DNA from: Paracoccaceae bacterium
GTDB lineage: Bacteria; Pseudomonadota; Alphaproteobacteria; Rhodobacterales; Rhodobacteraceae
Direction: 5' to 3'
NCBI GenBank assembly: GCA_027492585.1
Contig: JAPUEK010000054.1
Coordinates: 3,485 to 67,484, forward strand
Length of the DNA stretch: 64,000 bases
Part shown: piece after piece, positions 1 to 64,000 of the stretch
Layout of the letters: each line of letters starts with the position of its first letter
How positions within the stretch are numbered: the first letter of the stretch is position 1
Position numbers and translations under genes: made by a program
The notes under the pieces: model-generated
Told to the model about the DNA's origin: nothing
What the model saw: only the letters and a program-made list of their open reading frames with translations
The model's database searches: none

Positions 1-3000
1 TCGAGGGTCTGCCGCTGACCGCAGTTCTTCTGCGTCCCGATGGTGTGGAATACTCACGTCAGCTCGTTGCCGATGGCGGGGCAGGGGGGCATGTCTTCGA
101 TCTGCCGATCGCCGGTTCCGCCCCGCGCGGCGTCTGGCGTCTGGAGGTCTTTGCCGATCCGAATGCGGCGGCCCTGACCTCTGGCACCTTCCTTGTCGAG
201 GACTTCCTGCCGGAGCGGATCGACTTTGATCTGGCGCTTGACGAGGCGCCGATCCATCTCGGCGATGCGCCGCTTCTCTCCATCGACGCGCGCTATCTTT
301 TCGGCGCGCCGGGGGCGGATCTTGCCATCGAGGGTGAAGTCCTGCTGAGCTCCGCGAAAGAGGTCGCGGGCTGGCCGGGGTATGTCTTTGGCCTTTATGA
401 CCAGCCCTTCTCCTCGGTGATGGACAGCCTGCCGGGCGGGCAGACTGATGCCGACGGCAAGGCGCAGATCGAACTGGCGATGCCGCAGGTCGAGGACCCC
501 GGCCGCCCGCTGCAGATGCGCGCCACGGTGCGGGTCGCGGAAGGCTCCGGCCGTCCGGTGGAGCGGCGTATCACCCGGCTCCTCGCCCCTTCCATGCCGG
601 TGATCGGCGTGAAGCCGATGTTCGACGGCGTGGTCGGCGAAGGCAGCGAAGCGCGGTTCAACCTTGTGGGCCTTGATGCCGACACCAAGGCCACCGCGAT
701 GAAAGTCCATTGGGAAGTCACGCGGGTCGAGACGAATTACCAATGGTATCAAAGCTACGGCAACTGGGATTGGGAGCCGGTCTACACCCGCACCCGCGTT
801 GCCGAAGGCGACAGCGATCTGGGCGCCGCTCCGGTCGAAATCGCGGCTGCCGTGCAATGGGGCCAGTATGAGCTGAAGGTCACGCGCACCGATGGCGAGG
901 CGGGCTCGGTTTCCACGAACTTCTATGCCGGCTGGTATGCGCCTGCCGATACGACGACGACCCCCGACACGCTGGAGCTTTCGCTCGACAAGAAGGCCTA
1001 CAAGCCCGGCGAGACGGCGATGCTGCGCGTGGTGCCGCGGGCGGCGGGAACGGCTCTGGTGACGGTGCTGTCGAACCGTGTCGTGGCCATGCAGGCGGTC
1101 GAGGTGAAGGAGGGCGAGAACCTCATCCCCCTGACCGTCACCGACGAATGGGGTGCGGGCGTCTATGTGACGGCCTCGGTCCTGCGGCCGATGGATGTGG
1201 CGGCGGGGCGCAATCCGGCGCGGCAGCTTGGCCTGACCCATGCCGCCATCGACCCCGGCACGCGGGCGCTCAAGGCGACGGTGGAAACCGCCGCCGAGGC
1301 TGCGCCCCGCGGTCCGCTGGAGGTGGCCGTCAAGGTCGAGGGCGTGGAGCCGGGCGACACCGCCTATGCCACCATCGCTGCTGTCGATGTCGGCATCCTC
1401 AACCTCACCGGCTTTGCCGCGCCTGATCCGCAGGGCTATTACTTCGGTCAGCGCAAGCTCGGCGTCGGCATCCGTGACGTTTATGGCCGTCTGATCGACG
1501 GGCTGAACGGCGCCGAAGGGCAAGTCCGCTCCGGCGGTGACGCAGGGGCGCAGGCGCGCCTGCAAGCCCCGCCGCCCACGGAGGAACTGGTCGCCTATTT
1601 CTCCGGCCCGGTCGAGGTCGGGGCGGATGGCTATGCGCGGGCCAGCTTCAACCTGCCGTCCTTCAACGGCACGGTGAAGGTGATGGCGGTCGTCTGGTCC
1701 AAGCGCGGGGTCGGGCAGGCCAATGCCGATGTGCTCGTCCGCGATCCCGTGGTGGTGACGGCCAGCCTGCCGCGCTTCCTGTCGCCGGGCGACGAAAGCC
1801 GGCTCCTGCTGGAAATCGTCCACGCCACCGGACCTTCCGGACGGATGGGGCTGGATGTCTCCTCCACCGGGCTGACGATCGGCGACGTTCCGTCGGGCTT
1901 CGATCTGGGCGACAAGGCCAAGGTGGTCTTCGCCGTGCCGGTCAAGGCCGGGGAGATCGGCAACCAGACCATCGACGTGGCCCTGACCACGCCGGACGGC
2001 AAGGTGCTGAAGAAGACGCTGACGGTGCCGGTGCAGGTCAACGACCCGCAGGTGGTGCGCGTCAGCCGCCTGACGCTGGCCAAGGGGCAGGAATTCACCT
2101 TTGACCAGAACGCCTTCGACGGGCTGATCCCCGGCTCCGGCAAGGCGACGATGGCGGTCGGCCCGATTGCCCGGCTCAATGCGCCGGGGATTCTGGCCGC
2201 CCTCGACCGCTACCCCTACGGCTGCACGGAGCAGATGACCTCCAAGGCTCTGCCGCTGCTTTACTTCAACGACATGGCCGTGGCTCTGGATCTTCCGCAG
2301 GCGGGGGATATCCGCAAGCGGGTGAACGAGACGATCACCGAGATCCTGACCAACCAGTCCTCCAGCGGCTCCTTCGGGCTTTGGGGGCCGTCGAGCGGCG
2401 ACATGTGGCTTGATGCCTTTGTCACCGACTTCCTGAGCCGGGCGAAGGCGCGCGGCTTCGAGGTCCCGGATCTGGCCTTGCGTCAGGCGCTCGACAACCT
2501 CCGCAATCAGGTCAACTATCAGGCCGATTTCGACCATGGCGGGGAGGCTCTGGCCTATGCGCTGATGGTGCTGGCCCGCGAAGGGGCGGCTGCGGTGGGC
2601 GATCTGCGCTACTATGCCGATGTGAAGGGCGATGCCTTTTCCACCCCGACGGCCATGGCGCAGCTCGGGGCGGCGCTTGCCTCCTACGGCGACCAGCCGC
2701 GGGCGGATGCGATGTTCCGCCGGGCGGCAGCGGCGCTTGGCACGATGAAAGGCCCGGAGACGGAACAGATCTTCCGCGCCGACTACGGCACCAACTACCG
2801 CGATGCGGCGGCGGTGCTGGCGCTTGCGGCGGAATCCGGCTCTGCCGTCATCGACAAGGAGGCGCTGACCAGCCGCATCTCCACCACTTCGGCGCTGTCC
2901 ACGCAGGAGGCGACATGGGCGCTTCTGGCGGCCAATGCGCTGATCGACCGGGCCGGGGCAGAGGGCATCACCATCGACGGGGCGCCTGCCTCCGGTCCGC

Positions 3001-3554
3001 TGGTGAAAGTGCTGGACGGCACGGTGACCACGCCGGTTGTCGTGGCCAACACCAGCAATGCCGATACCACGCTGACCATCACCAGCTATGGTGTGCCGAC
3101 CAATCCGGAACCGGCGGGCGGCACCGGCTATGCGATCGCCCGCAGCTACTACACGATGGAGGGGGAGCCTGTGACCCTCGACGCCGTGAAGGTCGGGGAG
3201 CGGTTCATCACCGTGCTGGAGGTCACCCCCTTCGGCCGTGGCGAGGCCCGGCTCATCGTGGCCGATCCGCTGCCTGCCGGCTTCGAGATCGACAACCCGA
3301 ACCTGCTTGCGGGTGGAACGGTTCCGGCCCTTGAGGATCTGGGGCTGGAGACAGAGGTGGCCCATAGCGAGTTCCGTCAGGACCGCTTCCTGACCGCCAT
3401 CGACCGCAACGGCAATGCGCCCTTCAAGCTGGCCTATGTGGTCCGCGCCGTCTCGCCGGGGGTGTTCCATCATCCCGCCGCTTCGGTCGAGGACATGTAT
3501 CGGCCCGACCTCACCGGCCGGTCCGAAACAGGCACGCTGACCATCTCCGAGTGA
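1..3554 (+). CDS. alpha-2-macroglobulin family protein (bacterial A2M, YfhM-like), 5' end cut by window edge
   Basis: Frame is open from nt 3; the track ORF at 45 starts at an internal GTG. Thioester motif CTEQ is encoded at 2223-2234 in the context YPYGCTEQMTSKALPLL. pbpC follows 14 nt downstream, the classic A2M-PbpC pairing. Confidence 0.9.
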   Translation, partial: EGLPLTAVLLRPDGVEYSRQLVADGGAGGHVFDLPIAGSAPRGVWRLEVFADPNAAALTSGTFLVEDFLPERIDFDLALDEAPIHLGDAPLLSIDARYLFGAPGADLAIEGEVLLSSAKEVAGWPGYVFGLYDQPFSSVMDSLPGGQTDADGKAQIELAMPQVEDPGRPLQMRATVRVAEGSGRPVERRITRLLAPSMPVIGVKPMFDGVVGEGSEARFNLVGLDADTKATAMKVHWEVTRVETNYQWYQSYGNWDWEPVYTRTRVAEGDSDLGAAPVEIAAAVQWGQYELKVTRTDGEAGSVSTNFYAGWYAPADTTTTPDTLELSLDKKAYKPGETAMLRVVPRAAGTALVTVLSNRVVAMQAVEVKEGENLIPLTVTDEWGAGVYVTASVLRPMDVAAGRNPARQLGLTHAAIDPGTRALKATVETAAEAAPRGPLEVAVKVEGVEPGDTAYATIAAVDVGILNLTGFAAPDPQGYYFGQRKLGVGIRDVYGRLIDGLNGAEGQVRSGGDAGAQARLQAPPPTEELVAYFSGPVEVGADGYARASFNLPSFNGTVKVMAVVWSKRGVGQANADVLVRDPVVVTASLPRFLSPGDESRLLLEIVHATGPSGRMGLDVSSTGLTIGDVPSGFDLGDKAKVVFAVPVKAGEIGNQTIDVALTTPDGKVLKKTLTVPVQVNDPQVVRVSRLTLAKGQEFTFDQNAFDGLIPGSGKATMAVGPIARLNAPGILAALDRYPYGCTEQMTSKALPLLYFNDMAVALDLPQAGDIRKRVNETITEILTNQSSSGSFGLWGPSSGDMWLDAFVTDFLSRAKARGFEVPDLALRQALDNLRNQVNYQADFDHGGEALAYALMVLAREGAAAVGDLRYYADVKGDAFSTPTAMAQLGAALASYGDQPRADAMFRRAAAALGTMKGPETEQIFRADYGTNYRDAAAVLALAAESGSAVIDKEALTSRISTTSALSTQEATWALLAANALIDRAGAEGITIDGAPASGPLVKVLDGTVTTPVVVANTSNADTTLTITSYGVPTNPEPAGGTGYAIARSYYTMEGEPVTLDAVKVGERFITVLEVTPFGRGEARLIVADPLPAGFEIDNPNLLAGGTVPALEDLGLETEVAHSEFRQDRFLTAIDRNGNAPFKLAYVVRAVSPGVFHHPAASVEDMYRPDLTGRSETGTLTISE

Positions 3555-3567
3555 TGGGCTCCGGCTG

Positions 3568-5607
3568 ATGCGTGCGGGGCGGGTTTTTGCTTTGGCGGCG
3601 GGCCTTTGGCTCGCCGCCTTTGCACGGGATGAGGTGGATCTCTGGATCGACGCCACCGAGCTGCCGCCCCTCCTCGTCAGCACCTCGGTCGAGGTGCTGG
3701 ACCGCGACGGCGACCTTCTGCGCGCCTATACGGTCGCCGATGGCCGCTGGCGTCTGGCGGTCACGCCGGATCAGGTGGACCCCGGCTTCACCGCCGCCCT
3801 GCTCGCCTATGAGGACAAGCGCTTCTACGACCACGGCGGCGTCGATGCGCGGGCGCTGATGCGGGCTTTCGCGCAGGCGGTCTGGAACGGGCGGGTGGTC
3901 TCCGGCGGCTCCACCCTGACCATGCAGGTCGCGCGGCTGCTGGAGGAAAGCGGGACCGGCAAGGTCGCGGGCAAGCTCCGTCAGATGCGGGTGGCTCTAG
4001 CTCTGGAACGGCGGCTGTCGAAGGCGGAGATTCTGGAGCTTTATCTGCTGCTTGCCCCCTATGGCGGCAATCTGGAGGGTATCCGCGCCGCCACCCTGTC
4101 CTATTTCGGCAAGGAGCCGCGGCGCCTCACTCCGGCACAGATCGCGCTGTTGGTGGCCATTCCGCAAAGCCCCGAAAGCCGCCGCCCGGACCGCTCCGTG
4201 GCCCGCGCCACCGATGCCCGCGACCGGGTTCTGGCGCGGGCAGAGCGTGACGGGCTGATCGACAAGGGCGAGGCGGAGGCGGCACGAAGAGAGGTCGTGC
4301 CGGGAAAACGCAAGGCTTTTCCTGCGCTTGCCCCGCATATCTCCGACCGCGCCCGGAAGGAAAGCCCGACCGCCCCCCGTCTGCAACTGACGCTTGACCG
4401 CGATCTGCAAACCGCGCTCGAAAGCCTCGCCGCCACCGTGGTTTCCGGCCAGGGGGAGCGGCTTCAGGTCGCCCTCGTGGTCGCTGATCACCAGAGCGGA
4501 GAGATCCTCGCCTCCGTCGGCTCCGCCGCTTTCAAGGCGGATCAGCGGGCCGGTTTCGTCGATATGACCCAGGCGCTGCGAAGCCCCGGATCGACGCTGA
4601 AACCGCTGATCTACGGCCTCGCCTTCGATGAGGGGCTGGCCCATCCCGAGACGCAGATCGAGGATAAACCGAGCGATTTCAATGGCTACCGTCCGCAGAA
4701 CTTCGACCGGCACTATCGTGGCACGATCCGGGTGCGCGAGGCGCTGCAACAATCTCTCAACATCCCGGTTGTGGCGCTGACCGAGGCGCTCGGGCCGTCG
4801 AAACTGCTCGCCGCGCTCGACAAGGCACGGGTGCGCTATGTGGTGCCGGGGGGGCAGCCGGGGCTGGCGATCTCGCTCGGCGGGATCGGGGTGACCTTGC
4901 AGGATATGGTGCAGCTCTATACCGCCATCGCAAGGGGCGGGGTGGTGCAACCCCTGAGCTATCGCATGGGTGAGGTGCCGGAGGAGGGTCAGCGGCTCCT
5001 GCTGCCGGCAAGCGCCTGGATGGTGGGCGACATCCTTGCCGGTCTCGCGCCGCCGCCGGGGGCGCCGCAGAACCGGCTCGCCTACAAGACCGGGACGAGC
5101 TACGGCCACCGCGATGCCTGGGCGATCGGCTTCGACGGGCGGCATGTGATCGGGGTCTGGATGGGCCGCCCGGACGGGACGCCGGTGCCGGGCGCCTTCG
5201 GAGCGGATCTGGCGGCGCCTGTACTTTTTCAAGCCTTTGCGCGACTGAAACCGCAACTGACGCCGCAACCACCGCCTCCTGCGGCGACGCTTCTCGTTTC
5301 AAACGCGCAACTGCCGAAACCCCTGCAGCAGTTCCGCTCCCGCTCCGCCGCCTTCGAGGCGGCAAAGGACGCCCCCTCCGTCGCCTTCCCCCCCGATGGC
5401 GCGGAGGTGGAGCTGCTGCCGGAAGGGCTTCTCGTGCGGGTGGAGGGCGGCAAGGCCCCCTATACCTGGATGGCCAATGGCGTGCCGGTGGCGGTGAGCC
5501 TGCGAGACCGGGCCGTGATGCTGACCGACCTCGGCAAGGGCTTTCTCACCCTGTCAGTGATCGATGCGGAGGGGCGGTCTGCCCGCTCTGCGGTCCGGCT
5601 GCGCTAA
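3568..5607 (+). CDS. pbpC: penicillin-binding protein 1C (bifunctional glycosyltransferase/transpeptidase)
   Basis: 679 aa. N-terminal GT51-like region (EDKRFYDHGGVD, GGSTLTMQ). Transpeptidase motifs (STLKP, KTGTS). C-terminal PbpC-type domain. Sits directly after the A2M gene. Confidence 0.9.
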   Translation: MRAGRVFALAAGLWLAAFARDEVDLWIDATELPPLLVSTSVEVLDRDGDLLRAYTVADGRWRLAVTPDQVDPGFTAALLAYEDKRFYDHGGVDARALMRAFAQAVWNGRVVSGGSTLTMQVARLLEESGTGKVAGKLRQMRVALALERRLSKAEILELYLLLAPYGGNLEGIRAATLSYFGKEPRRLTPAQIALLVAIPQSPESRRPDRSVARATDARDRVLARAERDGLIDKGEAEAARREVVPGKRKAFPALAPHISDRARKESPTAPRLQLTLDRDLQTALESLAATVVSGQGERLQVALVVADHQSGEILASVGSAAFKADQRAGFVDMTQALRSPGSTLKPLIYGLAFDEGLAHPETQIEDKPSDFNGYRPQNFDRHYRGTIRVREALQQSLNIPVVALTEALGPSKLLAALDKARVRYVVPGGQPGLAISLGGIGVTLQDMVQLYTAIARGGVVQPLSYRMGEVPEEGQRLLLPASAWMVGDILAGLAPPPGAPQNRLAYKTGTSYGHRDAWAIGFDGRHVIGVWMGRPDGTPVPGAFGADLAAPVLFQAFARLKPQLTPQPPPPAATLLVSNAQLPKPLQQFRSRSAAFEAAKDAPSVAFPPDGAEVELLPEGLLVRVEGGKAPYTWMANGVPVAVSLRDRAVMLTDLGKGFLTLSVIDAEGRSARSAVRLR

Positions 5608-5785
5608 GCCCTTGCGTCCGCTGGCTTAATCTGCGCCAAGTTCGGTTTCACCCCATATGTTCTGCGTCTTCGCACCGTCTTTTTCCCGTATGCGACCTGT
5701 ATGTACATCGTAGGGACAGCGGGAGACGGATGCCGGATTAACCGGTTTGCGCGACATGGGGCGAACCGCCCTTGCGGCTGGCTCC

Positions 5786-5862
5786 GGAACGCTCCGCGGG
5801 GGATATTTGAGAAGAGAAGAAAGCCCTTTCATACTGGCTCAAATATCCCCGCCGGAGGCTTC
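5786..5862 (+). repeat. Family A intergenic nested-hairpin repeat, copy A1 (full)
   Basis: ggaacgctccgcgggggatatttgag-aagagaagaaagccctttcatactgg-ctcaaatatccccgccggaggcttc. The arms GGGGATATTTGAG and CTCAAATATCCCC are complementary. Near-identical to the copies at 16501, 25726 (rc) and 34920 (rc). Confidence 0.9.
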
Positions 5863-5866
5863 TCCC

Positions 5867-6631
5867 TCACGACCCGAGCGCCTGCCAGATCAGGCGCAGC
5901 GCCAGCGCGGTGGAGGTCACGACGAGGAGCGGCTTGATCAGCCGCGCCCCGATCCGCAGAGCGAGCCGCGCACCCAGGGCGGCGCCTGCCGCCTGACCCA
6001 GGGCCATCGCCAGACCCGTCGCCCACCAGGTCGCGCCGGAGAAGGCGAAGACCGCGAGGCTGCCGAGGTTCGAGGCGAAGTTAAGCATCTTGGTATGGGC
6101 TGTCGCCTTCAGCACGCCGAAGCCCGCCAGCATCACGAAGGCTAGCATGAAGAAGCTGCCCGTTCCCGGCCCGAAGAAGCCGTCATAGCCGGCGGTCAGC
6201 GGGACGGCGGTGAAGGTGAAGGCGACGGGACCGAGGCGCTGCGCCCGCGCCTCGTCGGTCAGGCCCGGCTTCAGCGCGAAGAAGAGCGCCACCCCCACCA
6301 GCACCACCGGCATGATCAGCCGCAGGGCCTCGGCCGGCACGGCATGGGCGACCAGCGCGCCCGCCGCCCCGGCCAGCGCAGACACCGCCGCCATGCCGAT
6401 CTGTTCGCGCGGCCGCACCTGCCCGGCGCGCGCATAGGCCAGCACCGCGGTTCCCGAGCCGAAGCTGCCCTGGAGCTTGTTCGTCGCCAGGGCCTCCAGC
6501 GGAGAGGCGCCGGCGAGCAGCAGCACCGGCACGGTGATCAGCCCGCCGCCGCCCGCGATCGCATCGACAAAGCCCGCGACAAAAGCCGCGAGCACCAGCA
6601 GCAGCGCAAGATGGGTGGCGATTTCAAACAT
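5867..6631 (-). CDS. TSUP/TauE-SafE family anion exporter membrane protein
   Basis: 254 aa, polytopic and Gly/Ala/Leu-rich. N-terminal signature FVAGFVDAIAGGGGLITVPVLLL is typical of DUF81/TauE. Confidence 0.8.
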   Translation of the reverse strand: MFEIATHLALLLVLAAFVAGFVDAIAGGGGLITVPVLLLAGASPLEALATNKLQGSFGSGTAVLAYARAGQVRPREQIGMAAVSALAGAAGALVAHAVPAEALRLIMPVVLVGVALFFALKPGLTDEARAQRLGPVAFTFTAVPLTAGYDGFFGPGTGSFFMLAFVMLAGFGVLKATAHTKMLNFASNLGSLAVFAFSGATWWATGLAMALGQAAGAALGARLALRIGARLIKPLLVVTSTALALRLIWQALGS

Positions 6632-6710
6632 GGGCTCTCCTGTCGCTCCTCGCCGTTGTCGGGGGCGGCTCCGGCATTGTAAAGTCCCCGCGAAGCTTCA
6701 GGAGAGTGCC

Positions 6711-7175
6711 ATGCCGCCCCGCCCCTTCCGCGCCGAGGAGCCCTACGACTGGGAGGGGCTTCTGGCCCTGATCCGCAGCGAATTCGCCTATATGGACGGG
6801 CGCATCGACCCGCCGTCCTCCATGCACCGCCTGACCGCCGGGGACCTCGCCCGGCAGGCGGAGGAGGGCGAGATCTGGGTGATTGGCGCGCCGGCGCAAG
6901 CCTGCGTCGTTCTCACTCCGAAGAAGGATGCGCTTTACATCGGCAAGCTTGCGGTGGCCGGCGCGCAGCGCGGCAAGGGTCTTGCCCGCGCCCTTGTCGA
7001 GCGCGCCGAGGAGCGGGCGCGGATGCTCGGCTACCGCGAGGTGGAATTGCAGGTCCGGGTGGAGCTGGTCGAGAACCAGCAGGCCTTCGCCGCTCTCGGC
7101 TTCCGGCAGGTCGCGGCCACCGCGCATCCGGGGTATAGCCGCCCGACCTCGCTGACCTTCCGCAAGACCGTCTGA
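6711..7175 (+). CDS. GNAT family N-acetyltransferase
   Basis: ATG at 6711 is preceded by GGAGAG. The acetyl-CoA binding-like segment LAVAGAQRGKGLARALV is present. The upstream part of track ORF 6477.. is Ala/Ser/Pro-rich low complexity and overlaps the TauE gene in antisense. Confidence 0.75.
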   Translation: MPPRPFRAEEPYDWEGLLALIRSEFAYMDGRIDPPSSMHRLTAGDLARQAEEGEIWVIGAPAQACVVLTPKKDALYIGKLAVAGAQRGKGLARALVERAEERARMLGYREVELQVRVELVENQQAFAALGFRQVAATAHPGYSRPTSLTFRKTV

Positions 7176-7187
7176 CCCGGAGACCCG

Positions 7188-7739
7188 ATGGACCCGATTC
7201 TTCTGACCATTTCCGGCGCCCTGCGCGCCGCCTCCACCAACCGCAAGCTGCTGGTGGAGGTGCGCCGTCTCTTCGGCCCGCACCGCCATGTCGAGGCCGA
7301 TCTGCGGCTGCCGCTTTATGACGGCGATCTGGAGGACCTGGGCATTCCTGCCGAAGTGCAGACCCTTGCCGACCAGATCGCGGCGGCGGATGCGGTGGTG
7401 ATCTCTACCCCTGAATACAACAAGGCGCTCTCCGGCGTGCTGAAGAACGCGCTCGACTGGGTGAGCCGCACCAAGGGCAATCCCTGGCGCGACAAGCCGG
7501 TGGCCATCGTCTCGGCGGCGGGGGGCCGCGCGGGGGGAGAGCGGTCGCAGTATTCGCTGCGGCTCTGCCTGAACCCCTTCCGCCCGCGGCTTCTGCCGGG
7601 GCCGGAGGTTTTCGTCGCCAATTCCGGCGAGGCCTTCGATGCGGAGGGACGGCTGATCAACCCCCGGGCCGTCAAGGGGCTGGAGGAGCTGCTGACGCTT
7701 CTGCGGGCGGAAATCGCCCTCGCGGCGCAGGGCAGTTGA
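7188..7739 (+). CDS. NAD(P)H-dependent FMN reductase family oxidoreductase
   Basis: 183 aa. Signature ISGALRAASTNRKLL ... VISTPEYNKALSGVLKNALDW is typical of the FMN_red family. Confidence 0.8.
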   Translation: MDPILLTISGALRAASTNRKLLVEVRRLFGPHRHVEADLRLPLYDGDLEDLGIPAEVQTLADQIAAADAVVISTPEYNKALSGVLKNALDWVSRTKGNPWRDKPVAIVSAAGGRAGGERSQYSLRLCLNPFRPRLLPGPEVFVANSGEAFDAEGRLINPRAVKGLEELLTLLRAEIALAAQGS

Positions 7740-7777
7740 CCCCGGTCACAACCGGGGGCGAGGCCGACACGGCGTCC

Positions 7778-7871
7778 CTGCATTTTCTGTCGGAAAATAT
7801 CCTGCGGGGTTCGCCATCGGTTCAAGGGGCCGCTGGCACGGCGGAGGGGGCAAAACCCCTCCGGCGCTGCC
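7778..7871 (-). repeat. Family B intergenic repeat, copy B1 (long form, reverse orientation)
   Basis: Contains the hairpin ggaggggg-caaaa-cccctcc plus the ...gaaaatatcctgcgggg module. It is the reverse complement of the architecture seen at 22555 and 43565. Confidence 0.85.
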
Positions 7872-7902
7872 GAGGGGCGCAACGCAGGCCAACTGTCGGG
7901 AT

Positions 7903-8394
7903 CTAGGCCAGATAGGCGCGGAAGCTGCGGACGACGTCCTCATAGACCGCGCGCTTGAAGGGGACGATGGAGGCGACCATCTCCTCGGCGCCGATCCAGC
8001 ACCAGCTTGAGAATTCCGGGTGCTCGGTGGCGATGTTCACCTGATCGTCGCGGCCGAGATAGCGGAAGAGGAACCATTTCTGCCGCTGGCCCCGGTACTT
8101 GCCGCCCCAGACCTTGCCCAGCAGCTCGGGGGGCAGATCATAGGTCACCCAGCCATGGGTCTTGCCGATGAACGCGACAAGATCGGCGGTGACCCCGGTT
8201 TCCTCCCACAGCTCGCGCAGCGCGGCGGCGCGTGGTTTTTCGCCCTCGTCGATGCCACCCTGCGGCATCTGCCAGGCCGGCACCGGATTGTCGCGGCGCT
8301 GACCGGCAAAGATCCGGCCCTCGGCATTGATCAGCATGACCCCGACGCAGGGCCGATAGGGCAGCGAGGCGGGGTCGATCGGGGTGGCGGTCAT
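7903..8394 (-). CDS. rppH: RNA pyrophosphohydrolase (Nudix)
   Basis: 163 aa. Nudix box [24 protein letters not shown]-terminal [11 protein letters not shown] is typical of RppH. Confidence 0.9.
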
Positions 8395-8494
8395 GGCGGC
8401 GGAGCCTCCCTGGCTCGATGGGCCGGCCTTGAGGAGCCGGCTTGAGGAACGGGGCCGCCCCTTGAAGGGCGGCCCCCATCTCCGTGTGATGCCC

Positions 8495-9841
8495 TCAGGG
8501 TTTCGGCGCCACGGCGTTCAGGCCGCGCAGGATGTCGATGGCATAGGCAAGCTGGTAATCCTCGTCGCGCAGCTTGGCCGCTTCCTCGGTGCGGGCGCGC
8601 TCTTCTTCCAGAAGCTTGCGCTCGTCCTCGGTCATCGAATCATTGGTGATCGCGCCGCGCAGATCGGCTTCGGAGCGCTGGTTCGCGCTTTCCTCCGCCG
8701 CCTTGGTCTCGGTGCCTTCCTTGGTCGGGTCCACGGCAGGCTGGTTCACCACGATATCGGGCATGACGCCGAGCGACTGGATCGACCGGCCCGAGGGCGT
8801 GTAATAGCGCGCCGTCGTCAGCCGCATCGCGCCTTCGCCCTTGAGCGGGATCAGCGTCTGGACAGAGCCTTTGCCGAAGCTCTTGGTGCCGACCACGATG
8901 GCGCGGCGATGATCCTGAAGCGCCCCGGCCACGATTTCCGATGCCGAAGCGGAGCCGCCGTTGATCAGCACCACGATCGGCTTGCCCTGTGCCAGATCCC
9001 CCGGCTCGGCATTGTAACGCTCACCATCGGAGGGGTTGCGGCCGCGGGTGGAGACGATCTCGCCCTTGTCGAGGAAAGCGTCGGAGACCTTGATCGCCTG
9101 GGTCAGGAGCCCGCCGGGGTTGTTCCGCAGGTCGATGACGAAGCCGTTGATCTTGTCGATGCCGCCGGCCTCGGTGATGGATTTCTTGATGCCTTCCTCA
9201 AGCCCCGGATAGGTCTGCTCGTTGAAGCCGGTGATCCGCAGCACCGCCGTATTGCCGACGAGCCGCGATTTCACCGCAACCGTCTTGATCGTGTCGCGGA
9301 TGATCGACACGTCGAACGGATCGGCCACGCCGTCGCGGACGACGGTGATGATGATCTCCGACCCGATCGGGCCGCGCATGAGATCCACGGCGGCGTCGAG
9401 CGTCAGCCCCTGCACCGATTCACCGTTGACCTTGGTGATGAAGTCGCCGGCCTTGATCCCGGCCTTGTCGGCAGGGGTGCCGTCCATCGGCGAGATGACC
9501 TTCACGAAGCCCTCTTCCTGCGTCACCTCGATGCCCAGCCCGCCGAATTCGCCCTTGGTCTGGGTCTGCATGTCGTCGAAATCGGAGGCGTTGAGATAGC
9601 TCGAATGGGGGTCGAGCGAGGTCAGCATTCCGTTGATCGCCGCCTCGATCAGCTTCTTGCTGTCCACTTCCTCGACATACTGGGCGCGGATGCGCTCGAA
9701 GATATCACCGAAAAGGTCGAGCTGTTCATAGACGCTGGCGTTCTTGGTCGCATCCTGCGCGATCATCGGCCCGGCGATCTGGGTGGTGACGAGCACCCCG
9801 GCCAGAGTACCGCCCAAGGCGGCTGCAAGGATCTTCTTCAT
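8495..9841 (-). CDS. ctpA: carboxy-terminal processing protease (S41 peptidase)
   Basis: 448 aa. Signal/anchor at the N-terminus, PDZ region (GLGIEV...), and S41 catalytic region ([17 protein letters not shown] ... GKGSVQT). Confidence 0.9.
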
Positions 9842-9848
9842 CTGCCTG

Positions 9849-10976
9849 TCATTCCCCTGATGCGGCCGTTGCCGCGAACCATTCCAACGGGTCCACCGGA
9901 TCGGCGCCCTGCCTCAATTCCAAGTAAAGCGTTTCCGTTCCCCGGATACCACCACCATCTGCCGCCGTCGCCAGAAAGTCCGCCACTCCCGGCTCCGCCC
10001 CGCCCATCAGGCCAAGGGGGGCGCCGCGGGCGATCACCTCTCCCACCGCACCATAGACCTGTTCCATCCCGGCCAGAACCATCAGATAGCCGTCTCCCGG
10101 CTCAAGGATCATCACGTTTCCGTAGTCGAGAAGCGGCCCCGTATAGCGGATCGTCGCCGCCCAGGGGCTGGTGACGAGCGCACCGGGCCGGGTCGCCAGC
10201 GTCAGGCCCGGACGGGTGACCCCGCGGGCATCCGTCTCTCCCGGTTTCAGGATCATCCGGCCGAGCACCGGCAGGTCGAGCTTGCCCTTCGCCGCGCCGA
10301 AGGCCGTGGTGCCGGTCTGGTCGAGCGCGAGGCCCGAGGCGAATGCCTCCAGCGTATCGGCGCTTTCCAGAAGGCCCTTCAGCACCTCCGGGTCTTCGGT
10401 GAAGCGGCGCGGCAGTTCGGTGCGGTCCGACATGGCCTGGCTCAGGGCCGAGCGCGCCGCCTGCGCCGCCCCAAGGCCGCGGCCCAGCACCTCCCCCGCC
10501 GCGAGCTGGAGGGCGCGCAGATCGCGCAGCTCCGTCAACTGGCCCTTGAGCTGGTCGGCTTCCGCCTGAAGCGCCGGCGTCACCTCCGACAGGATCATGG
10601 CCGACCGCACGGTTCCCAAAGGCCCGTCCGGGTGCATCAGCAGCAGCGGGCCGGGCTGCGCCTCGATCTGGCTCAACACGCCCAGAAGCTGCGCCACCTT
10701 GTCCCGCTTGGCATTGAGCGCGGCAGTCAGTTGCGCCTCGCGCAGATCGGCCTGCCGCAACGCCTCGCGCAGGGTGGCGAGCCCTTCCTCATAGGCGCGG
10801 ATGGTGCGGGTCAGGGCCGCGATCCGGTCTTTCGCCTCGGTGGCCGCCTCAAGCGCCACCACCGCCTCCTGCAAACTCGCCGAGGCCGAAGCCGCATCCT
10901 CGGTCATGCCGGCCCGCGCCGGTCCCGCAAGGGCCAGCGCCGTGGCAAGAAGAAGGGCCGGCAGGCGCAGGATCAT
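9849..10976 (-). CDS. murein hydrolase activator EnvC-like / M23 (LytM) domain protein
   Basis: Start is set at the internal ATG (MILRLPALLLATALALAGPARA, a signal peptide). That ATG forms an ATGA overlap with the gpmI stop. Coiled-coil middle and LytM-like C-terminus. The upstream part of track ORF ..11177 overlaps gpmI. Confidence 0.8.
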   Translation of the reverse strand: MILRLPALLLATALALAGPARAGMTEDAASASASLQEAVVALEAATEAKDRIAALTRTIRAYEEGLATLREALRQADLREAQLTAALNAKRDKVAQLLGVLSQIEAQPGPLLLMHPDGPLGTVRSAMILSEVTPALQAEADQLKGQLTELRDLRALQLAAGEVLGRGLGAAQAARSALSQAMSDRTELPRRFTEDPEVLKGLLESADTLEAFASGLALDQTGTTAFGAAKGKLDLPVLGRMILKPGETDARGVTRPGLTLATRPGALVTSPWAATIRYTGPLLDYGNVMILEPGDGYLMVLAGMEQVYGAVGEVIARGAPLGLMGGAEPGVADFLATAADGGGIRGTETLYLELRQGADPVDPLEWFAATAASGE

Positions 10977-12511
10977 GGCAGCAGAAGGCTGCGCCCGGTC
11001 ATCTCCGCAGGCTGGGGCAGGCCCATCAGTTGCAGGAGCGTCGGCGCGAGATCGGCCAGCCGTCCGCCTGCCCGCAAGGGAACCCCGGCCGGACCGCCGA
11101 CAAGGATGACCGGCACCGGATTGGTCGTATGCGCCGTATGCGGCCCGCCGGTGACGGGATCGACCATCAGCTCGCAATTGCCGTGATCCGCCGTCACGAT
11201 CATCGCCCCGCCGCGCGCCTGCAAGGCCGCAAGCGCCCGGCCGAGCCCCGCATCCACCGCCTCGCAGGCCTTGATGGCGGCGGGCAGGCTGCCGGTATGG
11301 CCCACCATGTCGGGATTGGCGTAGTTGACCACGATCAGGTCATAGCCCGCCTCGATCGCCTCCACGAAACGGTCGGAAACCTCGCCCGCCGACATCTCCG
11401 GTTGCAGGTCATAGGTCGCCACCTTCGGCGATTTCGGCATGGCCCGCGCCTCGCCCTCGAACGGCACTTCGCGCCCGCCGTTCAGGAAGAAGGTGACATG
11501 GGGATATTTCTCGGTCTCGGCCAGCCGGAACTGGGTGCGCCCCTGTGCCGCCACCCATTCGCCGAGCGTGTTGACGAGGTTCCGTTTCGGGAAGGCCGTG
11601 GCCATGTAGGTGCTGTGCGCGGTCGAATATTCCACCATGCCGAGCTTCGCCGACCATTGCGGCAGCGCCCCCCGGTCGAAGCCGTCGAAGTCCGGGGCGG
11701 CCAGCGCCGCAAGGATCTCCCGCGCGCGGTCGGCGCGGAAGTTGAGGCAGAAGAGCCCGTCGCCCGCCCGCACGCCCGCATAGGTGCCGATCACCGTCGG
11801 CGCCAGAAACTCGTCCGTCTCGCCCTTGGCATAGGATTGCGCCACCGCCGCCGAGGGGGTCGCCGCCCGCCCGCCTTCGCCGCGGACGATGGCGGCCTGC
11901 GCGCGCTCCACCCGTTCCCAGCGGTTGTCGCGGTCCATCGCCCAGTAGCGGCCGATCACCGTTGCCACCCGCGCGCCCACCGGCAGCGCCACCTCCAGCG
12001 CCGCCACGAATTCCGCTGCCGAAGACGGCGCCACATCGCGCCCGTCGGTGATCGCATGAAGCCAGACCGGCACGCCCTGCGCCGTCAGCGCCCGCGCGGC
12101 GGCAAGGACGTGGTTGAGATGGCCATGCACCCCGCCATCGGAGACGACGCCGATCAGATGCGCCGCGCCATTGGCCGCCTTGACCGAGGCGCCAAAGGCC
12201 AGAACCTCGGCGTTCTGCGCGAAGGAGCCATCCTCCACCGCCAGATCAATGGCGCCAAGGTCCATCGCCACCACCCGGCCCGCGCCGATATTGGTGTGGC
12301 CGACCTCGGAATTGCCCATCTGCCCCTTCGGCAGCCCGACATCGGGGCCGAAGGTGGTCAGCGTCGCATGGGGACAGTCCGCCCAGATCCGGTTGAAATT
12401 CGGCACCTGCGCCTGTGCCGGGGCGCTGACCGCCGGATCGGCGCCGATCCCCCAGCCATCAAGGATGCAGAGCACCACCGGCTTCGGGACTTGCGGATTG
12501 GCAACGGACAT
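10973..12511 (-). CDS. gpmI: 2,3-bisphosphoglycerate-independent phosphoglycerate mutase
   Basis: 512 aa. Motifs LCILDGWG, MGNSEVGHTNIGAGR and ADHGN are typical of iPGM. Confidence 0.92.
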   Translation of the reverse strand: MSVANPQVPKPVVLCILDGWGIGADPAVSAPAQAQVPNFNRIWADCPHATLTTFGPDVGLPKGQMGNSEVGHTNIGAGRVVAMDLGAIDLAVEDGSFAQNAEVLAFGASVKAANGAAHLIGVVSDGGVHGHLNHVLAAARALTAQGVPVWLHAITDGRDVAPSSAAEFVAALEVALPVGARVATVIGRYWAMDRDNRWERVERAQAAIVRGEGGRAATPSAAVAQSYAKGETDEFLAPTVIGTYAGVRAGDGLFCLNFRADRAREILAALAAPDFDGFDRGALPQWSAKLGMVEYSTAHSTYMATAFPKRNLVNTLGEWVAAQGRTQFRLAETEKYPHVTFFLNGGREVPFEGEARAMPKSPKVATYDLQPEMSAGEVSDRFVEAIEAGYDLIVVNYANPDMVGHTGSLPAAIKACEAVDAGLGRALAALQARGGAMIVTADHGNCELMVDPVTGGPHTAHTTNPVPVILVGGPAGVPLRAGGRLADLAPTLLQLMGLPQPAEMTGRSLLLP

Positions 12512-12583
12512 GAGGCACCCCTTTCCTGAACGCTTCCGCTTCTAGCGCCGCTCTGCCAAGGGGGCAAGAAACGCCTGCGGCGC

Positions 12584-13411
12584 TCACCCTTTCGAGATCA
12601 CCCAGTCGAGCCAGCGTGTCGGCAGCACCCGCCGCGCAAAGCCCGCGATATAGGTCGGCGTGGTCACATAATAGCGCGGCTTCGGGCGCCGGTCTTCGAG
12701 CGCCCGGATCAGCTTCGCGGTCACCGCCGAGGCCGGCAGCTCGAAGCGGTCCGGCCCGCGGCTTTCGTAAAGCCGGTGGCGCAGCGCCGCATAGTCCTCG
12801 CGCCGGGCGGAGCCTTCCCAGTCGATCCATTTCTCGAAATGCGGGATGGCGTTCTCGCGGATGCGGCTGGTGACCGGCCCCGGCTCGATCAGCACGATCT
12901 CGATGCCGGTCCCCGCCATTTCCACCCGCATCACATCCGCCATCCCCTCCATGGCGAATTTGGTGGAGACATAGGCGGCCCGCCATTTCGCCCCCACGAG
13001 CCCCAGAACGGAGGAACAGTTGACGATCCGCCCCTTGCCCGCCGCCCGCATCATCGGGATCACCCGGCGCGTCAGGTCGTGGTAGCCGAAGAAATTCACC
13101 TCGAAGATCGCCCGCAAGGCCCCGCGCGGCAGATCCTCCGCCGCACCGGGGCAGGCGAAGGCCCCGTTGTTGAACAAGGCGTCGAGCCGCCCGCCAGTCC
13201 GCGCCTGCACCTCGGCGACGGCGGCTTCGATGCTCGCCTCGTCGGCATAGTCGAGAACGAAGCTTTCCAGCCCCTCGGCCTGCAATTTCTCGCAATCTGC
13301 GGCCTGACGGCAGGTGGCGAACACCCGCCAGCCCCGCGCCTTCAGCCCGCGCGCCGCATCCAGACCGATACCCGACGAACATCCCGTGATCAGAACGGTT
13401 CCGCGATCCAT
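12584..13411 (-). CDS. SDR family oxidoreductase
   Basis: 275 aa. TGCSSGIG cofactor motif, NNG, and the YxxxK region (YVSTKFA). Confidence 0.85.
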   Translation of the reverse strand: MDRGTVLITGCSSGIGLDAARGLKARGWRVFATCRQAADCEKLQAEGLESFVLDYADEASIEAAVAEVQARTGGRLDALFNNGAFACPGAAEDLPRGALRAIFEVNFFGYHDLTRRVIPMMRAAGKGRIVNCSSVLGLVGAKWRAAYVSTKFAMEGMADVMRVEMAGTGIEIVLIEPGPVTSRIRENAIPHFEKWIDWEGSARREDYAALRHRLYESRGPDRFELPASAVTAKLIRALEDRRPKPRYYVTTPTYIAGFARRVLPTRWLDWVISKG

Positions 13412-13497
13412 GCCTGCTGCCCCCCGCGCCGGCTGCTCCGGCGTCTTGGCCTACCTAAGGCGCGCAGGCGGCGGTTGCAAAGCCGAATCCGTGGGGC

Positions 13498-14004
13498 CTA
13501 TTCCGAAAGCAGCCGGGCCGCGACATAGCCTTCGACGCCGTCGCCCTCGATGCGGATCAGGGACCAGCCCTCCGGGCCTTCGCCCTCGGCGACGACCAGA
13601 ACCGCTTCGCCGCGCAAGAGACGTTCCACCACCTCATGGTCCTTGCCGGGACCGGAGCGGACATTGACGCTTTTCGCCGCGACATAGAGGATGCGTCCTG
13701 CCGGAGCCCCCGGAGCTTCCACCACCGCTTCTGCCACCGCCACCGCCGGCTCGGCAGCCACCGGCTGCGCCTCCATCAGCGGCCTGGCCGGAACGAAGCT
13801 CGCCTCGACCACGACAGGGGCCGTTCGGGGCTGGATCGCCGCAACCGCAGGCACCCCGGCCGGTTCCGGCGCCGCGACCGCCTGCAGGACCGGCGCCTCC
13901 GCCTGCGGGATCAGGCCGAAACGGAGCTGGCCATGATCCCGGCCGCCGATCAGCATCGTCAGGAAAATCGCCGCACACAAAAGGAAGGTCAACCGGAACA
14001 TCAT
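13498..14004 (-). CDS. membrane-anchored bacterial SH3 domain protein
   Basis: 168 aa. N-terminal hydrophobic anchor, Ala/Pro/Val-rich linker, and a C-terminal SH3b-like segment (VNVRSGPGKDHEVVERLLRGEAVLVV...GWSLIRI...GYVAARLL). Confidence 0.6.
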   Translation of the reverse strand: MMFRLTFLLCAAIFLTMLIGGRDHGQLRFGLIPQAEAPVLQAVAAPEPAGVPAVAAIQPRTAPVVVEASFVPARPLMEAQPVAAEPAVAVAEAVVEAPGAPAGRILYVAAKSVNVRSGPGKDHEVVERLLRGEAVLVVAEGEGPEGWSLIRIEGDGVEGYVAARLLSE

Positions 14005-14164
14005 ACGCCCTTACTGGCCGCCCCAAAAACCGGCGGCAAGTTGCCCTTAACACGATTCGCCCCGGCAACGAGTGGGAATCTCCCGCCATCTTCCCCCCTC
14101 GTGCGCTTCTGGTCCGTGATTTTTCGGGCTGGACCGGCAGGCCCCCCGGCCTTACACCACATTC

Positions 14165-16468
14165 ATGTCCGATACGCCCGACAGCCCCAAGATAGAGCCG
14201 ATCCTGACCTCCGAGCCGCTGTCGCGCGCCATCGGGGAGCGGTATCTCACCTATGCGCTGTCCACGATCATGCACCGCGCCCTGCCCGATGCCCGCGACG
14301 GGCTGAAGCCGGTTCACCGGCGAATCCTCTGGGCGATGCGCCGGCTGCGGCTGACGCCGACGGGGGGCTTCCTGAAGTCGGCCAAGATCAGCGGCGACAC
14401 GATGGGGGACTTTCACCCCCATGGCGATGCGGCGATCTATGACGCGATGGCGCGGCTCGCCCAGGATTTCAACATGCGCTACCCGCTGGTCGACGGGCAG
14501 GGCAACTTCGGCAACATCGACGGCGACAACCCGGCCTCCAGCCGCTACACCGAGGCGCGGATCACCACCCTGACCGAGGCGCTTCTGGAGGGGATCGACG
14601 AGACCGCGGTGGATTTCCGCCCGAATTACGATGGCCGTCTGGAAGAGCCGGTCGTGCTGCCTGCGGCCTATCCGAACCTTCTGGCCAACGGCTCCAGCGG
14701 CATCGCGGTGGGGATGGCCACCAACATCCCGCCGCACAATCTGGATGAGCTGATCCAGGGCTGCCACGCCATGATCGCCGATCCCGCGATCAGCGACGAG
14801 GCGCTCGTCGCCCTGATCCCCGGCCCGGATTTCCCGACCGGCGGCGTGATCGTGGAAAGCCGTTCCGCCATCCTCGACGCCTACCGCACCGGCCGCGGTG
14901 CCTTCCGCACCCGCGCCAAATGGGAGGTGGAGGACCTGGGCCGCGGCACCTGGCAGATCGTCGTCACCGAAATCCCCTATCAGGTCCAGAAATCGAAGCT
15001 GATCGAGAAGCTGGCCGAGCTGATCAACCTGAAGAAGATCCCGCTTCTCGCCGATGTCCGCGACGAAAGCGCCGAGGATGTCCGCATCGTCATCGAGCCC
15101 CGCTCCCGCACCGTGGAGCCGGAGGTGCTGATGGCGGCGCTCTTCAAGAACAGCGATCTGGAAACCCGGTTTTCCATGAACATGAACGTGCTGATCGACG
15201 GCAAGGTGCCGAAGGTCTGCTCGCTGAAGGAGGTGCTGCGCGCCTTCCTCGACCACCGCCGCGACGTGCTGCAACGCCGCAGCCAGCACCGGGTCGAAAA
15301 GATCGACCATCGGCTGGAGGTGCTGGAAGGCTTCATCCTGACCTTCCTCAACCTCGACCGGGTGATCGACATCATCCGCTATGACGACGATCCCAAAGCA
15401 GCCCTGATGGCCGAGGACTGGAGCAGGACCCACAAGCGCGCCACCTCGGAAAAGGATTACGTCCCGCCGGTCCCCGGCGAGGGCGAGCTGACCGAATTGC
15501 AGGCCGAATCCATCCTCAACATGCGCCTGCGCTCCCTGCGGCGGCTGGAGGAGATGGAACTGATCCGCGAGCGCGATGCGCTGATGAAGGAACGCGCCGA
15601 GCTGGCCGACCTTCTCGAAAGCGACCGCCTGCAATGGAAGCGCATCGGCGAGGAGCTGGAGGCGATCCGGACGCAGTTCGGCAAGGACACGGCGCTGGGC
15701 AGACGCCGCAGCGCCTTCGCCGAAGCGGGAGAGATCGAGGAAGTCTCCTACGAGGCGATGATCGAACGGGAGCCGATCACCGTCATCTGCTCGCAGATGG
15801 GCTGGATCCGCGCGATGAAGGGCCATGTGGACCTTGCGGCGGAACAGAAGTTCAAGGATGGCGACGGCGCCCGCTTCGCCTTCCATTGCGAGACGACCGA
15901 CAAGATCCTGCTGATCGCCGCCAATGGCCGCTTCTACACGCTTCTGGGCGCCAACCTGCCCGGCGGGCGCGGCATGGGCGAGCCGGTGCGACTGATGGTG
16001 GATCTGCCGAACGACACCGAAATCACCGATCTGATGATCTTCCGCTCCGGGGAACGGCTGCTCATCGCCTCCACCGCCGGCGACGGCTTCCTTCTGCCCT
16101 CGGACGAGGTGCTGGCCCAGACCCGTGCCGGCAAACAGGTGCTGACGGTGCGGGACGGGGTGAAGACCGCCCTCTGCCGCCGGGTGACGGGCGATATGGT
16201 CGCGGTGGTCGGCGACAACCGCAAGCTTCTGGTGTTCCCGCTGGCGGAGCTGCCGGAGATGGCCAAGGGCAAGGGCGTGCGGCTGCAGAAATACAAGGAC
16301 GGCGGGCTGTCGGATGCGACCACCTACCAGAAGGCCACCGGCCTCACCTGGAAGGACCCCGCCGGCCGGACCCGCGCCGAACCGGACATGAGCGAATGGG
16401 AAGCCGCCCGCGCCACCGCCGGCCGCATGGCCCCGCGCGGCTTCCCGCGCAACAACAAGTTCGACTGA
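14165..16468 (+). CDS. parC: DNA topoisomerase IV subunit A
   Basis: 767 aa. GyrA/ParC N-terminal breakage-reunion signature (YLTYALSTIMHRALPDARDGLKPVHRRILWAM, SSRYTEARI) and beta-pinwheel C-terminus. The length and the absence of a GyrA box fit ParC. Confidence 0.88.
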   Translation: MSDTPDSPKIEPILTSEPLSRAIGERYLTYALSTIMHRALPDARDGLKPVHRRILWAMRRLRLTPTGGFLKSAKISGDTMGDFHPHGDAAIYDAMARLAQDFNMRYPLVDGQGNFGNIDGDNPASSRYTEARITTLTEALLEGIDETAVDFRPNYDGRLEEPVVLPAAYPNLLANGSSGIAVGMATNIPPHNLDELIQGCHAMIADPAISDEALVALIPGPDFPTGGVIVESRSAILDAYRTGRGAFRTRAKWEVEDLGRGTWQIVVTEIPYQVQKSKLIEKLAELINLKKIPLLADVRDESAEDVRIVIEPRSRTVEPEVLMAALFKNSDLETRFSMNMNVLIDGKVPKVCSLKEVLRAFLDHRRDVLQRRSQHRVEKIDHRLEVLEGFILTFLNLDRVIDIIRYDDDPKAALMAEDWSRTHKRATSEKDYVPPVPGEGELTELQAESILNMRLRSLRRLEEMELIRERDALMKERAELADLLESDRLQWKRIGEELEAIRTQFGKDTALGRRRSAFAEAGEIEEVSYEAMIEREPITVICSQMGWIRAMKGHVDLAAEQKFKDGDGARFAFHCETTDKILLIAANGRFYTLLGANLPGGRGMGEPVRLMVDLPNDTEITDLMIFRSGERLLIASTAGDGFLLPSDEVLAQTRAGKQVLTVRDGVKTALCRRVTGDMVAVVGDNRKLLVFPLAELPEMAKGKGVRLQKYKDGGLSDATTYQKATGLTWKDPAGRTRAEPDMSEWEAARATAGRMAPRGFPRNNKFD

Positions 16469-16500
16469 GCTGTTCTGCGGCCCTGCGCCGGGGGCGGCAC

Positions 16501-16577
16501 CGGACGCTCCGCGGGGGATATTTGGGAAGAGAAGAAAGCCCTTTCATACTGGCTCAAGTATCCCCGCCGGAGGCTTC
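16501..16577 (+). repeat. Family A repeat, copy A2 (full)
   Basis: cggacgctccgcgggggatatttgggaagagaagaaagccctttcatactggctcaagtatccccgccggaggcttc. Differs from A1 at only a few positions. Confidence 0.9.
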
Positions 16578-16588
16578 CCCGGCTGCGC

Positions 16589-17068
16589 TCAGGCGCCGCG
16601 CGTCAGGTCGAAGCGCCGGTGGATGCGCCCGACCACGGTGCCATCGCCCAGCGCGAACTCCGGATCTGCACCGACATCGGAAAAGCCGAGGCGCGCGTAA
16701 TAGGCCAGCCCCGGTACGTTGTCGGCGCGGATGGAGGCGATGATTTCCGTCAGGCCCTTCGCCCGCGCCGCAGCCGAGGTCCGCGCGAAAAGCGTCGCGC
16801 CGATGCCTTTGGCCTGTTGCCCGGTACGGACGAAAGTGCCGATATGGGCCTCACCCTGCCACCAGCCGACCGATTGCCAGCCGAGGAGGCGCCCTTTCTC
16901 TTCGACCACCACCGAAGTCAGCACCTCCGGCCCGTCGATGTAGTCGTTCCGCACCTGATCCGGCGATTTCGGCGCCTCATGGGCGGTGGTGCCGCCGATG
17001 CGGATGATCTCGTTGAGCAGCTCCGCCATCGCCCCGGCGTCCCTGGGAAGAGCCGGGCGCGCGGTCAT
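16589..17068 (-). CDS. GNAT family N-acetyltransferase
   Basis: Start at the internal ATG ([10 protein letters not shown]...), which makes an ATGA overlap with the serB stop. GNAT core [22 protein letters not shown]. Confidence 0.75.
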
Positions 17069-17940
17069 TCCGCGAACTCCTCCCGCGCATAGCCTTGCAG
17101 GAAGAGGAGCGCCGTCAGGTCGCCATGGTTGATGCGAAGCCGGCATTGCGCCGCGACGCTGGGCTTGGCGTGCAGGGCCACGCCGGCCCCGGCAAGGTGC
17201 AGCATCCCGAGGTCATTGGCGCCATCGCCCACCGCCATGGCATCGGCGGGCGTCAGGCCGAGCCGGGCGGCGATCTGTTCCAGTGCCTCGACCTTGGCGG
17301 CCTTGCCGAGGATCGGGTCCGCCACCTGCCCGGTCAGCTTGCCGCCCTCGACCAGCAGCGTATTGGCGCGGTTCTCGTCGAAGCCGAGCTTTGCGGCAAT
17401 CGCCCCGGTAAAGGCGGTGAAGCCGCCGGAGACCAGCGCCGCATAGGCCCCCTGCGCCTTCATCGTCGCCAGAAGCACCGGCCCGCCCGGCATCAGGGTG
17501 ATGCGGTCGCGCAGGACCTCGGCGATCACCTTCTCCGGCAGGCCTTTCAGGAGGCCGACGCGCTCCCGCAGGGCCGCCTCGAAGTCGAGCTCGCCATTCA
17601 TCGCCCGCGCGGTGATCCCCGCGACATGGGCGCCCACGCCGGCCTCATCGGCCAGTTCGTCGATACATTCCTGCTCGATCATCGTGCTGTCCATGTCGGC
17701 GATCAGCAGGCGTTTCCTGCGGTTCGCCACCGGCTGGACCGCCAGATCGACGCCGAGGCCTTGCAGCCCCTCCCAGACCTCCCAGAGGTTCGCCGGTTCC
17801 GCTTCCAGCGGAAATTCCGCCGCCACGCCGGGATCGAGCCAGACCGCATCCCCGCCGCCCCAGGCATTGCGGAGCGACTCCACCGTGGCGCGGTCCAGCA
17901 CGGGGCGGGCGGGATTGCTGAGCAGGCTGGCGATGAACAT
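17065..17940 (-). CDS. serB: phosphoserine phosphatase
   Basis: Start at the internal ATG 17940 ([10 protein letters not shown]...). HAD motifs DMDSTMI and GDGANDL. Confidence 0.88.
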
Positions 17941-18093
17941 GGGGAAGTTTCCGATAGTGGAGCGATGCGTCGCAAATCGAAGCTGATGGGGCGCTTTAAC
18001 GCGATTTTTCCGCTTGCGCCACCCCGGCAGGGTCAATATCCACGGCGGCGGGACACCCTTCCCCAACGAAGGGCTTATATCTGCGAGGATACC

Positions 18094-19251
18094 ATGGCTG
18101 ATCTGATCGCCCCGGCTGCGCGCCCGGCTAACCCGCGCTTTTCATCTGGCCCCTGCGCCAAGATCCCCGGTTTTTCCCTTGATATGCTTGGAGATGCGCC
18201 CCTGGGCCGCTCGCATCGTGCTGCTGTCGGCAAGGCCAGGCTGAAAGAGGCGATCGACCTCACCCGCGAGATTCTGAACGTTCCGGCGGATTACCGCATC
18301 GGCATCGTCCCCGGCTCCGACACCGGCGCTGTCGAGATGGCGCTCTGGTCGCTTCTGGGCGCCCGTCCGGTGGAGATGCTGGCTTGGGAAAGCTTCGGCG
18401 AAGGCTGGGTGACGGATGTGGTCAAACAGTTGAAACTGGACGCCAAGGTCACCGTCGCACCCTATGGCCGGATCGTCGATTTCGCCACGGTGGATTTCGA
18501 CGCCGATGTGGTCTTCACCTGGAACGGCACCACCTCCGGCTGCCGTCTGCCCAATGCCGATGCGATCCCGGCGGATCGCAAGGGCCTGACCATCTGCGAC
18601 GCGACCTCCGCCGCTTTCGCCATGGATCTGGACTGGGCCAAGCTCGATGTCGTGACTTTCTCCTGGCAGAAGGTTCTCGGCGGCGAGGGCGCGCATGGGA
18701 TGCTGATCCTGTCGCCCCGCGCGGTGGAGCGGCTGGAAAGCCATACCCCCGCCTGGCCGCTGCCGAAGATCTTCCGGCTGACCTCCAAGGGCAAGCTGAT
18801 CGAGGGGATCTTCGTGGGCGAGACCATCAACACCCCGTCGATGCTGGCGGTGGAAGATTACCTCGTCGCGCTCAAATGGGCGAAGTCGGTGGGCGGGCTG
18901 AAGGGCCTCGTGGAGCGGGCTTCGGCCAATGCCCAGGTGGTCTGGGACTTCTGCGCCGCGAACCCCTGGTTGCAGAACCTGGCCGAGGTGCCGGAGATCG
19001 CCTCCACCACCTCCGTCTGCCTGAAATTCGCCGATGCGCGGATCAGGGATGGCGAGGCTTTCGCCAAGGCCGTGGCCAAGCGGCTGGAAAAGGCGGGCGT
19101 GGCCTATGACGTGGGCGCCTACCGCGATGCCCCGGCGGGTCTCAGGATCTGGTGCGGCTCCACGGTGGAAACCGCCGATGTGGCGGCGCTGATGCCCTGG
19201 ATCGCCCATGCCTTCGAGGCGGAGATCGCCGCACAGGCGCAGGCCGCCTGA
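18094..19251 (+). CDS. serC: phosphoserine aminotransferase
   Basis: Start at ATG 18094 ([23 protein letters not shown]...). The alphaproteobacterial-type SerC signature [13 protein letters not shown] (PLP lysine region) is present. The upstream 333 codons of the track ORF are antisense to serB. Confidence 0.88.
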
Positions 19252-19257
19252 TCGCGG

Positions 19258-19317
19258 GGACGGGCGGACCGCCCATCCTACGCAATCCAACCCGCAGGAT
19301 GGGCGATCCGCCCGTCC
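19258..19317 (+). other. 22-bp near-perfect inverted repeat (hairpin) in the serC-serA spacer
   Basis: Left arm ggacgggcggaccgcccatcct (19258-19279). Loop 16 nt. Right arm aggatgggcgatccgcccgtcc (19296-19317). One mismatch. No T-tract follows. Confidence 0.9.
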
Positions 19318-19353
19318 TGCCGACCCAATCCCCAAATCCCAAGGACCCCCGCC

Positions 19354-20949
19354 ATGGCCCCCCGCGTTCTCGTTTCCGACGAACTTTCCGAAACCGCCGT
19401 CCAGATCTTCCGCGACCGCGGCGTCGAGGTCGATTACCTGCCGAAGCTCGGCAAGGACAAGGAGGCGCTCGCCGCCGTCATCGACAAATATGACGGGCTC
19501 GCCATCCGCTCGGCCACCAAGGCCACCGAAAAGCTGCTCGCCTCGGCCACCAACCTCAAGGTCATCGGCCGCGCCGGGATCGGGGTGGACAATGTGGACA
19601 TCCCCGCCGCCTCGAAAAAGGGCGTGATCGTGATGAACACGCCCTTCGGCAATTCGATCACCACCGCCGAACATGCCATCGCCATGATGTTCGCCGTCGC
19701 CCGGCAACTGCCGGAGGCCAATGCCTCCACCCAGGCCGGCAAGTGGGAGAAATCGCGCTTCATGGGGGTGGAGCTTTACAACAAGACCCTCGGCGTGATC
19801 GGCGCCGGCAACATCGGCGGCATCGTCTGCGACCGCGCCGTCGGGCTGCACATGAAGGTGGTGGCCTATGACCCTTTCCTGTCCGAGGAACGCGCCAAGG
19901 CGCTCGGCGTGCAGAAGGTGGAGCTGGACGAATTGCTGCACCGTGCCGATTTCATCACGCTGCATGTGCCGCTGACCGACAAGACCCGCAACATCCTGTC
20001 GAAGGAAAACCTCGCCAAGACGAAGAAGGGCGTCCGCATCATCAACTGCGCGCGCGGCGGGCTGATCGACGAGGCGGCCCTGGCCGAGGCGCTGAAATCC
20101 GGCCATGTCGCCGGAGCCGCCCTTGACGTGTTCGAGGTGGAGCCGGCCACGGAAAGCCCGCTCTTCAACCTGCCGAACGTGGTCTGCACCCCGCACCTCG
20201 GCGCCTCCACCACCGAGGCGCAGGAGAACGTGGCACTTCAGGTGGCCGAGCAGATGTCGGATTACCTCCTGACCGGCGCCGTGCAGAACGCGCTCAACAT
20301 GCCGAACGTGACCGCCGAGGAAGCCGCCGTCATGGGGCCTTGGATCAAGCTCGCCTCCCATCTCGGCAGCTTCATCGGCCAGATGACGGAAGAACCGATC
20401 AAGGCGATCAACATCCTCTATGACGGCACGGTGGCGGGGATGAACCTTGCCGCCCTGAACTCCGCCGTGATCGCCGGGGTGCTGAAGGCGCAGAACCCGG
20501 ATGTGAACCTCGTCTCCGCGCCCATCGTGGCCAAGGAGCGCGGCATCCAGATCTCCACCACCCGGCAGGAGAAGACCGGGGTGTTCGACGCCTATATCAA
20601 GGTGACGATGGTGACCGACACGCGGGAGCGCTCGGTGGCCGGCACCTGCTTCTCCGACGGCAAGCCGCGCTTCATCCAGATCAAGGGCATCAACATCGAC
20701 GCCGAGATCGGGGCGCATATGCTCTATACCACCAACGAGGACGTGCCGGGCATCATCGGCCTTCTCGGCATGACCATGGGCAAGAACGGCGTGAACATCG
20801 CCAACTTCACCCTCGGCCGCTCCGGTGTCGGGCAGGATGCGATCGCCATCCTCTACCTCGACCAGCCCATCGACCCCAAGGTGATCGAGACGCTGGAATC
20901 GACCGGCATGTTCCAGTCCGTCAAAGCCCTGCAATTCGAAGTCGCCTGA
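19354..20949 (+). CDS. serA: D-3-phosphoglycerate dehydrogenase (long form with ASB/ACT domains)
   Basis: 531 aa. NAD motif GVIGAGNIGG, catalytic region NCARGG and TPHLGAST, and a C-terminal ACT-like domain. Confidence 0.92.
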   Translation: MAPRVLVSDELSETAVQIFRDRGVEVDYLPKLGKDKEALAAVIDKYDGLAIRSATKATEKLLASATNLKVIGRAGIGVDNVDIPAASKKGVIVMNTPFGNSITTAEHAIAMMFAVARQLPEANASTQAGKWEKSRFMGVELYNKTLGVIGAGNIGGIVCDRAVGLHMKVVAYDPFLSEERAKALGVQKVELDELLHRADFITLHVPLTDKTRNILSKENLAKTKKGVRIINCARGGLIDEAALAEALKSGHVAGAALDVFEVEPATESPLFNLPNVVCTPHLGASTTEAQENVALQVAEQMSDYLLTGAVQNALNMPNVTAEEAAVMGPWIKLASHLGSFIGQMTEEPIKAINILYDGTVAGMNLAALNSAVIAGVLKAQNPDVNLVSAPIVAKERGIQISTTRQEKTGVFDAYIKVTMVTDTRERSVAGTCFSDGKPRFIQIKGINIDAEIGAHMLYTTNEDVPGIIGLLGMTMGKNGVNIANFTLGRSGVGQDAIAILYLDQPIDPKVIETLESTGMFQSVKALQFEVA

Positions 20950-21006
20950 CCGGCGCCTCCGTCACGATCCCGCGCCGCTTCCCCGGGGGGAGGCGGCGCT
21001 TGCCAT

Positions 21007-21047
21007 TTCAGGCCCCCGATTCAGGCCCCCCGCTTCAGGCTCCCCGA
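21007..21047 (+). repeat. short tandem repeat, 3 units of 13-14 bp (TTCAGGCCCCCGA-like)
   Basis: Units are ttcaggcccccga, ttcaggccccccgc and ttcaggctccccga. A degenerate fourth unit follows. Confidence 0.85.
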
Positions 21048-21139
21048 ATTCCAGCTCTCCGCGCTTCGGATATCCGGACGCCCCGGCCCGGCAGAGGCTC
21101 ACGGCCCCGCTCTTTACCTCAGGCCGGGAATCCCGCCCT

Positions 21140-21168
21140 TTGCCTTTCATACTGGCTCAAATATCCAA
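21140..21168 (+). repeat. Family A repeat, partial copy A3 (right half only)
   Basis: cctttcatactggctcaaatatcc matches the loop and right arm of A1 and A2. The left arm is absent. Confidence 0.7.
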
Positions 21169-21193
21169 ACCCGGCCGCCGCAAGCGCCGCGTA

Positions 21194-21547
21194 TCAGGTC
21201 TCGGCGATCCCCTTGAACACCCCCCAGATCATCCTCTTGCCGCCGATCCAGTCCACATCCATCACGGCCGTCAGCTCCGGATCTGCCATGGCCGCCGCCA
21301 CCACCTCGTCCCGATGCGCCCGGTCGCGGAAGCGGATGAAGGACCAGATCACCGTCTCGTCCTCCTCCAGCAGTACCGCGCGCGGGAAGGAGGTGAGCTT
21401 GCCGGGCTCCAGCCCCTCGCCCTCCGCCTCCACCACCTCCAGCGCCGCGAGGCGGCGCCAGATCCGCGACGCCTGCACGGCAAGGATGCGGTAGTCTTCG
21501 AGATGCGCGGTTTTCACCGGCAGAATGAACGCATCGAAACAACTCAT
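21194..21547 (-). CDS. DUF1428 family protein
   Basis: 117 aa from ATG 21547 (MSCFDAFILPVKTAHLEDYR...). Size and N-terminus match my memory of DUF1428. The upstream part of track ORF ..22591 is antisense to the phosphatase gene. Confidence 0.65.
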   Translation of the reverse strand: MSCFDAFILPVKTAHLEDYRILAVQASRIWRRLAALEVVEAEGEGLEPGKLTSFPRAVLLEEDETVIWSFIRFRDRAHRDEVVAAAMADPELTAVMDVDWIGGKRMIWGVFKGIAET

Positions 21548-21616
21548 CCCGATCCTCCCCTTGCGCTCCCCCGGCGCGAGACATAGCCAAGAACCAGCAA
21601 CAGCAGGCAGGCCCCC

Positions 21617-22345
21617 ATGAGAACCTATGCCATTGGCGACATTCACGGCCATCTCGATCTCCTGAAGCGGCAACATGCGCTGATCGCCGCCGATATGGCG
21701 CGGCACGGGGAGGCGCCCATCGTCCATATCGGCGATCTGGTGGATCGCGGCCCCGACAGCGCCGGGGTGGTGGAGTATCTGCGCGAAGGGATCGCGGCGG
21801 GGCGCGACTGGGTGGTGCTGAAGGGCAATCACGACCGGATGTTCGCGGGTTATCTCAGGGATGCCGGCTTCAAGGACCCCGGCCTGCGCGCCGATCTCTC
21901 CTATCTCCACCCCCGTATCGGCGGGGCGGAGACGCTCGCGTCCTATGGCGTGCGCGCGGCGGGGGACCGCCCGTTGGCCCCGGTCCATGCCGAGGCGGTG
22001 GCGGCGGTTCCTGCCGCGCACCGGGCGTTTCTCGAAACCCTGCCGACCTCCTTCCGGCGCGGGGAGGCGATCTTCGTCCATGCGGGCATCCGGCCCGGCG
22101 TGGCGCTTGAGGACCAGACCGAGGATGACCTGCTCTGGATCCGCAAGGAGTTTCTGGAAGACACCCGCGATCATGGCGCGCTGATCGTCCATGGCCATAC
22201 CGCCATCGACAGGCCGACCCATTACGGCAACCGGGTAAACATCGACAGTTCCGCCGCCTATGGCGGCCCGCTTTCCGCCGTGGTGCTGGAAGGGCGCGAG
22301 GTTTTCCATCTTACCCCGGAAGGGCGGGTGGCGCTGCGGCCCTGA
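21617..22345 (+). CDS. metallophosphoesterase, Ser/Thr phosphatase (PrpA/ApaH-like)
   Basis: 242 aa. Motifs GDIHG, GDLVDRG and GNHD. Confidence 0.85.
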   Translation: MRTYAIGDIHGHLDLLKRQHALIAADMARHGEAPIVHIGDLVDRGPDSAGVVEYLREGIAAGRDWVVLKGNHDRMFAGYLRDAGFKDPGLRADLSYLHPRIGGAETLASYGVRAAGDRPLAPVHAEAVAAVPAAHRAFLETLPTSFRRGEAIFVHAGIRPGVALEDQTEDDLLWIRKEFLEDTRDHGALIVHGHTAIDRPTHYGNRVNIDSSAAYGGPLSAVVLEGREVFHLTPEGRVALRP

Positions 22346-22554
22346 CCGCCATTTGGCAGAGGCCATCGCCTTCGCCACGCGCTGCCATGTCCCCCTTCGA
22401 GCCGGTGGCCCAAAGCCTCCGGCCGGCGCCTGCCTTGCCACCGGCGGGCGCTTCGCCCACGTCGGGCAAGCACTGGCATACGGTCGTTTGGGAAAGCGGC
22501 CCGGCTTCCCTGCGGGCGGGAAAGCGTCAGGCCTTTCTGATCCGCCCTCCGTCT

Positions 22555-22645
22555 GGCGCCGGAGCGGTTTTGCACCGCTCCGCCCTGCCACCGATCCCCT
22601 GACCCGGTGGCAAACCCCGCAGGATCTTTTCCGAAAGGGAATGAG
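22555..22645 (+). repeat. Family B repeat, copy B2 (long form)
   Basis: Hairpin ggagcgg-ttttgca-ccgctcc, then ...ccggtggcaaaccccgcaggatcttttccgaaaggg. Colinear with the reverse complement of B1. Confidence 0.8.
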
Positions 22646-22672
22646 GGGGGCGGGCGGGAGTGCCGGTCAGGC

Positions 22673-23773
22673 CTAGCGGTTCATTTCACGCAGGCTGGCG
22701 AAGGCGGCGACGCTCAGAACTCCGGCCCAGCCGAAGATCAGCCAGAAGAAGCCGCGGTCGCCCATCACCCCGATGAGCTGGGCGCAGATCAGCGGCAGCA
22801 CGATCGCCCCGAACAGCCCCGACCCGATGATCACCGGCGCCACCCGTGCATCCTCGCCCATCTTCCGCGTCGCGGTCACGAAGAAGCCGTGGAAGAAGAG
22901 GCTCCCGCTCACCCCGAGCAGCGGGAAGAACACCGCCGGGCTGACCACCGCCGCGCCAAGCCCGCAGAGCGCCGCGAAGAGCACGGCGGCCGCATAGACG
23001 CTGAAGGCCGGAATCCGGTCCACGAAGAAGATCATCACTCCGCGCGCCACCAGATAGGCGAGATAGAAGAGCGACAGAAGCTGCGCCGCCCGCACCTCCT
23101 CCACCCCGGCCCGCACCAGCGCCGTCGGGCCAAGGCCGACCAGCGCCGCCTCCATGCCGATGGCCAGCACCCCGAAGACGAGGATCGGCCAGTAGAGCCG
23201 GAAGCCGCCTTTGCCGGTCGCCGCGCCGACCGCCGCGCGGCTTACCGGACCTGCGGCCAGCCAGATCGCCGCCGCCAGCGCCGCAATCGCCAGAAAGGTC
23301 GGCTTCGGCTCGGAACCGAGCCAGACGAAGACCAGCGGCGCGGCAATCGCCCCCACGGAGAAGACCGCGTTGAGCAGGGTCATCATCGACGGCCCGCGCG
23401 GCCCGAAGGCCGACAGGATGCGCGGGTTGAACACCGCCGCCAGCGCGCCGTAGCCCGCGCCGAAGATCACCCCGCCGAGCAGCACCAGCGGCCACCAGAC
23501 GCCGATCCCCAGCAGCGCCGCACCGATGGCCGATGCCGCAAGCCCCGGCCGCGGGCCGAGCTTGCCCGCCCCGAGATACATGCCGACGACGCCAAGGAAA
23601 CAACCGACCCAGAAGGCCGAGATCAGCCAGCCCGCCGCCGCCGTATCAAGCCCGAACTGCCGCTGGAAGACGGGCAGCGCCGGGCCGAAGATCGCCTGGG
23701 CCAGACCCAGCAGAATGAAGCTGACCAGCCCCGTCCCAAGGAGCGCCATCCGCGCTCCGCTCGTACCCTGCAT
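22673..23773 (-). CDS. MFS transporter
   Basis: 366 aa with about 10-12 hydrophobic spans in an MFS-like arrangement. The start could instead be the internal MALLGTG. Confidence 0.75.
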   Translation of the reverse strand: MQGTSGARMALLGTGLVSFILLGLAQAIFGPALPVFQRQFGLDTAAAGWLISAFWVGCFLGVVGMYLGAGKLGPRPGLAASAIGAALLGIGVWWPLVLLGGVIFGAGYGALAAVFNPRILSAFGPRGPSMMTLLNAVFSVGAIAAPLVFVWLGSEPKPTFLAIAALAAAIWLAAGPVSRAAVGAATGKGGFRLYWPILVFGVLAIGMEAALVGLGPTALVRAGVEEVRAAQLLSLFYLAYLVARGVMIFFVDRIPAFSVYAAAVLFAALCGLGAAVVSPAVFFPLLGVSGSLFFHGFFVTATRKMGEDARVAPVIIGSGLFGAIVLPLICAQLIGVMGDRGFFWLIFGWAGVLSVAAFASLREMNR

Positions 23774-23900
23774 CGCCGTCTCCCCTGCCGCCGCCGTCCC
23801 CTAGCCCTGCCGCAGGGCAAGGTCAATGCAAGGTCAGTCGCACCATCTTGCGCCCCGCATCGCCAAGGCGCAGGCTGGCCTCGGGCAACGGGAGGTTCAC

Positions 23901-24524
23901 ATGATCACGCTCTACGACTACTGGCGGTCCTCTGCCGCCTATCGGGTGCGGATCGCGCTCAATCACCTGCGGCTGCCCTATCACAGCATCCCGGTGAACC
24001 TCCTGACCGGCGAACACCGCGCACCCGAAAACCTCGCCCGCAACCCGCAGGGCCTTGTCCCGACGCTGGAGATCGACGGGCTGCGCCTGACGCAATCGCT
24101 GGCCATGATCGAATATCTGGCCGAGACGCGCGGCGCCCTGTTGCCGCCCGATGCTCCCGGCCGCGCGCGCGCCCGCGCGCTCGCCTATGCCATCGCCATG
24201 GAGATCGCTCCGGTCTGCAACCTTTCCGTCCGCAGCCATGTGGCGGCGGCCAGCGAGGGCAGGATGAGCGCCGAGGACTGGCAGCGCCATTACATCGGCA
24301 AGGGCCTTGCCGCCTTCGAGACGATGCTCGCCCCCGACAGCCGCTTCTGCCACGGCGCCGCGCTGAGCCTGCCGGATTGTTGTCTCGTCCCCCAGATCTA
24401 CAACGCAGAGCGTATCGGGATTGACGTGAGGTCTTTTCCCAATATCGCGCGGATCATGGCAAACCTCTCCGACCTGCCGGAGGTTGCCGCCGCGCATCCC
24501 GATCAAGTGAAACCCGCAAGCTGA
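23901..24524 (+). CDS. maiA: maleylacetoacetate isomerase (zeta-class GST)
   Basis: ATG 23901 is preceded by GGAGG. Zeta GST signature YDYWRSSAAYRVRIAL and NPQGLVPTL. Confidence 0.85.
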   Translation: MITLYDYWRSSAAYRVRIALNHLRLPYHSIPVNLLTGEHRAPENLARNPQGLVPTLEIDGLRLTQSLAMIEYLAETRGALLPPDAPGRARARALAYAIAMEIAPVCNLSVRSHVAAASEGRMSAEDWQRHYIGKGLAAFETMLAPDSRFCHGAALSLPDCCLVPQIYNAERIGIDVRSFPNIARIMANLSDLPEVAAAHPDQVKPAS

Positions 24525-24531
24525 GGCCGCC

Positions 24532-25701
24532 ATGACCGATATCTTCCTGCTCTCCGCCGCCCGCACCGCCATCGGCGGCTTCGGTGGCTCGCTTTCCGCG
24601 CTGACGCCCATCGACATCGCCACCCATGCGACCCGCGCCGCCCTGGACCGCTCTGGGGTGGAACCGGCGCGCATCGGCACCGTGGTCTTCGGCCATGTCA
24701 TCAACACCGAGCCGCGCGACATGTATCTGGGCCGGGTGGCGGCGATGAATGTGGGCATCCCCGACAGCACCCCGGCGATGAACGTCAACCGCCTTTGCGG
24801 GTCGGGCGCGCAGGCCATCGTCTCGGCGGCGCAGGCGCTGATGCTCGGTGATGCCGATTTCGCCCTTGCCGGCGGGGCGGAATGCATGAGCCGCGCGCCC
24901 TACAGCCTGCCCGCCGCCCGCTTCGGCCAGAAGATGGGCGACACCAGGGCGGTGGACATGATGACCGGCGCGCTCACCTGCCCCTTCGGCACCGGCCATA
25001 TGGGGGTGACGGCGGAAAACGTCGCCGCCCGCTACGGCATCACCCGGCAGGAGCAGGATGATTTCGCGCTCGAAAGCCAGAAACGTGCCGCCCTTGCGAT
25101 TGCCGAGGGCCGCTTTGCCGGGCAGATCGCCCCGATCGAGATGGCCACCCGCAAAGGCACGGTGCATTTCGAGGTGGACGAGCATCCGAAGGCCACCTCC
25201 GCCGAGGCGCTGGCCGGACTGCGCCCGGCCTTCCGGAAGGACGGCACGGTGACGGCGGGCAATGCCTCCGGCATCAATGACGGCGGGGCGGCGCTGGTGC
25301 TGGCGCGCGGCGATGCGCTGGGCGGCCTCACCCCGCGCGCCCGGATCATCGGCTATGCCGTGGCCGGGGTGGCGCCCGATGTCATGGGGCTCGGCCCGAT
25401 CCCGGCGGTGCGCGCGCTCTGCGCGAAGACGGGGATGAAGCCCGGAGATTTCGACGTGGTGGAATCGAACGAGGCCTTCGCCGCGCAGGCGCTTGCCGTC
25501 AGCCGCGAGCTCGGCCTCGACCCGGCCCGCGTCAACCCGAACGGCGGCGCCATCGCGCTTGGCCATCCGGTCGGTGCGACGGGCGCGCTGATCACGGTGA
25601 AGGCGCTCCATGAGCTGGAACGGACCGGCGGCAAGACCGCGCTCATCACCATGTGCATCGGCGGCGGACAGGGGATCGCCCTGGCCATCGAGAGGGTCTG
25701 A
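24532..25701 (+). CDS. acetyl-CoA C-acyltransferase (thiolase)
   Basis: 389 aa. Active-site Cys region VNRLCGSGAQA and C-terminal NPNGGAIALGHPVGATG ... CIGGGQG. Confidence 0.92.
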   Translation: MTDIFLLSAARTAIGGFGGSLSALTPIDIATHATRAALDRSGVEPARIGTVVFGHVINTEPRDMYLGRVAAMNVGIPDSTPAMNVNRLCGSGAQAIVSAAQALMLGDADFALAGGAECMSRAPYSLPAARFGQKMGDTRAVDMMTGALTCPFGTGHMGVTAENVAARYGITRQEQDDFALESQKRAALAIAEGRFAGQIAPIEMATRKGTVHFEVDEHPKATSAEALAGLRPAFRKDGTVTAGNASGINDGGAALVLARGDALGGLTPRARIIGYAVAGVAPDVMGLGPIPAVRALCAKTGMKPGDFDVVESNEAFAAQALAVSRELGLDPARVNPNGGAIALGHPVGATGALITVKALHELERTGGKTALITMCIGGGQGIALAIERV

Positions 25702-25725
25702 CCCCGCCCGCGGGCGGCGGCTTCG

Positions 25726-25803
25726 GAAGCCTCCGGCGGGGATATTTGAGGCAAGATGAAAGGGCTTTCTTCTCTTCCCAAATATCCCCCGCGGAGCGTT
25801 CCC
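25726..25803 (-). repeat. Family A repeat, copy A4 (full, reverse orientation)
   Basis: gaagcctccggcggggatatttgaggcaagatgaaagggctttcttctcttcccaaatatcccccgcggagcgttcc. This is the reverse complement of A1 with a few substitutions. Confidence 0.9.
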
Positions 25804-25825
25804 CCGGAAACCGGAGGCGTTCCGG

Positions 25826-26962
25826 TCAGCCGTCGAGAAGACCCTGATGCTCGCCGAGCTTCGGGGCCGGGCGGTCGAGCGCCAGTTCGGCGCCGGAAAA
25901 GCGCATGGGCGCGCGGACGCCGGGGATGCCGCCGGGGGCGATCTGCATGGCGCGGGCCCGGGTCTGGGGATCGGCGAAAACCTCGGCCAGATCGTTGATC
26001 GGCCCGGCGGGGACGCCTTCGGCCTCGCAGGCGGCGAGGAGATCGGCCTTCTGCCAGCGCAGCGTCGCTGCGGTCAGACGGGCGGTCAGCGCCACGCGAT
26101 TGGCGATGCGGTCGGCATTGGTCAGGAACTCGGGCGCTTCGGCCATCTCCCCGAGCCCGAGGATGCCGCACAGGCGGCGGTATTGCGCGTCATTGCCGGT
26201 GGCGAGGATGATCCAGCCGTCGGCGCAGTCGAAGACCGCATAGGGCGCGAGGTTCGGATGGGCATTGCCCATCAGCCCCGGCGGCGTGCCGGAGGTGAGG
26301 TAGTTCATCGCCTGATTGGCCATTATCGTTGTGGCCACATCCATCAGCGCCATGTCGATCTGCTGGCCCTCGCCAGTACGCCCGCGCTGCACGAGCGCGG
26401 CGAGGATGGCGGTGGCGGAATAGACGCCGGTGAAGACATCGGTGACCGCCACGCCGACCTTCTGCGGCTGGCCCTCGGGTGCGCCGGTGACGGACATCAG
26501 CCCGGCCATGCCCTGAATGATGAAGTCGTAACCGGCGCGGTGGGCATAAGGCCCGGTCTGGCCGAAGCCGGTGATCGAGCAATAGATCAGCCGGGGATTG
26601 ACCTTGCGGAGGCTTTCGTAGTCCAGCCCGTATTTCGCCAGCCCGCCGACCTTGAAATTCTCGATCAGCACATCGGCATCGGCGACCAGCCGGCGCACGG
26701 TCTCCTGTCCTTCCGGCGTGCGGAAATCGCAGATGACCGAGCGTTTGCCGCGGTTGGTCGCATGGAAATAGGCGGCGGAGCGGCCGGTCTCGCCGTCGCC
26801 ATCGCGGTCGATGAAGGGCGGACCCCAGCGGCGGGTATCATCGCCTTCCGGGGCTTCGACCTTGATCACGTCCGCGCCGAGGTCCGCCAGGGTCTGGCCG
26901 GCCCAGGGGCCAGCCAGAATCCGCGCCAGTTCGACGACCTTCACCCCGGCGAGCGGCGTCAT
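25826..26962 (-). CDS. CaiB/BaiF family III CoA-transferase
   Basis: 378 aa. N-terminal LAGVKVVELARILAGPWAGQTLADLGADVIKVE is typical of family III CoA-transferases. Confidence 0.88.
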   Translation of the reverse strand: MTPLAGVKVVELARILAGPWAGQTLADLGADVIKVEAPEGDDTRRWGPPFIDRDGDGETGRSAAYFHATNRGKRSVICDFRTPEGQETVRRLVADADVLIENFKVGGLAKYGLDYESLRKVNPRLIYCSITGFGQTGPYAHRAGYDFIIQGMAGLMSVTGAPEGQPQKVGVAVTDVFTGVYSATAILAALVQRGRTGEGQQIDMALMDVATTIMANQAMNYLTSGTPPGLMGNAHPNLAPYAVFDCADGWIILATGNDAQYRRLCGILGLGEMAEAPEFLTNADRIANRVALTARLTAATLRWQKADLLAACEAEGVPAGPINDLAEVFADPQTRARAMQIAPGGIPGVRAPMRFSGAELALDRPAPKLGEHQGLLDG

Positions 26963-27636
26963 TACTTCGCCAGCTCGGCGTCGATCACCGCCTTGAACTC
27001 ATCCCAGCCCATGTTGGAATGTTTGGTGCCGTTGACGAAGAAGGTGGGCGTGCCTTCGACGCCATCGGCTTTGAAGTTCTTTTCGAAATGCGCGACGAGG
27101 GCTTCGGCCTGCGCGCCGTCCTTCAGGCAGGCGTCGAGGGTCGCGTCATCCATCCCGGCGCTGCGGCCGAGCTTCTTGAGGTTCTCGACCACCTCCGCCG
27201 GATTGTCCGAAGCGGCCCATTCCTGCTGCTTGTCGAAGAGCATGTCGGCGATGCCGAAGTAGCGCAGCTCGCCGCCGCAGCGGGCGGTCATCGCGGCCCA
27301 GAGGCCGTAGCGGTCGAAATAGACCTCGTGATATTCGAAGCGCACCTTGCCGGTGTCGATATAGTCGGCCTTCAGCTTGGCCCAGTTGTCGGCATGGAAG
27401 CGCGCGCAATGGGGGCAGGTGAAGGAGGCGTATTCGACGATCTTGACCTTGGCATCCTCGGCACCGATGGCGAAATCCTTCACCTCGGTCGCGGCCGGGG
27501 TGGCGGCATCGGTCGCGGGGGCGGCGGGAGCCTCGGTGGTGGCGGCGGGGGCTGCGGTTTCTGCCAGGGTGGCAACGGGCATCAGCACGCCGGCGGCCAT
27601 CAGAGCCAGAGCGGCCAGAGCGGGTTTCTGCATCAT
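26962..27636 (-). CDS. DsbA family thiol:disulfide oxidoreductase (periplasmic)
   Basis: 224 aa. Signal peptide and CPHC active site (FTCPHCARF). 1-nt overlap with the downstream CoA-transferase gene. Confidence 0.85.
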   Translation of the reverse strand: MMQKPALAALALMAAGVLMPVATLAETAAPAATTEAPAAPATDAATPAATEVKDFAIGAEDAKVKIVEYASFTCPHCARFHADNWAKLKADYIDTGKVRFEYHEVYFDRYGLWAAMTARCGGELRYFGIADMLFDKQQEWAASDNPAEVVENLKKLGRSAGMDDATLDACLKDGAQAEALVAHFEKNFKADGVEGTPTFFVNGTKHSNMGWDEFKAVIDAELAK

Positions 27637-28178
27637 GGAGAAGAACCTTCCTTCGATTTTCGGCGAGTTAAGACATTTTGCGCCAGGGCTTCAAGGGCGG
27701 CCCGCAGGCCTTCGTCCCGAATGGGGGCTGCGGTGCGATGGGCTTCGGCGGCGGTTGCGGCGTCCGGCTCCCTGGCTTTCGGCTTGGGGGCGGGGGTGAA
27801 TTCCGCCTGGCCCTCGGCAAAGCCGGTGGCGGCGGTCTGGGTCAGCAGGATGCGCGAGATGGCGGCATAGCCATAGACGGCATTGACCCTTTCGCGCAGC
27901 TTTTCCTTCTGCATCTCGATGATCGGGGCAAGCGCGCCCGAGACAAGGAGCGTCAGCGTCGCCCCCATGCCTTCGCGCCCGTAGCCGACCTTGACGGGGC
28001 GGGTGGCGCGGGCGATCTCTTCGCCGGCGATTTCGGGCCAATGGGTCAGGAGCCGGGCGACGGCAAAGCCGCGCGATTCCCCGGCGGTGCGGATCTGCTC
28101 CTTCATCAGCCCGCAAGCGGGCTCGAAGCCGCGTTGCCGGCGGCTGGCAGAGGGAAGGGGCGCAGGTGTTCGGGCCAT
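27633..28178 (-). CDS. DUF721 (DciA-like) domain protein
   Basis: 181 aa. The segment THWPEIAGEEIARATRPVKV...TLTLLVSGALAPIIEMQKEKLRERVN matches my memory of DUF721. 4-nt overlap with the dsbA-like gene. Divergent from mutY. Confidence 0.65.
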   Translation of the reverse strand: MARTPAPLPSASRRQRGFEPACGLMKEQIRTAGESRGFAVARLLTHWPEIAGEEIARATRPVKVGYGREGMGATLTLLVSGALAPIIEMQKEKLRERVNAVYGYAAISRILLTQTAATGFAEGQAEFTPAPKPKAREPDAATAAEAHRTAAPIRDEGLRAALEALAQNVLTRRKSKEGSSP

Positions 28179-28261
28179 CTGGTCCTGATCGGTTGTTGCG
28201 CTATCCTAGCCCGTGGCACCGGCGCGGGGCCAGAGATTTGCCGGGGCGGAGGGGATAAAGA

Positions 28262-29323
28262 TTGCGTGACGCGGATGTGAGCGGCGAGACGGTCGGCGCG
28301 CGGCTTCTGGAGTGGTATGACGCCCATGCGCGCGTGATGCCCTGGCGGGTGCCGCCGGAGGACAAGCTGGCGGGGGTGCGGCCCGATCCCTACCGCGTCT
28401 GGCTGTCGGAAGTGATGCTGCAACAGACCACGGTGGCGGCGGTGCGGGCCTATTTCCGGCGCTTTACGGAACGGTGGCCGACGGTGGCCGATCTGGCGGC
28501 GGCGGCGGATGGCGAGGTCATGGCAGAATGGGCGGGGCTTGGCTATTACGCCCGCGCCCGCAACCTTCTGGCCTGCGCGCGGGCGGTGGTGCGCGACCAT
28601 GGCGGGGTCTTTCCCACCAGCCGGGAGGGGCTGCTGACCCTGCCGGGCATCGGCCCCTACACGGCAGCCGCTATCGCCGCTATCGCCTATGACGAGCCCG
28701 CCGTGGTGGTCGACGGCAATGTGGAGCGGGTGGTGGCGCGGCTTTTCGCGGTGGAGGTGCCGATGCCCGCCGCCAAGCCGGAGCTGGTGCGGCTGGCTGC
28801 GCGCCTGACGCCCGAGGCGCGGCCCGGCGATTACGCGCAGGCGATGATGGATCTTGGCGCCACCATCTGCACGCCGCGCAATCCGGCCTGCGTGATCTGT
28901 CCTCTCACCCCCGACTGCGCGGCCCGGCAGGCGGGGATCGCGGCACAACTGCCGCGCAAGACCCCGAAGCCCGCCAAACCCGTCCGGCAGGGGGTCGTCT
29001 GGATCGCCCGCCGCCCGGACGGCGCGCTTTTGCTGGAGAGGCGGGCGGACAAGGGCCTTCTGGGCGGGATGCTCGGCTTTCCCGGCGACGGCTGGGACGG
29101 CGCGGGCGGCCCGGCTCCGCTCGCGGCGGAGTGGCGCGAGGCGGGGGAGGTGCGCCACACCTTTACCCATTTCCACCTGATCCTGCGGGTCCTTCTGGCC
29201 GAGACCTCCGCCCCAGCCGCGCGGGGCAGCTACAGGACCATGCCGGAATTCCACCCCTCCGATCTGCCGACATTGATGCGGAAAGCGCATGATCTGGCGC
29301 TCGCGGTCATTCCGTCGCGTTGA
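28262..29323 (+). CDS. mutY: A/G-specific adenine DNA glycosylase
   Basis: 353 aa with a TTG start per the track (GTG at 28277 is an alternative). Motifs LSEVMLQQT and GLGYYARARNL. 4Fe-4S Cys cluster (CTPRNPACVICPLTPDC). Nudix-like C-terminus. Confidence 0.9.
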   Translation: MRDADVSGETVGARLLEWYDAHARVMPWRVPPEDKLAGVRPDPYRVWLSEVMLQQTTVAAVRAYFRRFTERWPTVADLAAAADGEVMAEWAGLGYYARARNLLACARAVVRDHGGVFPTSREGLLTLPGIGPYTAAAIAAIAYDEPAVVVDGNVERVVARLFAVEVPMPAAKPELVRLAARLTPEARPGDYAQAMMDLGATICTPRNPACVICPLTPDCAARQAGIAAQLPRKTPKPAKPVRQGVVWIARRPDGALLLERRADKGLLGGMLGFPGDGWDGAGGPAPLAAEWREAGEVRHTFTHFHLILRVLLAETSAPAARGSYRTMPEFHPSDLPTLMRKAHDLALAVIPSR

Positions 29324-29393
29324 GCCTGCCGGGATTTGCGATAGACTGTCCGCGGATCTGAGGGCTACGGGCCTCAGGGCAGAGAGGCCCAGA

Positions 29394-30542
29394 ATGACAA
29401 AGATTCCCGCCGCCGAAGTCAGCCTGCTGCGAAATGCCCTGCCATTCTGGTTGTCGCTCGGCACCGTGCCGGTGGCCCTGACCGGAGCGGTCTGGGGGGG
29501 ATGGCTGGTGCTTTTGCTGCCGGTCTATTCCTGGGGGATGTTCTCGCTTCTCGACGCGGTGCTGGGCCTGAACGAAGACAACCCCGATCTCGACACGCCG
29601 GAGGCGGGGCTGTTCTGGTATCGGCTGATCACCCTCATCTGGGTGCCGGTGCAGTTCTGCCTGCTGTTCGGGCTGATCTGGTATGTGCCGCAGGCGAGCC
29701 ATCTGGGACCATGGGAGAAGATCGGGCTTTTCTTCGGAATGGGGGTCGTCTCCGGCACCATCGGCATCAACTATGCCCATGAGCTGATGCATCAGAAGCC
29801 GGCGGTGGAGCGGTGGTTCGGCGATCTGCTGTTGTCCATGGTGCTGTACAGCCATTTCCGCAGCGAGCATCTGCGCGTCCACCATCTTTATGTCGCCACC
29901 CCGCGCGATCCGGTTTCGGCGCGCTACAACGAGGGTTTCCATCGCTTTCTGCCGCGGGTCCTGTGGCAATGCCCGCAATCGGCCTGGGCGGCGGAGGCGG
30001 CGATGCTGGCGCGGCGCGGCCTGTCGCCGCTGCACCGCAGCAACCCCTTCTGGCGCTATGGCGCGCTTCAGGCCGGGATGCTGGTGCTGGCCTTGGCGCT
30101 GGGCGGCTGGCAGGGGCTTGCCCTGTTCCTGTTGCAGGCCGCTTCGGCGGTCTGGCAGTTGGAACTCGTCAATTATGTGGAACATTACGGGCTGACCCGC
30201 CGCCATCTCGGCGAGGGGAAATATGAGCACGTCCTGCCGCGCCATAGCTGGAATGCCGCGCATCGCGCCTCGAACTGGCTCCTGATCAATCTGGAGCGCC
30301 ATTCGGATCACCACTACAAGCCGGACCGGCGGTTTCCGCTGCTCCAGACCTATGCCGAGGATGAGGCGCCGCAACTGCCCTATGGCTATCCGCTGATGAC
30401 CACGATGGCGATGATCCCGCCCCTGTGGAAGCGGAGGATGAACCGGCGGGTGAAGGCCTGGCGGCGCCAGCACTACCCCGATATCGAGGATTGGCACCCC
30501 TACAACAAGGCGCTGAACCCCAAGCCGCGCGGCGCGCCCTGA
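29394..30542 (+). CDS. alkB: alkane 1-monooxygenase / membrane fatty-acid-desaturase family (AlkB-like)
   Basis: ATG 29394 (MTKIPAAEVS...). Histidine boxes HELMHQ, EHLRVHH, NYVEHYGL and HSDHH. Multiple TM segments. Confidence 0.8.
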   Translation: MTKIPAAEVSLLRNALPFWLSLGTVPVALTGAVWGGWLVLLLPVYSWGMFSLLDAVLGLNEDNPDLDTPEAGLFWYRLITLIWVPVQFCLLFGLIWYVPQASHLGPWEKIGLFFGMGVVSGTIGINYAHELMHQKPAVERWFGDLLLSMVLYSHFRSEHLRVHHLYVATPRDPVSARYNEGFHRFLPRVLWQCPQSAWAAEAAMLARRGLSPLHRSNPFWRYGALQAGMLVLALALGGWQGLALFLLQAASAVWQLELVNYVEHYGLTRRHLGEGKYEHVLPRHSWNAAHRASNWLLINLERHSDHHYKPDRRFPLLQTYAEDEAPQLPYGYPLMTTMAMIPPLWKRRMNRRVKAWRRQHYPDIEDWHPYNKALNPKPRGAP

Positions 30543-30561
30543 GGGGGTGGCGCGCCCTTGT

Positions 30562-30630
30562 CAGGCGCCGGAGGGGTTTTGCACCCCTCCGGACCTCCCC
30601 GCAGGATATTTGGGGCAAGATGAAAGGGGG
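30562..30630 (+). repeat. Family B repeat, copy B3 (short form) fused to a family A-like loop module
   Basis: caggcgccggaggggttttgcacccctccggacctccccgcaggatatttggggcaagatgaaaggggg. The first ~50 nt are essentially identical to the reverse complement of B5. The tail ggcaagatgaaaggg matches the loop of A4. Confidence 0.85.
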
Positions 30631-30653
30631 CGAGGCCGGTCCGGGGGCAGGGG

Positions 30654-30998
30654 CTAGTCCGACACTTTCTTCACGAACTGGGATTTGAGGCCCATCTGAC
30701 CGATCCCAGGGATCTTGCAGTCGATGTCGTGGTCGCCGTCCACCAGCCGGATGCCGCGGACCTTGGTGCCGACCTTGACGACGAGGGAGGAGCCCTTGAC
30801 CTTGAGATCCTTGATCACCGTGACCGTATCGCCGTCGTGCAGCACATTGCCCACGCTGTCGCGCACTTCCGGGGCATCGGCGGCGCCGGCGCTTCCGGGG
30901 TGCCATTCATGGCCACATTCCGGGCAGGTCAGCAGGGCGTCCACCTGATAGGTGAAGACGGAGGCACATTCGGGGCAGGGGGGCAGGGTGTCTGTCAT
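30654..30998 (-). CDS. phnA: PhnA family zinc-ribbon protein
   Basis: 114 aa. N-terminal CPECx(n)CPEC zinc ribbon. C-terminal DGDTVTVIKDLKVKGSS...IRLVDGDHDIDCKI is typical of PhnA. Confidence 0.85.
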   Translation of the reverse strand: MTDTLPPCPECASVFTYQVDALLTCPECGHEWHPGSAGAADAPEVRDSVGNVLHDGDTVTVIKDLKVKGSSLVVKVGTKVRGIRLVDGDHDIDCKIPGIGQMGLKSQFVKKVSD

Positions 30999-31078
30999 GG
31001 CGCAGCTATAGCGGGTCGGGCGTGGCGGAGCCAGCCGCTTTCGGCAGGAGAGCGCAAGCCAATCGAAGCGCTATGGGC

Positions 31079-31113
31079 AGAAAAATGCCCCGTCCTGACG
31101 CGCAAGACGGGGC
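31079..31113 (-). terminator. putative intrinsic terminator downstream of ccrM
   Basis: On the minus strand, an 8-bp GC stem (GCCCCGTC / GACGGGGC; 31087-31094 with 31106-31113) with an 11-nt loop, followed by ATTTTTCT. Confidence 0.6.
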
Positions 31114-31184
31114 AGGTGTGCCGCAGGCGGACCACGGCACAGGCGTAAACCCTGGGGAAAGCGGCCGTGCCGCGGTTCCGGATC

Positions 31185-32342
<1,158 letters not shown>

Positions 32343-32355
32343 TTATCCACAGGAT

Positions 32356-32394
32356 GAGTCAGACTGGATTCGCCGTCAAATTCTTTTTTGAATC
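32356..32394 (-). promoter_or_regulatory. cluster of three GANTC (CcrM target) sites immediately upstream of ccrM
   Basis: GAGTC 32356-32360, GATTC 32367-32371 and GAATC 32390-32394, all inside the 86-bp rnhB-ccrM spacer. Confidence 0.5.
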
Positions 32395-33040
32395 AAGGGG
32401 TTACAGATTTATCTTGATACAAGATGTTGTGGACGGGCCGGAAGGAACGTCTATGCCAAGGGGTCACACCAAGATTTAGGAGCGCCTCCAGATGCGCCTT
32501 TGTCGGGTATCCGGCATTGACTTCCCAGCCGTAGCCGGGGTGCTGTTGCGCCAAATCCACCATGAGGCGATCCCGCACAACCTTGGCAACGATCGAGGCG
32601 GCGGCGATGGACAGGCTGCGCGCATCGCCCTTGACGATCGCTTCGGCCCGGCCCCGCAGGCCGGAGGGGAGGAGATTGCCGTCGATGAGGCAATGATCGG
32701 GGACGGCGGGATCTGCGCCCAGCCCCTCCACCGCGCGCTCCATGGCCAGATGGCTGGCGCGCAGGATGTTCAGCGCGTCGATCTCCTCGACGCTGGCATG
32801 GGCGACGGAGACGCGGGCCAGAGCGAGGATCTGCGGGTAAAGCAGGTCGCGCTTCGCCGATGACAGCGCCTTGGAATCGCCGAGGCCCGGCGGGATGCGG
32901 GCCGGATCGAGGATCACCGCCGCCGCCGTGACCGGCCCGGCGAGGGGGCCGCGTCCCACCTCGTCCACGCCGGCGATGCAGGTGGCGCCGCGGGCAAGGG
33001 CGGCGGTCTCGAAGCTGAAATCGGGGGGGATGCGGGCCAT
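32393..33040 (-). CDS. rnhB: ribonuclease HII
   Basis: 215 aa. Motifs [14 protein letters not shown] and DSK, with an RNase HII fold signature throughout. Confidence 0.92.
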
Positions 33041-33069
33041 GGGCCTGTCTATCCCGAAGGGCGGGGCGG

Positions 33070-33104
33070 AAAAAGGGGGGGCGGAGGCTGCTCACCCCTC
33101 CGCC
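33070..33104 (-). terminator. putative intrinsic terminator downstream of the 175-aa secreted-protein gene
   Basis: On the minus strand, an 8-bp stem (GGCGGAGG / CCTCCGCC; 33080-33087 with 33097-33104) followed by CCCCCCTTTTT. Confidence 0.55.
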
Positions 33105-33159
33105 CCAAGGCCCGGCCGGGATGGGACGCACCGGCACGGGGGGGATTGCTGCGACGCGA

Positions 33160-33687
33160 TCAGCGGCCGCCGACGGTGAACCCGGCGTCCCGCAGACATT
33201 GCGCGGAATAGACCCGATCCCGCTCGCCATAGATGCGGATGTTGCGGGCGCAATCGGGCAGACGGTAGTTGAAGCCCTCCTCCCTCATGCAGTTCTCGCT
33301 GTAGACAGTGACATTGCGCTGCTGCTGGCTGTCGATCTCGATGGCGCAGACCGACGGCACGCGGGGATGCTTGACCGGATTCGGTTTCGGCTGGGGGGGT
33401 TGCGGCTTCGGATGATGGGAGCCTTTGTTGTCGATGCCGTTGACGATGGCGCCGAGGATCAGCGCGGCGGCAAGCGCCTTGGCCAGATCGTCGCCGCGCT
33501 TGTCGGCGCGGGCCGGAACGGCGGCGACGGCCAGAAGCGACAGCGCCACGGCGGCGGCGGTCAGCCCGGTCATCAGCTTGCGGATGGCGCGGGACAGTGC
33601 CGGAGCTGCGGAGGTGCCGCGGCGCGACATCAGCGTTTCGGCAAGCGTCTCGGAGGAAAGGGCATGGGCGGGAAGGCGACGGGTCAT
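33160..33687 (-). CDS. hypothetical secreted protein with Pro-rich linker and two tandem 2-Cys repeats
   Basis: ATG 33687 is preceded by AGGAGG at a 7-nt spacing. Hydrophobic signal (LTAAAVALSLLAVAAVPARA). Linker HHPKPQPPQPKPNPVKHP. The C-terminus carries two copies of C-x16/17-C-[ML]-R-[ED]-x-G-F. The upstream part of track ORF ..34077 was rejected. Confidence 0.6.
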   Translation of the reverse strand: MTRRLPAHALSSETLAETLMSRRGTSAAPALSRAIRKLMTGLTAAAVALSLLAVAAVPARADKRGDDLAKALAAALILGAIVNGIDNKGSHHPKPQPPQPKPNPVKHPRVPSVCAIEIDSQQQRNVTVYSENCMREEGFNYRLPDCARNIRIYGERDRVYSAQCLRDAGFTVGGR

Positions 33688-33923
33688 TCTGGAACCTCCT
33701 GTTGGCAGCGGCCGGCTGGGGCGGCCTCGGGTCATGGCCAAATCCTCGCCCCGCAGCGGAAGGACAGGCAATAACGCCCGCCTGTTATCGGATAGCAGCC
33801 GCCTTCCGCGCCCTTGGTTATTGAATATCCGCACCACTCCGCGCAGGATGATCCGGAGTTCCCGCCGACCCTTCCTTCCTGCCGACCCTTCCTTCCCCAC
33901 GGCCCCTTCCCGGAGAGCCTGCC

Positions 33924-34223
33924 ATGATCCGCCCGAGCTTCGCGGCCCCGCCCATTGCAGCCCTGCTGTGCCTGATGCTGGCCCTGCCGGCTGCCGCCGA
34001 TTGCTATGCCGATTACAAGGCCAAGCAGGACAGCCCCTTGCGCCTGCATTACGGTGTGGCGCAGGTATCGGATGCAAACTGCTCTCCGGCCGCTGCCGAG
34101 GCGGAACTTGCGCCGCGTCTGGCTGCCGATGGCTGGACCTTGCTCAATGTTCTGTCCACATTCGGCCCGGAAGGACTTGAGGAAAGGAAAGACAGTGCAG
34201 GAGCCTACTTCCTCCGCTACTGA
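33924..34223 (+). CDS. hypothetical small secreted protein (99 aa, 2 Cys)
   Basis: GGAGAG lies 7 nt upstream of the ATG. Signal peptide MIRPSFAAPPIAALLCLMLALPAAA. The 3' end overlaps the next gene. Confidence 0.5.
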   Translation: MIRPSFAAPPIAALLCLMLALPAAADCYADYKAKQDSPLRLHYGVAQVSDANCSPAAAEAELAPRLAADGWTLLNVLSTFGPEGLEERKDSAGAYFLRY

Positions 34224-34899
34224 AGGTCTCCGCGCGGGCAACCGCGTGGTCGCGGGCGGGATTGCCGCCATCGTGCTGATCCTCTTCGGCGCGGCGGTGT
34301 TCCTGTTCCTGAACCTGCCCGATGCCAATGCCTTCAACGCGCGGGTGGAACGGCTTTTCGTCGAGAACAACGACCTGACCTCGGCGGCGGATATCAAGCT
34401 TCTGGAGATTCTCGCGCAATCCGGCACCTCGTTTTCTGAGGTGCTGCAAAGCTACCGTTCCGTGATCTTCGTCCTGCTGGTCTTCTCCACCGCGCTGCTG
34501 GTCGCGGCTCTCGTGTTCCTCGTCACCATCATCGCGCTGAACCGCCGGATCTCGGCGATCCAGCGCTCCGGCATCCAGGTCTCCTCCATGCTGATCAGCC
34601 GCGAGGCGCGGGCGGTCTATATCAACGACATGGAATTCGCCTTGACCGAGGCTGCCATCGAGACGCTTTCGGTGCTGGCCGAGGCGCGGATGGATGATGA
34701 GGTGCTGACCGGCGCCCAGATCGAATCGGTGATCTCCGGCCGGAGCGAGGCCGATTGCGACGAAGCCGCCGGTGCCACCCGCGTCAAGCGTCTGCGCGAT
34801 GCGCTCGGCAACCAGCTTGTCAGCGAACTCCTGGTCAAGACCATCGCCCGCCGCGGCTATATGCTCGCCGTGGGCAAGGATGCGCTCAAGATGATCTGA
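34195..34899 (+). CDS. membrane protein with two TM helices and a C-terminal OmpR/PhoB-type winged-helix DNA-binding domain
   Basis: GTG 34195 is preceded by GAGGAAAGGA (ATG 34147 is an alternative). TM1 VVAGGIAAIVLILFGAAVFLFL. TM2 VIFVLLVFSTALLVAALVFLVTIIAL. The C-terminal segment ...LTEAAIETLSVLA...RVKRLRDALG...VKTIARRGYMLAV resembles Trans_reg_C. Confidence 0.6.
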   Translation: MQEPTSSATEGLRAGNRVVAGGIAAIVLILFGAAVFLFLNLPDANAFNARVERLFVENNDLTSAADIKLLEILAQSGTSFSEVLQSYRSVIFVLLVFSTALLVAALVFLVTIIALNRRISAIQRSGIQVSSMLISREARAVYINDMEFALTEAAIETLSVLAEARMDDEVLTGAQIESVISGRSEADCDEAAGATRVKRLRDALGNQLVSELLVKTIARRGYMLAVGKDALKMI

Positions 34900-34919
34900 C
34901 GGCGCCTCGGGCCGCGGGG

Positions 34920-34996
34920 GAAGCCTCCGGCGGGGATATTTGAGCCAGTATGAAAGGGCTTTCTTCTCTTTTCAAATATCCCCCGCGGAGCGTTCC
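34920..34996 (-). repeat. Family A repeat, copy A5 (full, reverse orientation)
   Basis: gaagcctccggcggggatatttgagccagtatgaaagggctttcttctcttttcaaatatcccccgcggagcgttcc. Almost exactly the reverse complement of A1. Confidence 0.9.
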
Positions 34997-35133
34997 GCGG
35001 CCGCAGCCCGCGCAGATGCCTCAAGATATTGGGGATAAAGGGCCACCTTCGTCCAGATGAAGGGGCCTGAGGTTGACTCGGGGGGCGGCGATGGCCGATC
35101 CTTGCGGCCTGCGGAATCACGGGACCAGAGGCA

Positions 35134-38100
35134 TTGCGTTTCAACAGGCTGCGGCTCAACGGCTTCAAGAGCTTCGTCGATCCGACGGATCTGGTGATCC
35201 ATGACGGGTTGACCGGCGTGGTCGGGCCGAATGGCTGCGGGAAGTCCAATCTCCTTGAGGCGTTGCGCTGGGTGATGGGGGAAAACCGTCCGACCGCGAT
35301 GCGCGGCGGCGGGATGGAGGATGTGATCTTCAACGGTGCCGCGACGCGCGGCGCCCGGAATTTCGCCGAGGTCGCGCTGGTCATGGACAACAGCGACCGG
35401 CTCGCGCCCTCCGGCTTCAACGATGCCGATACGATCGAGATCGTGCGTCGCATCACGCGGGATGCGGGATCGGCCTATAAGCTCAACACCAAGGATGTGC
35501 GGGCGCGCGACGTGCAGATGCTCTTCGCAGATGCCTCGACCGGGGCGCATAGCCCGGCGCTGGTGCGGCAGGGGCAGATCTCGGAGCTGATCAACGCCAA
35601 GCCCAAGGCGCGGCGGCGGGTGCTGGAGGAGGCGGCGGGGATCTCCGGCCTTTACCAGCGGCGCCATGAGGCGGAACTGAAGCTGTCCGGGGCGGAGGCC
35701 AATCTTCTGCGCGTCGATGATGTGCTGGAGGCGCTGGCCCAGCAGCTTTCGGCGCTGGTCCGGCAGGCGCGGGCGGCGGCGCGTTACCGGGAAATCGGCG
35801 AGGAACTGCGGCGGGCGGAGGGGCAGCTCCTGTTCCGGCGCTGGCGCGAGGCGGATCTGGCGCGGGGGGAGGCCGATGGGAACCTTCGGCAGCGGGTGGC
35901 GGAGGCCGCGCAGGCCGAGGGCGCCGCCCGGCAGGCCGCCCGGCTGACCGCCGCTGCGGAGGAGGCCCTGCCTCCCCTGCGGGAGGAGGAGGCGATTGCC
36001 GCCGCCATCCTTCAGCGTCTGACCGTGCAGCGCGACCAGTTGGGCGATCAGGAGGCCCGCGCCCGCGCCCGGATCGAGACGCTCCGCGGCCGGATCGCCG
36101 AGCTTGCCCGCGATGCCGAGCGCGAGGCGGGGCTGAACCGCGACGCGGGCGAGGTGATCGAGCGGCTCGACTGGGAGATCGACCAGCTCGCCCGCGCCCA
36201 TGACGGTCACGAGGAGCGGCTGGCCGAGGCCTCCGACAGCGCGCGCGAGGCGTCGGCGGCGCTGACCGGGCGGGAGGAGGTGCTCTCCGCCGCCACCGAG
36301 GATGCCGCCCGTCTTGCCGCCCGCCACCAGTCCACCCAGCGGCTGCTGGCTGACAGCCGCGCCGCCCTTGCCCGCGCCGAGGCCGAGGCGCAGCGGGCGG
36401 AGGAGGCGGTTCTGGCCGCCGATCAGGCCCTTGCCGGAGCCGGGGAGGCGATGACCCTTGCCGAAGAAGGGCAGGAGGCCGCCGTGGCCATGGCCGAGGC
36501 TGCCGACGAGGCGCTCGTTCAGGCCGAGGAGTCCCGCGCCGAGGCTCAGCACCGGGAGGCGGAGGCGCGCGCCCTGCGCTCGGAGGCGGAAGGCGAGGCT
36601 TCCGCCCTGCGCGCCGAGGTCGCGGCGCTGGCCAAGCTCGTCCAGCGGGAGGCGCAGGCCGGGCATCAGGTGCTCGACCGGCTGGAGGTGGAGCCGGGGC
36701 TGGAAAAGGCGCTTGGCGCCGCCCTTGCCGATGATCTGCGCGCGCCGGAAGTGGCGGGGGACCGGCCCTCGGGCTGGGTGGTGCTGCCGCCCTATCCCGA
36801 GGCCGCAGACCTTCCCGGCCCCGCCACCCCGATGGCCGCCCATGTCGGCGCGCCGGAGGTTCTGGCCCGCCGTCTGGCCCAGATCGGCTTGGTGGACCGG
36901 CAGGACGGCCCGCGTCTGCAACCCCTGTTGCAGCCGGGTCAAAGGCTTGTCAGCCGCGAGGGCGATCTCTGGCGCTGGGACGGGTTCCGGGCGGGGGCGG
37001 AGGATGCGCCCTCTGCCGCTGCGCTGCGTTTGCAGCAGTTGAACCGGCTCACCCGGCTCAAGCGCGATCTGGAGGAGGTCGCGGCGCGGGCCGACGGGGC
37101 CGCGCAGGCCCATGCGCTCTTGCAGGCGCGGCTTTCCGATCTCGCCCGTGCCGACCAGTTGGCCCGCGAAGCGCGCCGTGCCGCCGATGCCCGCGTGGCG
37201 GAGGCCAACCGCACCGCCGCCCGCGCCGAGGCGGATCGCTCCATCGCCGAAGGCCGGCTGGAGGCGGCGCGCCTTGCCGTCCGCCGTCATCACGACGACC
37301 GGGGAGAAGCGCAGGAGCGGCTGGAAGAGGCGCTCGCCATGGCGGAGGATCTCGGCGATCTCGACCTGACCCGTGCGGCGGTCGAGGAGGCCCGTGTGGC
37401 GGTGGAGGCGGCGCGGATCACCATGATGACCCGCCGCTCCGCCCATGACGAGATCCGCCGCGAAGGCGAGGCGCGGGTGCGTCGCCGGCAGGAGGCGGTG
37501 AAGGAGCTGTCCGGCTGGAAGCACCGGCTGGAGACCGCCACCCGCCGCATCGGTGAACTCGACAGCCGCCGGGTGGAGGCGGAGGAGGAATTGGCCGAAG
37601 CCTCTGCCGCGCCCGAGGAAATCGCCATCATGCGCGAGGAGCTGTCGGAGGCCATGGCTGCCGCCGAGATCCGGCGCACGGCGGCGATGGAGGCCCTGGC
37701 GCAGGCGGAAGCGCTGCACCGGCAGGCCCGCGATACCGAGCGCGACGGCGAACGCCTTGCCGGAGAGGCGCGGGAGGCACGGGCGCGGGCCGAGGCGCGT
37801 TCCGAAGCCGCGCGGGCGGTGGTGACTGCCGCCGCGGAGCGCATCGCCGAGGATGCGGGTGCGACGCCGGCGCAGCTTCTGGATACGCTGAAGCTCGACC
37901 CCGACCGGATGCCGGATGCCGAGACGCTGGAAACCGAAGTGCAGCGGCTGAAGCGCCAGCGGGAGGCGCTGGGCGCCGTCAACCTGCGGGCGGAGGAAGA
38001 CGCCAAGGCGGTCGAGACGGAATATGACACGCTCGCCCGCGAGAAGGTCGATCTGGAAGAGGCGATCAAGAAGCTGCGCGCCGGGATCGCCGGGCTGAAC

Positions 38101-38589
38101 CGCGAGGGACGGGAGCGGCTTCTGACCGCCTTCGAGCAGGTCAACGCCAATTTCGGCACGCTCTTCACCCATCTTTTCGGTGGCGGCGAGGCCCGGCTGG
38201 TGCTGGTCGAAAGCGATGATCCGCTGGAGGCGGGGCTGGAGATCATGGCGCAGCCGCCGGGCAAGCGGCTGTCCACGCTCAGCCTTCTGTCCGGGGGGGA
38301 GCAGACGCTGACCGCGCTGGCGCTGATCTTCGGCGTCTTCCTCGCCAATCCCGCGCCGATCTGCGTGCTGGACGAGGTGGATGCGCCGCTGGATGACGCC
38401 AACGTCACCCGGTTCTGCGATCTTCTCGACGAGATGACCCGGCGGACGGAGACGCGGTTCCTGATCATCACCCACCATGCGGTGACGATGGCGCGGATGG
38501 ACCGGCTGTTCGGGGTGACGATGGCGGAGCAGGGGGTGAGCCAGCTCGTCTCCGTCGATCTGAAACGGGCCGAGGCGATGGTGGCCTGA
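35134..38589 (+). CDS. smc: chromosome segregation protein SMC
   Basis: 1151 aa with a TTG start per the track. Walker A GPNGCGKSN, long Ala/Glu/Arg-rich coiled coils, a hinge, signature LSGGE(Q) and Walker B LDEVDAPLD. Confidence 0.93.
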   Translation: MRFNRLRLNGFKSFVDPTDLVIHDGLTGVVGPNGCGKSNLLEALRWVMGENRPTAMRGGGMEDVIFNGAATRGARNFAEVALVMDNSDRLAPSGFNDADTIEIVRRITRDAGSAYKLNTKDVRARDVQMLFADASTGAHSPALVRQGQISELINAKPKARRRVLEEAAGISGLYQRRHEAELKLSGAEANLLRVDDVLEALAQQLSALVRQARAAARYREIGEELRRAEGQLLFRRWREADLARGEADGNLRQRVAEAAQAEGAARQAARLTAAAEEALPPLREEEAIAAAILQRLTVQRDQLGDQEARARARIETLRGRIAELARDAEREAGLNRDAGEVIERLDWEIDQLARAHDGHEERLAEASDSAREASAALTGREEVLSAATEDAARLAARHQSTQRLLADSRAALARAEAEAQRAEEAVLAADQALAGAGEAMTLAEEGQEAAVAMAEAADEALVQAEESRAEAQHREAEARALRSEAEGEASALRAEVAALAKLVQREAQAGHQVLDRLEVEPGLEKALGAALADDLRAPEVAGDRPSGWVVLPPYPEAADLPGPATPMAAHVGAPEVLARRLAQIGLVDRQDGPRLQPLLQPGQRLVSREGDLWRWDGFRAGAEDAPSAAALRLQQLNRLTRLKRDLEEVAARADGAAQAHALLQARLSDLARADQLAREARRAADARVAEANRTAARAEADRSIAEGRLEAARLAVRRHHDDRGEAQERLEEALAMAEDLGDLDLTRAAVEEARVAVEAARITMMTRRSAHDEIRREGEARVRRRQEAVKELSGWKHRLETATRRIGELDSRRVEAEEELAEASAAPEEIAIMREELSEAMAAAEIRRTAAMEALAQAEALHRQARDTERDGERLAGEAREARARAEARSEAARAVVTAAAERIAEDAGATPAQLLDTLKLDPDRMPDAETLETEVQRLKRQREALGAVNLRAEEDAKAVETEYDTLAREKVDLEEAIKKLRAGIAGLNREGRERLLTAFEQVNANFGTLFTHLFGGGEARLVLVESDDPLEAGLEIMAQPPGKRLSTLSLLSGGEQTLTALALIFGVFLANPAPICVLDEVDAPLDDANVTRFCDLLDEMTRRTETRFLIITHHAVTMARMDRLFGVTMAEQGVSQLVSVDLKRAEAMVA

Positions 38590-38609
38590 GGGCGGGAAGG
38601 GGCGGCGGG

Positions 38610-39359
38610 ATGCGGCTTTTCGATCTGACCGGGCGGCGGGCGCTGATCACCGGAGCTTCGCAGGGGATCGGCTATGCCTTGGCCAAGGGGCTGGCGGAAG
38701 CCGGGGCGGAGGTGGTGCTGAACGGCCGCGATCCGCTGCGGCTGGCAGAGGCGGCGGCGGCGATCCCGCAGGCGCGCGCCCTCGCCTTCGACGTGACCGA
38801 TCATGACGCCGCCCGTGCGGCCGTGGACGGGTTCGAGGCGGAAGTCGGGCCGATCGACATTCTGGTGAACAATGCCGGGATGCAGCATCGCGGCCCGCTC
38901 GAAGACTTTCCCGCCGAGGCCTTCGAGCGGCTTTTGCAGACCAATATCGCCAGCGTCTTCCATGTCGGGCAGGCGGTGGCGCGGCATATGATCGGGCGGC
39001 GGGCGGGGCGGATCATCAACATCGCCTCGGTGCAGACGGCCCTCGCCCGGCCCTCCATCGCGCCCTATACGGCGACGAAGGGGGCGGTCGGCAATCTGAC
39101 CAAGGGCATGGCGACCGATTGGGCGCGCCACGGGCTCACCTGCAACGCCATCGCGCCGGGTTATTTCGAGACCCCGCTCAACGCCGCGCTGATGGCGGAT
39201 GAGGACTTCTGCCGCTGGCTCGAAAAGCGCACCCCGGCGGGGCGCTGGGGCAGGGTGGAGGAACTGGTCGGCGCCTGCATCTTCCTCGCCTCGGATGCGG
39301 CGAGTTTTGTGAACGGCCATATCCTTTATGTCGATGGCGGATTGACGGTGTCGCTATGA
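38610..39359 (+). CDS. idnO: SDR, gluconate 5-dehydrogenase-like
   Basis: 249 aa, colinear with my memory of E. coli IdnO (ITGASQGIG, NNAG, YTATKGAV, FVNGH..YVDGG). 4-nt overlap with the gluconokinase gene. Confidence 0.75.
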   Translation: MRLFDLTGRRALITGASQGIGYALAKGLAEAGAEVVLNGRDPLRLAEAAAAIPQARALAFDVTDHDAARAAVDGFEAEVGPIDILVNNAGMQHRGPLEDFPAEAFERLLQTNIASVFHVGQAVARHMIGRRAGRIINIASVQTALARPSIAPYTATKGAVGNLTKGMATDWARHGLTCNAIAPGYFETPLNAALMADEDFCRWLEKRTPAGRWGRVEELVGACIFLASDAASFVNGHILYVDGGLTVSL

Positions 39360-39871
39360 GCCTTCGGATGATCCTGATGGGAGTGGCGGGCTGCGGCAAG
39401 TCGAGCGTCGGCGAGGCTTTGGCGCAGCAGCTCGGCGTGCCTTACCGCGACGGCGATGACCTGCATCCCGCCGCCAATGTCGCCAAGATGCGCGCCGGTG
39501 CGCCGCTGACCGATGAAGACCGCTGGCCCTGGCTCGACCTCGTGGCGGCGGAGCTGGCGGCCCATGCACCGCTGATCATCGGCTGTTCGGCGCTGAAGCG
39601 CGCCTATCGGGACCGGCTGAGAGCGGGGGCGGGTGGGCCGCTGCGCTTCGTCTTTCTTGACGGCAGCCGGGAGCTGATCGCCGCCCGAATGGGCGCGCGG
39701 CAGGGGCATTACATGCCGCTTTCGCTGCTCGACAGCCAGTTCGCGGCCTTGGAGCCACCGGGGCCGGAGGAGGCGCTGCGCGTTTCTATCGACCAGCCGC
39801 TTGCCGGTCTGGTGGCAGAGATCGTTCATGGTCTTTCATCGACCCTTTCGCCGGATCTTCCGGCGGGCTGA
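39356..39871 (+). CDS. gntK: gluconokinase
   Basis: 171 aa. P-loop GVAGCGKSSVG and the GntK signature GDDLHPAANVAKM..G.PLTDEDRWPWL. Confidence 0.88.
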   Translation: MSLRMILMGVAGCGKSSVGEALAQQLGVPYRDGDDLHPAANVAKMRAGAPLTDEDRWPWLDLVAAELAAHAPLIIGCSALKRAYRDRLRAGAGGPLRFVFLDGSRELIAARMGARQGHYMPLSLLDSQFAALEPPGPEEALRVSIDQPLAGLVAEIVHGLSSTLSPDLPAG

Positions 39872-39928
39872 GCCGAGGTTTTCGGGTTTCTGCCGTTGCG
39901 AAATCCGGGATAGGGTGGGGATGCCCCC

Positions 39929-40528
39929 GTGAAAGGTCGCCTGATGCCGCAATCCGCCTCCCCTATGCCCGCCCGCCTGACGGTGGCGCTTGCCGCCATA
40001 GACGCCGCCAATGCCGCCGATCCGACGCTGGAGGAAGGCCGCCCCGCGGCCCTCCTTTACGGGGAACGGATGAGCGCGGAGCTGGCCCGGCTGGTGCCGG
40101 ACGCCTCGGACCTTCTGCGGATCGCGGCGCGGGGGCAGCATGTGGAACGCTGGCTCCTGCCGCGGTCCGACTATCCGCAGGGCAAGGAGGGCTATCTTGC
40201 CTGGCGGCGCGAGCAGGGGCGCCGGCACGCGGATCGGGTGGCCGGGATCATGGCGGAAGCCGGTTATGACGCGGCCGACTGCATCCGGATCGGGGCCTTG
40301 CTCCGCAAGGAGGGGATCAAGCGCGACGCCGAGGTGCAGGCGCTGGAGGATGTGATCTGCTTCGTCTTCATCCGCTGGTATTTCGCGGATTTCGCCGCCA
40401 CCCGCGACATGGAGTCGGTGCTCGATATCGTCCGCAAGACGGCACGGAAGATGTCGGAGGGCGCACGGACGCGGGCCTTGCAGGACTTCGCCCTGCCGGA
40501 GCCGCTGGCTGCGGCCTTCGCTTCCTGA
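39929..40528 (+). CDS. DUF4202 domain protein
   Basis: 199 aa (GTG start; ATG at 39944 is an alternative). The central segment YGERMS..L.....DLLRIAARGQHVERW...RSDYPQGKEGYLAWR matches my memory of DUF4202. Confidence 0.6.
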   Translation: MKGRLMPQSASPMPARLTVALAAIDAANAADPTLEEGRPAALLYGERMSAELARLVPDASDLLRIAARGQHVERWLLPRSDYPQGKEGYLAWRREQGRRHADRVAGIMAEAGYDAADCIRIGALLRKEGIKRDAEVQALEDVICFVFIRWYFADFAATRDMESVLDIVRKTARKMSEGARTRALQDFALPEPLAAAFAS

Positions 40529-40702
40529 AACCTGTCACGAAGCCGTCACGAAGCCGTCATGGGGACGGGTTAGCGGGCTTCTCCGGGCCTTGCGCCCCGT
40601 TCGGGGCTTGTGGTGGCGCGGCGTCTGTCCGAAGAGGAGGTGTCGCTCCGGCCGCGTCCGGGGCTCCTGGTCCATGGGGCGCATGTCATCGGAGGTGTGA
40701 AC

Positions 40703-41653
40703 ATGATCTTTGGCTATGCTGCCGATGGCGCGAAACTCCGCCAGCTTCCGGCTGGCTTCGATCCCGCCGAGGCGATCTGGATCGACCTTTACCGCCCGAT
40801 GCCCGAGCAGGTGAACCTCGTGCGGCAGCTTGGCGTCGATGTGCCGACGCTGGCCGACATGGAGGAGATCGAGATCTCCAACCGGCTCTACCGCGAGGAC
40901 GGGGCGGATTATCTGACCGTGGTGCTGCCGGGCCTGTCGGAAACCCGAAACCCGATCAGCGGACCGATCTGCTTCGTGCTGATGCCGAACCGGCTGGTGA
41001 CGGTGCGCCACCATGCCCCGCGCCCGTTCGAGACTTATCCGACGCGGGCCGACAAGGTGGGGCCGGGCTGCTCTGATCCGAAGCGGCTGTTCCTGTCGCT
41101 GGTGGAGGAGATCGTCGGTCGCCTCGCCGATCTGCTCGAAGGGGCGGGGCGCTCGCTCGACGAGATTTCCACCCGTGTCTTCCATGCCGGGGACAACGAT
41201 CAGGACCTGTCGGAGGCGCTGCGGGCGGTGTCGCGCGAATCCGATCTGATCAGCAAGGTGCGGCTGTCGCTGCTGACGCTGGAACGGGCGATCAGCTACT
41301 TCGGGCAATCACTGGGCGAGGGGGCGGGCGATGCGCTGCGCCCGGTGGTCAAGGGGCTGATGCGCGATCTTCAGGCGCTGGAGGTCCATGGCGATTTCCT
41401 GACCAACCGCATCGCCATGACCTCCGACCTGACGCTCGGCCTGATCTCGGTGGCGCAGAATACCACGGTGAAGATCGTCTCGGTCGTGGCGGTGATCTTC
41501 CTGCCGCCGACGGTGATCGCCTCGGCCTATGGCATGAACTTCGCCAACATGCCGGAGCTGAGCTGGCAATTCGGCTATCCGATGGCTCTGGCGCTGATGG
41601 TGGCTTCGGCGGTCGGTACCTTCCTTTTCTTCAAGTGGAAGCGCTGGTTGTGA
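40703..41653 (+). CDS. corA: magnesium/cobalt transporter CorA
   Basis: ATG 40703 is preceded by GGAGG. YGMNF (GMN) motif and two C-terminal TM helices. Confidence 0.9.
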   Translation: MIFGYAADGAKLRQLPAGFDPAEAIWIDLYRPMPEQVNLVRQLGVDVPTLADMEEIEISNRLYREDGADYLTVVLPGLSETRNPISGPICFVLMPNRLVTVRHHAPRPFETYPTRADKVGPGCSDPKRLFLSLVEEIVGRLADLLEGAGRSLDEISTRVFHAGDNDQDLSEALRAVSRESDLISKVRLSLLTLERAISYFGQSLGEGAGDALRPVVKGLMRDLQALEVHGDFLTNRIAMTSDLTLGLISVAQNTTVKIVSVVAVIFLPPTVIASAYGMNFANMPELSWQFGYPMALALMVASAVGTFLFFKWKRWL

Positions 41654-41734
41654 TCACAGGCGCCGAGGCCCCCTTGCCACGGCCCGCGCTTTCGTCCTTC
41701 TTGAGCGCCGAGAGCGCTGGAGGAGGAGGTTGCC

Positions 41735-42613
41735 ATGACGATCCTGAATCTCGGGTCCCTGAACTGGGACCGGATCTACCGACTGCCCCATTTGCCGATG
41801 GCGGGAGAGACGATTTCCTCGCAGGAGACGCTGGTGGGCCTCGGCGGCAAGGGGCTGAACCAGTCCGTCGCCCTGACCCGTGCGGGGGGGCATGTCCGCC
41901 ATGTCGGTGCGATCAGCGCGCAGGATGGGGCGATGCGGGCCGCGCTCGACGGTTTCGGGCTGGACCATTCGCATGTCGTGGGGGTCGATGGGGTGGAGAC
42001 GGGGACCGCGCTCATCCTGATCGACGCGCAGGCGGAGAATTGCATCGTCCTCGACCCCGGTGCGAACCGGCATATCCCGGAAGGCGCCTTCCGCGCGACG
42101 CTGGCGCAATGCCGCGCCGGCGACTGGTTTCTGGCGCAGAACGAGACGAACCTTCTGGCCGAAGGCATGGCGGCGGCACGGGCGGCGGGGTTGAAAATCG
42201 CCTTCGTGCCGGCGCCGTTCGATGCGGTCTCGGCCGTGCCTCTGCTGCCGCTCGTTGATCTGCTGTCGCTGAATGCGGTGGAATTCGACCAGCTTTGCGC
42301 GGCGCTCGGCGGGGCGGAGCATCTGCCGAAGACCCTTGCCCTGCTGATCACCCGCGGGGCGGAGGGCGCGGAATATCTGGAGGGCGGCCGTCGCATCACC
42401 CAACCCGCCTTCAGGGTGGAGCCGGTCGATACCACGGGGGCCGGCGATACGTTCATGGGCTATTTCCTCGCCCTGCGGGATGGCGGTGCCGGAGTGGAGG
42501 AGGCGCTGCGTCATGCCAGTGCCGCGGCGGCCCTTCAGGTCACACGGCTCGGCGCGGCAGGCGCGATCCCCTCCCTTGCCGAAGTGAGGACCTTTCTGGA
42601 GAGCCGTTCGTGA
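41735..42613 (+). CDS. rbsK: ribokinase (PfkB family)
   Basis: 292 aa. GGKGLNQ, the NE motif region (AQNETN) and DTTGAGDTF. Confidence 0.8.
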   Translation: MTILNLGSLNWDRIYRLPHLPMAGETISSQETLVGLGGKGLNQSVALTRAGGHVRHVGAISAQDGAMRAALDGFGLDHSHVVGVDGVETGTALILIDAQAENCIVLDPGANRHIPEGAFRATLAQCRAGDWFLAQNETNLLAEGMAAARAAGLKIAFVPAPFDAVSAVPLLPLVDLLSLNAVEFDQLCAALGGAEHLPKTLALLITRGAEGAEYLEGGRRITQPAFRVEPVDTTGAGDTFMGYFLALRDGGAGVEEALRHASAAAALQVTRLGAAGAIPSLAEVRTFLESRS

Positions 42614-43536
42614 AGATCATCATCGACACCGACCCCGGCATCGACGACGCGCTGGCGCTTTTCTACGCCTTCGGCTGCGGGAGGTTCGAGATCCTGGGCC
42701 TCACCGCCGTCTTCGGCAATGTGACGGTGGATCAGGCCACCGAAAACGCCATCTGGCTCTGCGAGGTCTCGGGGCAGGGGCAGATCCCGGTGGCGCGGGG
42801 CTGTGCGGCGCCGAAAAGCCCGATCACCCATCACCCGACCGTCGCCGTCCATGGTCCGAACGGGTTCGGCGCGCTGTCGCGGCGGGAGGTGCGCGGCAAG
42901 GCCCTTGCCGAGGATGCCGCCGATTTCCTGATCCGCCAGACCCGAGAGGCGCCGGGCGAGGTGGTCGTGGTGGCGCTCGGCCCGCTGACCAATATCGCCG
43001 AGGCGTTGCAGCGCGATCCGGGCTTTGCGGACCGGATCGCCCATCTCTACATCATGGGCGGGGCGTTCCGCGCACCGGGCAATGTCACGCGCTTTGCGGA
43101 GGCGAATATCCACAATGACCCGATGTCGGCCGATCTCGTCGCACGCGGGATCGCCAAGGCGACCTGGGTCGGGCTGGACGTGACGGACAAGATCGTTCTG
43201 TCGCCCGCCGATCTTGCGGCGCTTTGTGCGCCGGGAACGGAAACCTGCCGCTTCATCGCGGCGATCTCGGATTACTATCTGAAGTTCTATGCCTCGGTCG
43301 GCAAGACCGATGGGGCGGGACTGCATGATCCGGTCACGCTGATCGCCTGCCTGATGCCGGAGCTGTTCGACCTGCCGACCGGCGATCTGACCGTCACCCA
43401 TGACGGCGCGGAGCGCGGGCGGACGAACTGGACCCCCTCCGCCCATCCGCTGCGAGTCTCGACCGGCGCCGACGGGTCGGCGGTACGGGCGGAGTTCCTC
43501 TCCGTGCTGACGGAATGGCTGAAGACCCGACCCTAG
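42610..43536 (+). CDS. nucleoside hydrolase (IUNH family)
   Basis: GTG 42610 forms a GTGA overlap with the rbsK stop. N-terminal signature IIIDTDPGIDDALAL. Confidence 0.88.
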   Translation: MKIIIDTDPGIDDALALFYAFGCGRFEILGLTAVFGNVTVDQATENAIWLCEVSGQGQIPVARGCAAPKSPITHHPTVAVHGPNGFGALSRREVRGKALAEDAADFLIRQTREAPGEVVVVALGPLTNIAEALQRDPGFADRIAHLYIMGGAFRAPGNVTRFAEANIHNDPMSADLVARGIAKATWVGLDVTDKIVLSPADLAALCAPGTETCRFIAAISDYYLKFYASVGKTDGAGLHDPVTLIACLMPELFDLPTGDLTVTHDGAERGRTNWTPSAHPLRVSTGADGSAVRAEFLSVLTEWLKTRP

Positions 43537-43564
43537 GCGGCTTCGGTGGGCGGTGCGCCTCCGG

Positions 43565-43669
43565 CAGGCGCCGGAGGGGCTTTGCACCCCTCCCCCATGC
43601 CCCCGGTCCCATGAACCGATGGCGAAACCGATGGCAAACCCGCAGGATATTTCAAGACAGAAATGAAGG
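43565..43669 (+). repeat. Family B repeat, copy B4 (long form with an internal 12-nt duplication)
   Basis: caggcgccggaggggctttgcacccctcc..., then aaccgatggcga / aaccgatggcaa (tandem duplication), then acccgcaggatatttcaagacagaaatgaagg. Confidence 0.85.
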
Positions 43670-43865
43670 CTCAGGGAGCCGGGTGGGCATCTGGCCCGCA
43701 GAATGATTGGCGGTCGGCCGGGGTTCCGGGTCCGGGGTAAATCCTGTCCATTCCGGGTCTTCGGGCGGGAAAGGCGGCATTTCGCGCCTGATCGGCGCCG
43801 GTGTCCCGAGAAGGAATAGGTCCGATTTCCCGCCGCGACGCGGAGGTCCTTTCCCTCCCGCGCGC

Positions 43866-44089
43866 CCGGACGACTGGCGCGCTCCAATCCTGGCCGGGCG
43901 TCTTCCGCGCGCCCTTTCCGCTTTTTTGAAGCGCGGGAAGGGACCGCGGCAGGCATCATTGCGCCCAGCCGATCCTGCGCCGCTTCGGAGGCAAGACGAC
44001 GGTGCGGCCCGCTCTCCTTCTACAACACCCGCGAGGAGGTGGACCGCTTCATTGCGGTGATCCGGAGCCTCTCTGCCATGCGGCGCTGA
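43866..44089 (+). pseudogene. decayed 3' remnant of a SufS/CsdA-type cysteine desulfurase (class V aminotransferase)
   Basis: 43954-44017 reads HHCAQPILRRFGGKTTVRPAL. After a +1 frame change, 44018-44089 reads FYNTREEVDRFIAVIRSLSAMRR-stop. Together these reproduce the conserved SufS C-terminus (GHHCAQP...RASxxxYNTxEEVD). Weaker frame-broken similarity (PDD...IL..GVFRA) extends upstream. No intact N-terminal part exists. The 5' boundary is uncertain. Confidence 0.65.
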
Positions 44090-44468
44090 GCCGAGGGGAA
44101 GGGGGCGGAATGTCGGCGGGGAAACCTGCCGGCCTTCGGTATTCCGGGCTGCGATTCTGGCGGGTGATTTGGCGGGACGGCGCGCAGAGCTGCGGCAGGT
44201 GAGATTTTCTCTGCGGGCGCTCTGCCGCGAAAGGAGGTATTTCCTGCAACCCTGCGGCGAAGAACGGCTCTGTCGTATGGGGAAGAAACCTTCTGTGCCG
44301 CGCAGGAATTCTGGCCAGAGTCCGAAGAAAAATCTTTCACAAACCGGGCCTTGCGCCAAAGGCTGCCGCTCGATCCCCGGCAAAATAAGAAGCCCTGTTT
44401 CCTTGCGTCCCGGCTTTATATCGACTGAACTGATCGTGATTAAAAGCCGAGCAGTTCGATCAAGCAGG

Positions 44469-45476
44469 ATGCCCAAAATGCCCTATCGCATCTCCCTCCT
44501 GGACAAGAGCCCAGTCCCCGATGGCGCCACCGCCGCCGAAGCCCTCGCCACCTCTGTCGCCTATGCACAGGCGGCGGAGCGGCTGGGATATCACCGGCTC
44601 TGGGTGGCCGAGCATCACGGTACGCCGGGGCTTGCCAGCTCTGCGCCGGAGATCGTGGTGGCGCATCTTCTCGCGGCCACCCGGCACATACGCGTCGGCA
44701 CGGGCGGGGTGCTGTTGCAGCATTACAGCCCCTTCAAGGTGGCGGAGGTCTTTGGCCTGCTGGCCTCGCTGGCGCCGGGGCGGGTCGATCTGGGCATCGG
44801 AAAGGCGCCGGGCGGGCTGCCCTTCGGCACCCGCGCCTTGCAGGTGGAGCTCGCCCAGCCGCGCCGCACCTTCGAGACCAAGCTGGAGGAGCTGGAGCAG
44901 TTCCTGACCGCCAGCCTGCCGGAGAGCCATCCGCTTGCCGGGGCCGTCGCGCTGCCGCGCCCGCCGGTTCTGCCGCAGCGCTTCCTGCTCGGCGCCTCGC
45001 CCGACAGCGCGCTTCTGGCCGCGCGGCTCGGCTGGGATTTCACCTATGCCGGCCATCATGACGGCGCTCCCGAAGCGGTCGCCCTTGCGCTTGGCACCTA
45101 TGAGAAGGCCTCGGGCCGCAAGGCCTCGCTGGCGCTGGCCGCGATCATCGCGCCGACGCGGGCCGAGGCGGAGGCGGAAGGGGCGGAGCAGCGCATCCTG
45201 AAGGTGACGCTGGCCGACGGGCAAAGCGTCAACCTGCCGAACGAGGAAGCCGCCGCCGAATACGCCCGGCAGGCGGGGGGCCAGCCCTATACGGTGGCCG
45301 CCCGTCATCCTTCGGTGCTTGCCGGCACCGGCGAGGACGTGCGTGCCGCACTCGACGCGCTGCACCGCCGGCACGGTGTGGTGGAATTCATCCTCGACAT
45401 TCCCACGGCCGACCGGGCGAAGCGGCTGGCCGGGATCGAGCTTTTGGCCAAGGCCGGCCTGCGCGCCGCTGCCTGA
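44469..45476 (+). CDS. LLM-class flavin-dependent oxidoreductase (luciferase-like, group 1 / YhbW-like)
   Basis: Start at ATG 44469 or 44478. ISLLDKSPV...[29 protein letters not shown]...[41 protein letters not shown] matches the group-1 LLM N-terminal signature. Confidence 0.85.
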
Positions 45477-45490
45477 AACGGAGACAGATC

Positions 45491-46828
45491 ATGACGAACA
45501 CCATCCCCTTCGGTCTCATGCTGCACGGCCCCGGCGGCCATATGAATGCGTGGAAGCATCCTTCCGGCCCCGCCGATGCCTCGGTCAACCTGCAGTTCTA
45601 CATCGACACGGCGCAGAAGGCCGAAGCGGCGGGCATCGCCTTCGGCTTCGTGGCGGACGGGCTTTACATCAATGAAAAGTCGATCCCGCATTTCCTCAAC
45701 CGCTTCGAGCCGTTGACGATCCTGTCGGCCCTTGCGGTGGCGACGAAGAAGATCGGCCTCGCCGGAACGGTGTCCACCAGCTATTCCGACCCCTTCACCA
45801 TCGCCCGGCAATTCGCCTCGCTCGATCTGATTTCGGGCGGGCGGGCCGGGTGGAACGTGGTGACGACCCCGCTGGAGGGCAGCGCCCGCAACTATTCCCG
45901 CGCCCATCCCGATCATGCGCTGCGCTATGAGATCGCCGATGAATACCTCGCGGTCACGCAGGGGCTTTGGGACAGCTGGGACGAGGGCGCCGTGACCCGC
46001 AACCGGGAGACCGGGCAGTTCTTCGACCCCGCCGGGCTCCACCGGCTGAACCACAAGGGCCGCTTCTTTGCCGTGGAAGGGCCGCTGAACGCCCCGCGGT
46101 CGGCGCAGGGGCAGCCGGTGATCTTCCAGGCGGGGGCTTCGGGTGCCGGGATCGCCCTGGCCGGGAAGTATGCCGATGCGGTCTTCACCCATTCGGATTC
46201 GCTTGAGGAAACCATCGCCTACACCCGCAAGGTCAAGGATGCCGCGCAGGCCCATGGCCGCGCCCGCGACGATGTGAAGGTCTTCCCCGGCATCGGCCCC
46301 ATCGTCGGCCGCACCCGCGCCGAGGCGGAGGCGAAATATGAGGCGATCCGCAATCTGCTGAGCGTGGACGAGGCGCTCGCCTATCTCGGCCGCTATTTCG
46401 AGCATCACGATTTCAGCCAGTATGATCTGGATGCGGCCTTCCCCGATCTGGGCGATCTCGGCCGCAACAGCTTCCAGTCCACCACCGACCGCATCAAGGC
46501 GGATGCGAAGGAGCACGGCAAGACCCTGCGCGACGTGGCGCTGGAGGCGGCCTCGCCCCGGCCGCATTTCCTTGGAACCGGGGCGGAGGTGGCCGAAGAG
46601 ATCATCCGCTGGATCGACGCCGGGGCTTCCGACGGCTTTATCCTCGGCTTTGCGGTGCAGGCCGAGGGGCTGGAGGATTTCATCACCCTCGTCGTGCCGG
46701 AACTGGAGGCGCGGGGCCGCTACAGCCGCGATCTGCCCGGCGCCACCCTGCGCGACCATCTCGGCCTGCCCTTCCGGGTCAGCCATCATCAGGCCGGGCA
46801 AAGCGCTTCGGCCACAGCGGCGGAGTAG
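45491..46828 (+). CDS. NtaA/SnaA/DszA-family FMNH2-dependent monooxygenase (LLM class)
   Basis: 445 aa. N-terminus [18 protein letters not shown] and the overall length are typical of the NTA-monooxygenase/DszA/YxeK family. Confidence 0.85.
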
Positions 46829-46831
46829 GCG

Positions 46832-48022
46832 ATGCTCGACAGGCTCACCCATACGTCCGACCCGGAGGCGGCGATTGCCGAGGGGATCGCCCCCTTCCTC
46901 GCGCTGCGCCGGGATCTGCACCGCAACCCGGAGCTTTCGGGCAGCGAAAGGCGCACGGCGGGGATCATCGCCGGGCTGCTGCGCGACTGGGGTTATGAGG
47001 TCACGACCGGCATCGGCGGGCATGGCGTGGTCGGGCGGCTCTCGGCGGGGGAAGGCACGCGCAGCATCGGCTTGCGAGCCGATTTCGATGCCTTGCCCAT
47101 CGAGGAGGCGACCGGGCTCGACCATGCCTCGCAAGTTCCGGGCGTCATGCACGCCTGCGGCCATGACGGGCATACGGCGATCCTGCTGGCCGCCGCCCAT
47201 CACCTCGCCAAAACCCGCGCCTTCGATGGCACGGTGGTGCTGATCTTCCAGCCCGCCGAAGAGATCGGCGCGGGCGCGAAGGCGATGATCGCCGAGGGGA
47301 TCTTCACGCGCTTTCCGGTGGATGCGGTCTTTGCGCTGCACAATTGGCCGGGGGTGGCGGAGGGCCGCTGGGGCATCCTGCCCGGCCCGGTCATGGCGGC
47401 GATTGATCAGGTCAACCTGACCCTGCGCGGCAAGGGCGGCCATGGCGCCGCCCCGCAGGAAACCGTGGACCCGATCGTGGCCGCCGCCCATGCGATCGCC
47501 GCGCTGCAATCGGTGGTGGCGCGCAATGTCGATCCGCAGGAAACGGCGGTGGTCACGGTCGGCTCCATCCACGGCGGCAGCGCCTCCAATGTCATCCCCG
47601 AGACGGTGGAGGCGCGCCTCACGCTCCGCAGCTTCACCCCGGCGACGCGCGCGCTTCTGGCGGAACGGGTGCCGGCCATCCTGCGCGGGGTGGCCGAGGG
47701 CTTCGGCGCCAGGGCGGAGATCACGGTGAAACCGGGCTTCCCGCCGGTCGTCAACCATGCCGGCCCCGCCGCCCTTGCCCGAGAGGTCGCTCTGCGGCTC
47801 TTCGGGGCGGAGGCGGTGATCGCCGATTTCCGCCCCCGCACTGCCAGCGAGGATTTCGCCTGGATGCTGGAGGAACGGCCCGGCGCCTATCTGTTCATCG
47901 GCACGGGGCCGGGCGCCCCGCTGCACAGCCCCGAATACCGCTTCAACGACGCCATTCTGGCACCCGCCGCCGCCTTCTGGGTGCGGCTGGCCGAAACCTT
48001 CCTGACCGGAGACGCGCGATGA
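46832..48022 (+). CDS. M20 family amidohydrolase (hippurate hydrolase / N-acyl-amino-acid deacylase type)
   Basis: 396 aa. Motifs MHACGHDGH and FQPAEE, and the M20D architecture. Confidence 0.88.
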   Translation: MLDRLTHTSDPEAAIAEGIAPFLALRRDLHRNPELSGSERRTAGIIAGLLRDWGYEVTTGIGGHGVVGRLSAGEGTRSIGLRADFDALPIEEATGLDHASQVPGVMHACGHDGHTAILLAAAHHLAKTRAFDGTVVLIFQPAEEIGAGAKAMIAEGIFTRFPVDAVFALHNWPGVAEGRWGILPGPVMAAIDQVNLTLRGKGGHGAAPQETVDPIVAAAHAIAALQSVVARNVDPQETAVVTVGSIHGGSASNVIPETVEARLTLRSFTPATRALLAERVPAILRGVAEGFGARAEITVKPGFPPVVNHAGPAALAREVALRLFGAEAVIADFRPRTASEDFAWMLEERPGAYLFIGTGPGAPLHSPEYRFNDAILAPAAAFWVRLAETFLTGDAR

Positions 48023-48651
48023 CCGATCTGATCGTCGAAAGCACCCCTACCGCCCCCGAGGCGCAGCCCTTGGTCGAAGACCTGATCCGCGAATATGACG
48101 GACGCTACGGCACGCGGTTCAATCCCGAAGGCGCGCGGGCCGAGGTTTTCCGCTATCCGCCGGAGACCTTCGCGCGCCCGGACGGCAATTTCGTCCTGCT
48201 CTTGCGCGGGGGGCAAACCATCGGCGGCGGCGCCTTCATGCGGCTTGACGGCGAGACCGCCGAGTTCAAGCGCATCTGGACCGATCTGCGCTTCCGTCGT
48301 CAGGGGCTTGCCCGGCGGATCGTTCTGGCGCTTGAGGAAAAAGCGGCGGAGCAGGGCTATACCCGCGTCTATCTCACCACCGGCTTCCGGCAGCCGGAGG
48401 CAGTCGGGCTTTACCTCGGCCTAGGCTACCGCCCGCTTTTCGATCCGTCGGAAGACCCGGAGCTTTACCTCACCCTGCCGTTCGAGAAGCATATCGGCGC
48501 CCTTGCCGGAAAGCCCGGCACCAGCCCGCTGAAAGTGCCGGGCGTCTATCCGCCCGAGCTGGCCCATGCCGCGCCGAAGCGTCCGCCGCTGACGCGGGAA
48601 GCTCCGGGCGGCGGGCTGAGCCAGGTCCGGTTCGGGGGGGCGCTGTCGTGA
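48019..48651 (+). CDS. GNAT family N-acetyltransferase
   Basis: 210 aa. 4-nt overlaps with both neighbouring genes. GNAT core RFRRQGLARRIVLALEEKAAEQGY. Pro-rich C-terminal tail. Confidence 0.8.
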   Translation: MTDLIVESTPTAPEAQPLVEDLIREYDGRYGTRFNPEGARAEVFRYPPETFARPDGNFVLLLRGGQTIGGGAFMRLDGETAEFKRIWTDLRFRRQGLARRIVLALEEKAAEQGYTRVYLTTGFRQPEAVGLYLGLGYRPLFDPSEDPELYLTLPFEKHIGALAGKPGTSPLKVPGVYPPELAHAAPKRPPLTREAPGGGLSQVRFGGALS

Positions 48652-50441
48652 CCCTCACCTCGGATTTCACCACGACCACCGTCGCTCCCCGTCCCGCCCC
48701 GCAGGACCTGAGCCGCTTCCGCATCGTTCCCGCCCGCCACCCTGCCCGCACCTTCGGCACGGTCGTCGGGGTGATCCTGCTCGCTGCCCTGCTCAACTCC
48801 GTCTTCGGCAATCCGAAATGGGGCTGGGGTGTCTTTGCGGAATGGTTCTTTGCCGAGCCGGTGCTTTACGGCCTTGGCAAGACGCTGCTCTTGACCGCGC
48901 TCGGCGCTGTCTTCGGCTTCAGCCTCGGCACGGTGCTGGCGCTGGCGCGGGTCTCCTCCTCGCCGCTGCTTGTCGCGCTGAGCTGGGGGTTCATCTGGCT
49001 CTTCCGGTCGATCCCGCTGATCGTGCTGCTGCTGATCATCAACAACCTCGGCTATCTTTATGAGACCATCGGCATCGGCATCCCCTTTACCGGGATCAGT
49101 TTCCTGAGCTTTCCGACCACGCAGGCGATCACGCCGCTTCTGGCCGCCGTTCTGGGCCTGACGCTGAACATGGGGGCCTTCTCCGCCGAGATGATCCGCG
49201 GCGGCATCCTGTCGGTCGATCAGGGTCAGCACGAGGCGGCGGCGGCCCTCGGCCTGCCGAAAGGCCGTCAGGCCCGGCGCATCATCCTGCCGCAGGCGAT
49301 GCGGGCGATCCTGCCGACCGCGTTCAACGAGATCATCGGCTTGGCCAAAGGCACGTCGGTGGTCTACATCCTCGCCCTGCCGGAGCTGTTCTACACCATC
49401 CAGATCATCTACCGCCGCAATCTCGAGGTCATTCCGCTCCTGATGGTGGCGACGGTCTGGTATGTCGTCATCCTCTCGGTCCTGTCGGTGATCCAGTATT
49501 ACATCGAGCGGCACTATGCCCGCGGTGCGCTCCGCAATCCGCCTGCCGATGTGTTCCGCCTGGTGGCCGAGCGGCTGGGCCTGCTGCGTACCGCGAAACC
49601 CGCCCCGGTGGTGCAGGCCGCCCCGGCGCCCGTGCCTGCTGCGCCTCGCGTCGCGGCAAGCTGGACGGAAAGCCTGCCCAAAGGCGGCACGGTGGACATC
49701 CGCCATGTGTCGAAATCCTTCGGGCCGCTGCGGGTGCTGGACGATGTTTCCCTCACCGTGCCGTCGGGCAGCGTGACCGCGATCCTCGGGCAATCCGGCT
49801 CCGGCAAATCCACCCTGCTGCGGACCATCAACCACCTTGAGACGGTGGAGGAGGGCTTCATCGCCATCGACGGCGAGCTGGTCGGCTACCGTCAGGACGG
49901 CCACACGCTTTACGAGCTGAAGGAGCGCGAGATCCGCCGCCGCCGCGTCGATGTCGGCATGGTCTTCCAGCAGTTCAACCTTTTCCCGCATCTGACCGTG
50001 CTGGAGAACATCATCGAGGCACCGCTCGCGGTGCGCGGCCTGAGCCGCGACGAGGCGGAGCGTCTGGCGCGCGGTCTTCTCGCCCGTGTCGGGCTGTCGG
50101 ACAAGGCGGGCGCCTATCCGCGGCAGCTCTCGGGCGGCCAGCAGCAGCGCGTCGCCATCGCCCGGACCCTGGCGCTGAAGCCCAAGGTCCTGCTTTTCGA
50201 CGAACCGACATCCGCGCTCGATCCCGAGCTGGTGAACGAGGTTCTGGACGTGATCAAGGAACTGGCCCGCTCCGGCACCACCCTGATCATCGTCACCCAC
50301 GAAATCGGCTTTGCCCGTGAAGTCGCCGATACGATCGTCTTCATGGAACAGGGCCGGATCCTGGAGGTCGGCACACCGGAAAAGGTGTTCGGCCAACCGG
50401 ATCACCCGCGAACGGCGGAGTTCCTCGCCAAGGTGCTCTGA
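48648..50441 (+). CDS. amino-acid ABC transporter, fused permease + ATP-binding protein
   Basis: 597 aa. Residues ~1-292 are a polar-amino-acid-type permease (EAA-like loop GAFSAEMIRGGILSVDQGQHEAAAALGL). An Ala/Pro-rich linker is encoded at ~49524-49688. The C-terminal ATPase has Walker A GQSGSGKST, signature LSGGQQQR and Walker B LLFDEPTSALD. Confidence 0.9.
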   Translation: MTLTSDFTTTTVAPRPAPQDLSRFRIVPARHPARTFGTVVGVILLAALLNSVFGNPKWGWGVFAEWFFAEPVLYGLGKTLLLTALGAVFGFSLGTVLALARVSSSPLLVALSWGFIWLFRSIPLIVLLLIINNLGYLYETIGIGIPFTGISFLSFPTTQAITPLLAAVLGLTLNMGAFSAEMIRGGILSVDQGQHEAAAALGLPKGRQARRIILPQAMRAILPTAFNEIIGLAKGTSVVYILALPELFYTIQIIYRRNLEVIPLLMVATVWYVVILSVLSVIQYYIERHYARGALRNPPADVFRLVAERLGLLRTAKPAPVVQAAPAPVPAAPRVAASWTESLPKGGTVDIRHVSKSFGPLRVLDDVSLTVPSGSVTAILGQSGSGKSTLLRTINHLETVEEGFIAIDGELVGYRQDGHTLYELKEREIRRRRVDVGMVFQQFNLFPHLTVLENIIEAPLAVRGLSRDEAERLARGLLARVGLSDKAGAYPRQLSGGQQQRVAIARTLALKPKVLLFDEPTSALDPELVNEVLDVIKELARSGTTLIIVTHEIGFAREVADTIVFMEQGRILEVGTPEKVFGQPDHPRTAEFLAKVL

Positions 50442-50558
50442 CCGCCGATCAATCCCGAAACCGGCTTCATCCCAAAGAAGAAACCCGCCCGACCGGCGCC
50501 CCCGTGGCGACCGGACCGGGACGGGGCAACCCCAGAAACCCCCTCCCTCCTCAAGGAC

Positions 50559-51488
50559 ATGACCATGAAGACCCCATTGCGTAGCCTGATCCTCGGCGCC
50601 TTTGCCGCCCTTGCCTCCCTTCCGCTGCTGGCCGCCGAGCCGGATCTGTCACCCGAACAGCCCGGCCGCATCCGCGCCGAGAAGGTACAGGCGGCCATCG
50701 ACCTCATCCCCAAGGATTTCGCCTTCGTCACCCCCGGCAAGCTGACCGTGGCCACCAATCCCTGGCAGCTTCCCTTCGGCGTCTATGCCACCGACAACGC
50801 CACCCCCATCGGGGCGGAGCCGGATATCGCGCAACTCGTCGCCGACAGCCTCGGGCTGGAGCTGAACATCGTCGCCGTCGCCTGGGCCGACTGGCCGCTA
50901 GGCGTCGCCTCGGGCAAATATGATGCGGTGATCTCCAACGTCACGGTGACTGAGGAGCGCAAGGAGAAATTCGACTTCTCCACCTACCGGCAGGACCTTC
51001 TGGGCTTCTATGCGCCGAAGGACAGCAAGCTTGAGAAGATCGAGACGCCGAAGGATATCGCCGGTCTCAAGATCATCGTCGGCTCCGGCACCAATCAGGA
51101 GCAGATCCTTCTGAACTGGATCGAGGAGAACAAGGCAGCCAGCCTCGCGCCGACCGAACTGCTCTATTTCGACGATGAGGCGGCGCGGGATCTGGCGCTT
51201 TTCTCCGGGCGGGCGGATGCCTATTTCGGCCCGAACGCCGCCGAGGCCTACAAGAACTCCCTGCGGGACGACCGCAAGCTTCTGGGCAAATTCTCGGGCG
51301 GCTACCCGCTGACCGCCGAAATCGCGGTGACCACCCGCAAAGGCTCCGGTCTGGCAGAGGCGATCACGGCGGGTCTCAACGCCCAGATCGCCAATGGCAC
51401 CTATGGCAAGGTTCTTGCCCATTGGGGCATCGAATCCGAGGCGGTGACGGACTCCAAAACCAACCCGCCCGGCCTGCCGAAGCCCTGA
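50559..51488 (+). CDS. ABC transporter substrate-binding protein (family 3, polar amino acid type), paralog 1
   Basis: 309 aa with a signal peptide. Clearly paralogous to the next gene (shared blocks SGKYDAVISNV.VTEERK.K.DF.TYRQ, PKDIAGLKI..GSGT.QE.ILL.W, NPPGLPK). Confidence 0.88.
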   Translation: MTMKTPLRSLILGAFAALASLPLLAAEPDLSPEQPGRIRAEKVQAAIDLIPKDFAFVTPGKLTVATNPWQLPFGVYATDNATPIGAEPDIAQLVADSLGLELNIVAVAWADWPLGVASGKYDAVISNVTVTEERKEKFDFSTYRQDLLGFYAPKDSKLEKIETPKDIAGLKIIVGSGTNQEQILLNWIEENKAASLAPTELLYFDDEAARDLALFSGRADAYFGPNAAEAYKNSLRDDRKLLGKFSGGYPLTAEIAVTTRKGSGLAEAITAGLNAQIANGTYGKVLAHWGIESEAVTDSKTNPPGLPKP

Positions 51489-51548
51489 GCCAATGTCGCC
51501 CGCGGGCCGGTTCCGCGGGCGGTTTCCTCCTCCCCAGAAAGATCCGAC

Positions 51549-52511
51549 ATGCTCCCCCTTTCCTTCTCCCGCCGCCGGGGTCTGGCGCTTGGCCTCTCCG
51601 TCGTGCTGACCTCGCTTCTGCCGGGCCTTGCCGCGGCTGAAACCGCCCTGGCACCCGAGGTCAGCGGCCTTGCCGCCGAGCAGCCCGGCGCGCCGCATAC
51701 CAAACCCAATCCCGCGGCCATCGCGGCCCTGCCGGCGGGCTTCGCCTTCGTGACGCCGGGCAAGTTCACGGTTGCGGTTTCGGCCTTTGCGCCGCCCATC
51801 GCCACCCATGCCGTCGATGGCGAGACGGTGATCGGGGCGGACCCGGAAATCGCCCGGCTCATCGGCGAGGCGCTCGGGCTGGAGCTGGAACTGGTCACCG
51901 TCGCCTGGCCGGATTGGCCGCTCGGGGTCAGCTCCGGCAAATATGATGCGGTGATCTCCAATGTCGGCGTCACCGAAGAGCGCAAGCTGAAATATGATTT
52001 CGCCACCTACCGGCAGGGGCTGCACGGCTTCTATGTCGCCAAGGACAGCCCGATCCAGAGCATCGCCGAGCCGAAGGATATCGCCGGGCTGAAGATCGTC
52101 ACCGGCTCCGGCACCATTCAGGAGCGCATCCTGCTGGAATGGAACCGCCAGAACGCCGGGGCGGGTCTGGCGCCGGCGGAACTGCTGTTCTTCGACGATG
52201 ATGCGGCAGAGACGCTGGCGGTCCTGTCGGGGCGGGCCGATGCCAACTTCAACCCCAATGGCACTCAGGCGTGGAATTCGGCGATCACCGGCAAGACCCG
52301 CCGGGTCGGCACGGTCAATGCGGGCTGGCCGCTCAATGCCGATGTGGGCGTGGTGACGAAGAAGGACAGCGGCCTCGCGCCCGCCGTCGTCATCGCGCTG
52401 AACGGGATCTTTGCCGAGGGCGCCTATGCCAGGGTTCTGGAACGCTGGGGGCTTGGCGAGGAAGCCATTGCCGAAAGCCGCCTGAACCCGCCCGGCCTGC
52501 CGAAGTTCTGA
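51549..52511 (+). CDS. ABC transporter substrate-binding protein (family 3), paralog 2
   Basis: 320 aa. Signal peptide with an RRR-containing N-region. Tandem paralog of 50559..51488. Confidence 0.88.
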   Translation: MLPLSFSRRRGLALGLSVVLTSLLPGLAAAETALAPEVSGLAAEQPGAPHTKPNPAAIAALPAGFAFVTPGKFTVAVSAFAPPIATHAVDGETVIGADPEIARLIGEALGLELELVTVAWPDWPLGVSSGKYDAVISNVGVTEERKLKYDFATYRQGLHGFYVAKDSPIQSIAEPKDIAGLKIVTGSGTIQERILLEWNRQNAGAGLAPAELLFFDDDAAETLAVLSGRADANFNPNGTQAWNSAITGKTRRVGTVNAGWPLNADVGVVTKKDSGLAPAVVIALNGIFAEGAYARVLERWGLGEEAIAESRLNPPGLPKF

Positions 52512-52518
52512 GGCCGCG

Positions 52519-53541
52519 ATGAGCTATTCCTTCACACAGGTCGGTTTTCTCATCCCCGGAAATTTCGCGGAGGACGATCCGCTCCGCGGGCTTGAGGACA
52601 CGCTCGACATCATCGCGCGCGGCGAGGATCTGGGTTACTCCTCCGCCTGGGTCCGCCAGCGGCATCTGGAACGGGGCGTCTCCTCCGCCTCGGCCTTCCT
52701 CGGGGCGGCGAGCCAGCGGACGACGCGCATCGGGCTTGGTACGGCGGTCATCCCGCTCGGCTATGAAAACCCGTTCCGGCTGGCCGAGGATCTGGCGACG
52801 GTGGATGTGCTGTCACGCGGGCGGCTGAACATCGGGGTCAGCGCGAACCCGCCCCAGTTCGGCGCGCTGCTCGGCGATCTCCTTTATGATGGCGACCCGG
52901 CGGGCAACGACTACAGCCACGCCCGCGCCGAGCGGTTTGCCCGCGCCCTGCGGTCCGAGCCCTTGTCGGACAGGGCCGAGGCGGGCAATGCCGCAGGCGC
53001 GCAGGTTCCGCGCCTGCAACCGATCGCCAGGGGGCTGACGGAACGGCTCTGGTATGGCGGCGGTTCGCTGAAATCGGCGGAATGGTCCGGGCGCAACGGC
53101 TGGCACATGCTGACCGGCAATATCGTGACCGGCGAGGGGACCGATGATTTCCTGACCGCGCAGGGGGCGCTCATCGACCGCTTCCTTGGCCATTGGCACG
53201 GGGTGGGCGCACCGCGCATCGCCCTTGGCCGGGTGATCCTGCCGACCGACAGCGCCAGCCCCGTGCAGCGCCGCCGCTACCGCGACTACGTTGCAGCGCG
53301 CAGCCCGCGCACCCTTGGCCCGCAGGGGCCGAAACGCACCCTCTTCGGGGCGGATATCGTCGGCTCGCTCGACGAGATCCTTGAAACGCTGGCACGCGAT
53401 CCCATCGCCACCCGCGTGTCGGAGTTCCGGCTGGAGCTGCCCTATGACTTCCCCCACGAGGATTATGTTCAGATCGTCGAGGATTTCGCCCGCCTTCTGC
53501 CCGTGATCCGACCGGCTGCGCTGCCGCGCACCGGAACCTGA
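52519..53541 (+). CDS. LLM-class flavin-dependent oxidoreductase
   Basis: 340 aa. Luciferase-like TIM-barrel signature (LGYSSAWVRQRH, RIGLGTAVIPLGYENPFRLAEDLATVDVLSRGRLNIGV). Confidence 0.8.
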   Translation: MSYSFTQVGFLIPGNFAEDDPLRGLEDTLDIIARGEDLGYSSAWVRQRHLERGVSSASAFLGAASQRTTRIGLGTAVIPLGYENPFRLAEDLATVDVLSRGRLNIGVSANPPQFGALLGDLLYDGDPAGNDYSHARAERFARALRSEPLSDRAEAGNAAGAQVPRLQPIARGLTERLWYGGGSLKSAEWSGRNGWHMLTGNIVTGEGTDDFLTAQGALIDRFLGHWHGVGAPRIALGRVILPTDSASPVQRRRYRDYVAARSPRTLGPQGPKRTLFGADIVGSLDEILETLARDPIATRVSEFRLELPYDFPHEDYVQIVEDFARLLPVIRPAALPRTGT

Positions 53542-53550
53542 CCCAAGGAG

Positions 53551-53907
53551 ATGACCATGACGACACCAGCCAAGACCCGGATCGACGGGCAGACCGCCCT
53601 TGCCGCCTGGCGCGAGGGGGCGATCCTGATCGACGTGCGCTCCGAACAGGGGCGGAGCAAGAATGGCGAGGTCCAGGGCGCGATCATCGTCGCCAAAAGC
53701 GACGTGGTCGATGTCGTGACCCGCAGGCTCCGGGGACGGTCCTCCGCCCAGCCGGTGATCCTTTTCTGCGGTTCCGTCGCCGGCACCGCACCGCTGATCG
53801 AGGCGCTCGTCGCGGCGGGCGAAACCGCGGTGGCCGATGTCGAAGGCGGGGTCGCCGCCCTGACCGGAGAGAACGGCCTCGCCGTGGTGCAGGCGGTTCC
53901 GGCCTGA
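53551..53907 (+). CDS. rhodanese-like domain protein
   Basis: 118 aa. LIDVRSE...G.I.GA and the active-site loop candidate ILFCGSVAGT. Confidence 0.7.
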   Translation: MTMTTPAKTRIDGQTALAAWREGAILIDVRSEQGRSKNGEVQGAIIVAKSDVVDVVTRRLRGRSSAQPVILFCGSVAGTAPLIEALVAAGETAVADVEGGVAALTGENGLAVVQAVPA

Positions 53908-53946
53908 GCGCGCCCCTGCGCGGGCTCTTCCCTCCATCCACTGTGC

Positions 53947-53998
53947 ATAAATATCCTGCGGGGAGGTCCGGAGGGGTGCAAAACCCCTCCGGCGCCTG
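53947..53998 (-). repeat. Family B repeat, copy B5 (short form, reverse orientation)
   Basis: ataaatatcctgcggggaggtccggaggggtgcaaaacccctccggcgcctg. Its reverse complement is almost identical to the first ~50 nt of B3. Confidence 0.9.
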
Positions 53999-54027
53999 CC
54001 ACGGGCGAGCCGCCCGCCACCTGTCCC

Positions 54028-54537
54028 TCAGCCTTCCTCCGGCAGATGCACCGCGCGGCGATAGGCGCGTTGGCCGTATAGAAGCGCGGCGGGGCTTTCC
54101 GACAGCCGGATCGAGGTGACGCGGCCGATCAGGATGTGATGCGTCTCCCACAGAAGCGCTGTGGCAAGGCGGCACTCAAAGGCCGCCGTCGCACCCTCGA
54201 TCATCGGCTGGCCGCCGGCCCCCGCGCTCCACGCCGCCTTGTCGAAGCGCGCCGCCGCCTCCCCGCCGCCACGCCCGGCGAAGAGATCCGAGACCGCCTG
54301 CTGGCTTTCGGCCAGAAGGTTCGCGCAGAACATCCGGTTCTTCAGGATCGCGGCGGCAGCGGGGCTCTGGTGGTGGATGCAGGCCAGAAGCGAGGGCTGC
54401 TCCCCATCCGCCGAAACCGAGGTCAGCGAGGAGATGGTGACGCCGAAGCGCCCCGCCTCGCCATCGGTGGTGGCGACGGCCACGAAGGTCGCCGCCCGGC
54501 TCATCCCTTCCAGAAAGAGGGCGCGCAGATCGCTCAT
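54028..54537 (-). CDS. flavin reductase family protein (NAD(P)H:FMN oxidoreductase component)
   Basis: 169 aa with a Flavin_Reduct-like core (FVAVATTDGEAGRFGVTISSLTSVS...PSLLACI). Confidence 0.8.
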   Translation of the reverse strand: MSDLRALFLEGMSRAATFVAVATTDGEAGRFGVTISSLTSVSADGEQPSLLACIHHQSPAAAAILKNRMFCANLLAESQQAVSDLFAGRGGGEAAARFDKAAWSAGAGGQPMIEGATAAFECRLATALLWETHHILIGRVTSIRLSESPAALLYGQRAYRRAVHLPEEG

Positions 54538-54540
54538 GGC

Positions 54541-55884
54541 TCAGCCCAGATCGAAGAAGCGGTACAGCTCGACATCCGGCACCTTGCGGCTGAATTCGTC
54601 GAACTGGCTCTGCCGGGTGGCGGCGAAGGCGTTGACGAAGGGCGCCCCCAGCCACTCGCGCGCGAAGTCGGAGCCTTTCAGCCGCTCGATCGCCTCGGGC
54701 ATCCTGCGGGCGTAATCGGGGCCGGACTTGCCCTGGGCATGGCCGTTGCCGATGACCTCCGGCTCCGGCTCGATCTTCTCGATCATCCCGGCGACCCCGG
54801 CGGCAATCGTCGCGGCGGCGGACAGGTAGGGGTTCACATCCCCGCCCGGCAGGCGGTTCTCGACCCGCAGGGAACCCGCATCATGGCCGACGATGCGGAA
54901 GCAGGTGGTGCGGTTCTCGTAACCCCAGGTCAGACCGGGGGGCGCGAACGTGCCGGGGGCGAAGCGGCGGTAGGAATTCACCGTCGGCATGAAGACCAGC
55001 GACATGTCCCCGATATATTTCTGCAAACCGCCGAGGAAATGCTTGAAGCTTTGCGATACGCCGTTCTTCTGGCCCGCCTCGTGGAACAGCGCCTTGCCGG
55101 CCTTGTCCTTCATGCTGACATGAAGGTGGATCGACTGGCTGTCGGCATCCTCTGTCCAGCGGGGCATGAAGGTCACCGATTTCCCCTGCCGCAGGGCAAG
55201 GGCGCGGATGAAATTCTTCAGAAGCATCAACTGGTCGGCCGGTTCCAGCCCCTCGCCCGCGCCGATGCAGGCCTCCATGAAGCCCGCGCCGATTTCCTCG
55301 TGCATCTTGGCAAGGTCGATGCGGAGCGGCTCGCAGATCTCGGCAAGGGCCTCGTACCATTCGGTCTGCACCACCTGATACAGCGTCAGATCGTGGCTCG
55401 CGTGCATGGTCGCGGTGTTGAGGTTGCGATACCCCTTGGCCCGCGCGCTTTCGGGGGTCTCGTTGAAGAGCGTGTATTCCAGCTCCATCCCGTATTTCGG
55501 CACGAAACCCGCCTCTGCCGCGCGGTCCAGCACCGACTTCAGGATCGAGCGCGGGCAGAGCGCCGCCGAGGCCCCGCTGTATTGCGTGAGCAGCAGGAGG
55601 TCGTAGCCCGGCTTCGACCACGGCAGGCGGCGGGCCGAGGCGGGGTCCACGATCAGGGGATCGTCGTGGAAATCCCCGGTGTCGTCGTTCACCCCCGGCA
55701 TCGACAGCATGGCATCGGTCGGGTCCAGCGAAAGCTGTGCCGGGGCCATGCCCATGCCGTTCTTCAGGATGCCCTGCAGGCTGCGGGCCGACACCATCTG
55801 ACCGCGCAGGAGCCCGTTGGTATCGGCCAGGGCCACGGTGGCAAAGCGGCTGGCGGGGTCGTTCAGGAAAGTCTCGAGCGTCAT
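54541..55884 (-). CDS. glutamine synthetase family protein (gamma-glutamyl-amine ligase type, PuuA-like)
   Basis: 447 aa. GS catalytic-domain motifs GMELEYTLF, IHLHVS, NSYRR and ENR. Confidence 0.85.
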   Translation of the reverse strand: MTLETFLNDPASRFATVALADTNGLLRGQMVSARSLQGILKNGMGMAPAQLSLDPTDAMLSMPGVNDDTGDFHDDPLIVDPASARRLPWSKPGYDLLLLTQYSGASAALCPRSILKSVLDRAAEAGFVPKYGMELEYTLFNETPESARAKGYRNLNTATMHASHDLTLYQVVQTEWYEALAEICEPLRIDLAKMHEEIGAGFMEACIGAGEGLEPADQLMLLKNFIRALALRQGKSVTFMPRWTEDADSQSIHLHVSMKDKAGKALFHEAGQKNGVSQSFKHFLGGLQKYIGDMSLVFMPTVNSYRRFAPGTFAPPGLTWGYENRTTCFRIVGHDAGSLRVENRLPGGDVNPYLSAAATIAAGVAGMIEKIEPEPEVIGNGHAQGKSGPDYARRMPEAIERLKGSDFAREWLGAPFVNAFAATRQSQFDEFSRKVPDVELYRFFDLG

Positions 55885-55896
55885 GGGGGCAAATCC

Positions 55897-56580
55897 TCAG
55901 AGGGCTGCGGGAGAGGGCTGGGGAAGCGGGGCGGTCAGGCGGGACAGGCTGGCAAGATCGGTAGCGGGATCGGTGGAATAGGCGCGCAGGAAGACCCTGA
56001 GGCCATTGGTGATCGACCGGGCAAGTTCGGCGCGGGTCGGCACCGCATCGGGAATGTGCAGCGCCCGGTTGCGCGGGGCGGAAAGGACAAGGCCCCAGAG
56101 GTCCTCGGCGGCCAGATCCGCCTCCTCGAAGGCAAGCCGTCCCGCTGCTCGCTGGCGGGTCAGGTAGGCGACCATCCCCGCCAGAACCCGGTCCGGTCCG
56201 GAGGCCTGATAGGCGCGGCCGATATCGGGGAACCTTTGCGCTTCGCCGATGATCAGCCGGGCGAGCGACAGGAATTCCGGCCGCATCACGGTTTCGGCGT
56301 AATGCCAGGCAAAGCCGTGCAGCTCCGCCACCATGCCGCCCGAAGGCGCCTCGAAAACCGCGAGCATCTGGTCGCGCCCCTGTGTCAGGATGGCGGTGAA
56401 GAGCGCCTCCTTGGAAGGGAAATACTGATAGAGCGTCGGCTTCGACAGACCGGCGCGGGCGGCGATGTCATCCATCACCGCGCCGGAATAGCCGGTCTGC
56501 GAAAAGACCTGCAAAGCGGCTTCAAGGATGCGGGCTTCGCGCAGCAGGCGGTTCTGCTGGCGGCGGGGCAGGTCGGTCAT
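55897..56580 (-). CDS. TetR/AcrR family transcriptional regulator
   Basis: 227 aa from ATG 56580, which forms an ATGA overlap with the upstream gene's stop. HTH region GYSGAVMDDIAARAGLSKPTLYQYFPSKEALF. The upstream part of track ORF ..57105 was rejected. Confidence 0.88.
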   Translation of the reverse strand: MTDLPRRQQNRLLREARILEAALQVFSQTGYSGAVMDDIAARAGLSKPTLYQYFPSKEALFTAILTQGRDQMLAVFEAPSGGMVAELHGFAWHYAETVMRPEFLSLARLIIGEAQRFPDIGRAYQASGPDRVLAGMVAYLTRQRAAGRLAFEEADLAAEDLWGLVLSAPRNRALHIPDAVPTRAELARSITNGLRVFLRAYSTDPATDLASLSRLTAPLPQPSPAAL

Positions 56581-57866
56581 GGGGCCAGCCTTGCGAAGAA
56601 ATCCGTCAGCAGGGCGTTGTAGGCGGCCGGTTCCTCGACATTGCAGACATGGCCCGCACCGGGGATGACCTCGAAGCGCACATCGGCGCGCGGGGCGGTC
56701 TCGGCGATGCGGGCAGAGACGGCACGGATCTCGGCGGGTGGGGCGAGGCGGTCGAACTCCCCGGTCATCATCAGCACCGGCATGGTGAGGCGCGCGAAGT
56801 CGAGCCGTTCCAGTGGGTTGGTGAAACAGACGAGCGCATCGCGGTAGGTCGCCGCCGGGATCGCCGACATGGAGGCCAGAAGCGCGTCGCGCACCGCCTG
56901 CGAGGCACCGGGAGAGGCGAGCACCTTGACCACGGCGGGGGCGAAATCGGCCGGAACCTGCCCCGCGTTCAGCGGCACCTCGCGCGAGACGCGGAAGGCC
57001 TCGCGTTCTTCCGGCCCGGCCTCCGACATGCCGGTGCAGCCGCCGGACAGGACCAGACCCGCCAGCCTTTCGGGATGGCGCGTGGCGAAGGAGGTGGCGA
57101 TCCACGAACCGTAGGAGAGGCCGCAGAGCACCAGTTGCTCTGCGCCAAGCGCCTCGGCCACGCGCAGGATGTCATCGCAGTAATCGTCCACCGTCGATTG
57201 CCGGAAGCCGAGCGAGCTGTCGCCGTAGCCGCGCAGATCAAGTGCTGCGGCCCGCATCACCGGGGCTGTGGCGGCAAGCTGCGCGTCCCAGTTGCCGCGC
57301 CCGCCGCCGATGCCGTGCAGGAAAAGGCAGAGCGGGCCGGGTCGGGGGGGCGTCACGGTCAGCGCCAGCCGGGGGGTGGCGTCGAGCACCATCGGCTCCA
57401 GGGCCGCAGAGGGCGTCGGAGCGGGGGGTGTCGGGGCAGGCGTCTCGGTCGCGGCGGCGGCGAGAGCGGCGATCCCCGCCTCGAAGATCGCACGGGTGCC
57501 GTCGGCGATCGCCTTGGCCCGCGCGGCGGGGGCGGCGATGCGGGCGGTCCAGTTGATCACCGTGCCGCCCTCCTCGGCGGCTGCGATGGTCAGGCGGGCG
57601 TCATAGCTTTCCACCCCCTCGATGCCTTGCAGATGGGTATAGGCATAGCTGCGGTCGCTGTCGGAAAACCACGTCAACTGCTCGCGGTAGAGCGTCTCTT
57701 CGCCATGGGTGGTGAAGGCGCGGACCCGTGCGCCGTGCGGCCCGCGTTCGGCGCGGATCGTTGCCATGGCGGGATGCCAGAGACCGCAGAAGTCCCGTGC
57801 CACGGCCCAGACGGCGGCAGGCTCCGCCGCCGCGAAGCCGATGACATGGACGGCTTCGCGTGCCAT
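56577..57866 (-). CDS. fusion protein: N-terminal SRPBCC (START/polyketide-cyclase-like) domain + C-terminal alpha/beta hydrolase
   Basis: 429 aa. Residues ~1-140 look SRPBCC-like (...VWAVARDFCGLWHP...). A Pro/Thr/Ala linker TETPAPTPPAPTPSA is encoded at ~57372-57440. The hydrolase part has the oxyanion-like LFLHGIGGG and the nucleophile elbow GLSYGS. Confidence 0.7.
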   Translation of the reverse strand: MAREAVHVIGFAAAEPAAVWAVARDFCGLWHPAMATIRAERGPHGARVRAFTTHGEETLYREQLTWFSDSDRSYAYTHLQGIEGVESYDARLTIAAAEEGGTVINWTARIAAPAARAKAIADGTRAIFEAGIAALAAAATETPAPTPPAPTPSAALEPMVLDATPRLALTVTPPRPGPLCLFLHGIGGGRGNWDAQLAATAPVMRAAALDLRGYGDSSLGFRQSTVDDYCDDILRVAEALGAEQLVLCGLSYGSWIATSFATRHPERLAGLVLSGGCTGMSEAGPEEREAFRVSREVPLNAGQVPADFAPAVVKVLASPGASQAVRDALLASMSAIPAATYRDALVCFTNPLERLDFARLTMPVLMMTGEFDRLAPPAEIRAVSARIAETAPRADVRFEVIPGAGHVCNVEEPAAYNALLTDFFARLAP

Positions 57867-59173
57867 CAGCGCAGGCCCTTGAGGCTGCCCGCCTCCCCGC
57901 GCCAGAGCGAGGAGCGTGCGCCGCCCTCATCCCCCGGTGCGCTGTCGATCTCCTCCATCTCGTAGAGCGCCAGGACGCCCATGTAATCTTCCATGATCTC
58001 AGAGGTATAGGGCAGCATCAGCGCGCCGCAGCGGCTGTCCCGATACATGCGTTCCAGCGGCAGCGACTTCAGCATCGACTGACCGCCGCAGGTGCGGATC
58101 GCAAGGGCGGCGATCTCCTGCACGCCCTCCATGACGTTGTACTGCGCGGCATACATCCGCATGACCTCGCCCTTGGTCGGAAAGCCCTTGGCCTCGCCGA
58201 AGGCCTGCCACCAGAGCGCGCGCATGTTGGCGAGACGGGCATACATCTTGCCCACGGTGATGCGCTTGGTCGCATACATGCGGCGGTCGATCGGCGGCTG
58301 GCCGGGGATCTTGCCCTTCAGGTAATCGACCATGAAATCATAGGCCCCCTGCGCCACACCCATATAGGTCGGCGAGAGGGTGGCCATCATGTGCGGCCAG
58401 TTCGGCAGGGTCTTGCCGAAGATGCCGCGCGGCATCAGCAGGTCGTCGCGGGTCACGAAGACATCCTTCAGGATCAGGTCGCGGCTGTTGGTGCCGCGCA
58501 TCCCCAGCGGGTCCCAGTCGCCCTTCACCGTCAGGCCCGGCGCATCCTTGTGGACGACGAACAGCATCGTGTCCTCGTGGCGCGGCTCCACCCCCTCGAA
58601 GACCTCGGTGCAGACGATGGTGTAGTAGTCGCAATAGCCCGCGAGGCTGGCGAATTTCTTGAAGCCGGAGATTTTCCAGCCCCCCTCCACGGCGCGGCAC
58701 TGGGTCTGGTTCGGTTTCGAGGTCCAGTTCTGCCCGCCTTCGGAGATGGGCTGCGAATAGATCGCCCGCTCGGCGATGGCGCGGCGGAACTGGCGTTCGC
58801 GCAGGATGGCGAATTCGGCCTTCTCCTCGGGCGTCAGGTTCGGCATGTCGAACATGAACCGCGACCAGGCCATCGAGGAATTGTGCATGTTGAAGGTCAG
58901 CGCGGTCGCCCCGCAGTATTTGCCGATCTCTGCCCCGACCATGGCATATTCGCCCATCGAGAAGCCCTGCCCGCCGAATTCCTCCGGGATGGTCAGGCCG
59001 AGAAAGCCCTCGTCGGCGAGGTCCCTGTAATTCTCCACCGGGAAGGACGCATCATCATCCACCCCTTTGGCGCGTTCTGCAAAGCGGGGGCCAAGCTCGT
59101 TCACCCGGCGCAGGACGGCCTGAACCTCGGGGCGGATGCGGGACAGGTCGTAGTAATCGGCGATATCGCTCAT
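57866..59173 (-). CDS. acyl-CoA dehydrogenase-fold flavoprotein (dehydrogenase or group-D flavin monooxygenase)
   Basis: 435 aa from ATG 59173 (MSDIADYY...). ACAD N/M/C architecture (...ENYRDLADEGFLGLTIPEEFGGQG...). The stop overlaps the next start by 1 nt (TGATG). Confidence 0.75.
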   Translation of the reverse strand: MSDIADYYDLSRIRPEVQAVLRRVNELGPRFAERAKGVDDDASFPVENYRDLADEGFLGLTIPEEFGGQGFSMGEYAMVGAEIGKYCGATALTFNMHNSSMAWSRFMFDMPNLTPEEKAEFAILRERQFRRAIAERAIYSQPISEGGQNWTSKPNQTQCRAVEGGWKISGFKKFASLAGYCDYYTIVCTEVFEGVEPRHEDTMLFVVHKDAPGLTVKGDWDPLGMRGTNSRDLILKDVFVTRDDLLMPRGIFGKTLPNWPHMMATLSPTYMGVAQGAYDFMVDYLKGKIPGQPPIDRRMYATKRITVGKMYARLANMRALWWQAFGEAKGFPTKGEVMRMYAAQYNVMEGVQEIAALAIRTCGGQSMLKSLPLERMYRDSRCGALMLPYTSEIMEDYMGVLALYEMEEIDSAPGDEGGARSSLWRGEAGSLKGLR

Positions 59174-59256
59174 GGTCTTTCCCTGTTCAGAATGGATGTG
59201 CGGAAGCAGGCGGGCCAGCCGGTCGGCGGTCCGCAGGCAGAAAGGGTGGGGCGGGG

Positions 59257-60309
59257 TTACAGGGCCAGTTCGCCCTGCAGAACCCCGTCCTTGACGACGA
59301 CACGGCCATCGAGCGCGATGGTGCAGTTCCGCATCGGCAGGTCGAAATGGCCGAGCGTGTAGCGCCCGGCATATTGGTTCGCCCCCGTGGACCACAGGAA
59401 CGACCCGGCGAGGGCACGGAATTCCACGGCCTGCATGTCGCGCTTGTCGAACATCGCGGCAGAAATCCATTTCGCGCCGGGGTTCATCCCCCAGCCGACA
59501 TGGCTCATCCCATAGGCGTTGCGGTCGCCCCAGGCCTCCATGTATTCGCGGAAATGCAGGGCGTCGATGCCGTCGCCCTTGATGGCCGTGACGAAATCGT
59601 CTTCGACGGTGAAGTCGATGCGGCTGGTCAGGTAGGTCTTGAACGTCAGGTTCATGTCGCCGACGTCCATGACGATCCGCCCGTTGACCGCATTCTTTCC
59701 GGGGAAGGCGAGGCAGAGCCCGCCCGGCCAATGCGCCACGGAGCCGGGCGTGGTGCCGAAGCCCGCCGTCCCGCCGCAGGGCGCGCCGCGCAGGTCGATG
59801 GTCAGATCGGTGCCGGCCGCCGAGGTCACGCGCATCTCAGAGGCTTCGCGCAGCATCTGGATGCCGGCCTGAACGCGGGGGCCGTGTTCGGCCTTGGGTT
59901 CGGTGCGCTCAAGGATTTCGGGGTGTTCGTTGGTGATGACGAGAAGACGGGTGCGACCGGCCTCCTCGATCTCCGGCCATTCGGGGGCGTGGATCAGCCC
60001 CTCGACCGTGCAATCGACGATGACCTCGACCAGTTTCAGCGCCTCGATCACAGCGCGGTTGCCTTGCAGCGCCCAGCTCGTGCCGGTGGATTTCACCGGG
60101 ACCGGCGCGCTCAGAACCGGGGTCGGCATCTGGATCAGGCAGAATTCCGCGCCGAGGTCATAGGCGGCCAATTCGCACAGGTGGACCAGAACCGGGCGGG
60201 ACTGGGTTTCGGACAGGATGGCGATCTTCGTTCCCTGACCGATGCCGTTCAGCGCCAGCACCCGGCGGAAGGCGGCGAGCCACTTCCCCTCGATCCGTTC
60301 CTGCAACAT
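59257..60309 (-). CDS. M29 aminopeptidase-fold protein, NicX-like (2,5-dihydroxypyridine 5,6-dioxygenase family candidate)
   Basis: 350 aa. The blocks HWPGG....FP......G.IV.DVGD and SHVGWGMNP.A.W...........A....G.FLWSTG.N.......LGHFDLPMRNC.I.LD match my recollection of Pseudomonas NicX and related aminopeptidase-T-like proteins. Not verified by search. Confidence 0.5.
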   Translation of the reverse strand: MLQERIEGKWLAAFRRVLALNGIGQGTKIAILSETQSRPVLVHLCELAAYDLGAEFCLIQMPTPVLSAPVPVKSTGTSWALQGNRAVIEALKLVEVIVDCTVEGLIHAPEWPEIEEAGRTRLLVITNEHPEILERTEPKAEHGPRVQAGIQMLREASEMRVTSAAGTDLTIDLRGAPCGGTAGFGTTPGSVAHWPGGLCLAFPGKNAVNGRIVMDVGDMNLTFKTYLTSRIDFTVEDDFVTAIKGDGIDALHFREYMEAWGDRNAYGMSHVGWGMNPGAKWISAAMFDKRDMQAVEFRALAGSFLWSTGANQYAGRYTLGHFDLPMRNCTIALDGRVVVKDGVLQGELAL

Positions 60310-60346
60310 GGCCCATCCTCCCCGATGATTCGCGTCGCTTGAATAT

Positions 60347-60364
60347 CTTAACTTGCGAGTTAAG
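60347..60364. promoter_or_regulatory. 7-4-7 palindrome CTTAACT-TGCG-AGTTAAG in an AT-rich promoter region (candidate TetR operator)
   Basis: Perfect 7-bp arms at 60347-60353 and 60358-60364, lying 38-55 nt upstream of the first gene of the minus-strand operon that encodes a TetR regulator. Confidence 0.35.
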
Positions 60365-60429
60365 TTTTCTTACGGCAGGGCCTCTGTCAACGGAAATTTC
60401 AAGCTTCAACCATTTCCGGGTTTTGGCGG

Positions 60430-61569
60430 TCAGAGCAGCCCGCGCCCGGCAAGGTTCCGTATCAGCGCCGCCGTGCCGAAGGTCCATTCCGGCGCCTCCG
60501 TGGCCAGCCGGACGGTGTTGACGAGCGCGCCAAGGCCCGGGGCCGAGATCGTCACCCGGTCGCCGACGTGATGGGTAAAGCCCTGGCCCGGTCCGTCGCG
60601 GTCCTGCACCGGGGCGAACATCGTGCCGCAGTAGAGCATGAAGCCGTCCGGATACTGGTGATGCCGTCCGCGGGTCTGGGCCACGAGGTCCGCCGGATCG
60701 CGGCTGATCTCGGTCATGGAGGAGCGTCCGGTCATGCGGAACCCGTCCTGCCCCAGAACCTCCAGCGACAGTTCCGCGCGGCGCAGGTCGTCAAGGCCGA
60801 AGCCCCCGTCGAAGAGCCGGATGAACGGCCCGATGCTCGCCGCCGCATTGTTGTCCTTGGCCTTGCCGAGCAGAAGGGCGGACCGTCCCTCCACATCGCG
60901 CAGGTTCACATCGTTGCCGAGGGCGCCGCCGCAGATCTCCCCCCGGCTGTTGACGGCCAGAACCACCTCCGGCTCCGGGTTGTTCCAACGGCTGATGGGG
61001 TGGAGCCCGACGCTCGCGCCGTAGCCGACCGCCGACATCGGCTGGGCTTTGGTGAAGACCTCGGCATCCGGGCCGATCCCGACCTCAAGATACTGGCTCC
61101 ACAGCCCTTCGGCCTGCAAAAGCCGCTTCACCTCCGCCGCCTTCTCCGACCCCGGCACCAGCCCCCGCAGGCTGTCGCCGATCACCGCCGCCACGCGGGC
61201 GCGGATGCCCTCGGCGCGGGAGGCGTCGCCGGCGGCGCGCTCCTCGATCACCCGCTCGATCATCGAGCCGGCGAAGGTCACGCCGCAGGCCTTCACCGCC
61301 TGAAGGTCATTGGGGGAGAGAAGCCGCGTCGTCTCCGGCCCGGCTTCTTCGCTGGTGGCCAGAAGGGCGGCAAGCGGGCCGAGATCCTCGCCCGGTGAGG
61401 CACGGGCGAAGGCGGCGGGATCGGGCCGTTCCAGCAGGTCGCGCAGGGTCGGGGCGGTGCGGCTGGTGATATCCGTCACCCGCCCCTCCCGCAGATGGAC
61501 GAGGCAGGGACCGATCCCCTGCCGCCAGACCCGGCCCACATAGCATCCTGCGCTGTCCAAACCGTCCAT
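60430..61569 (-). CDS. fumarylacetoacetate hydrolase family protein (long ~380-aa form)
   Basis: 379 aa from ATG 61569, preceded by GGAGGA. FAH-like C-terminal half (...GNDVNLRD.E......LGKAKDNNA..S.GPF...). The upstream part of track ORF ..62847 was rejected. Confidence 0.75.
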   Translation of the reverse strand: MDGLDSAGCYVGRVWRQGIGPCLVHLREGRVTDITSRTAPTLRDLLERPDPAAFARASPGEDLGPLAALLATSEEAGPETTRLLSPNDLQAVKACGVTFAGSMIERVIEERAAGDASRAEGIRARVAAVIGDSLRGLVPGSEKAAEVKRLLQAEGLWSQYLEVGIGPDAEVFTKAQPMSAVGYGASVGLHPISRWNNPEPEVVLAVNSRGEICGGALGNDVNLRDVEGRSALLLGKAKDNNAAASIGPFIRLFDGGFGLDDLRRAELSLEVLGQDGFRMTGRSSMTEISRDPADLVAQTRGRHHQYPDGFMLYCGTMFAPVQDRDGPGQGFTHHVGDRVTISAPGLGALVNTVRLATEAPEWTFGTAALIRNLAGRGLL

Positions 61570-61686
61570 CCGATCCTCCCCCATTGCTGGCAGAGCAAAG
61601 CCGATCCGCCGCCCTGTCGCAAGCCATTGCCCCCGCGTCAGGCGCCGCCTAGAACCGGGGCCATTGCTTGCGGAACGGAGACCCGA

Positions 61687-62607
61687 ATGGCGCAGCCCCT
61701 CCTCCCCATCGCCTGCATCGGCGAGTGCATGATCGAGCTGAGCGGGATCGACCTCGATCACGGGCAGGCACGGGTCGGCTTCGCCGGAGACACCTTCAAC
61801 ACTGCCGTCTATCTCGCCCGTCTGCGACCGGGGGTCAGTTATGTGACCAACCTCGGGACCGATGGCTTTTCGGCACGCATCCGCGCGGTTCTGGCCGCGG
61901 AGGGGATCGACGGCTCTCTGATCGGCAGCCACGAAAGCCGCCTGCCGGGCCTCTATTCGATCGAGCTCGATGCGGCGGGGGAGCGGTCCTTCCGCTACTG
62001 GCGGGAGGCTTCGGCGGCGCGGACGCTCTTTTCGGGCGTGGGGGCGGGGCTGGAGGATCTGGGGCGCTTTCCGATGATCTATCTGTCGGGCATCACGCTC
62101 GCCATTCTTCCGGCGGAGGTGCGCGCCGCCCTGATCGCCCGGCTCGCCGCCCTGCGGGATGCCGGGCATCGGGTGGTCTTCGACAGCAATTACCGCCCGC
62201 GGCTCTGGCCCGATGCCGAGACGGCGCGGCAGGCTTTTGCGGCGATGTGGGCGGCAAGCTCCGTCGGCCTGCCCTCCTTCGACGATGAGGAGCGGCTCTA
62301 TCCCGGCACCACGCCGGGGGCGGTCATGGCGCGGCTTTCCGGGCTTGGCCTGACGGAGATCGCGCTGAAGAACGGCGCCGCCGGCCCGCTGATCCGGTGG
62401 GGCGGCCGGGAGGTGCAGATGGCCTTTCCGCAGGCGGAGCGGGTGGTGGACACGACCGGGGCGGGTGACAGCTTCAACGCGGGCTATCTGGCGGCCCGGC
62501 TGGAGGGTCTCGGGCCGGAACAGGCTGCGGCGGCGGGGCATCGGCTTGCCGCGACCGTCATCGGCCATCCGGGCGGGGTGATCCCGAAGACGGCGATGCC
62601 GAGGTAA
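61687..62607 (+). CDS. kdgK: 2-dehydro-3-deoxygluconokinase-like sugar kinase (PfkB family)
   Basis: 306 aa from ATG 61687. N-terminus IACIGECMIEL....GFAGDTFNTAVYLARL is typical of KdgK. C-terminal DTTGAGDSFNAGYLA. Confidence 0.8.
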   Translation: MAQPLLPIACIGECMIELSGIDLDHGQARVGFAGDTFNTAVYLARLRPGVSYVTNLGTDGFSARIRAVLAAEGIDGSLIGSHESRLPGLYSIELDAAGERSFRYWREASAARTLFSGVGAGLEDLGRFPMIYLSGITLAILPAEVRAALIARLAALRDAGHRVVFDSNYRPRLWPDAETARQAFAAMWAASSVGLPSFDDEERLYPGTTPGAVMARLSGLGLTEIALKNGAAGPLIRWGGREVQMAFPQAERVVDTTGAGDSFNAGYLAARLEGLGPEQAAAAGHRLAATVIGHPGGVIPKTAMPR

Positions 62608-62645
62608 GACCCGGTGGCGGGGACTACCCCGGCACGCACGGCTGC

Positions 62646-62676
62646 GACAACTTGACAACTTTGGAGAAGTTGTCAA
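62646..62676. repeat. GACAACTT x2 direct + 1 inverted copy, forming a perfect 10-5-10 inverted repeat TTGACAACTT-tggag-AAGTTGTCAA
   Basis: Direct copies at 62646-62653 and 62654-62661. Inverted copy at 62667-62674. IR arms at 62652-62661 and 62667-62676. A one-mismatch copy AAGTTGTGAA lies at 63023-63032. Confidence 0.9.
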
Positions 62677-63079
62677 AGCTGTCTGCGTCGGGGAAAGGCG
62701 GATCACATGGCCGGAAGGGGTGGAAAAGGCGGGATTGGCCCGGCGGATGCGGGCCGCGCCAAGCGCTTGGGTTCCCGTCCCGCCAAAGCCCCGGATGCGC
62801 GGGGTCTGATTGGCCGGTCTGCTCCGGCGGACTGTAATTTTATCCATCTTTCCAAGATGGTTGTCCGATCCGATGAGCCTGTTTCCGTCTTGCGGGTCAA
62901 CGGCAGGCGGGCCTTGCCGCCGCGGGATCTCCCCGCTGTCCGCCGCTCATTCCCGGCCCCCGTGCCAAAAGGCTCGCAAAAGGCAGGGGTCTGGCGCGTC
63001 CCCGTCTTCGCCCTGCGGAGAGAAGTTGTGAATGTGCGATCGCACCCCCGCTCTTCCTCCGCCCTGCCGAGGTGAGCCA

Positions 63080-64000
63080 ATGGATCTGTGTATCATCGCC
63101 GACGACCTGACCGGAGCGTTCGATGCCGCCGCCCCCTTCGCCGGGCGGGGGTTGCCGACCGTGGTGGCGCTGCGGCCCGAGGCCCTGCCCGAGGCTCTGG
63201 CAAAAGGCGCGCGGATCGTGGCGGTTTCCACCCAGTCGCGGGAGATCCCGGCAGAGGCGGCGCAGGCGGCGGTCGCCGCCGTCGCCCGGCTTTTGCCGGA
63301 GGGTGCGCGGGTCTTCAAGAAGGTGGATTCCCGGCTGAAGGGGCATATCGCCGAAGAGCTTGCCGCGCTTGCGCCCGAACGGCTGCTGGTCGCGCCCGCC
63401 ATTCCGGATTTCGGGCGCATCGTGTCGGGTGGGGCGGTTTGCGGCTTCGGGGTTGAGGTGCCGATCCCGGTGGCGCCGGTTCTGGGGTCTTTCGCGGCCC
63501 ACGCCGTGATCCCTGACACCGCCACCCCGGAGGAAATGCGCGCGGCGCTTGCCCTCCAACCGGAAGAGGCGCTTCTGGTGGGCGCGCGCGGGCTGGCGGA
63601 GGCTCTGGCCGTCGAGCTCTCGGGGCAAGTGTCGGCTGTTGCGCCCGTTCCGCAGGGGTCACGGGCGCTGATCGTGATCGGTTCCCGCGACCCGATCACG
63701 CTGGCGCAGGTGGCGCAACTGCAGGCGCGGGGGGTGGATTGGCGCGGCGCGCCGAATGGCAGGCTGACGGATCTTTCGCCCCCCAAGGCGCTGACCGTGG
63801 TGCAGGCCGTGCCGGGGGACCGTGTGGCGGCGGGGGCGGAGGTCTCTGCCGCTCTGGCGCAAAGCCTGCATCCGGCGCTGACCGATGCGGCCGACCTTCT
63901 CTTCCTGACCGGCGGTGCGACGGCGGAGGCGGTTATGGATGCCATGGCGCTCTCCGTGCTAGAACTGCGCGGAGAGGTGCTGCCCGGCGTGCCGCTTGCC
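63080..64000 (+). CDS. four-carbon acid sugar kinase family protein (DUF1537, OtnK/DtnK-like), 3' end cut by window edge
   Basis: Not in the ORF track because no stop falls in the window. ATG 63080 is preceded by GAGGTGAG. Reads MDLCIIADDLTGAFDAAAPFAGRGL..., carrying the family N-terminal signature IADDLTGA. The frame is open for 307 codons to the window end. Confidence 0.8.
   Translation, partial: MDLCIIADDLTGAFDAAAPFAGRGLPTVVALRPEALPEALAKGARIVAVSTQSREIPAEAAQAAVAAVARLLPEGARVFKKVDSRLKGHIAEELAALAPERLLVAPAIPDFGRIVSGGAVCGFGVEVPIPVAPVLGSFAAHAVIPDTATPEEMRAALALQPEEALLVGARGLAEALAVELSGQVSAVAPVPQGSRALIVIGSRDPITLAQVAQLQARGVDWRGAPNGRLTDLSPPKALTVVQAVPGDRVAAGAEVSAALAQSLHPALTDAADLLFLTGGATAEAVMDAMALSVLELRGEVLPGVPLA

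Follow-up and report, generated by a model that had tools for sequence, protein, structure and literature searches.

The stretch of DNA analysed here (the window; 64,000 nucleotides of contig JAPUEK010000054.1 from a Paracoccaceae bacterium) raises the question of why one of two related hairpin repeats should lie at every convergent gene junction and at no divergent one. Genes were called with our own method, in which codon log-likelihood is combined with weighted-interval dynamic programming; the calls are uncurated, with doubtful spots settled through Pfam and ORF lists. On these calls the window holds 8 convergent junctions (5607/5867, 7739/7903, 16468/16589, 20949/21194, 22345/22673, 25701/25826, 30542/30654 and 53907/54028) and 8 divergent ones; a repeat is present in 8/8 convergent spacers and 0/8 divergent spacers, which bears out the initial annotation on both counts, although one of the convergent copies is a one-arm remnant of 24 nt and another has a degenerate core. 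Shuffled sequences predict 0.41 occurrences of the core word, GGATATTT, in the window; 13 are present.

The A and B repeats represent one non-coding mosaic family in two forms, both built from a single asymmetric unit of ~45 nt, in which an invariant head ending in GGATATTT is joined to a variable tail ending in ATGAAAG. The heads are designated X (ACGCTCCGCGGGGGATATTT), Y (GCCTCCGGCGGGGATATTT) and Z (ACCTCCCCGCAGGATATTT), and GAGGCAAGATGAAAG and GAGAAGAGAAGAAAG are examples of the tail cassettes. A elements are tail-to-tail inverted dimers of the unit (X> <Y; 73-78 nt) that fold, on both strands, into a long nested hairpin (-38 kcal/mol on each; z = -4.7); 3-5 alternative cassettes are in use among the dimers, and the heads are 100% conserved across 64/64 aligned A copies, with a variable interior. 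In the window, the dimers A1 (5786..5862, + strand), A2 (16501..16577, +) and A4 (25726..25803, -; in the orientation opposite to A1) lie between the convergent pairs pbpC/TauE, parC/GNAT gene and thiolase/CoA-transferase genes, respectively, and A5 (34920..34996, -) lies in a co-directional spacer, 20 nt past the stop of a winged-HTH gene. The 24-nt remnant, A3 (21143..21166, -), consists of the tail of one unit plus AAATATCC and is located in the serA/DUF1428 spacer.

B elements consist of a species-specific GC hairpin, CCGGAGGGG-TTTTGCA-CCCCTCCGG (consensus GCGGGCG-CCGGAGGGGTTTTGCACCCCTCCGG-ACCTCC), followed by one Z unit and often accompanied by a weaker flanking module (ATCGACATTCGG...). 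The long form, comprising GC hairpin, middle module and one unit, is represented by B1 (7778..7899, -; FMN reductase/rppH, convergent), by B2 (22555..22645, +; phosphatase/MFS genes, convergent), whose degenerate core reads GGATCTTT, and by B4 (43545..43655, +), which lies in a co-directional spacer directly past the stop of the nucleoside hydrolase gene. The short form is represented by B3 (30545..30632, +; alkB-like/phnA, convergent), with hairpin GGAGGGGTTTTGCACCCCTCC, one unit and tail GGGGCAAGATGAAAGG, and by B5 (53945..54025, -; rhodanese/flavin reductase genes, convergent). The upstream module of B3 overlaps a stop codon. The initial annotation had also placed two copies in co-directional spacers; these are A5 and B4, and both sit just 3' of a stop codon. 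At a tolerance of ≤1 mismatch the 25-nt hairpin has 128 copies in the genome, all intergenic, and none in 40 relatives. Among the hairpin copies of this genome, compensatory double changes number only 9, 3 and 1 and are outnumbered by broken pairs, so they say little about the hairpin; between genera, the stem is kept while the sequences differ.

Across the 4.1-Mb genome, 532 of 573 GGATATTT sites are intergenic, and the sites group into ~486 loci, or roughly one per 8.5 kb. The B architecture (hairpin plus unit) accounts for 119 of the loci, the A architecture (X> <Y) for 66 and lone Y units for 60; nhmmer returned ~80 full A copies and ~170 hairpins from the whole genome, and the copies are near-identical to one another. 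Units occupy 167/509 convergent spacers (33%), 212/2740 co-directional spacers (7.7%) and 29/520 divergent spacers (5.6%; Fisher p = 1e-30 for convergent versus divergent). Corrected for spacer length, the densities are 1.96, 0.70 and 0.23 loci per kb, respectively (chi-square p = 9e-45), a junction-type bias that excludes the random placement on which the initial annotation would have fallen. B elements are distributed 54% to convergent, 45% to co-directional and 2% to divergent junctions. In co-directional spacers they are found equally in both orientations (25 same, 25 opposite), both orientations having already been noted in the window, and the upstream stop is the nearer gene boundary in 44/50, with the hairpin starting 15-45 nt past it. 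The earlier claim that copies are confined to 3' ends held only in part: the 3'-side bias is strong genome-wide, but it is statistical, with 22 confidently classified loci in divergent spacers between well-scoring genes. When convergent junctions were taken in sliding sets of eight (148 in all), the window's run of 8/8 came out as the single most extreme, the typical set having 2-3 occupied; the window is an extreme case of a genome-wide tendency rather than an example of a rule.

These properties are those of known repeats. The elements are short imperfect palindromes with tens to hundreds of extragenic copies, which is the operational definition of a REP, and they form alternating-orientation mosaics with few linker or cassette types, which is that of a BIME. 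In E. coli, about 60%, 40% and 1% of REPs lie at convergent, tandem and divergent junctions, respectively, and ~30% of convergent spacers are occupied (bioRxiv 10.64898/2026.03.23.713779), a junction bias nearly equal to the one described here, where 33% of convergent spacers are occupied; high-copy extragenic imperfect palindromes, alternating-orientation mosaics with variable linkers and the lack of a U-tract are likewise common to both. The two differ in that there is no sequence similarity, that the unit described here is longer and asymmetric with an AT-rich core inside the stem, that no RAYT accompanies it, and that its head is common to many genera, whereas a REP consensus is usually species-specific. 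The earlier description of the system as REP/BIME-like is nonetheless apt, with agreement in each behavioural trait that was examined: high-copy extragenic mosaic palindromes with a species-specific consensus, a 3' bias, no preferred orientation and no U-tract.

The REPIN-RAYT systems of Pseudomonas and others resemble the family in pairing short palindromic units as inverted doublets, in their near-identical within-genome populations, and in apparently vertical inheritance with lineage-specific variants. However, the single-copy Y1 (RAYT) transposase that defines them is absent here: the Y1_Tnp profile (PF01797) gave no match in the genome under study (99% complete) or in any of 20 family genomes, with positive controls matching in 6/14 reference genomes, and the GTAG/CTAC foot tetranucleotide is absent from the hairpin consensus. 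The RAYT that the initial annotation had suggested seeking elsewhere in the genome is thus found neither there nor in 20 relatives, and the family is not a REPIN-RAYT system. The CGTC-tagged REPs (Di Nocera et al. 2013, PMC3733652) are defined by an 8-9-bp stem beginning with AT, a 4-5-nt loop, a CCA tail and CGTC, TGTC or CCTC at the terminus. They, too, are alphaproteobacterial and often dimeric, are located mostly between unidirectional or convergent ORFs and lack a known dedicated transposase; the text and supplements of that study include no Rhodobacter or Paracoccus species, and Ruegeria pomeroyi once. Our hairpin departs from them in its G+C stem foot (CCGG rather than AT), its ACC tail, its GGCG and ACC flanks and the extra GGATATTT unit. 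CCTC or CGCTC was seen at the outer edge of heads, without the rest of the CGTC-tagged pattern. RIMEs (Rhizobium-specific intergenic mosaic elements), Correia elements and other MITE-like repeats share with the present family an intergenic mosaic form, large palindromes, copy numbers in the tens to hundreds and a role as recombination substrates. Correia elements carry TA duplications and IHF sites, whereas neither a duplication nor a sequence relation was found here.

We consider it probable that the repeats are a RAYT-independent, REP/BIME-like mosaic family of the Rhodobacteraceae/Paracoccaceae. The sequence patterns suggest that, within each genome, a route that does not involve a RAYT copies or homogenises the units; its agent might be an enzyme reading the invariant head, or gene conversion. 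Copies would then persist where a hairpin of 80-120 nt does not separate a promoter from its gene; such tolerated places would lie downstream of a transcription unit's final gene and, most of all, in convergent spacers, which have a 3' end on each side. As a putative last step, and by analogy with REPs, copies would probably be transcribed into 3' UTRs and would act there as partial terminators or as blocks to 3' exonucleases. Tentatively, the invariant 19-nt head could be the recognition signal of a conserved, non-RAYT Rhodobacteraceae machinery that copies or homogenises the units. If so, this would account for the cassettes of each species' own type at orthologous sites in sister species, and for the hundreds of near-identical copies in the absence of a transposase.

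The unit pattern was detected in 26/201 sampled genera of the family, with 0 matches to reversed-pattern controls; copy numbers across the 201 genera run from 0 to about 500, and cultivated carriers include Tabrizicola, Cypionkella, Gemmobacter and Pseudorhodobacter. The X and Y heads are identical in the genome under study (G000), its sister genome (G001) and a genome of another genus (G191), and since heads are identical across genera whose serA proteins diverge by 10-20%, either selection or a conserved reader is needed. Sites orthologous to A1, A2 and A5 are occupied in the sister genome, but by inner cassettes of the sister's own type; that orthologous to B1 is empty, with the FMN reductase gene and rppH abutting, and that orthologous to B2 has a spacer of ~13 nt and no element. 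In G191 and in a second genome of another genus (G208), units are mostly co-directional (13/17 and 10/18, respectively), some lie within 11-16 nt of a start codon, and head-to-head unit pairs are present; a preference for convergent junctions is thus not shared by the whole family. After serA, at least 15 genera keep a unit plus hairpin at one position and in one orientation, a conservation that looks more like selected function than selfish insertion, and the position and orientation of A3 match it.

Another explanation would make function the driver of spread: the repeats would be dedicated 3'-end devices, selected as bidirectional terminators or decay blocks that replace the hairpin-plus-U-tract in a high-GC genome. 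The initial annotation had noted that the elements lack a classical T-tract, and no T-run follows either A or B; an intrinsic terminator combines a GC hairpin with a U-tract in one orientation, and the copies here have no U-tract and a 25:25 orientation. A loose terminator predictor was dropped when half of divergent spacers scored positive, and a stricter predictor was used in its place. A scan of positions 5000 to 24999 of the window found terminator-like sites at 0 convergent junctions, and their total there equalled the shuffle expectation. T-tract terminators at gene ends in convergent spacers were rarer in occupied (14.4%) than in free spacers (22.8%; Fisher p = 0.005), on a background of 5-6%. 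The overall rarity of canonical terminators in the genome, their further depletion from occupied spacers and their absence from the convergent junctions of this part of the window would fit substitution by the repeats; the strength of the hairpins, the CCTTT or CTTTT that follows the serA hairpin in many genera, and the action of E. coli REPs as partial terminators and decay blocks (bioRxiv 10.64898/2026.03.23.713779) point the same way. This genome's copies, however, are without a U-tract, and neither orientation of the asymmetric unit is preferred; the unit is missing from two thirds of convergent spacers and from ~87% of sampled genera, 22 loci lie in divergent spacers, and, in other genera, some copies sit only a few nucleotides upstream of a start codon. 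We regard selection as a dedicated device as unlikely to be what drives the family.

Quite unlikely, too, is that a conserved DNA-binding protein of the host, such as gyrase or a nucleoid protein, recognises the invariant head at places where convergent transcription piles up positive supercoils. The invariance of the heads over a variable interior, their identity across genera and the enrichment between convergent genes would be accounted for, and orientation independence fits the recognition of DNA rather than RNA. E. coli BIMEs bind gyrase and IHF, and by analogy the present elements might do likewise. Nevertheless, the head matches no IHF, CtrA or Fur consensus and the unit fits no IHF, CtrA or RpoH site; absence of the family from most genera would be odd for a housekeeping site, and the convergent bias is missing in G191. 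Other site readings were discarded. A sigma-70 promoter-like match (TTGAGA-17-CATACT) lies inside A1, but a single match in 20 kb falls short of the shuffle mean and other cassettes do not have it, and a DNA-uptake sequence was rejected because the units are far too few and almost wholly intergenic. The Rfam search proposed in the initial annotation yielded no family: in the window only the serC leader reaches a gathering score, with no match to a repeat, and permissive scans of B3 and A4 returned chance-level matches only.

The copies mark rearrangements and probably mediate them, as in the 20-kb inversion that is bounded by the inverted copies A1, at its left boundary, and A4, at its right, and that is flipped in the genome under study. 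In the sister genome and 5 outgroup genera, pbpC faces the thiolase gene, and in two outgroups the spacer between these genes already contains a unit, so that plain homologous recombination explains the inversion. B4 and B5 sit at synteny breakpoints with the sister genome, and 32/200 contig ends (16%) stop in a repeat, compared with 1.3% of random windows. The same inversion would be expected from intramolecular replicative transposition, and together with the inverted arms of the dimers, the near-identity of copies and a patchy genus distribution with bursts it might suggest MITEs, insertion-sequence derivatives with internal deletions that depend on the parental transposase for movement; this is very unlikely, given that solo units and hairpin-plus-unit forms have one arm only, that 2-9-nt direct repeats, sought at all boundary offsets of 64 A copies, matched only inside the conserved element and gave no target-site duplication at any tested boundary, that no long transposase-like ORF is bounded by units or starts at a unit ATGAAA (only housekeeping genes and antisense-strand artefacts of high G+C do), that the 29 genes with units on both sides are all housekeeping, with no transposase among them in a draft assembly where insertion sequences may have collapsed, and that recombination suffices for the inversion where outgroup spacers already held the unit. 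PLSDB plasmids had no match to the A consensus.

The junction pattern in the window is real, but it is a known behaviour of REP/BIME-like elements, and because the bias repeats that of REPs it reveals no new principle. The repeat family itself is apparently undescribed; no specific description was found in the searchable literature, and there is no Rfam model. It is among the densest features of the genome and accounts for assembly breaks at 16% of contig ends; its units are worth masking or modelling when Rhodobacteraceae spacers are annotated and in searches for small RNAs and terminators. The family is a natural REP-like population without a RAYT, and its head, conserved from genus to genus, gives a starting point for identifying whatever maintains repeats of this kind.

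The window belongs to a 4.14-Mb draft genome (66% G+C, 100 contigs) and contains ten copies of a repeat with two architectures, A and B. A repeat search recovered four A copies that are near-identical and measure about 78-87 nt each: A1 (5786-5862, between pbpC and TauE), A2 (16501-16577), and the inverted copies A4 (25726-25803, between the thiolase and CoA-transferase genes) and A5 (34920-34996); A3, between serA and the DUF1428 gene, is a 24-nt remnant only. The search also recovered a second set, B1 to B5, with the hairpin GGAGGGGTTTTGCACCCCTCC in common, the core of B2 being degenerate. Genes were called with a purpose-written finder (codon log-likelihoods trained on the genome, a five-wrong-frame mixture null and weighted-interval scheduling), and uncertain calls were checked by Pfam and ORF lists, which upheld serB, the GNAT gene, phnA and the DUF1428 gene. 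These calls gave 8 convergent and 8 divergent junctions; as the initial annotation had claimed, a repeat lies in 8/8 convergent and 0/8 divergent spacers, the two further copies (A5 and B4) each follow a stop codon in a co-directional spacer, and the elements lack a T-tract, with no U-tract present. The run of 8 consecutive occupied convergent junctions is the most extreme stretch in the whole genome.

A and B share the core word GGATATTT, which occurs 13 times in the window against 0.41 expected and at 573 sites genome-wide, 532 of them intergenic. Alignment on this word yielded a single asymmetric unit, in which a head of one of three types (X, ACGCTCCGCGGGGGATATTT; Y, GCCTCCGGCGGGGATATTT; Z, ACCTCCCCGCAGGATATTT) is followed by a tail cassette ending in ATGAAAG, examples being GAGGCAAGATG, GAGAAGAGAAG, GAGCCAGTATG, ATGCACAGTGG and TCCGACAGAAAATG. 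A is a tail-to-tail dimer (X> <Y); in an alignment of 64 copies, the stretch from -14 to +58 relative to the first core is nearly invariant and the inner cassettes vary, and its nested hairpin, on either strand, folds at -38 kcal/mol (z = -4.7). B consists of a GC hairpin plus one Z unit, with a middle module of 30-45 nt in some copies; the stem is lengthened by pairing between sequence 5' of the hairpin and CCCCGC in the Z head. Upstream of B there is often a weaker module, made up of ATCGACATTCGG and then a small GC hairpin, which at times is also found downstream, inverted.

The genome has hundreds of like copies with an invariant head. Of the 486 loci, 119 are B, 66 are A, 60 are solo Y units and 21 are solo hairpins; a few are other dimers, and 144 are solitary cores, with 35 of these inside genes. 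From base composition we estimate that chance alone would give about 22 GGATATTT words across the genome, so some solitary cores are chance matches. Short-read assembly breaks at the repeat: 32 of 200 contig ends fall inside a hairpin or unit, compared with 1.3% of random windows, and the genome copy number is therefore an underestimate.

Tabulation of the loci by junction type across the genome, the check proposed by the initial annotation, revealed a non-random placement (chi-square against spacer length, p = 9e-45). Occupancy was 167/509 for convergent spacers (33%; 1.96 loci per kb of spacer), 212/2740 for co-directional spacers (7.7%; 0.70 per kb) and 29/520 for divergent spacers (5.6%; 0.23 per kb). 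B loci were distributed 60:50:2 and A loci 36:20:9 among convergent, co-directional and divergent spacers, respectively. In co-directional spacers B was oriented with the genes in 25 cases and against them in 25, and was closer to the upstream stop in 44 of the 50; when the hairpin side faces the stop codon, the hairpin starts 15-45 nt past it. The convergent/divergent split that had been noted is absolute within the window, but genome-wide the divergent spacers are not wholly free of the repeat: 22 loci classified with confidence fall between divergent genes, with well-scoring genes on both sides in all but one.

As a description of behaviour, the REP/BIME-like reading is borne out. Assignment to the RAYT-linked or tagged REP families finds no support: a search for the REP-associated Y1 transposase, carried out as had been suggested, found none here and none in 20 genomes of the family (11 of them with units), while positive controls were recovered. 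No target-site duplication was found, nor any transposase-like ORF starting at or bracketed by units, and the GTAG tag is absent from the repeats. In alphaproteobacterial CGTC REPs (PMC3733652) the stem begins with AT, the loop measures 4-5 nt and there is a CCA tail, a pattern that the repeats described here do not fit. No Rfam family matched the repeats, the only match in the window being a serC leader (RF00517, 66 bits) at 18046-18097, upstream of serC. The repeat family appears to be undescribed. A sigma-70-like match (TTGAGA-17-CATACT, 5807-5835) lies inside A1, across the X and Y tails, and is the sole one in 20 kb; it is probably due to chance, with a mean of 1.8 per 20 kb in shuffled sequence and other cassette variants lacking it.

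By its serA protein, the organism falls within the Rhodobacterales/Paracoccaceae, close to Tabrizicola, Cypionkella, Pseudorhodobacter and Gemmobacter. The B hairpin is specific to this species, with 128 copies against none in 40 relatives, the sister species G001 included; A-like dimers are present in G001 at ~80% identity, and the 22-nt Y head has exact matches in several other genera. The unit pattern TTTCAT-NN-T-N5-AAATATCC was detected in 26 of 201 sampled genera, reversed-pattern controls giving zero; the count is 178 here and at most 63 elsewhere, with cassettes specific to each genus. The hairpin stem is kept between genera with differing sequence (CCGGGGG/CCCCCGG, GCGGGGG/CCCCCGC, CTGGGGG/CCCCCAG and CCGGAGGG/CCCTCCGG). 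Genomes of two other genera contain X, Y and hairpin-plus-Z forms and both tail-to-tail and head-to-head dimers; because their units are mostly co-directional (13/17 and 10/18, some 11-16 nt from a start codon), the strong convergent bias is a property of the expansions in the present genome, B above all, and not of the whole family.

At least 15 genera share a unit plus GC hairpin, identically placed and oriented, downstream of serA, and A3 is the leftover of this conserved copy. Adjoining A3, also downstream of serA, the window has 3-4 tandem units of TTCAGGCCCCCGA at 21007-21060. In most of the related genera compared (Tabrizicola, Cypionkella, Pseudorhodobacter and others) the post-serA spacer lacks the DUF1428 gene (21194-21547, minus strand); that of G001 has a similar minus-strand ORF, a candidate DUF1428 gene.

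Synteny revealed that the A1, A2 and A5 sites are occupied in both species; the G001 copies there carry the G001 cassettes AAGGACAGAAAATG and GGGCCAAGATGAAAG, and the dimer at the A1 site is Y-Y rather than X-Y, so that within-genome homogenisation or repeated replacement at the same sites is implied. The B1 and B2 sites are empty in G001, where the convergent genes overlap or are 13 nt apart. Relative to G001 and five outgroup genera, in all of which pbpC faces the thiolase gene, the present genome has a 20-kb inversion from TauE to the thiolase gene (5607-25825), whose two ends coincide exactly with the inverted copies A1 and A4. As the pbpC/thiolase spacer already holds a unit in two outgroups, recombination between two inverted copies is the simplest account. 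In G001 this spacer (L087 19265-19375; G001:C11:188765-188875) contains a degenerate tandem run of AAGATCG-like units and no A element.

B3, B4 and B5 are also at synteny breaks with respect to G001. Some 17 kb (43537-60430) is non-syntenic with G001, with B4 and B5 at the breakpoints; the LLM/ABC transporter operon (44.5-53.9 kb) has no match there, and 54.0-60.4 kb has its counterpart on another G001 contig. In the ~800 nt after B4 (43656-44468), upstream of the LLM-type oxidoreductase gene, there is no credible ORF, and Rfam gave no match. The neighbouring paralogous genes at 50559-51488 and 51549-52511 share about 75% identity over 300 nt (within 50691-52094) and probably encode tandem substrate-binding proteins belonging to the ABC operon.

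Several features argue against dedicated terminators: the element is asymmetric and used equally in both orientations, most genera and two thirds of convergent spacers lack it, and some divergent spacers contain it. These features fit an element tolerated at 3' ends. A terminator scan of 20 kb found no terminator-like site at the junctions. With a strict predictor (canonical hairpin-plus-TTTT), canonical terminators were called at 22.8% of gene ends in free versus 14.4% in occupied convergent spacers (Fisher p = 0.005; background 5-6%), a modest indication that the repeats substitute in part for terminators. In E. coli, the placement of REPs matches that seen here: ~60% are convergent, 40% tandem and 1% divergent, and ~30% of convergent spacers are occupied. 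REPs there serve, depending on context, as partial terminators and as blocks to decay (bioRxiv 10.64898/2026.03.23.713779). By analogy, context-dependent partial termination together with decay blocking would most likely be the working mode of the repeats in this genome.

Follow-up and report, generated by a model that had tools for sequence, protein, structure and literature searches.

The 64,000-nt stretch of a Paracoccaceae contig analyzed here (the window) carries nine co-directional genes on the forward strand (44478-53907), with every ORF intact, and this nine-gene operon most likely imports damaged or plant-derived S-substituted cysteines under sulfur scarcity and then recovers cysteine from them. 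In our assessment, it is probably a sulfur-starvation unit in which S-alkylated cysteines would be protected, oxygenated and deprotected as in the Cmo pathway of Bacillus subtilis, where the pathway chemistry is established (PMC10863075, PMC10221552, PMC12757645). The ORF check and the domain search bore out the nine plus-strand ORFs and domains of the first-pass annotation. These genes, hereafter the cassette, are as follows:

44478..45476 (ORF from 44469), plus strand: LLM1, a CmoO-like FMNH2-dependent LLM (TIGR03558)
45491..46828, plus strand: CmoJ-like NtaA/DmoA-family monooxygenase (TIGR03860, 499 bits)
46832..48022, plus strand: M20 (ILR1/YxeP-type) amidohydrolase (Pfam M20 and M20_dimer)
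48019..48651, plus strand: GNAT N-acetyltransferase (Pfam Acetyltransf_1)
48648..50441, plus strand: fused polar-amino-acid ABC importer, N-terminal permease and C-terminal ATPase (BPD_transp_1 and ABC_tran)
50559..51488, plus strand: SBP1, periplasmic substrate-binding protein of family 3 (SBP_bac_3)
51549..52511, plus strand: SBP2, periplasmic substrate-binding protein and paralogue of SBP1 (SBP_bac_3)
52519..53541, plus strand: LLM3, an accessory luciferase-like monooxygenase (Bac_luciferase)
53551..53907, plus strand: single-domain rhodanese with conserved active-site Cys (Pfam Rhodanese at 28 bits, cut-off 22)

The intergenic distances along the nine genes are +14, +3, -4, -4, +117, +60, +7 and +9 nt; thus, the tiny gaps or 4-nt overlaps described initially hold for most junctions, but not around the first binding-protein gene (+117 and +60 nt). 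The first gene is real, but its start is more likely the ATG at 44478 than position 44469 as first annotated, because an AGGA is found 9 nt before that ATG, alignments with the homologues begin at residue 1 and the gene call of an identical contig (L001) also starts LLM1 at 44478. Upstream of this gene lies the following element:

44420..44444, plus strand: conserved upstream motif ATCGACTGAACTGATCGTGATTAAA, an imperfect dyad ATATCGA-N9-TCGTGAT

The motif is located 34-58 nt 5' of the ATG at 44478 and is the sole match in the window with three or fewer mismatches (chance expectation 0). Exact copies precede the orthologue of the first gene in Tabrizicola, Fuscibacter and UBA1943, while the surrounding intergenic DNA has diverged. 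The motif may serve as an operator or promoter element.

The cassette was compared directly with two Bacillus operons, ytmI of B. subtilis (L005) and yxe of B. halotolerans (L006). Of the likeness to both ytm and yxe operons proposed at first, that to the Cmo (ytm) operon stands and that to the yxe/scm operon does not. The monooxygenase at 45491 shares 55% identity with CmoJ, against 44% with YxeK, and its PDB matches score 519 bits for YtnJ/CmoJ, 243 bits for DszA and 195 bits for the EDTA monooxygenase EmoA. In a bootstrapped NJ tree, it grouped with ten proteobacterial orthologues and eight Firmicutes CmoJ proteins (bootstrap 99); the YxeK clade was separate (bootstrap 92) and contained its own proteobacterial paralogues. 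LLM1 matches the "group 1" LLM family TIGR03558 at 319 bits, B. subtilis CmoO belongs to the same NCBIfam subfamily (346 bits), and the two proteins are 41% identical over the full length (331 aa, E 4e-81). Based on this homology, LLM1 is predicted to be a sulfoxide-forming N-acetyl-S-alkylcysteine S-oxygenase and the CmoJ-like enzyme is predicted to cleave the C-S bond of the resulting N-acetyl-S-alkylcysteine sulfoxide. The 55% identity to CmoJ leaves the substrate specificity unfixed, because YxeK and CmoJ, which are 48% identical to each other, differ in their substrates.

A YxeK/Scm-type disposal of S-(2-succino)cysteine (2SC), in which the monooxygenase would attack N-acetyl-2SC directly and yield oxaloacetate and N-acetylcysteine, appears very unlikely. 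Such a system shares with the cassette a GNAT, an NtaA-family monooxygenase, an M20 enzyme and a polar amino-acid ABC importer, the identities to YxeK (44%) and YxeP (39%, M20) would fit it, and some CmoJ-clade proteins are labelled "N-acetyl-S-(2-succino)cysteine monooxygenase" by JGI (P0233). The cassette monooxygenase falls, however, in the CmoJ clade and outside the YxeK clade with its own proteobacterial members. Moreover, LLM1 lies directly 5' of the CmoJ-like gene in 70/74 surveyed loci, whereas the yxe operon is without a CmoO-like sulfoxidase; the YxeQ (MmgE/PrpD) gene is missing from the cassette; and YxeK orthologues are reported to be rare (PMC9706529), in contrast to the abundant cassette monooxygenase family with at least 563 genomic matches.

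Among PDB entries, the M20 enzyme matches YxeP best (249 bits), and the two align at the MHACGHD metal motif. Its identity is 40% to SndA/YtnL and 39% to YxeP (about 39-40% for ScmP/YxeP), both of which are proven N-acetylcysteine deacetylases (PMC12757645), and it is predicted to be an N-acetylcysteine deacetylase as well. It should be noted that about half of the cassettes (38/74 loci) are without the M20 deacetylase, which counts against the S-alkylcysteine salvage reading. The GNAT, whose RRQGLA and TTGxRQPEA motifs are conserved, is predicted to N-acetylate the imported S-substituted cysteine. Its role would be analogous to that of SnaA or YxeL, as proposed initially, but it is not orthologous to either: BLASTP against SnaA and YxeL gave no match at E<=1, and the hhalign match (90.6% probability) covered 92 columns only, a generic GNAT-core likeness.

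The importer, named "amino acid ABC transporter permease/ATP-binding protein" by PGAP, combines BPD_transp_1 (residues 90-289) and ABC_tran (residues 364-522) in one polypeptide, a fusion that distinguishes it from the Bacillus systems. Its ATPase half is 48% identical to TcyN and YxeO, and its permease is 33-36% identical to TcyL/M and YxeN. SBP1 and SBP2, each with a signal peptide, are 53.5% identical to each other. SBP1 is 63% identical to SBP1 of Acidovorax; SBP2 is 64% identical to Acidovorax SBP2 versus 52% to Acidovorax SBP1 and, judged by sequence, has an orthologue group of its own. The imported compound is unconstrained, because the binding proteins are only about 24% identical to TcyJ/K (24% for SBP1 and TcyJ). 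This divergence (61 bits against a cystine-binder cut-off of 312), the GNAT lineage differing from SnaA/YxeL, the minor N-acetylmethionine activity of ScmP (PMC12757645), and LLM3 together with two conserved binding-protein orthologue groups, which suggest more than one substrate class, are consistent with another thioether amino acid serving as the sulfur source. Methionine or methionine sulfoxide (giving N-acetylhomocysteine), lanthionine, djenkolate or a glutathione-derived conjugate could undergo the same acetylation, S-oxygenation, cleavage and deacetylation, and S-alkylcysteines would then not be the physiological substrate. We regard this as unlikely, given that the nearest characterised relatives, the CmoO/CmoJ pair and the SndA/ScmP M20 enzymes, are all cysteine-derivative enzymes (PMC10863075; PMC12757645), and that CysK/M-like and PatB-like neighbours in other genomes point to cysteine.

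The conservation of the cassette was surveyed in 74 fully visible loci of alpha-, beta- and gammaproteobacteria. The core, which consists of the CmoO-like and CmoJ-like enzymes, GNAT, fused ABC importer and binding proteins, was found in 70-74 of the 74 loci: GNAT in all 74, LLM1 in 73, and the fused importer and a binding protein in 72 each, with two or more binding proteins in 50. In Acidovorax sp. GW101-3H11, the order of eight genes is identical. The arrangement is far beyond chance, because dozens of genomes in three classes of proteobacteria repeat the gene order, and the description of the cluster as an alphaproteobacterial counterpart was therefore too narrow. The variable flanks in other genomes are sulfur genes: an SsuE-type FMN reductase and DUF3088 in Stenotrophomonas, SsuD-like, SsuA-like and TauD-like genes in Burkholderia, a PatB C-S lyase in Bosea and, on a Haematobacter plasmid, a CysK/M-like gene that overlaps LLM3 by 4 nt.

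The 3' part of the cassette differs further from the Bacillus operons. LLM3, which is without a B. subtilis counterpart, matches no NCBIfam family at or above its cut-off, has 8K74 as its nearest structure (101 bits, profile) and is present in 36/74 loci, mostly at the 3' end. The rhodanese occupies the place of CmoI, and neither a CmoI homologue nor an in-operon flavin reductase is present in the cassette, which likewise counts against the S-alkylcysteine salvage reading. A longer antisense ORF (53469-54020) was rejected as a gene; the rhodanese is real, as indicated by its coding-type GC1/2/3 of 0.71/0.53/0.86 and by FCGSVAG(T/S), which is invariant across 6 Rhodobacteraceae loci with a rhodanese after LLM3. 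A rhodanese as the last gene is confined to Rhodobacteraceae loci and is missing from the cassette elsewhere. Beyond it lie the following features:

53968..53992, no strand assigned: GC-rich 10-bp hairpin CCGGAGGGGT-GCAAA-ACCCCTCCGG, in the 120-bp gap between convergent operons
54028-54537, minus strand: flavin reductase, in the neighbouring convergent operon
55897-56562, minus strand: TetR gene, in the convergent operon, about 2 kb from the cassette

The hairpin is the sole long helix common to the MFE and centroid folds of 53900-54035 (region z-score -2.3) and a possible terminator, a function that we only infer because a T-run is missing on either strand. The flavin reductase does lie across the convergent junction as first described, but it is not a dedicated part of the cassette, because it is spaced by 3 nt from a GS-like gene in the opposite operon, shows no sulfur depletion and accompanies the cassette in 0/74 loci. 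As for the adjacent regulator reported to be lacking, the TetR gene is nearby, yet within the convergent operon.

The median Cys+Met content of the cassette proteins is 0.46%, versus 3.47% in the window's 42 other ORFs (Mann-Whitney p=1.3e-8). LLM1 and SBP2 are without internal Cys or Met, SBP1 and LLM3 each contain 0 Cys and 1 Met, and the CmoJ-like monooxygenase (445 aa) has two Met and no Cys. The Cys left in the cassette are the active-site residue of the rhodanese and a metal ligand of the M20 enzyme, whose single Cys is inside MHACGHD. Orthologues in 80 loci contain 0.3-1.0% Cys+Met (M20, 2.1%), versus 3.1% in other ORFs. Scarcity of an element is known to favour proteins that contain little of it (PMC2932507 and works cited in it; reportedly also Baudouin-Cornu 2001), and Cys/Met depletion is a signature of sulfur-starvation proteins. 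The extreme depletion thus independently supports a role in sulfur limitation, although the argument is weaker for the two binding proteins than for the cytoplasmic enzymes, where it is intact, because secreted proteins are sulfur-poor in general (PMC2932507). Catabolism of an N-substituted amino acid, an aminopolycarboxylate of the NTA/EDTA type or another acetylated amino acid for carbon or nitrogen would give such depletion no rationale. This sulfur-unrelated role is extremely improbable: "nitrilotriacetate monooxygenase" is the name of PDB 3sdo and occurs in JGI annotations, and the M20 enzyme and the ATPase half have sub-threshold matches to the ectoine-pathway proteins DoeB2 and EhuA, respectively, but every ectoine-family match is under its curated cut-off, the monooxygenase belongs to the CmoJ clade, far from EmoA (519 versus 195 bits), rather than to an aminopolycarboxylate clade, and the accessory genes next to the cassette in other genomes are sulfur genes.

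For cysteine recovery from S-alkylated cysteines, we propose that the two periplasmic binding proteins would hand S-substituted cysteines, likely S-methyl-, S-benzyl- or S-carboxyalkyl-cysteine and their sulfoxides, and possibly cystine, to a homodimeric fused permease-ATPase. After N-acetylation by GNAT, LLM1 would form the sulfoxide from FMNH2 and O2, with FMNH2 presumably supplied by a flavin reductase encoded elsewhere, and the CmoJ-like monooxygenase would split the alkyl C-S bond to give an aldehyde and N-acetylcysteine sulfenic acid. The sulfenic acid would be reduced by a thiol partner, probably the rhodanese, a candidate for handling the sulfenic-acid or thiol product in place of the glutaredoxin-like CmoI, and the M20 enzyme would convert N-acetylcysteine to cysteine. 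As a guess, LLM3 may broaden the range of substrates by acting as a second S-oxygenase. The initial proposal of import, N-acetylation, oxygenation and deacetylation of an S-substituted amino acid is supported in silico by the homology to CmoJ, CmoO and SndA and by the Cys/Met depletion. The analysis demonstrates homology, clade placement, conserved synteny and a sulfur-poor composition; each catalytic step, the substrates and the regulation are inferred. No experiment on any proteobacterial cassette member was found in the searched literature. New here are the recurrence of the core in proteobacteria, the Cys/Met-poor operon proteins and the sulfur-gene flanks in other genomes. The operon would thus represent the proteobacterial version of a pathway so far proven only in B. 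subtilis.

The cassette consists of nine intact ORFs on one strand between 44.4 and 53.9 kb of the window, in agreement with the nine co-directional genes described in the first-pass annotation, and all the domains named there were confirmed by Pfam and NCBIfam. The tiny gaps or overlaps also described apply to most junctions, at which the genes overlap by up to 4 nt or are spaced by up to 14 nt, but not to those flanking the SBP1 gene, where the gaps are 117 and 60 nt. As had been noted, no regulator is encoded inside the operon. The nearest relatives among the matches listed belong to Tabrizicola, Fuscibacter and other Paracoccaceae. The G+C content of the window is ~68%, with a local peak of 0.748 (vs. 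~0.68 elsewhere) at 36001-38000, within a 1151-aa ORF (35134-38589).

Genes of the cassette and the adjoining gene on the opposite strand, with Cys and Met counts (initiator excluded)
LLM1, 44478-45476 (start 44478 most likely), +: TIGR03558 "group 1" luciferase-like monooxygenase (LLM), 319 bits; 332 aa, 0 Cys, 0 Met
Monooxygenase, start 45491, +: TIGR03860, NtaA/DmoA family, 499 bits; 445 aa, 0 Cys, 2 Met
M20 amidohydrolase, third gene, +: M20 domain and dimerisation domain; single Cys, within the MHACGHD metal motif
GNAT, fourth gene, +: Pfam/NCBIfam GNAT domain; 210 aa, 0 Cys, 1 Met
Fused importer, fifth gene, +: BPD_transp_1 permease joined to an ABC ATPase in a single polypeptide; 597 aa, 0 Cys, 6 Met
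SBP1, sixth gene, +: SBP_bac_3 binding protein with signal peptide; 309 aa, 0 Cys, 1 Met
SBP2, seventh gene, +: SBP_bac_3 binding protein with signal peptide, 53.5% identical to SBP1; 320 aa, 0 Cys, 0 Met
LLM3, start 52519, +: LLM below every curated family cut-off; 340 aa, 0 Cys, 1 Met
Rhodanese, start 53551, +: small rhodanese domain, terminal gene; single Cys, the active-site residue
Flavin reductase, 54028, -: Flavin_Reduct domain

A longer ORF for the first gene (44169-45476) was rejected, as the extension, with its 5 Cys and 3 Met, shows no homology, and an antisense ORF (53469-54020) in place of the rhodanese was ruled out by codon-position GC and conservation.

The 45491 monooxygenase is 55% identical to CmoJ (i.e., YtnJ) and 44% identical to YxeK, compared with 48% between CmoJ and YxeK (BLASTP). 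In a distance-based NJ tree (100 bootstraps, 439 trimmed columns), this enzyme and ten proteobacterial orthologues joined eight Firmicutes CmoJ sequences at 99%, with YxeK excluded. Only 2 columns qualified as clade-discriminating between CmoJ and YxeK. The separate YxeK clade, supported at 92%, also included two proteobacterial paralogues from the fetched loci (Falsirhodobacter, L013 18405-19703; Roseateles, L075 4857-6182), which are 43-44% identical to the 45491 enzyme and group with B. halotolerans YxeK. Thus, YxeK-type enzymes exist in Proteobacteria too, sometimes only a few kb from a CmoJ-type cassette.

The first-pass annotation had named placement in the aminopolycarboxylate (NTA/EDTA) clade among the results that would speak against its proposal. 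Our analyses placed the 45491 enzyme outside that group, and with CmoJ instead of YxeK. The EDTA monooxygenase EmoA (5dqp), which stands in as a proxy for NtaA, scored 195 bits against 519 for CmoJ, so that an NtaA/EmoA identity was rejected, and the cassette does not match an NTA/EDTA system. Among solved structures, the scores were 582 bits for 3SDO, 519 for YtnJ/CmoJ, 243 for DszA and 214 for DmoA. The closest of them, 3SDO, is a structural-genomics entry for a "nitrilotriacetate monooxygenase" of Burkholderia pseudomallei that aligned over residues 5-435 of the 45491 enzyme. Unlike that of a functionally proven enzyme, its name was given by homology alone, and for the CmoJ-side clade the NTA label is probably a misnomer. 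The cassette monooxygenase in other Burkholderia species showed 72-76% identity. The same misleading "nitrilotriacetate monooxygenase" label is attached to the cassette monooxygenase in another database, and the RefSeq names of the cassette genes are purely generic ("LLM class flavin-dependent oxidoreductase," "MsnO8 family," "M20 aminoacylase").

The Bacillus references for the comparisons were YtnJ and YxeP, both reconstructed from PDB alignments, together with the ytmI-ytnM locus of B. subtilis (L005) and the yxeK-Q locus of B. halotolerans (L006). In a full-length BLASTP alignment (331 aa), LLM1 shares 41% identity with CmoO, and the two belong to the NCBIfam subfamily TIGR03558. The suggested kinship of the M20 enzyme with YxeP and SndA was borne out by identities of 40% to SndA and 39% to YxeP (BLASTP), by YxeP as its top PDB match and by a conserved metal motif, from which an N-acetylcysteine deacetylase of the SndA/ScmP type is predicted. 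The ATPase half of the importer is 48% identical to TcyN and the permease half 34-36% to TcyL/M, while the identity of SBP1 and SBP2 to TcyJ/K is only ~24% (BLASTP). No significant BLASTP match to the GNAT, LLM3 or rhodanese was found in either Bacillus locus, and BLASTP found no CmoI homologue in the cassette. The closest structure to LLM3 is 8K74, a Klebsiella LLM with claimed poly(acrylate) activity, which provided no usable functional lead. A GNAT is present as annotated, but its proposed relationship to YxeL/SnaA did not extend to orthology: no BLASTP match to SnaA or YxeL was found at E<=1, and hhalign of the GNAT family against SnaA and YxeL profiles aligned a 92-column GNAT core alone, with 24% identity. 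With this core alone alignable, the GNAT counts as analogous, not orthologous, to SnaA/YxeL. It looks like a non-orthologous replacement of SnaA, although its function may still agree.

Like the B. subtilis Cmo operon for S-alkylcysteine salvage (snaA-tcyJKLMN-cmoO-cmoI-cmoJ-ribR-sndA-ytnM, formerly ytmI-ytnM), the cassette contains a CmoO-type LLM of TIGR03558 beside a CmoJ-clade monooxygenase predicted to cleave C-S bonds, together with an SndA-like M20 enzyme, a GNAT and an ABC importer for polar amino acids that has two binding proteins. In contrast to the Cmo operon, it has no SnaA-orthologous GNAT, its importer is of the same ABC family but has permease and ATPase fused whereas TcyL, TcyM and TcyN are separate, its binding proteins are only ~24% identical, and its gene order is different. 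It also lacks RibR, a TauE-like YtnM, an adjacent LysR regulator (YtlI in Bacillus) and the glutaredoxin-like CmoI. LLM3 is an additional gene, and instead of CmoI there is a rhodanese, encoded last, whose Cys is conserved; some other genomes have DUF3088. Judged from these sequence comparisons, the cassette is predicted to work like the Cmo pathway, with three central enzymes common by descent.

The Scm/Yxe operon (yxeKLMNOPQ) follows the same logic of acetylation, oxygenation and deacetylation, with an NtaA-family monooxygenase (44% identity), an M20 N-acetylcysteine deacetylase (39%) and an ABC importer (48% for the ATPase). Its monooxygenase, however, belongs to another clade, it has no counterpart of the CmoO-like partner present in the cassette, and its YxeL is related to the cassette GNAT by fold only. 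The cassette also lacks YxeQ, as no MmgE/PrpD gene was found in the operon by Pfam. Membership in the S-(2-succino)cysteine pathway was rejected on account of the position outside the YxeK clade, the missing MmgE/PrpD gene and the CmoO-like partner. The sulfate-starvation-induced two-component Ssu, Msu, Sfn and Tau systems of Proteobacteria scavenge organosulfur with LLM-family FMNH2 monooxygenases and ABC importers, and they free sulfite from sulfonates or sulfones. Ssu- and Tau-like genes adjoin the cassette in Burkholderia and Stenotrophomonas; unlike these systems, the cassette is predicted to keep sulfur reduced, to yield cysteine and to require acetylation and deacetylation.

Two conserved peptides were used to scan species-representative genomes, and at least 563 relatives were confirmed. 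The best 80 loci among these were fetched, 74 of them in full view. The carriers among these best 80 of at least 563 are alphaproteobacteria (Paracoccaceae, Bosea, Chelatococcus, and Roseomonas), betaproteobacteria (Acidovorax, Variovorax, Rhodoferax, Burkholderia, Paraburkholderia, Aquitalea, and Vogesella) and gammaproteobacteria (Stenotrophomonas and Pseudoxanthomonas). Among the 74 full-view loci of the same sample, the GNAT was found in all, LLM1 in 73 (in 70 of these as the immediate upstream neighbor of the monooxygenase), the fused importer in 72, at least one binding protein in 72, two binding proteins in 50, the M20 enzyme in 38 and LLM3 in 36, while the rhodanese was found in 4, as well as in 2 partial loci, all of Rhodobacteraceae. 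In 19 of the best 80 of at least 563 loci, mostly with the Burkholderia-type arrangement that lacks M20, the GNAT gene is preceded, at a distance of 1-2 kb, by a gene of the AstE/AspA family (succinylglutamate desuccinylase/aspartoacylase; e.g., L061 5745-6779), whose product may be a substitute deacetylase.

The eight-gene order of Acidovorax sp. GW101-3H11, whose cassette occupies L002 8965-18283 (LUKZ01000031.1), is identical to that of the window, with 55-78% identity. Plasmids and chromids also host the cassette, such as the 398-kb plasmid pOT1-1 of Haematobacter massiliensis, which carries the same eight-gene cassette as the window. There, a CysK/CysM-family gene (L087 17176-18198; 282 bits to TIGR01136, under its cut-off) overlaps the end of LLM3 by 4 nt, at the place that the rhodanese occupies in the window. 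In the NJ tree, the monooxygenases of the alphaproteobacteria Bosea and Chelatococcus clustered with those of betaproteobacteria at 100%, an indication of horizontal spread. Some Burkholderia have several copies of the cassette monooxygenase on one replicon (L057, L060, and L071 on one contig of Burkholderia sp. BCC0044; also L038 and L046) and a second CmoJ-clade paralogue, 54-58% identical, that branches with Firmicutes CmoJ at a modest 61-73% (NJ). These multiple copies and the second paralogue suggest that the family has expanded.

Further analyses revealed that the cassette proteins are poor in sulfur. The median Cys+Met content is 0.46% in the eight called cassette ORFs (the rhodanese ORF, which was not called, is left out) vs. 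3.47% in the 42 other ORFs of the window (Mann-Whitney p=1.3e-8). In the 80 fetched loci (best 80 of at least 563), cassette orthologues contain 0.3-1.0% Cys+Met and M20 2.1%, compared to 3.1% in other ORFs, and CmoO, CmoJ and SndA of B. subtilis are sulfur-poor too (0.9-1.2%). Proteins synthesised while an element is scarce are known to contain little of it (PMC2932507, citing Baudouin-Cornu 2001, Fauchon 2002), and secreted proteins are sulfur-poor in general (PMC2932507). The argument from composition is therefore carried mainly by the cytoplasmic enzymes. The cassette displays the Cys/Met depletion, relative to the other window ORFs, that is a trait of sulfur-starvation proteins. Cys+Met is rather scarce (1.9% and 1.5%) in the two large ORFs of 1169 and 679 aa at the start of the window (45-5607, +) as well.

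In other genomes, the cassette has sulfur genes as neighbors. Stenotrophomonas carries an SsuE-type FMN reductase and DUF3088 immediately upstream of it, Burkholderia has adjoining SsuD-like and SsuA-like genes, Bosea a nearby PatB C-S lyase, and one Burkholderia a TauD-like gene. These neighbors and the Cys/Met depletion are independent evidence of a sulfur role for the cassette.

On the opposite strand, the flavin reductase (3.6% Cys+Met) and the glutamine-synthetase (GS)-like protein (4.5%) show no such depletion, and the operon boundary is set by this change in composition. The flavin reductase at 54028 was rejected as a dedicated partner of the cassette, given its position 3 nt from the GS-like gene, its undepleted composition and the fact that a homologue occurs in 0 of the 74 full-view loci (best 80 of at least 563); the GS-like gene likewise occurs in none of them. 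The convergent operon to which both belong (54028-59731, -) encodes an ACAD-fold protein with weak SfnB/DszC/HsaA-like matches, an SRPBCC-alpha/beta-hydrolase fusion, a TetR protein, the GS-like ligase (gamma-glutamylputrescine-synthetase-like, below cut-off) and, after 3 nt, the RutF/HpaC-type flavin reductase, and its proteins are without sulfur depletion. This operon appears to encode a two-component flavin pathway of its own, for a gamma-glutamylated amine, and the reductase more likely serves its ACAD-fold enzyme.

A 25-nt element at 44420-44444, unique in the window, recurs as an exact copy 5' of the orthologous operon in each of three related genera, in DNA that is otherwise diverged among them. 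It holds an imperfect dyad and, judged by this conservation, may be an operator. A GC-rich hairpin (53968-53992) lies between the convergent operons. No riboswitch or leader was found upstream of the cassette by Rfam, the sole match in the window at the gathering threshold being the serC leader RF00517 (18046-18097, +; 66 bits, E 2e-12), and a sigma-70 promoter scan of 43500-57200 gave no matches. The 940-bp gap 5' of the operon contains a short frame (44003-44089, +), ending in GPLSFYNTREEVDRFIAVIRSLSAMRR followed by a stop, that resembles the C terminus of a SufS/CsdA-type cysteine desulfurase. Because in-frame stops leave it without an upstream body, this frame appears to be a gene remnant, as the first-pass annotation had it.

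In B. subtilis, S-alkylcysteine is N-acetylated and converted by CmoO to the sulfoxide, which CmoJ cleaves to an aldehyde and N-acetylcysteine sulfenic acid; reduction follows, and the final deacetylation is by SndA, ScmP or YhaA (PMC10863075, PMC10221552, PMC12757645). By analogy, import of an S-alkylcysteine would rely on the two binding proteins and on the fused permease-ATPase, acting as a homodimer, and the GNAT would N-acetylate the imported compound. LLM1 would form the sulfoxide, from which the 45491 enzyme would release an aldehyde and N-acetylcysteine sulfenic acid. The latter would be reduced with a thiol partner, and M20 would deacetylate the product. We infer that the obvious candidate for the thiol partner is the rhodanese, given its last position in the operon, the catalytic Cys as the only one kept, and its conservation there in six Rhodobacteraceae genomes. 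Our best guess for LLM3 is a second S-oxygenase for another substrate class. These functional assignments are based on homology, context and composition.

A broader reading, which we consider rather unlikely, is that the cassette is a horizontally mobile, sulfur-purged module with interchangeable end-pieces, namely a variable sulfenic-acid partner and LLM3 as a second S-oxygenase. The rhodanese here, and DUF3088, a CysK/M-like protein or the PatB C-S lyase elsewhere, would then replace CmoI at the N-acetylcysteine sulfenic-acid step, and LLM3, paired with the second binding protein, would provide for a substrate class that is new relative to Bacillus; such substrates could be the opposite sulfoxide stereoisomer or carboxyalkyl conjugates. 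If this reading is true, a rhodanese acting as sulfenic-acid reductase or acceptor in cysteine salvage would be a new role for the rhodanese fold.

In the literature searched, we found no published account of the proteobacterial cassette, no fitness data on it for Acidovorax GW101-3H11, and no data on conversion of S-alkylcysteine to cysteine or growth on S-alkylcysteine by Proteobacteria. The proteobacterial architecture, the sulfur-purged composition and the variable end-pieces thus appear to be new, as no description was found there. The Cys/Met-depletion test offers an inexpensive way to delimit sulfur-starvation operons from sequence alone. Should the assignment hold, hundreds of Proteobacteria from soil, rhizosphere, freshwater and clinical settings, including Burkholderia, Stenotrophomonas, Variovorax, Acidovorax, rhizobia and Paracoccaceae, would be capable of oxygen-dependent recovery of cysteine from alkylated cysteines with the sulfur left unoxidised, which would bear on the annotation of sulfate-starvation regulons, on CmoJ-type Pummerer chemistry as a biocatalyst and on the supply of sulfur to bacteria from plant- and detoxification-derived thioethers.

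Follow-up and report, generated by a model that had tools for sequence, protein, structure and literature searches.

Six co-directional minus-strand genes (60309→54028) of the window, the whole 64,000-nucleotide stretch of DNA analyzed, form one real operon and not a chance juxtaposition: 65 of 69 related loci, from many alphaproteobacteria, share its gene order and have a conserved promoter ahead of it. Here, we tentatively propose, at slightly less than an even chance, that this is a self-contained, horizontally mobile catabolic operon with a repressor-controlled promoter, whose products would carry out conjugation, hydroxylation, hydrolysis, and ring opening of an aromatic or heteroaromatic amine. 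The genes encode, in order, a NicX-like protein (59257–60309, 350 aa), an acyl-CoA dehydrogenase (ACAD)-fold protein (57866–59173, 435 aa), an SRPBCC–α/β-hydrolase fusion (56577–57866, 429 aa), a TetR regulator (55897–56580, 227 aa), a glutamine synthetase (GS)-like protein (54541–55884, 447 aa), and a flavin reductase (54028–54537, 169 aa). The gene set and its junctions (83-nt gap, 1-nt overlap, 4-nt overlap, 12-nt gap, and 3-nt gap) had been described in a sequence-only reading, and both match the ORF listing and translation exactly. The same reading recognized no described pathway in this composition, and our literature search likewise found no paper describing it. The domain calls for the six products were tested by Pfam, NCBIfam, and PDB searches.

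Related loci (80 in total) were found in Paracoccaceae, Mesorhizobium, and Aminobacter, and the 69 with enough contig were counted for gene order. Co-occurrence of the six genes in other genomes was confirmed: they are colinear on one strand in 65 of these loci, and among the other four, three lack the terminal reductase only and one lacks both TetR and the reductase. The TetR-family regulator has an AefR-like C-terminal domain (Pfam TetR_N, 69 bits; TetR_C_7, 91 bits) and holds the same operon position in 68 of 69 loci. The promoter carries a −35-like hexamer TTGACA (60385–60390, minus strand), which 76 of the 81 upstream regions carry unchanged at the equivalent position; no full sigma-70 match came out of the consensus promoter scan. 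Between this box and the start codon lies a perfect 7-4-7 palindrome, CTTAACT-CGCA-AGTTAAG (60347–60364, minus strand), which is probably the operator of the operon's own TetR. In the 1.48 Mb covered by related loci, its core, TTAAC-N6-GTTAA, has 15 occurrences, all of them at the operon palindrome position, and most other related loci have imperfect versions. Directly 5′ of the −35-like box is a dyad, GGAAAT-N13-ATTTCC (60393–60417, minus strand), a degenerate form of the palindrome GATTTTCGAAAATC from orthologous loci. In 58 loci, the NicX-like start is preceded, at a distance of at most 250 nt, by the motif ATTTTCGAAAAT (≤1 mismatch), and in the extended islands a second copy lies ~3.9 kb upstream at the promoter of a GDO-like operon (24 cases). 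The operon's own promoter and palindromes are kept even in loci where other genes precede. The end coordinate given earlier for the operon region, 60364, falls within the promoter palindrome, and the control region extends to 60429.

The module is mobile, as judged from its different site in a same-genus genome (G001) and from a 16.9-kb insertion in the window. This segment (43537–60429) comprises the six-gene operon and a convergent plus-strand operon of LLM, M20, GNAT, cystine-type ABC, and rhodanese genes and is absent from G001, in which the two stop codons flanking the insertion point are 3 nt apart. With G001 (C11) as the blastn query, L110 8336–10530 corresponds to window 62586–60437 and L110 10557–12353 to window 43521–41725. 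In these two congeneric species, the location of the six-gene module on the chromosome differs. A stable hairpin, CCGGAGGGG-TGCAAAA-CCCCTCCGG (53968–53992), separates the two convergent operons. Its folding energies are −30.1 kcal/mol for the minus strand (z −2.7) and −37.4 kcal/mol for the plus strand (z −4.5), and ~150 copies exist genome-wide, one of them at window 43573; it is likely a bidirectional terminator belonging to a genome-wide REP-like family. The terminal reductase had been nominated as the FMNH2 supplier of the LLM monooxygenases. This functional coupling is not supported: eight genes of this genome encode PF01613 reductases, and the LLM operon is not near any of the 80 related loci and is absent altogether from the same-genus genome.

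The 59257 product is a homologue of the NicX-family non-heme Fe(II) ring-cleavage dioxygenases from a divergent clade. It matches NicX (PDB ID: 7CN3; phmmer E = 4.9e-58) with ~40% identity over 330 residues and keeps all four Fe(II) ligands (His265, Ser302, His318, and Asp320 in NicX numbering) as well as His105, His189, and Arg293. An M29-type aminopeptidase had been considered as the alternative identity; it was rejected on the NicX match, the four ligands, and the lack of any aminopeptidase match for this product. Orthologues are 85–93% identical. Relative to NicX, Thr replaces Glu177, Tyr replaces Glu308, and there is a deletion of the Cys76 loop. In the tree, the protein falls in a clade separate from NicX (support 100/99), and Glu or Gln at site 177 is confined to the NicX clade. 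Glu177 of NicX binds 2,5-dihydroxypyridine at the ring N–H and C=O, and the E177A mutant retains only 2.7% activity (PMC7910607). The NicX homology underlying the earlier suggestion of NicX/NicD-type chemistry therefore stands, but 2,5-dihydroxypyridine as the substrate and NicD-type deformylation are doubtful because of the Glu177 replacement and the separate clade. The operon probably acts on a substrate other than plain 2,5-dihydroxypyridine.

These features bear on a variant of the maleamate pathway, which we regard as unlikely. Here, the monooxygenase would form 2,5-dihydroxypyridine from a hydroxypyridine or a pyridine carboxylate, the NicX-like enzyme would convert it to N-formylmaleamate, a NicD-type hydrolase would deformylate the product, and the GS-like protein would have a peripheral role (nitrogen or side-chain amine). 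The identity to NicX with its conserved active-site residues fits this route, as does the α/β-hydrolase, which is encoded in the same operon and adjacent to the NicX-like gene in relatives, resembling nicX–nicD of Pseudomonas putida KT2440 (nicotinate/maleamate pathway). The extended islands add a nitrilase-superfamily C–N hydrolase, which could replace NicF, and a FAH-family hydrolase. However, PGAP names true orthologues of NicX "2,5-dihydroxypyridine 5,6-dioxygenase" and the protein here "peptidase M29", and the Thr at site 177 and the clade position also speak against the route. Moreover, NicF and NicE are missing from the operon, neither the nitrilase-like nor the GDO-like gene is present in the genome to which the window belongs, and the strictly linked, island-specific GS-like gene is left without explanation. 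The operon also differs from nicX–nicD in that it has no NicC or NicAB, an SRPBCC domain is joined to its hydrolase, and the NicX-like protein is accompanied by the ACAD-fold protein, the GS-like ligase, and the flavin reductase.

The ACAD-fold protein has the Pfam Acyl-CoA_dh N, M, and C domains, and retention of the catalytic base had been raised as a question. The base is lost: the catalytic Glu of the Thermus thermophilus ACAD (PDB ID: 1WS9; GEGT) aligns with Pro387 (MLPYT). Two-component flavin monooxygenases are marked by this loss together with a neighboring flavin reductase, and the protein here is the putative oxygenase component of such a system. The reductase is of the NAD(P)H:flavin, HpaC/RutF type (Pfam Flavin_Reduct, 110 bits; best PDB relative, HpaC-type 3CB0). 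It is the least constant member of the operon (absent in 4 of 69 loci), and a fusion to a LysR-type substrate-binding domain is seen in Aminobacter and probably exists in Mesorhizobium. The closest solved relative of the ACAD-fold protein is 5Z8T, deposited as "Flavin-containing monooxygenase"; by sequence, after the dehydrogenase 1WS9, the amino-sugar N-oxygenases are next nearest. Among solved structures of named function, the nitrososynthases ORF36, KijD3, and DnmZ are close relatives, and their MQPYS resembles MLPYT (common motif M-x-P-Y). The family motif is ATALTFNMH ... RDSRCGALMLP. The AF2 model has a pLDDT of 83, and the fold search does not separate monooxygenases from dehydrogenases. 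The three-domain fold without the catalytic Glu and the separate PF01613 reductase encoded nearby are shared with DszC/TdsC, SfnB, MsuC, HsaA, ORF36/KijD3/DnmZ, and SadA/SadB of sulfonamide degraders, but the protein here is near no equivalog cut-off and at most 27% identical to any of them.

There is a slim chance that the ACAD-fold protein is non-hydroxylating and acts on a conjugate or once the ring has been opened, like the Glu-less 3-sulfinopropionyl-CoA desulfinase or SfnB/DszC-type proteins, in sulfur or nitrogen scavenging with the LLM operon. The desulfinase, SfnB, and DszC are among its weak NCBIfam matches, the two operons share the 16.9-kb insertion, and the gene order in relatives (NicX, hydrolase, ACAD, and ligase) is compatible with such a role, but those matches are far under the cut-offs, and all six products score below the curated cut-off of every sulfur-metabolism family. 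The LLM adjacency is unique to this genome, and linkage of the reductase in 65 of 69 loci argues for reduced-flavin chemistry.

The GS-like product (Pfam Gln-synt_C, 267 bits) was rejected as an equivalog of GlnA, type III GS, or PuuA, with NCBIfam scores below the cut-offs (type III GS, 179 versus 470; GGputSyn, 174 versus 650). Its best PDB relatives, 11ZS and 5DM3, are named just "glutamine synthetase". Only two relatives passed E 1e-90 in 400 genomes of the class, both at 39% identity, and the lineage is essentially restricted to the six-gene island. Amine catabolism dependent on γ-glutamylation is exemplified by PuuA–D (putrescine), TdnQ/AtdA1 (aniline), and IpuC (isopropylamine). The operon resembles these systems in combining a GS-like ligase, an oxygenase, and a hydrolase that could conjugate, oxidize, and deconjugate. 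It differs in that no equivalog cut-off is reached by its GS-like protein, its oxygenase is of the ACAD-fold two-component type instead of being a Rieske dioxygenase, a P450, or an amine oxidase, and ring cleavage is assigned to a NicX-family enzyme. GS-like enzymes also participate in glutamyl-hydrazine routes. This background and the nitrososynthase resemblance would suit a cassette in which an ACAD-fold N-oxygenase and the GS-like ligase build an N-oxygenated or N–N-linked metabolite with no degradation. We consider this highly improbable, given that carrier, NRPS/PKS, sugar, and export genes are not present and that the linked functions are ring cleavage (NicX-like; GDO-like and FAH genes in 25 of 72 loci), an uptake-type permease, and repressor-type control. 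The permease, of the APC type, follows the operon in 36 of 61 loci.

The fusion protein comprises an SRPBCC domain (residues ~13–139) and an α/β-hydrolase domain (residues ~168–426) by Pfam Polyketide_cyc2 and Abhydrolase_1/6, and its Ser (GLSYG), Asp, and His triad is intact and aligns with esterase 4UHH. The fusion occurs in all close orthologues and in a 72% relative; it was not found in the 50–60% relatives, whose hydrolase is 270 aa. In these more distant genomes of the same class, the NicX-like, hydrolase, and ACAD-fold trio is present in 14–17 of 20, and an AMP-forming ligase of PRK06187/MenE type accompanies it in 10 of 20. Their NicX-like proteins are 50–60% identical; their ACAD-fold proteins are 39–53% identical, Glu-less, and share the motif RDSRCG(A/S)LMLP, and both versions pair the hydrolase with a single ATP-dependent ligase. 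In contrast to the operon here, their gene order is NicX, hydrolase, ACAD, and ligase, the ligase is not GS-like, MarR takes the place of TetR wherever a regulator was seen, and the reductase is linked in just 2 of 20. The AMP-forming ligase suggests the same chemistry with a different (carboxylate) handle. The operon of the 72% relative lacks the ligase and the reductase, so the ligase may be accessory; Puu-like GS, oxidase, and aldehyde dehydrogenase genes and glutamate-synthase-like genes (Glu_synthase, GXGXG, and GATase) adjoin it. We count this amine theme among the neighbors, the APC permease included, for the conjugation route.

In the catabolic route that we propose, an amine-bearing aromatic or N-heteroaromatic compound would enter the cell, the linked APC permease probably being the importer in many other genomes. 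The GS-like enzyme would join the compound to glutamate with ATP, giving a γ-glutamyl handle, and the ACAD-fold oxygenase, with reduced flavin from the reductase, would hydroxylate the ring at the position para to its nitrogen function. The SRPBCC–hydrolase would then remove the handle or hydrolyze the ring-fission product, and the NicX-like dioxygenase would open the resulting para-substituted ring. We infer this order of steps, and the ACAD-fold protein could also act after ring opening. Handle removal by the α/β-hydrolase is an assumption, because the operon has no PuuD/TdnT-type (class-I amidotransferase-type) γ-glutamyl hydrolase. The pairing of the NicX-like protein with a hydrolase fits the classical deformylase role too. 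If the proposal is true, the operon would degrade aromatic or nitrogen-ring amines by a route for which no published description was found.

The six-gene block lies on the minus strand and encodes, in order, a NicX-like protein (gene 1, 59257-60309, 350 aa), an ACAD-fold protein (gene 2, 57866-59173, 435 aa), an SRPBCC-hydrolase (gene 3, 56577-57866, 429 aa), a TetR regulator (gene 4, 55897-56580, 227 aa), a GS-like protein (gene 5, 54541-55884, 447 aa), and a flavin reductase (gene 6, 54028-54537, 169 aa). Gene 1 is separated from gene 2 by 83 nt, genes 2 and 3 overlap by 1 nt, genes 3 and 4 overlap by 4 nt, and 12 nt and 3 nt lie between genes 4 and 5 and between genes 5 and 6, respectively; the ORF list and the translations agree exactly with the sequence-only reading of six co-directional genes joined in this way. 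A consensus scan gave no promoter- or terminator-like match within the block nor across 53700-60600. Between the block and the convergent plus-strand operon lies a stable hairpin, at 53968-53992, with folding energies of -30 and -37 kcal/mol for the two strands.

The gene set is conserved. A scan with one genome for each species gave 283 gene 1 relatives, and the best 80 of these, with 85-93% identity, were taken as the related loci. They fall into two groups, the Paracoccaceae (Tabrizicola, Gemmobacter, Cypionkella, Rhodobacter, and others) and the Phyllobacteriaceae (Mesorhizobium and Pseudaminobacter). The island is also borne by plasmid pAA02 of Aminobacter aminovorans (NZ_CP015007), where gene 1 is 86% identical. 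All six genes are colinear in 65 of the 69 loci with enough contig, and the expected co-occurrence across genomes is thus borne out; three of the exceptions lack only the reductase, and one lacks both TetR and the reductase. Identities across loci are 77-92% for the ACAD-fold protein, 67-82% for the GS-like protein, 55-76% for the hydrolase, 59-73% for TetR, and 52-84% for the reductase. In a sample of 40 relatives, a close orthologue was found in the same-genus genome only. Full-text literature searches found no paper describing this gene combination, in keeping with the earlier view that the composition is not a described pathway. The PGAP annotation of pAA02 gives generic names only (gene 1 is "peptidase M29"), and relatives with 36-39% identity on other plasmids are named "2,5-dihydroxypyridine 5,6-dioxygenase".

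The gene 1 product aligns with NicX (PDB ID: 7CN3) over 330 residues with E = 4.9e-58. No aminopeptidase match was found, and the sole further PDB match at E up to 10 was unrelated. No model in the local Pfam or NCBIfam copies matches the protein; PF26233, a newer family with the NicX fold, is precomputed on its orthologues. The NicX structure has His265, Ser302, His318, and Asp320 as ligands of the iron, with His105, Glu177, and His189 holding the substrate and Leu104, Cys76, and Glu308 shaping a channel (PMC7910607). Glu177 is hydrogen-bonded to both the ring N-H and the C2 oxygen, the E177A mutant has 2.7% activity, and a single substrate was reported for NicX (PMC7910607). All four iron ligands align with identical residues in the gene 1 product, as do His105, His189, and Arg293. 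The proposal of a NicX-like protein with the dioxygenase ligands therefore holds in fold, in the four Fe(II) ligands, and in the lack of an aminopeptidase match. The substrate-positioning network of His105, Glu177, and His189 is incomplete: both histidines are kept, and Glu177 is replaced by Thr within a Gly-rich GGTAGFG loop. In addition, Glu308 is replaced by Tyr and Val175 by Gly, and the four-residue loop bearing Cys76 is missing. Because the substrate pocket is altered in this way, 2,5-dihydroxypyridine itself is unlikely to be the substrate. Neither a maleamate amidase (NicF) nor a maleate isomerase (NicE) type was found among the six genes, as had been noted from the sequence.

The gene 2 product has all three Pfam ACAD domains (N, M, and C), and its scores against all NCBIfam equivalogs, dehydrogenases and monooxygenases alike, are far below the cut-offs. 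When the catalytic base was checked by alignment, the Glu of the dehydrogenase 1WS9 (in GEGT) was found to be lost, its position being taken by Pro387 of MLPYT. This segment is likened to MQPYS of the nitrososynthase ORF36, and the MLP motif is invariant in 23 members of the gene 2 family. The nearest solved relative is 5GJ7/5Z8T (E 3e-35), deposited as "Flavin-containing monooxygenase"; a literature search on these two PDB entries gave no relevant paper. AlphaFold gave a pLDDT of 38 from the single sequence and a usable AF2 model (pLDDT 83) from an alignment of 23 sequences. This model matches ACAD-fold structures with TM scores of 0.7-0.75, and Foldseek ranked dehydrogenases and monooxygenases alike, so that the fold does not settle the chemistry. 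The gene 6 product is a flavin reductase of the HpaC/RutF type, and a PF01613 reductase gene is present in the same operon as the ACAD-fold gene in 65 of 69 loci. Judging from the linked reductase and the lack of the catalytic base, the ACAD-fold protein is the putative oxygenase of a group D two-component flavin monooxygenase. The terminal flavin reductase of pAA02 (locus L089, 16701-17879) is a 392-aa fusion protein with a LysR-type substrate-binding domain, lacking an HTH, at its C-terminus. This reductase-sensor fusion is unusual, and the same fusion is probably present in the Mesorhizobium loci with a reductase identity of 52-60%.

In the gene 3 product, an SRPBCC (Polyketide_cyc2) domain is joined to an alpha/beta hydrolase, whose Ser-Asp-His triad is aligned. 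The gene 5 product contains the GS catalytic domain in full (Gln-synt_C, residues 109-442, 267 bits), and the segments NSYRR, ENRT, and RVENR are seen in its alignment. It fails all equivalog cut-offs, scoring 163 of 429 bits for GlnA type I, 179 of 470 for GS III, and 174 of 650 for PuuA. The deposited name of its best solved relatives, 11ZS and 5DM3, is no more specific than "glutamine synthetase". Beyond the island, 400 genomes of the class yielded only two matches, with 39% identity. GS-like ligases in catabolic operons are known to gamma-glutamylate amines such as putrescine, aniline, and isopropylamine, and oxidation and deconjugation follow. No gamma-glutamyl hydrolase of the class I amidotransferase type was found among the six genes or the common accessory genes.

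A search of 1.84 billion cluster representatives gave 155 matches to gene 1 at E up to 1e-30, and at least 6,870 of 8,000 scored candidates match at E 1e-20 or better in a word-limited protein search. In a maximum-likelihood tree of 57 full-length representatives plus NicX, the query lies in an 18-member clade that is split from the 39-member clade containing NicX with 100/99 support. Within the tree, only members of the NicX clade have Glu or Gln at position 177.

Relatives with 49-72% identity to gene 1 were present in 24 of 400 evenly drawn genomes of the class, and their surroundings were fetched for 20 of the 24. An alpha/beta hydrolase adjoins the NicX-like gene in 17 of these 20 loci, and 16 of the 17 hydrolases are 270-aa proteins without the SRPBCC domain. 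An ACAD-fold gene with the same RDSRCG(A/S)LMLP motif is also present in 17 of the 20 (14 by strict clustering). An AMP-forming ligase of the generic PRK06187/MenE type follows immediately in 10 of the 20, a MarR gene is present in four, and a flavin reductase in two. The ligase of these sister clusters gave generic matches only, which revealed no substrate. What stays constant is the trio of NicX-like dioxygenase, hydrolase, and Glu-less ACAD-fold protein; what varies is the single ATP-dependent ligase, which is GS-like in one version and AMP-forming in the other. A 72% relative from the same family as the window's genome retains the NicX, ACAD, SRPBCC-hydrolase, and TetR genes without a ligase. 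Beside it lie a Puu-like set (GS-like, amine oxidase, and aldehyde dehydrogenase genes) and glutamate-synthase-like genes, which we take to be of the kind used in the N-methylglutamate pathway. At this locus (L090, genome G288), the SRPBCC-hydrolase and the TetR regulator share one 656-aa open frame (11613-13583), which is either a real fusion or the result of a lost stop codon.

Accessory genes accompany the core in other genomes. Four extra genes stand upstream of the six in 25 of 72 loci, encoding a gentisate/5-aminosalicylate-dioxygenase-like cupin, an FAH-family hydrolase, a nitrilase-superfamily C-N hydrolase, and a second flavin reductase; a divergent GntR gene is usually paired with this block. 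All four are missing from 28 of the 72 loci, and 36 of 61 loci have an APC-family permease gene after the six genes. The window's genome has no orthologue of the cupin or the nitrilase-like C-N hydrolase, and thus the six-gene core stands alone there. Elsewhere in the same genome (contig C2, 108113-119769), genes for an ACAD-fold protein (26% identical), an adjoining flavin reductase, a GntR regulator, an ABC transporter, a GS-like protein, and an FAD monooxygenase are found together. This locus is a possible analogue of the conjugate-and-oxidize logic.

The gene 4 product is a TetR regulator with an HTH and an AefR-like ligand domain. The 130 nt upstream of the operon have one architecture in nearly all loci. 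A first palindrome, GATTTTCGAAAATC, is at 60393-60417 and is degenerate in the window (GGAAAT-N13-ATTTCC). The TTGACA element at 60385-60390 has no mismatch in 76 of the 81 upstream regions. About 20 nt past it, at 60347-60364, lies a second palindrome of the TTAACT-N4-AGTTAA form, which is perfect in the window. In the related loci, this second palindrome (7-4-7) occurs at this promoter only, and the first also occurs at the promoter of the accessory upstream operon. The candidate operator of TetR could be the 7-4-7 palindrome or, equally, the other one. The ATTTTCGAAAAT palindrome is found at the promoter of the NicX-like operon in 58 loci and at the divergent GntR/GDO-like promoter in 24, about 3.9 kb upstream of the NicX-like start (loci L009-L088). 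Its presence at both promoters suggests that a single regulator acts on both operons of the extended island. A conserved third dyad near the Shine-Dalgarno site gave no significant RNA fold in the window.

In the same-genus genome G001, the two sequences that flank the window's operon adjoin each other, and the stop of the FAH-family gene is 3 nt from that of the convergent nucleoside-hydrolase gene; positions 43537-60429 (16.9 kb) are thus an insertion. It lies exactly between the two convergent stop codons and holds both the six-gene operon and the convergent LLM operon, two operons that look unrelated. Its borders showed no sign of an integrase, a tRNA, or flanking direct repeats of more than 8 bp. 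In G001, a full eleven-gene island is located between genes that are neighbors on contig C67 of the window's genome. The FAH-family gene at 60430-61600 (minus strand), whose ORF was artificially extended to 805 aa in the six-frame listing, was considered as an operon member and rejected because it is not conserved beside the module in the related loci. It is the resident flank of the insertion, in a sugar-kinase neighborhood, and is 88% identical in the congener. A REP-like palindrome, GGAGGGG(C/T)TTTGCACCCCTCC, has about 150 copies in the genome (at most two mismatches). Copies in the window are at 43573-43593, 53970-53990, 30570, and 22561; one of them sits at the insertion's left edge, and another lies in the space that separates the convergent operons. 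A short open tail at 44000-44089 (plus strand), whose translation ends ...LSFYNTREEVDRFIAVIRSLSAMRR*, looks to us like the C-terminal end of a SufS/CsdA-type cysteine desulfurase and is probably a gene remnant of a rearrangement at the island edge.

The nine-gene LLM operon (44169-53907, plus strand) encodes MsnO8-family and NtaA/DmoA-family LLMs, an M20 amidohydrolase, a GNAT protein, a fused ABC permease-ATPase, two cystine-type binding proteins, a third LLM, and a rhodanese. In our view, it resembles acetylate-oxygenate-deacetylate sulfur-salvage operons and the S-alkylcysteine salvage operon of Bacillus subtilis. Its functional coupling to the six-gene operon, proposed in the sequence-only reading, is not supported, since the shared insertion here is the sole link between the two. 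The LLM operon is nearby in none of the 80 related loci and is missing from G001, and the window's genome has eight PF01613 reductase genes.

Here, we propose a route for the six-gene operon. The ligase would first conjugate the substrate, and the ACAD-fold two-component monooxygenase would then hydroxylate it para to the nitrogen function. Hydrolysis would follow, NicX-type ring opening would come last, and TetR would sense the inducer. Beyond the family assignments, we infer all of these steps. A further tentative reading, which we regard as possible though rather doubtful, is that the NicX-clade enzyme cleaves a para-substituted ring other than 2,5-dihydroxypyridine, such as an aminophenol, an aminopyridinol, or a hydroxylated anthranilate-like compound, made on a gamma-glutamyl conjugate. 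On this reading, the operon would constitute a catabolic route of a kind not yet described, with a "gamma-glutamyl handle", and would be the evolutionary counterpart of the sister route, in which the same trio works with a CoA or adenylate handle from the AMP-ligase. Given that the module is abundant, mobile, and 85-93% identical across two orders, its substrate is probably a nitrogenous aromatic compound, natural or man-made, that is common in fresh water and soil. Culturable carriers exist (A. aminovorans KCTC 2477 with pAA02, Gemmobacter caeni DSM 21823, and strains of Tabrizicola and Mesorhizobium), and therefore the function is directly testable. The swap of the GS-like ligase and the AMP-ligase on a constant trio is a clean natural experiment in the change of an activating handle. 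If true, the gamma-glutamyl-handle reading would extend the NicX family beyond its single known substrate. The large, well-separated clade, which is regularly partnered with an ACAD-fold oxygenase and a hydrolase and in which the iron site is kept and the substrate pocket is rebuilt, points to ring-cleavage chemistry that is not yet known.
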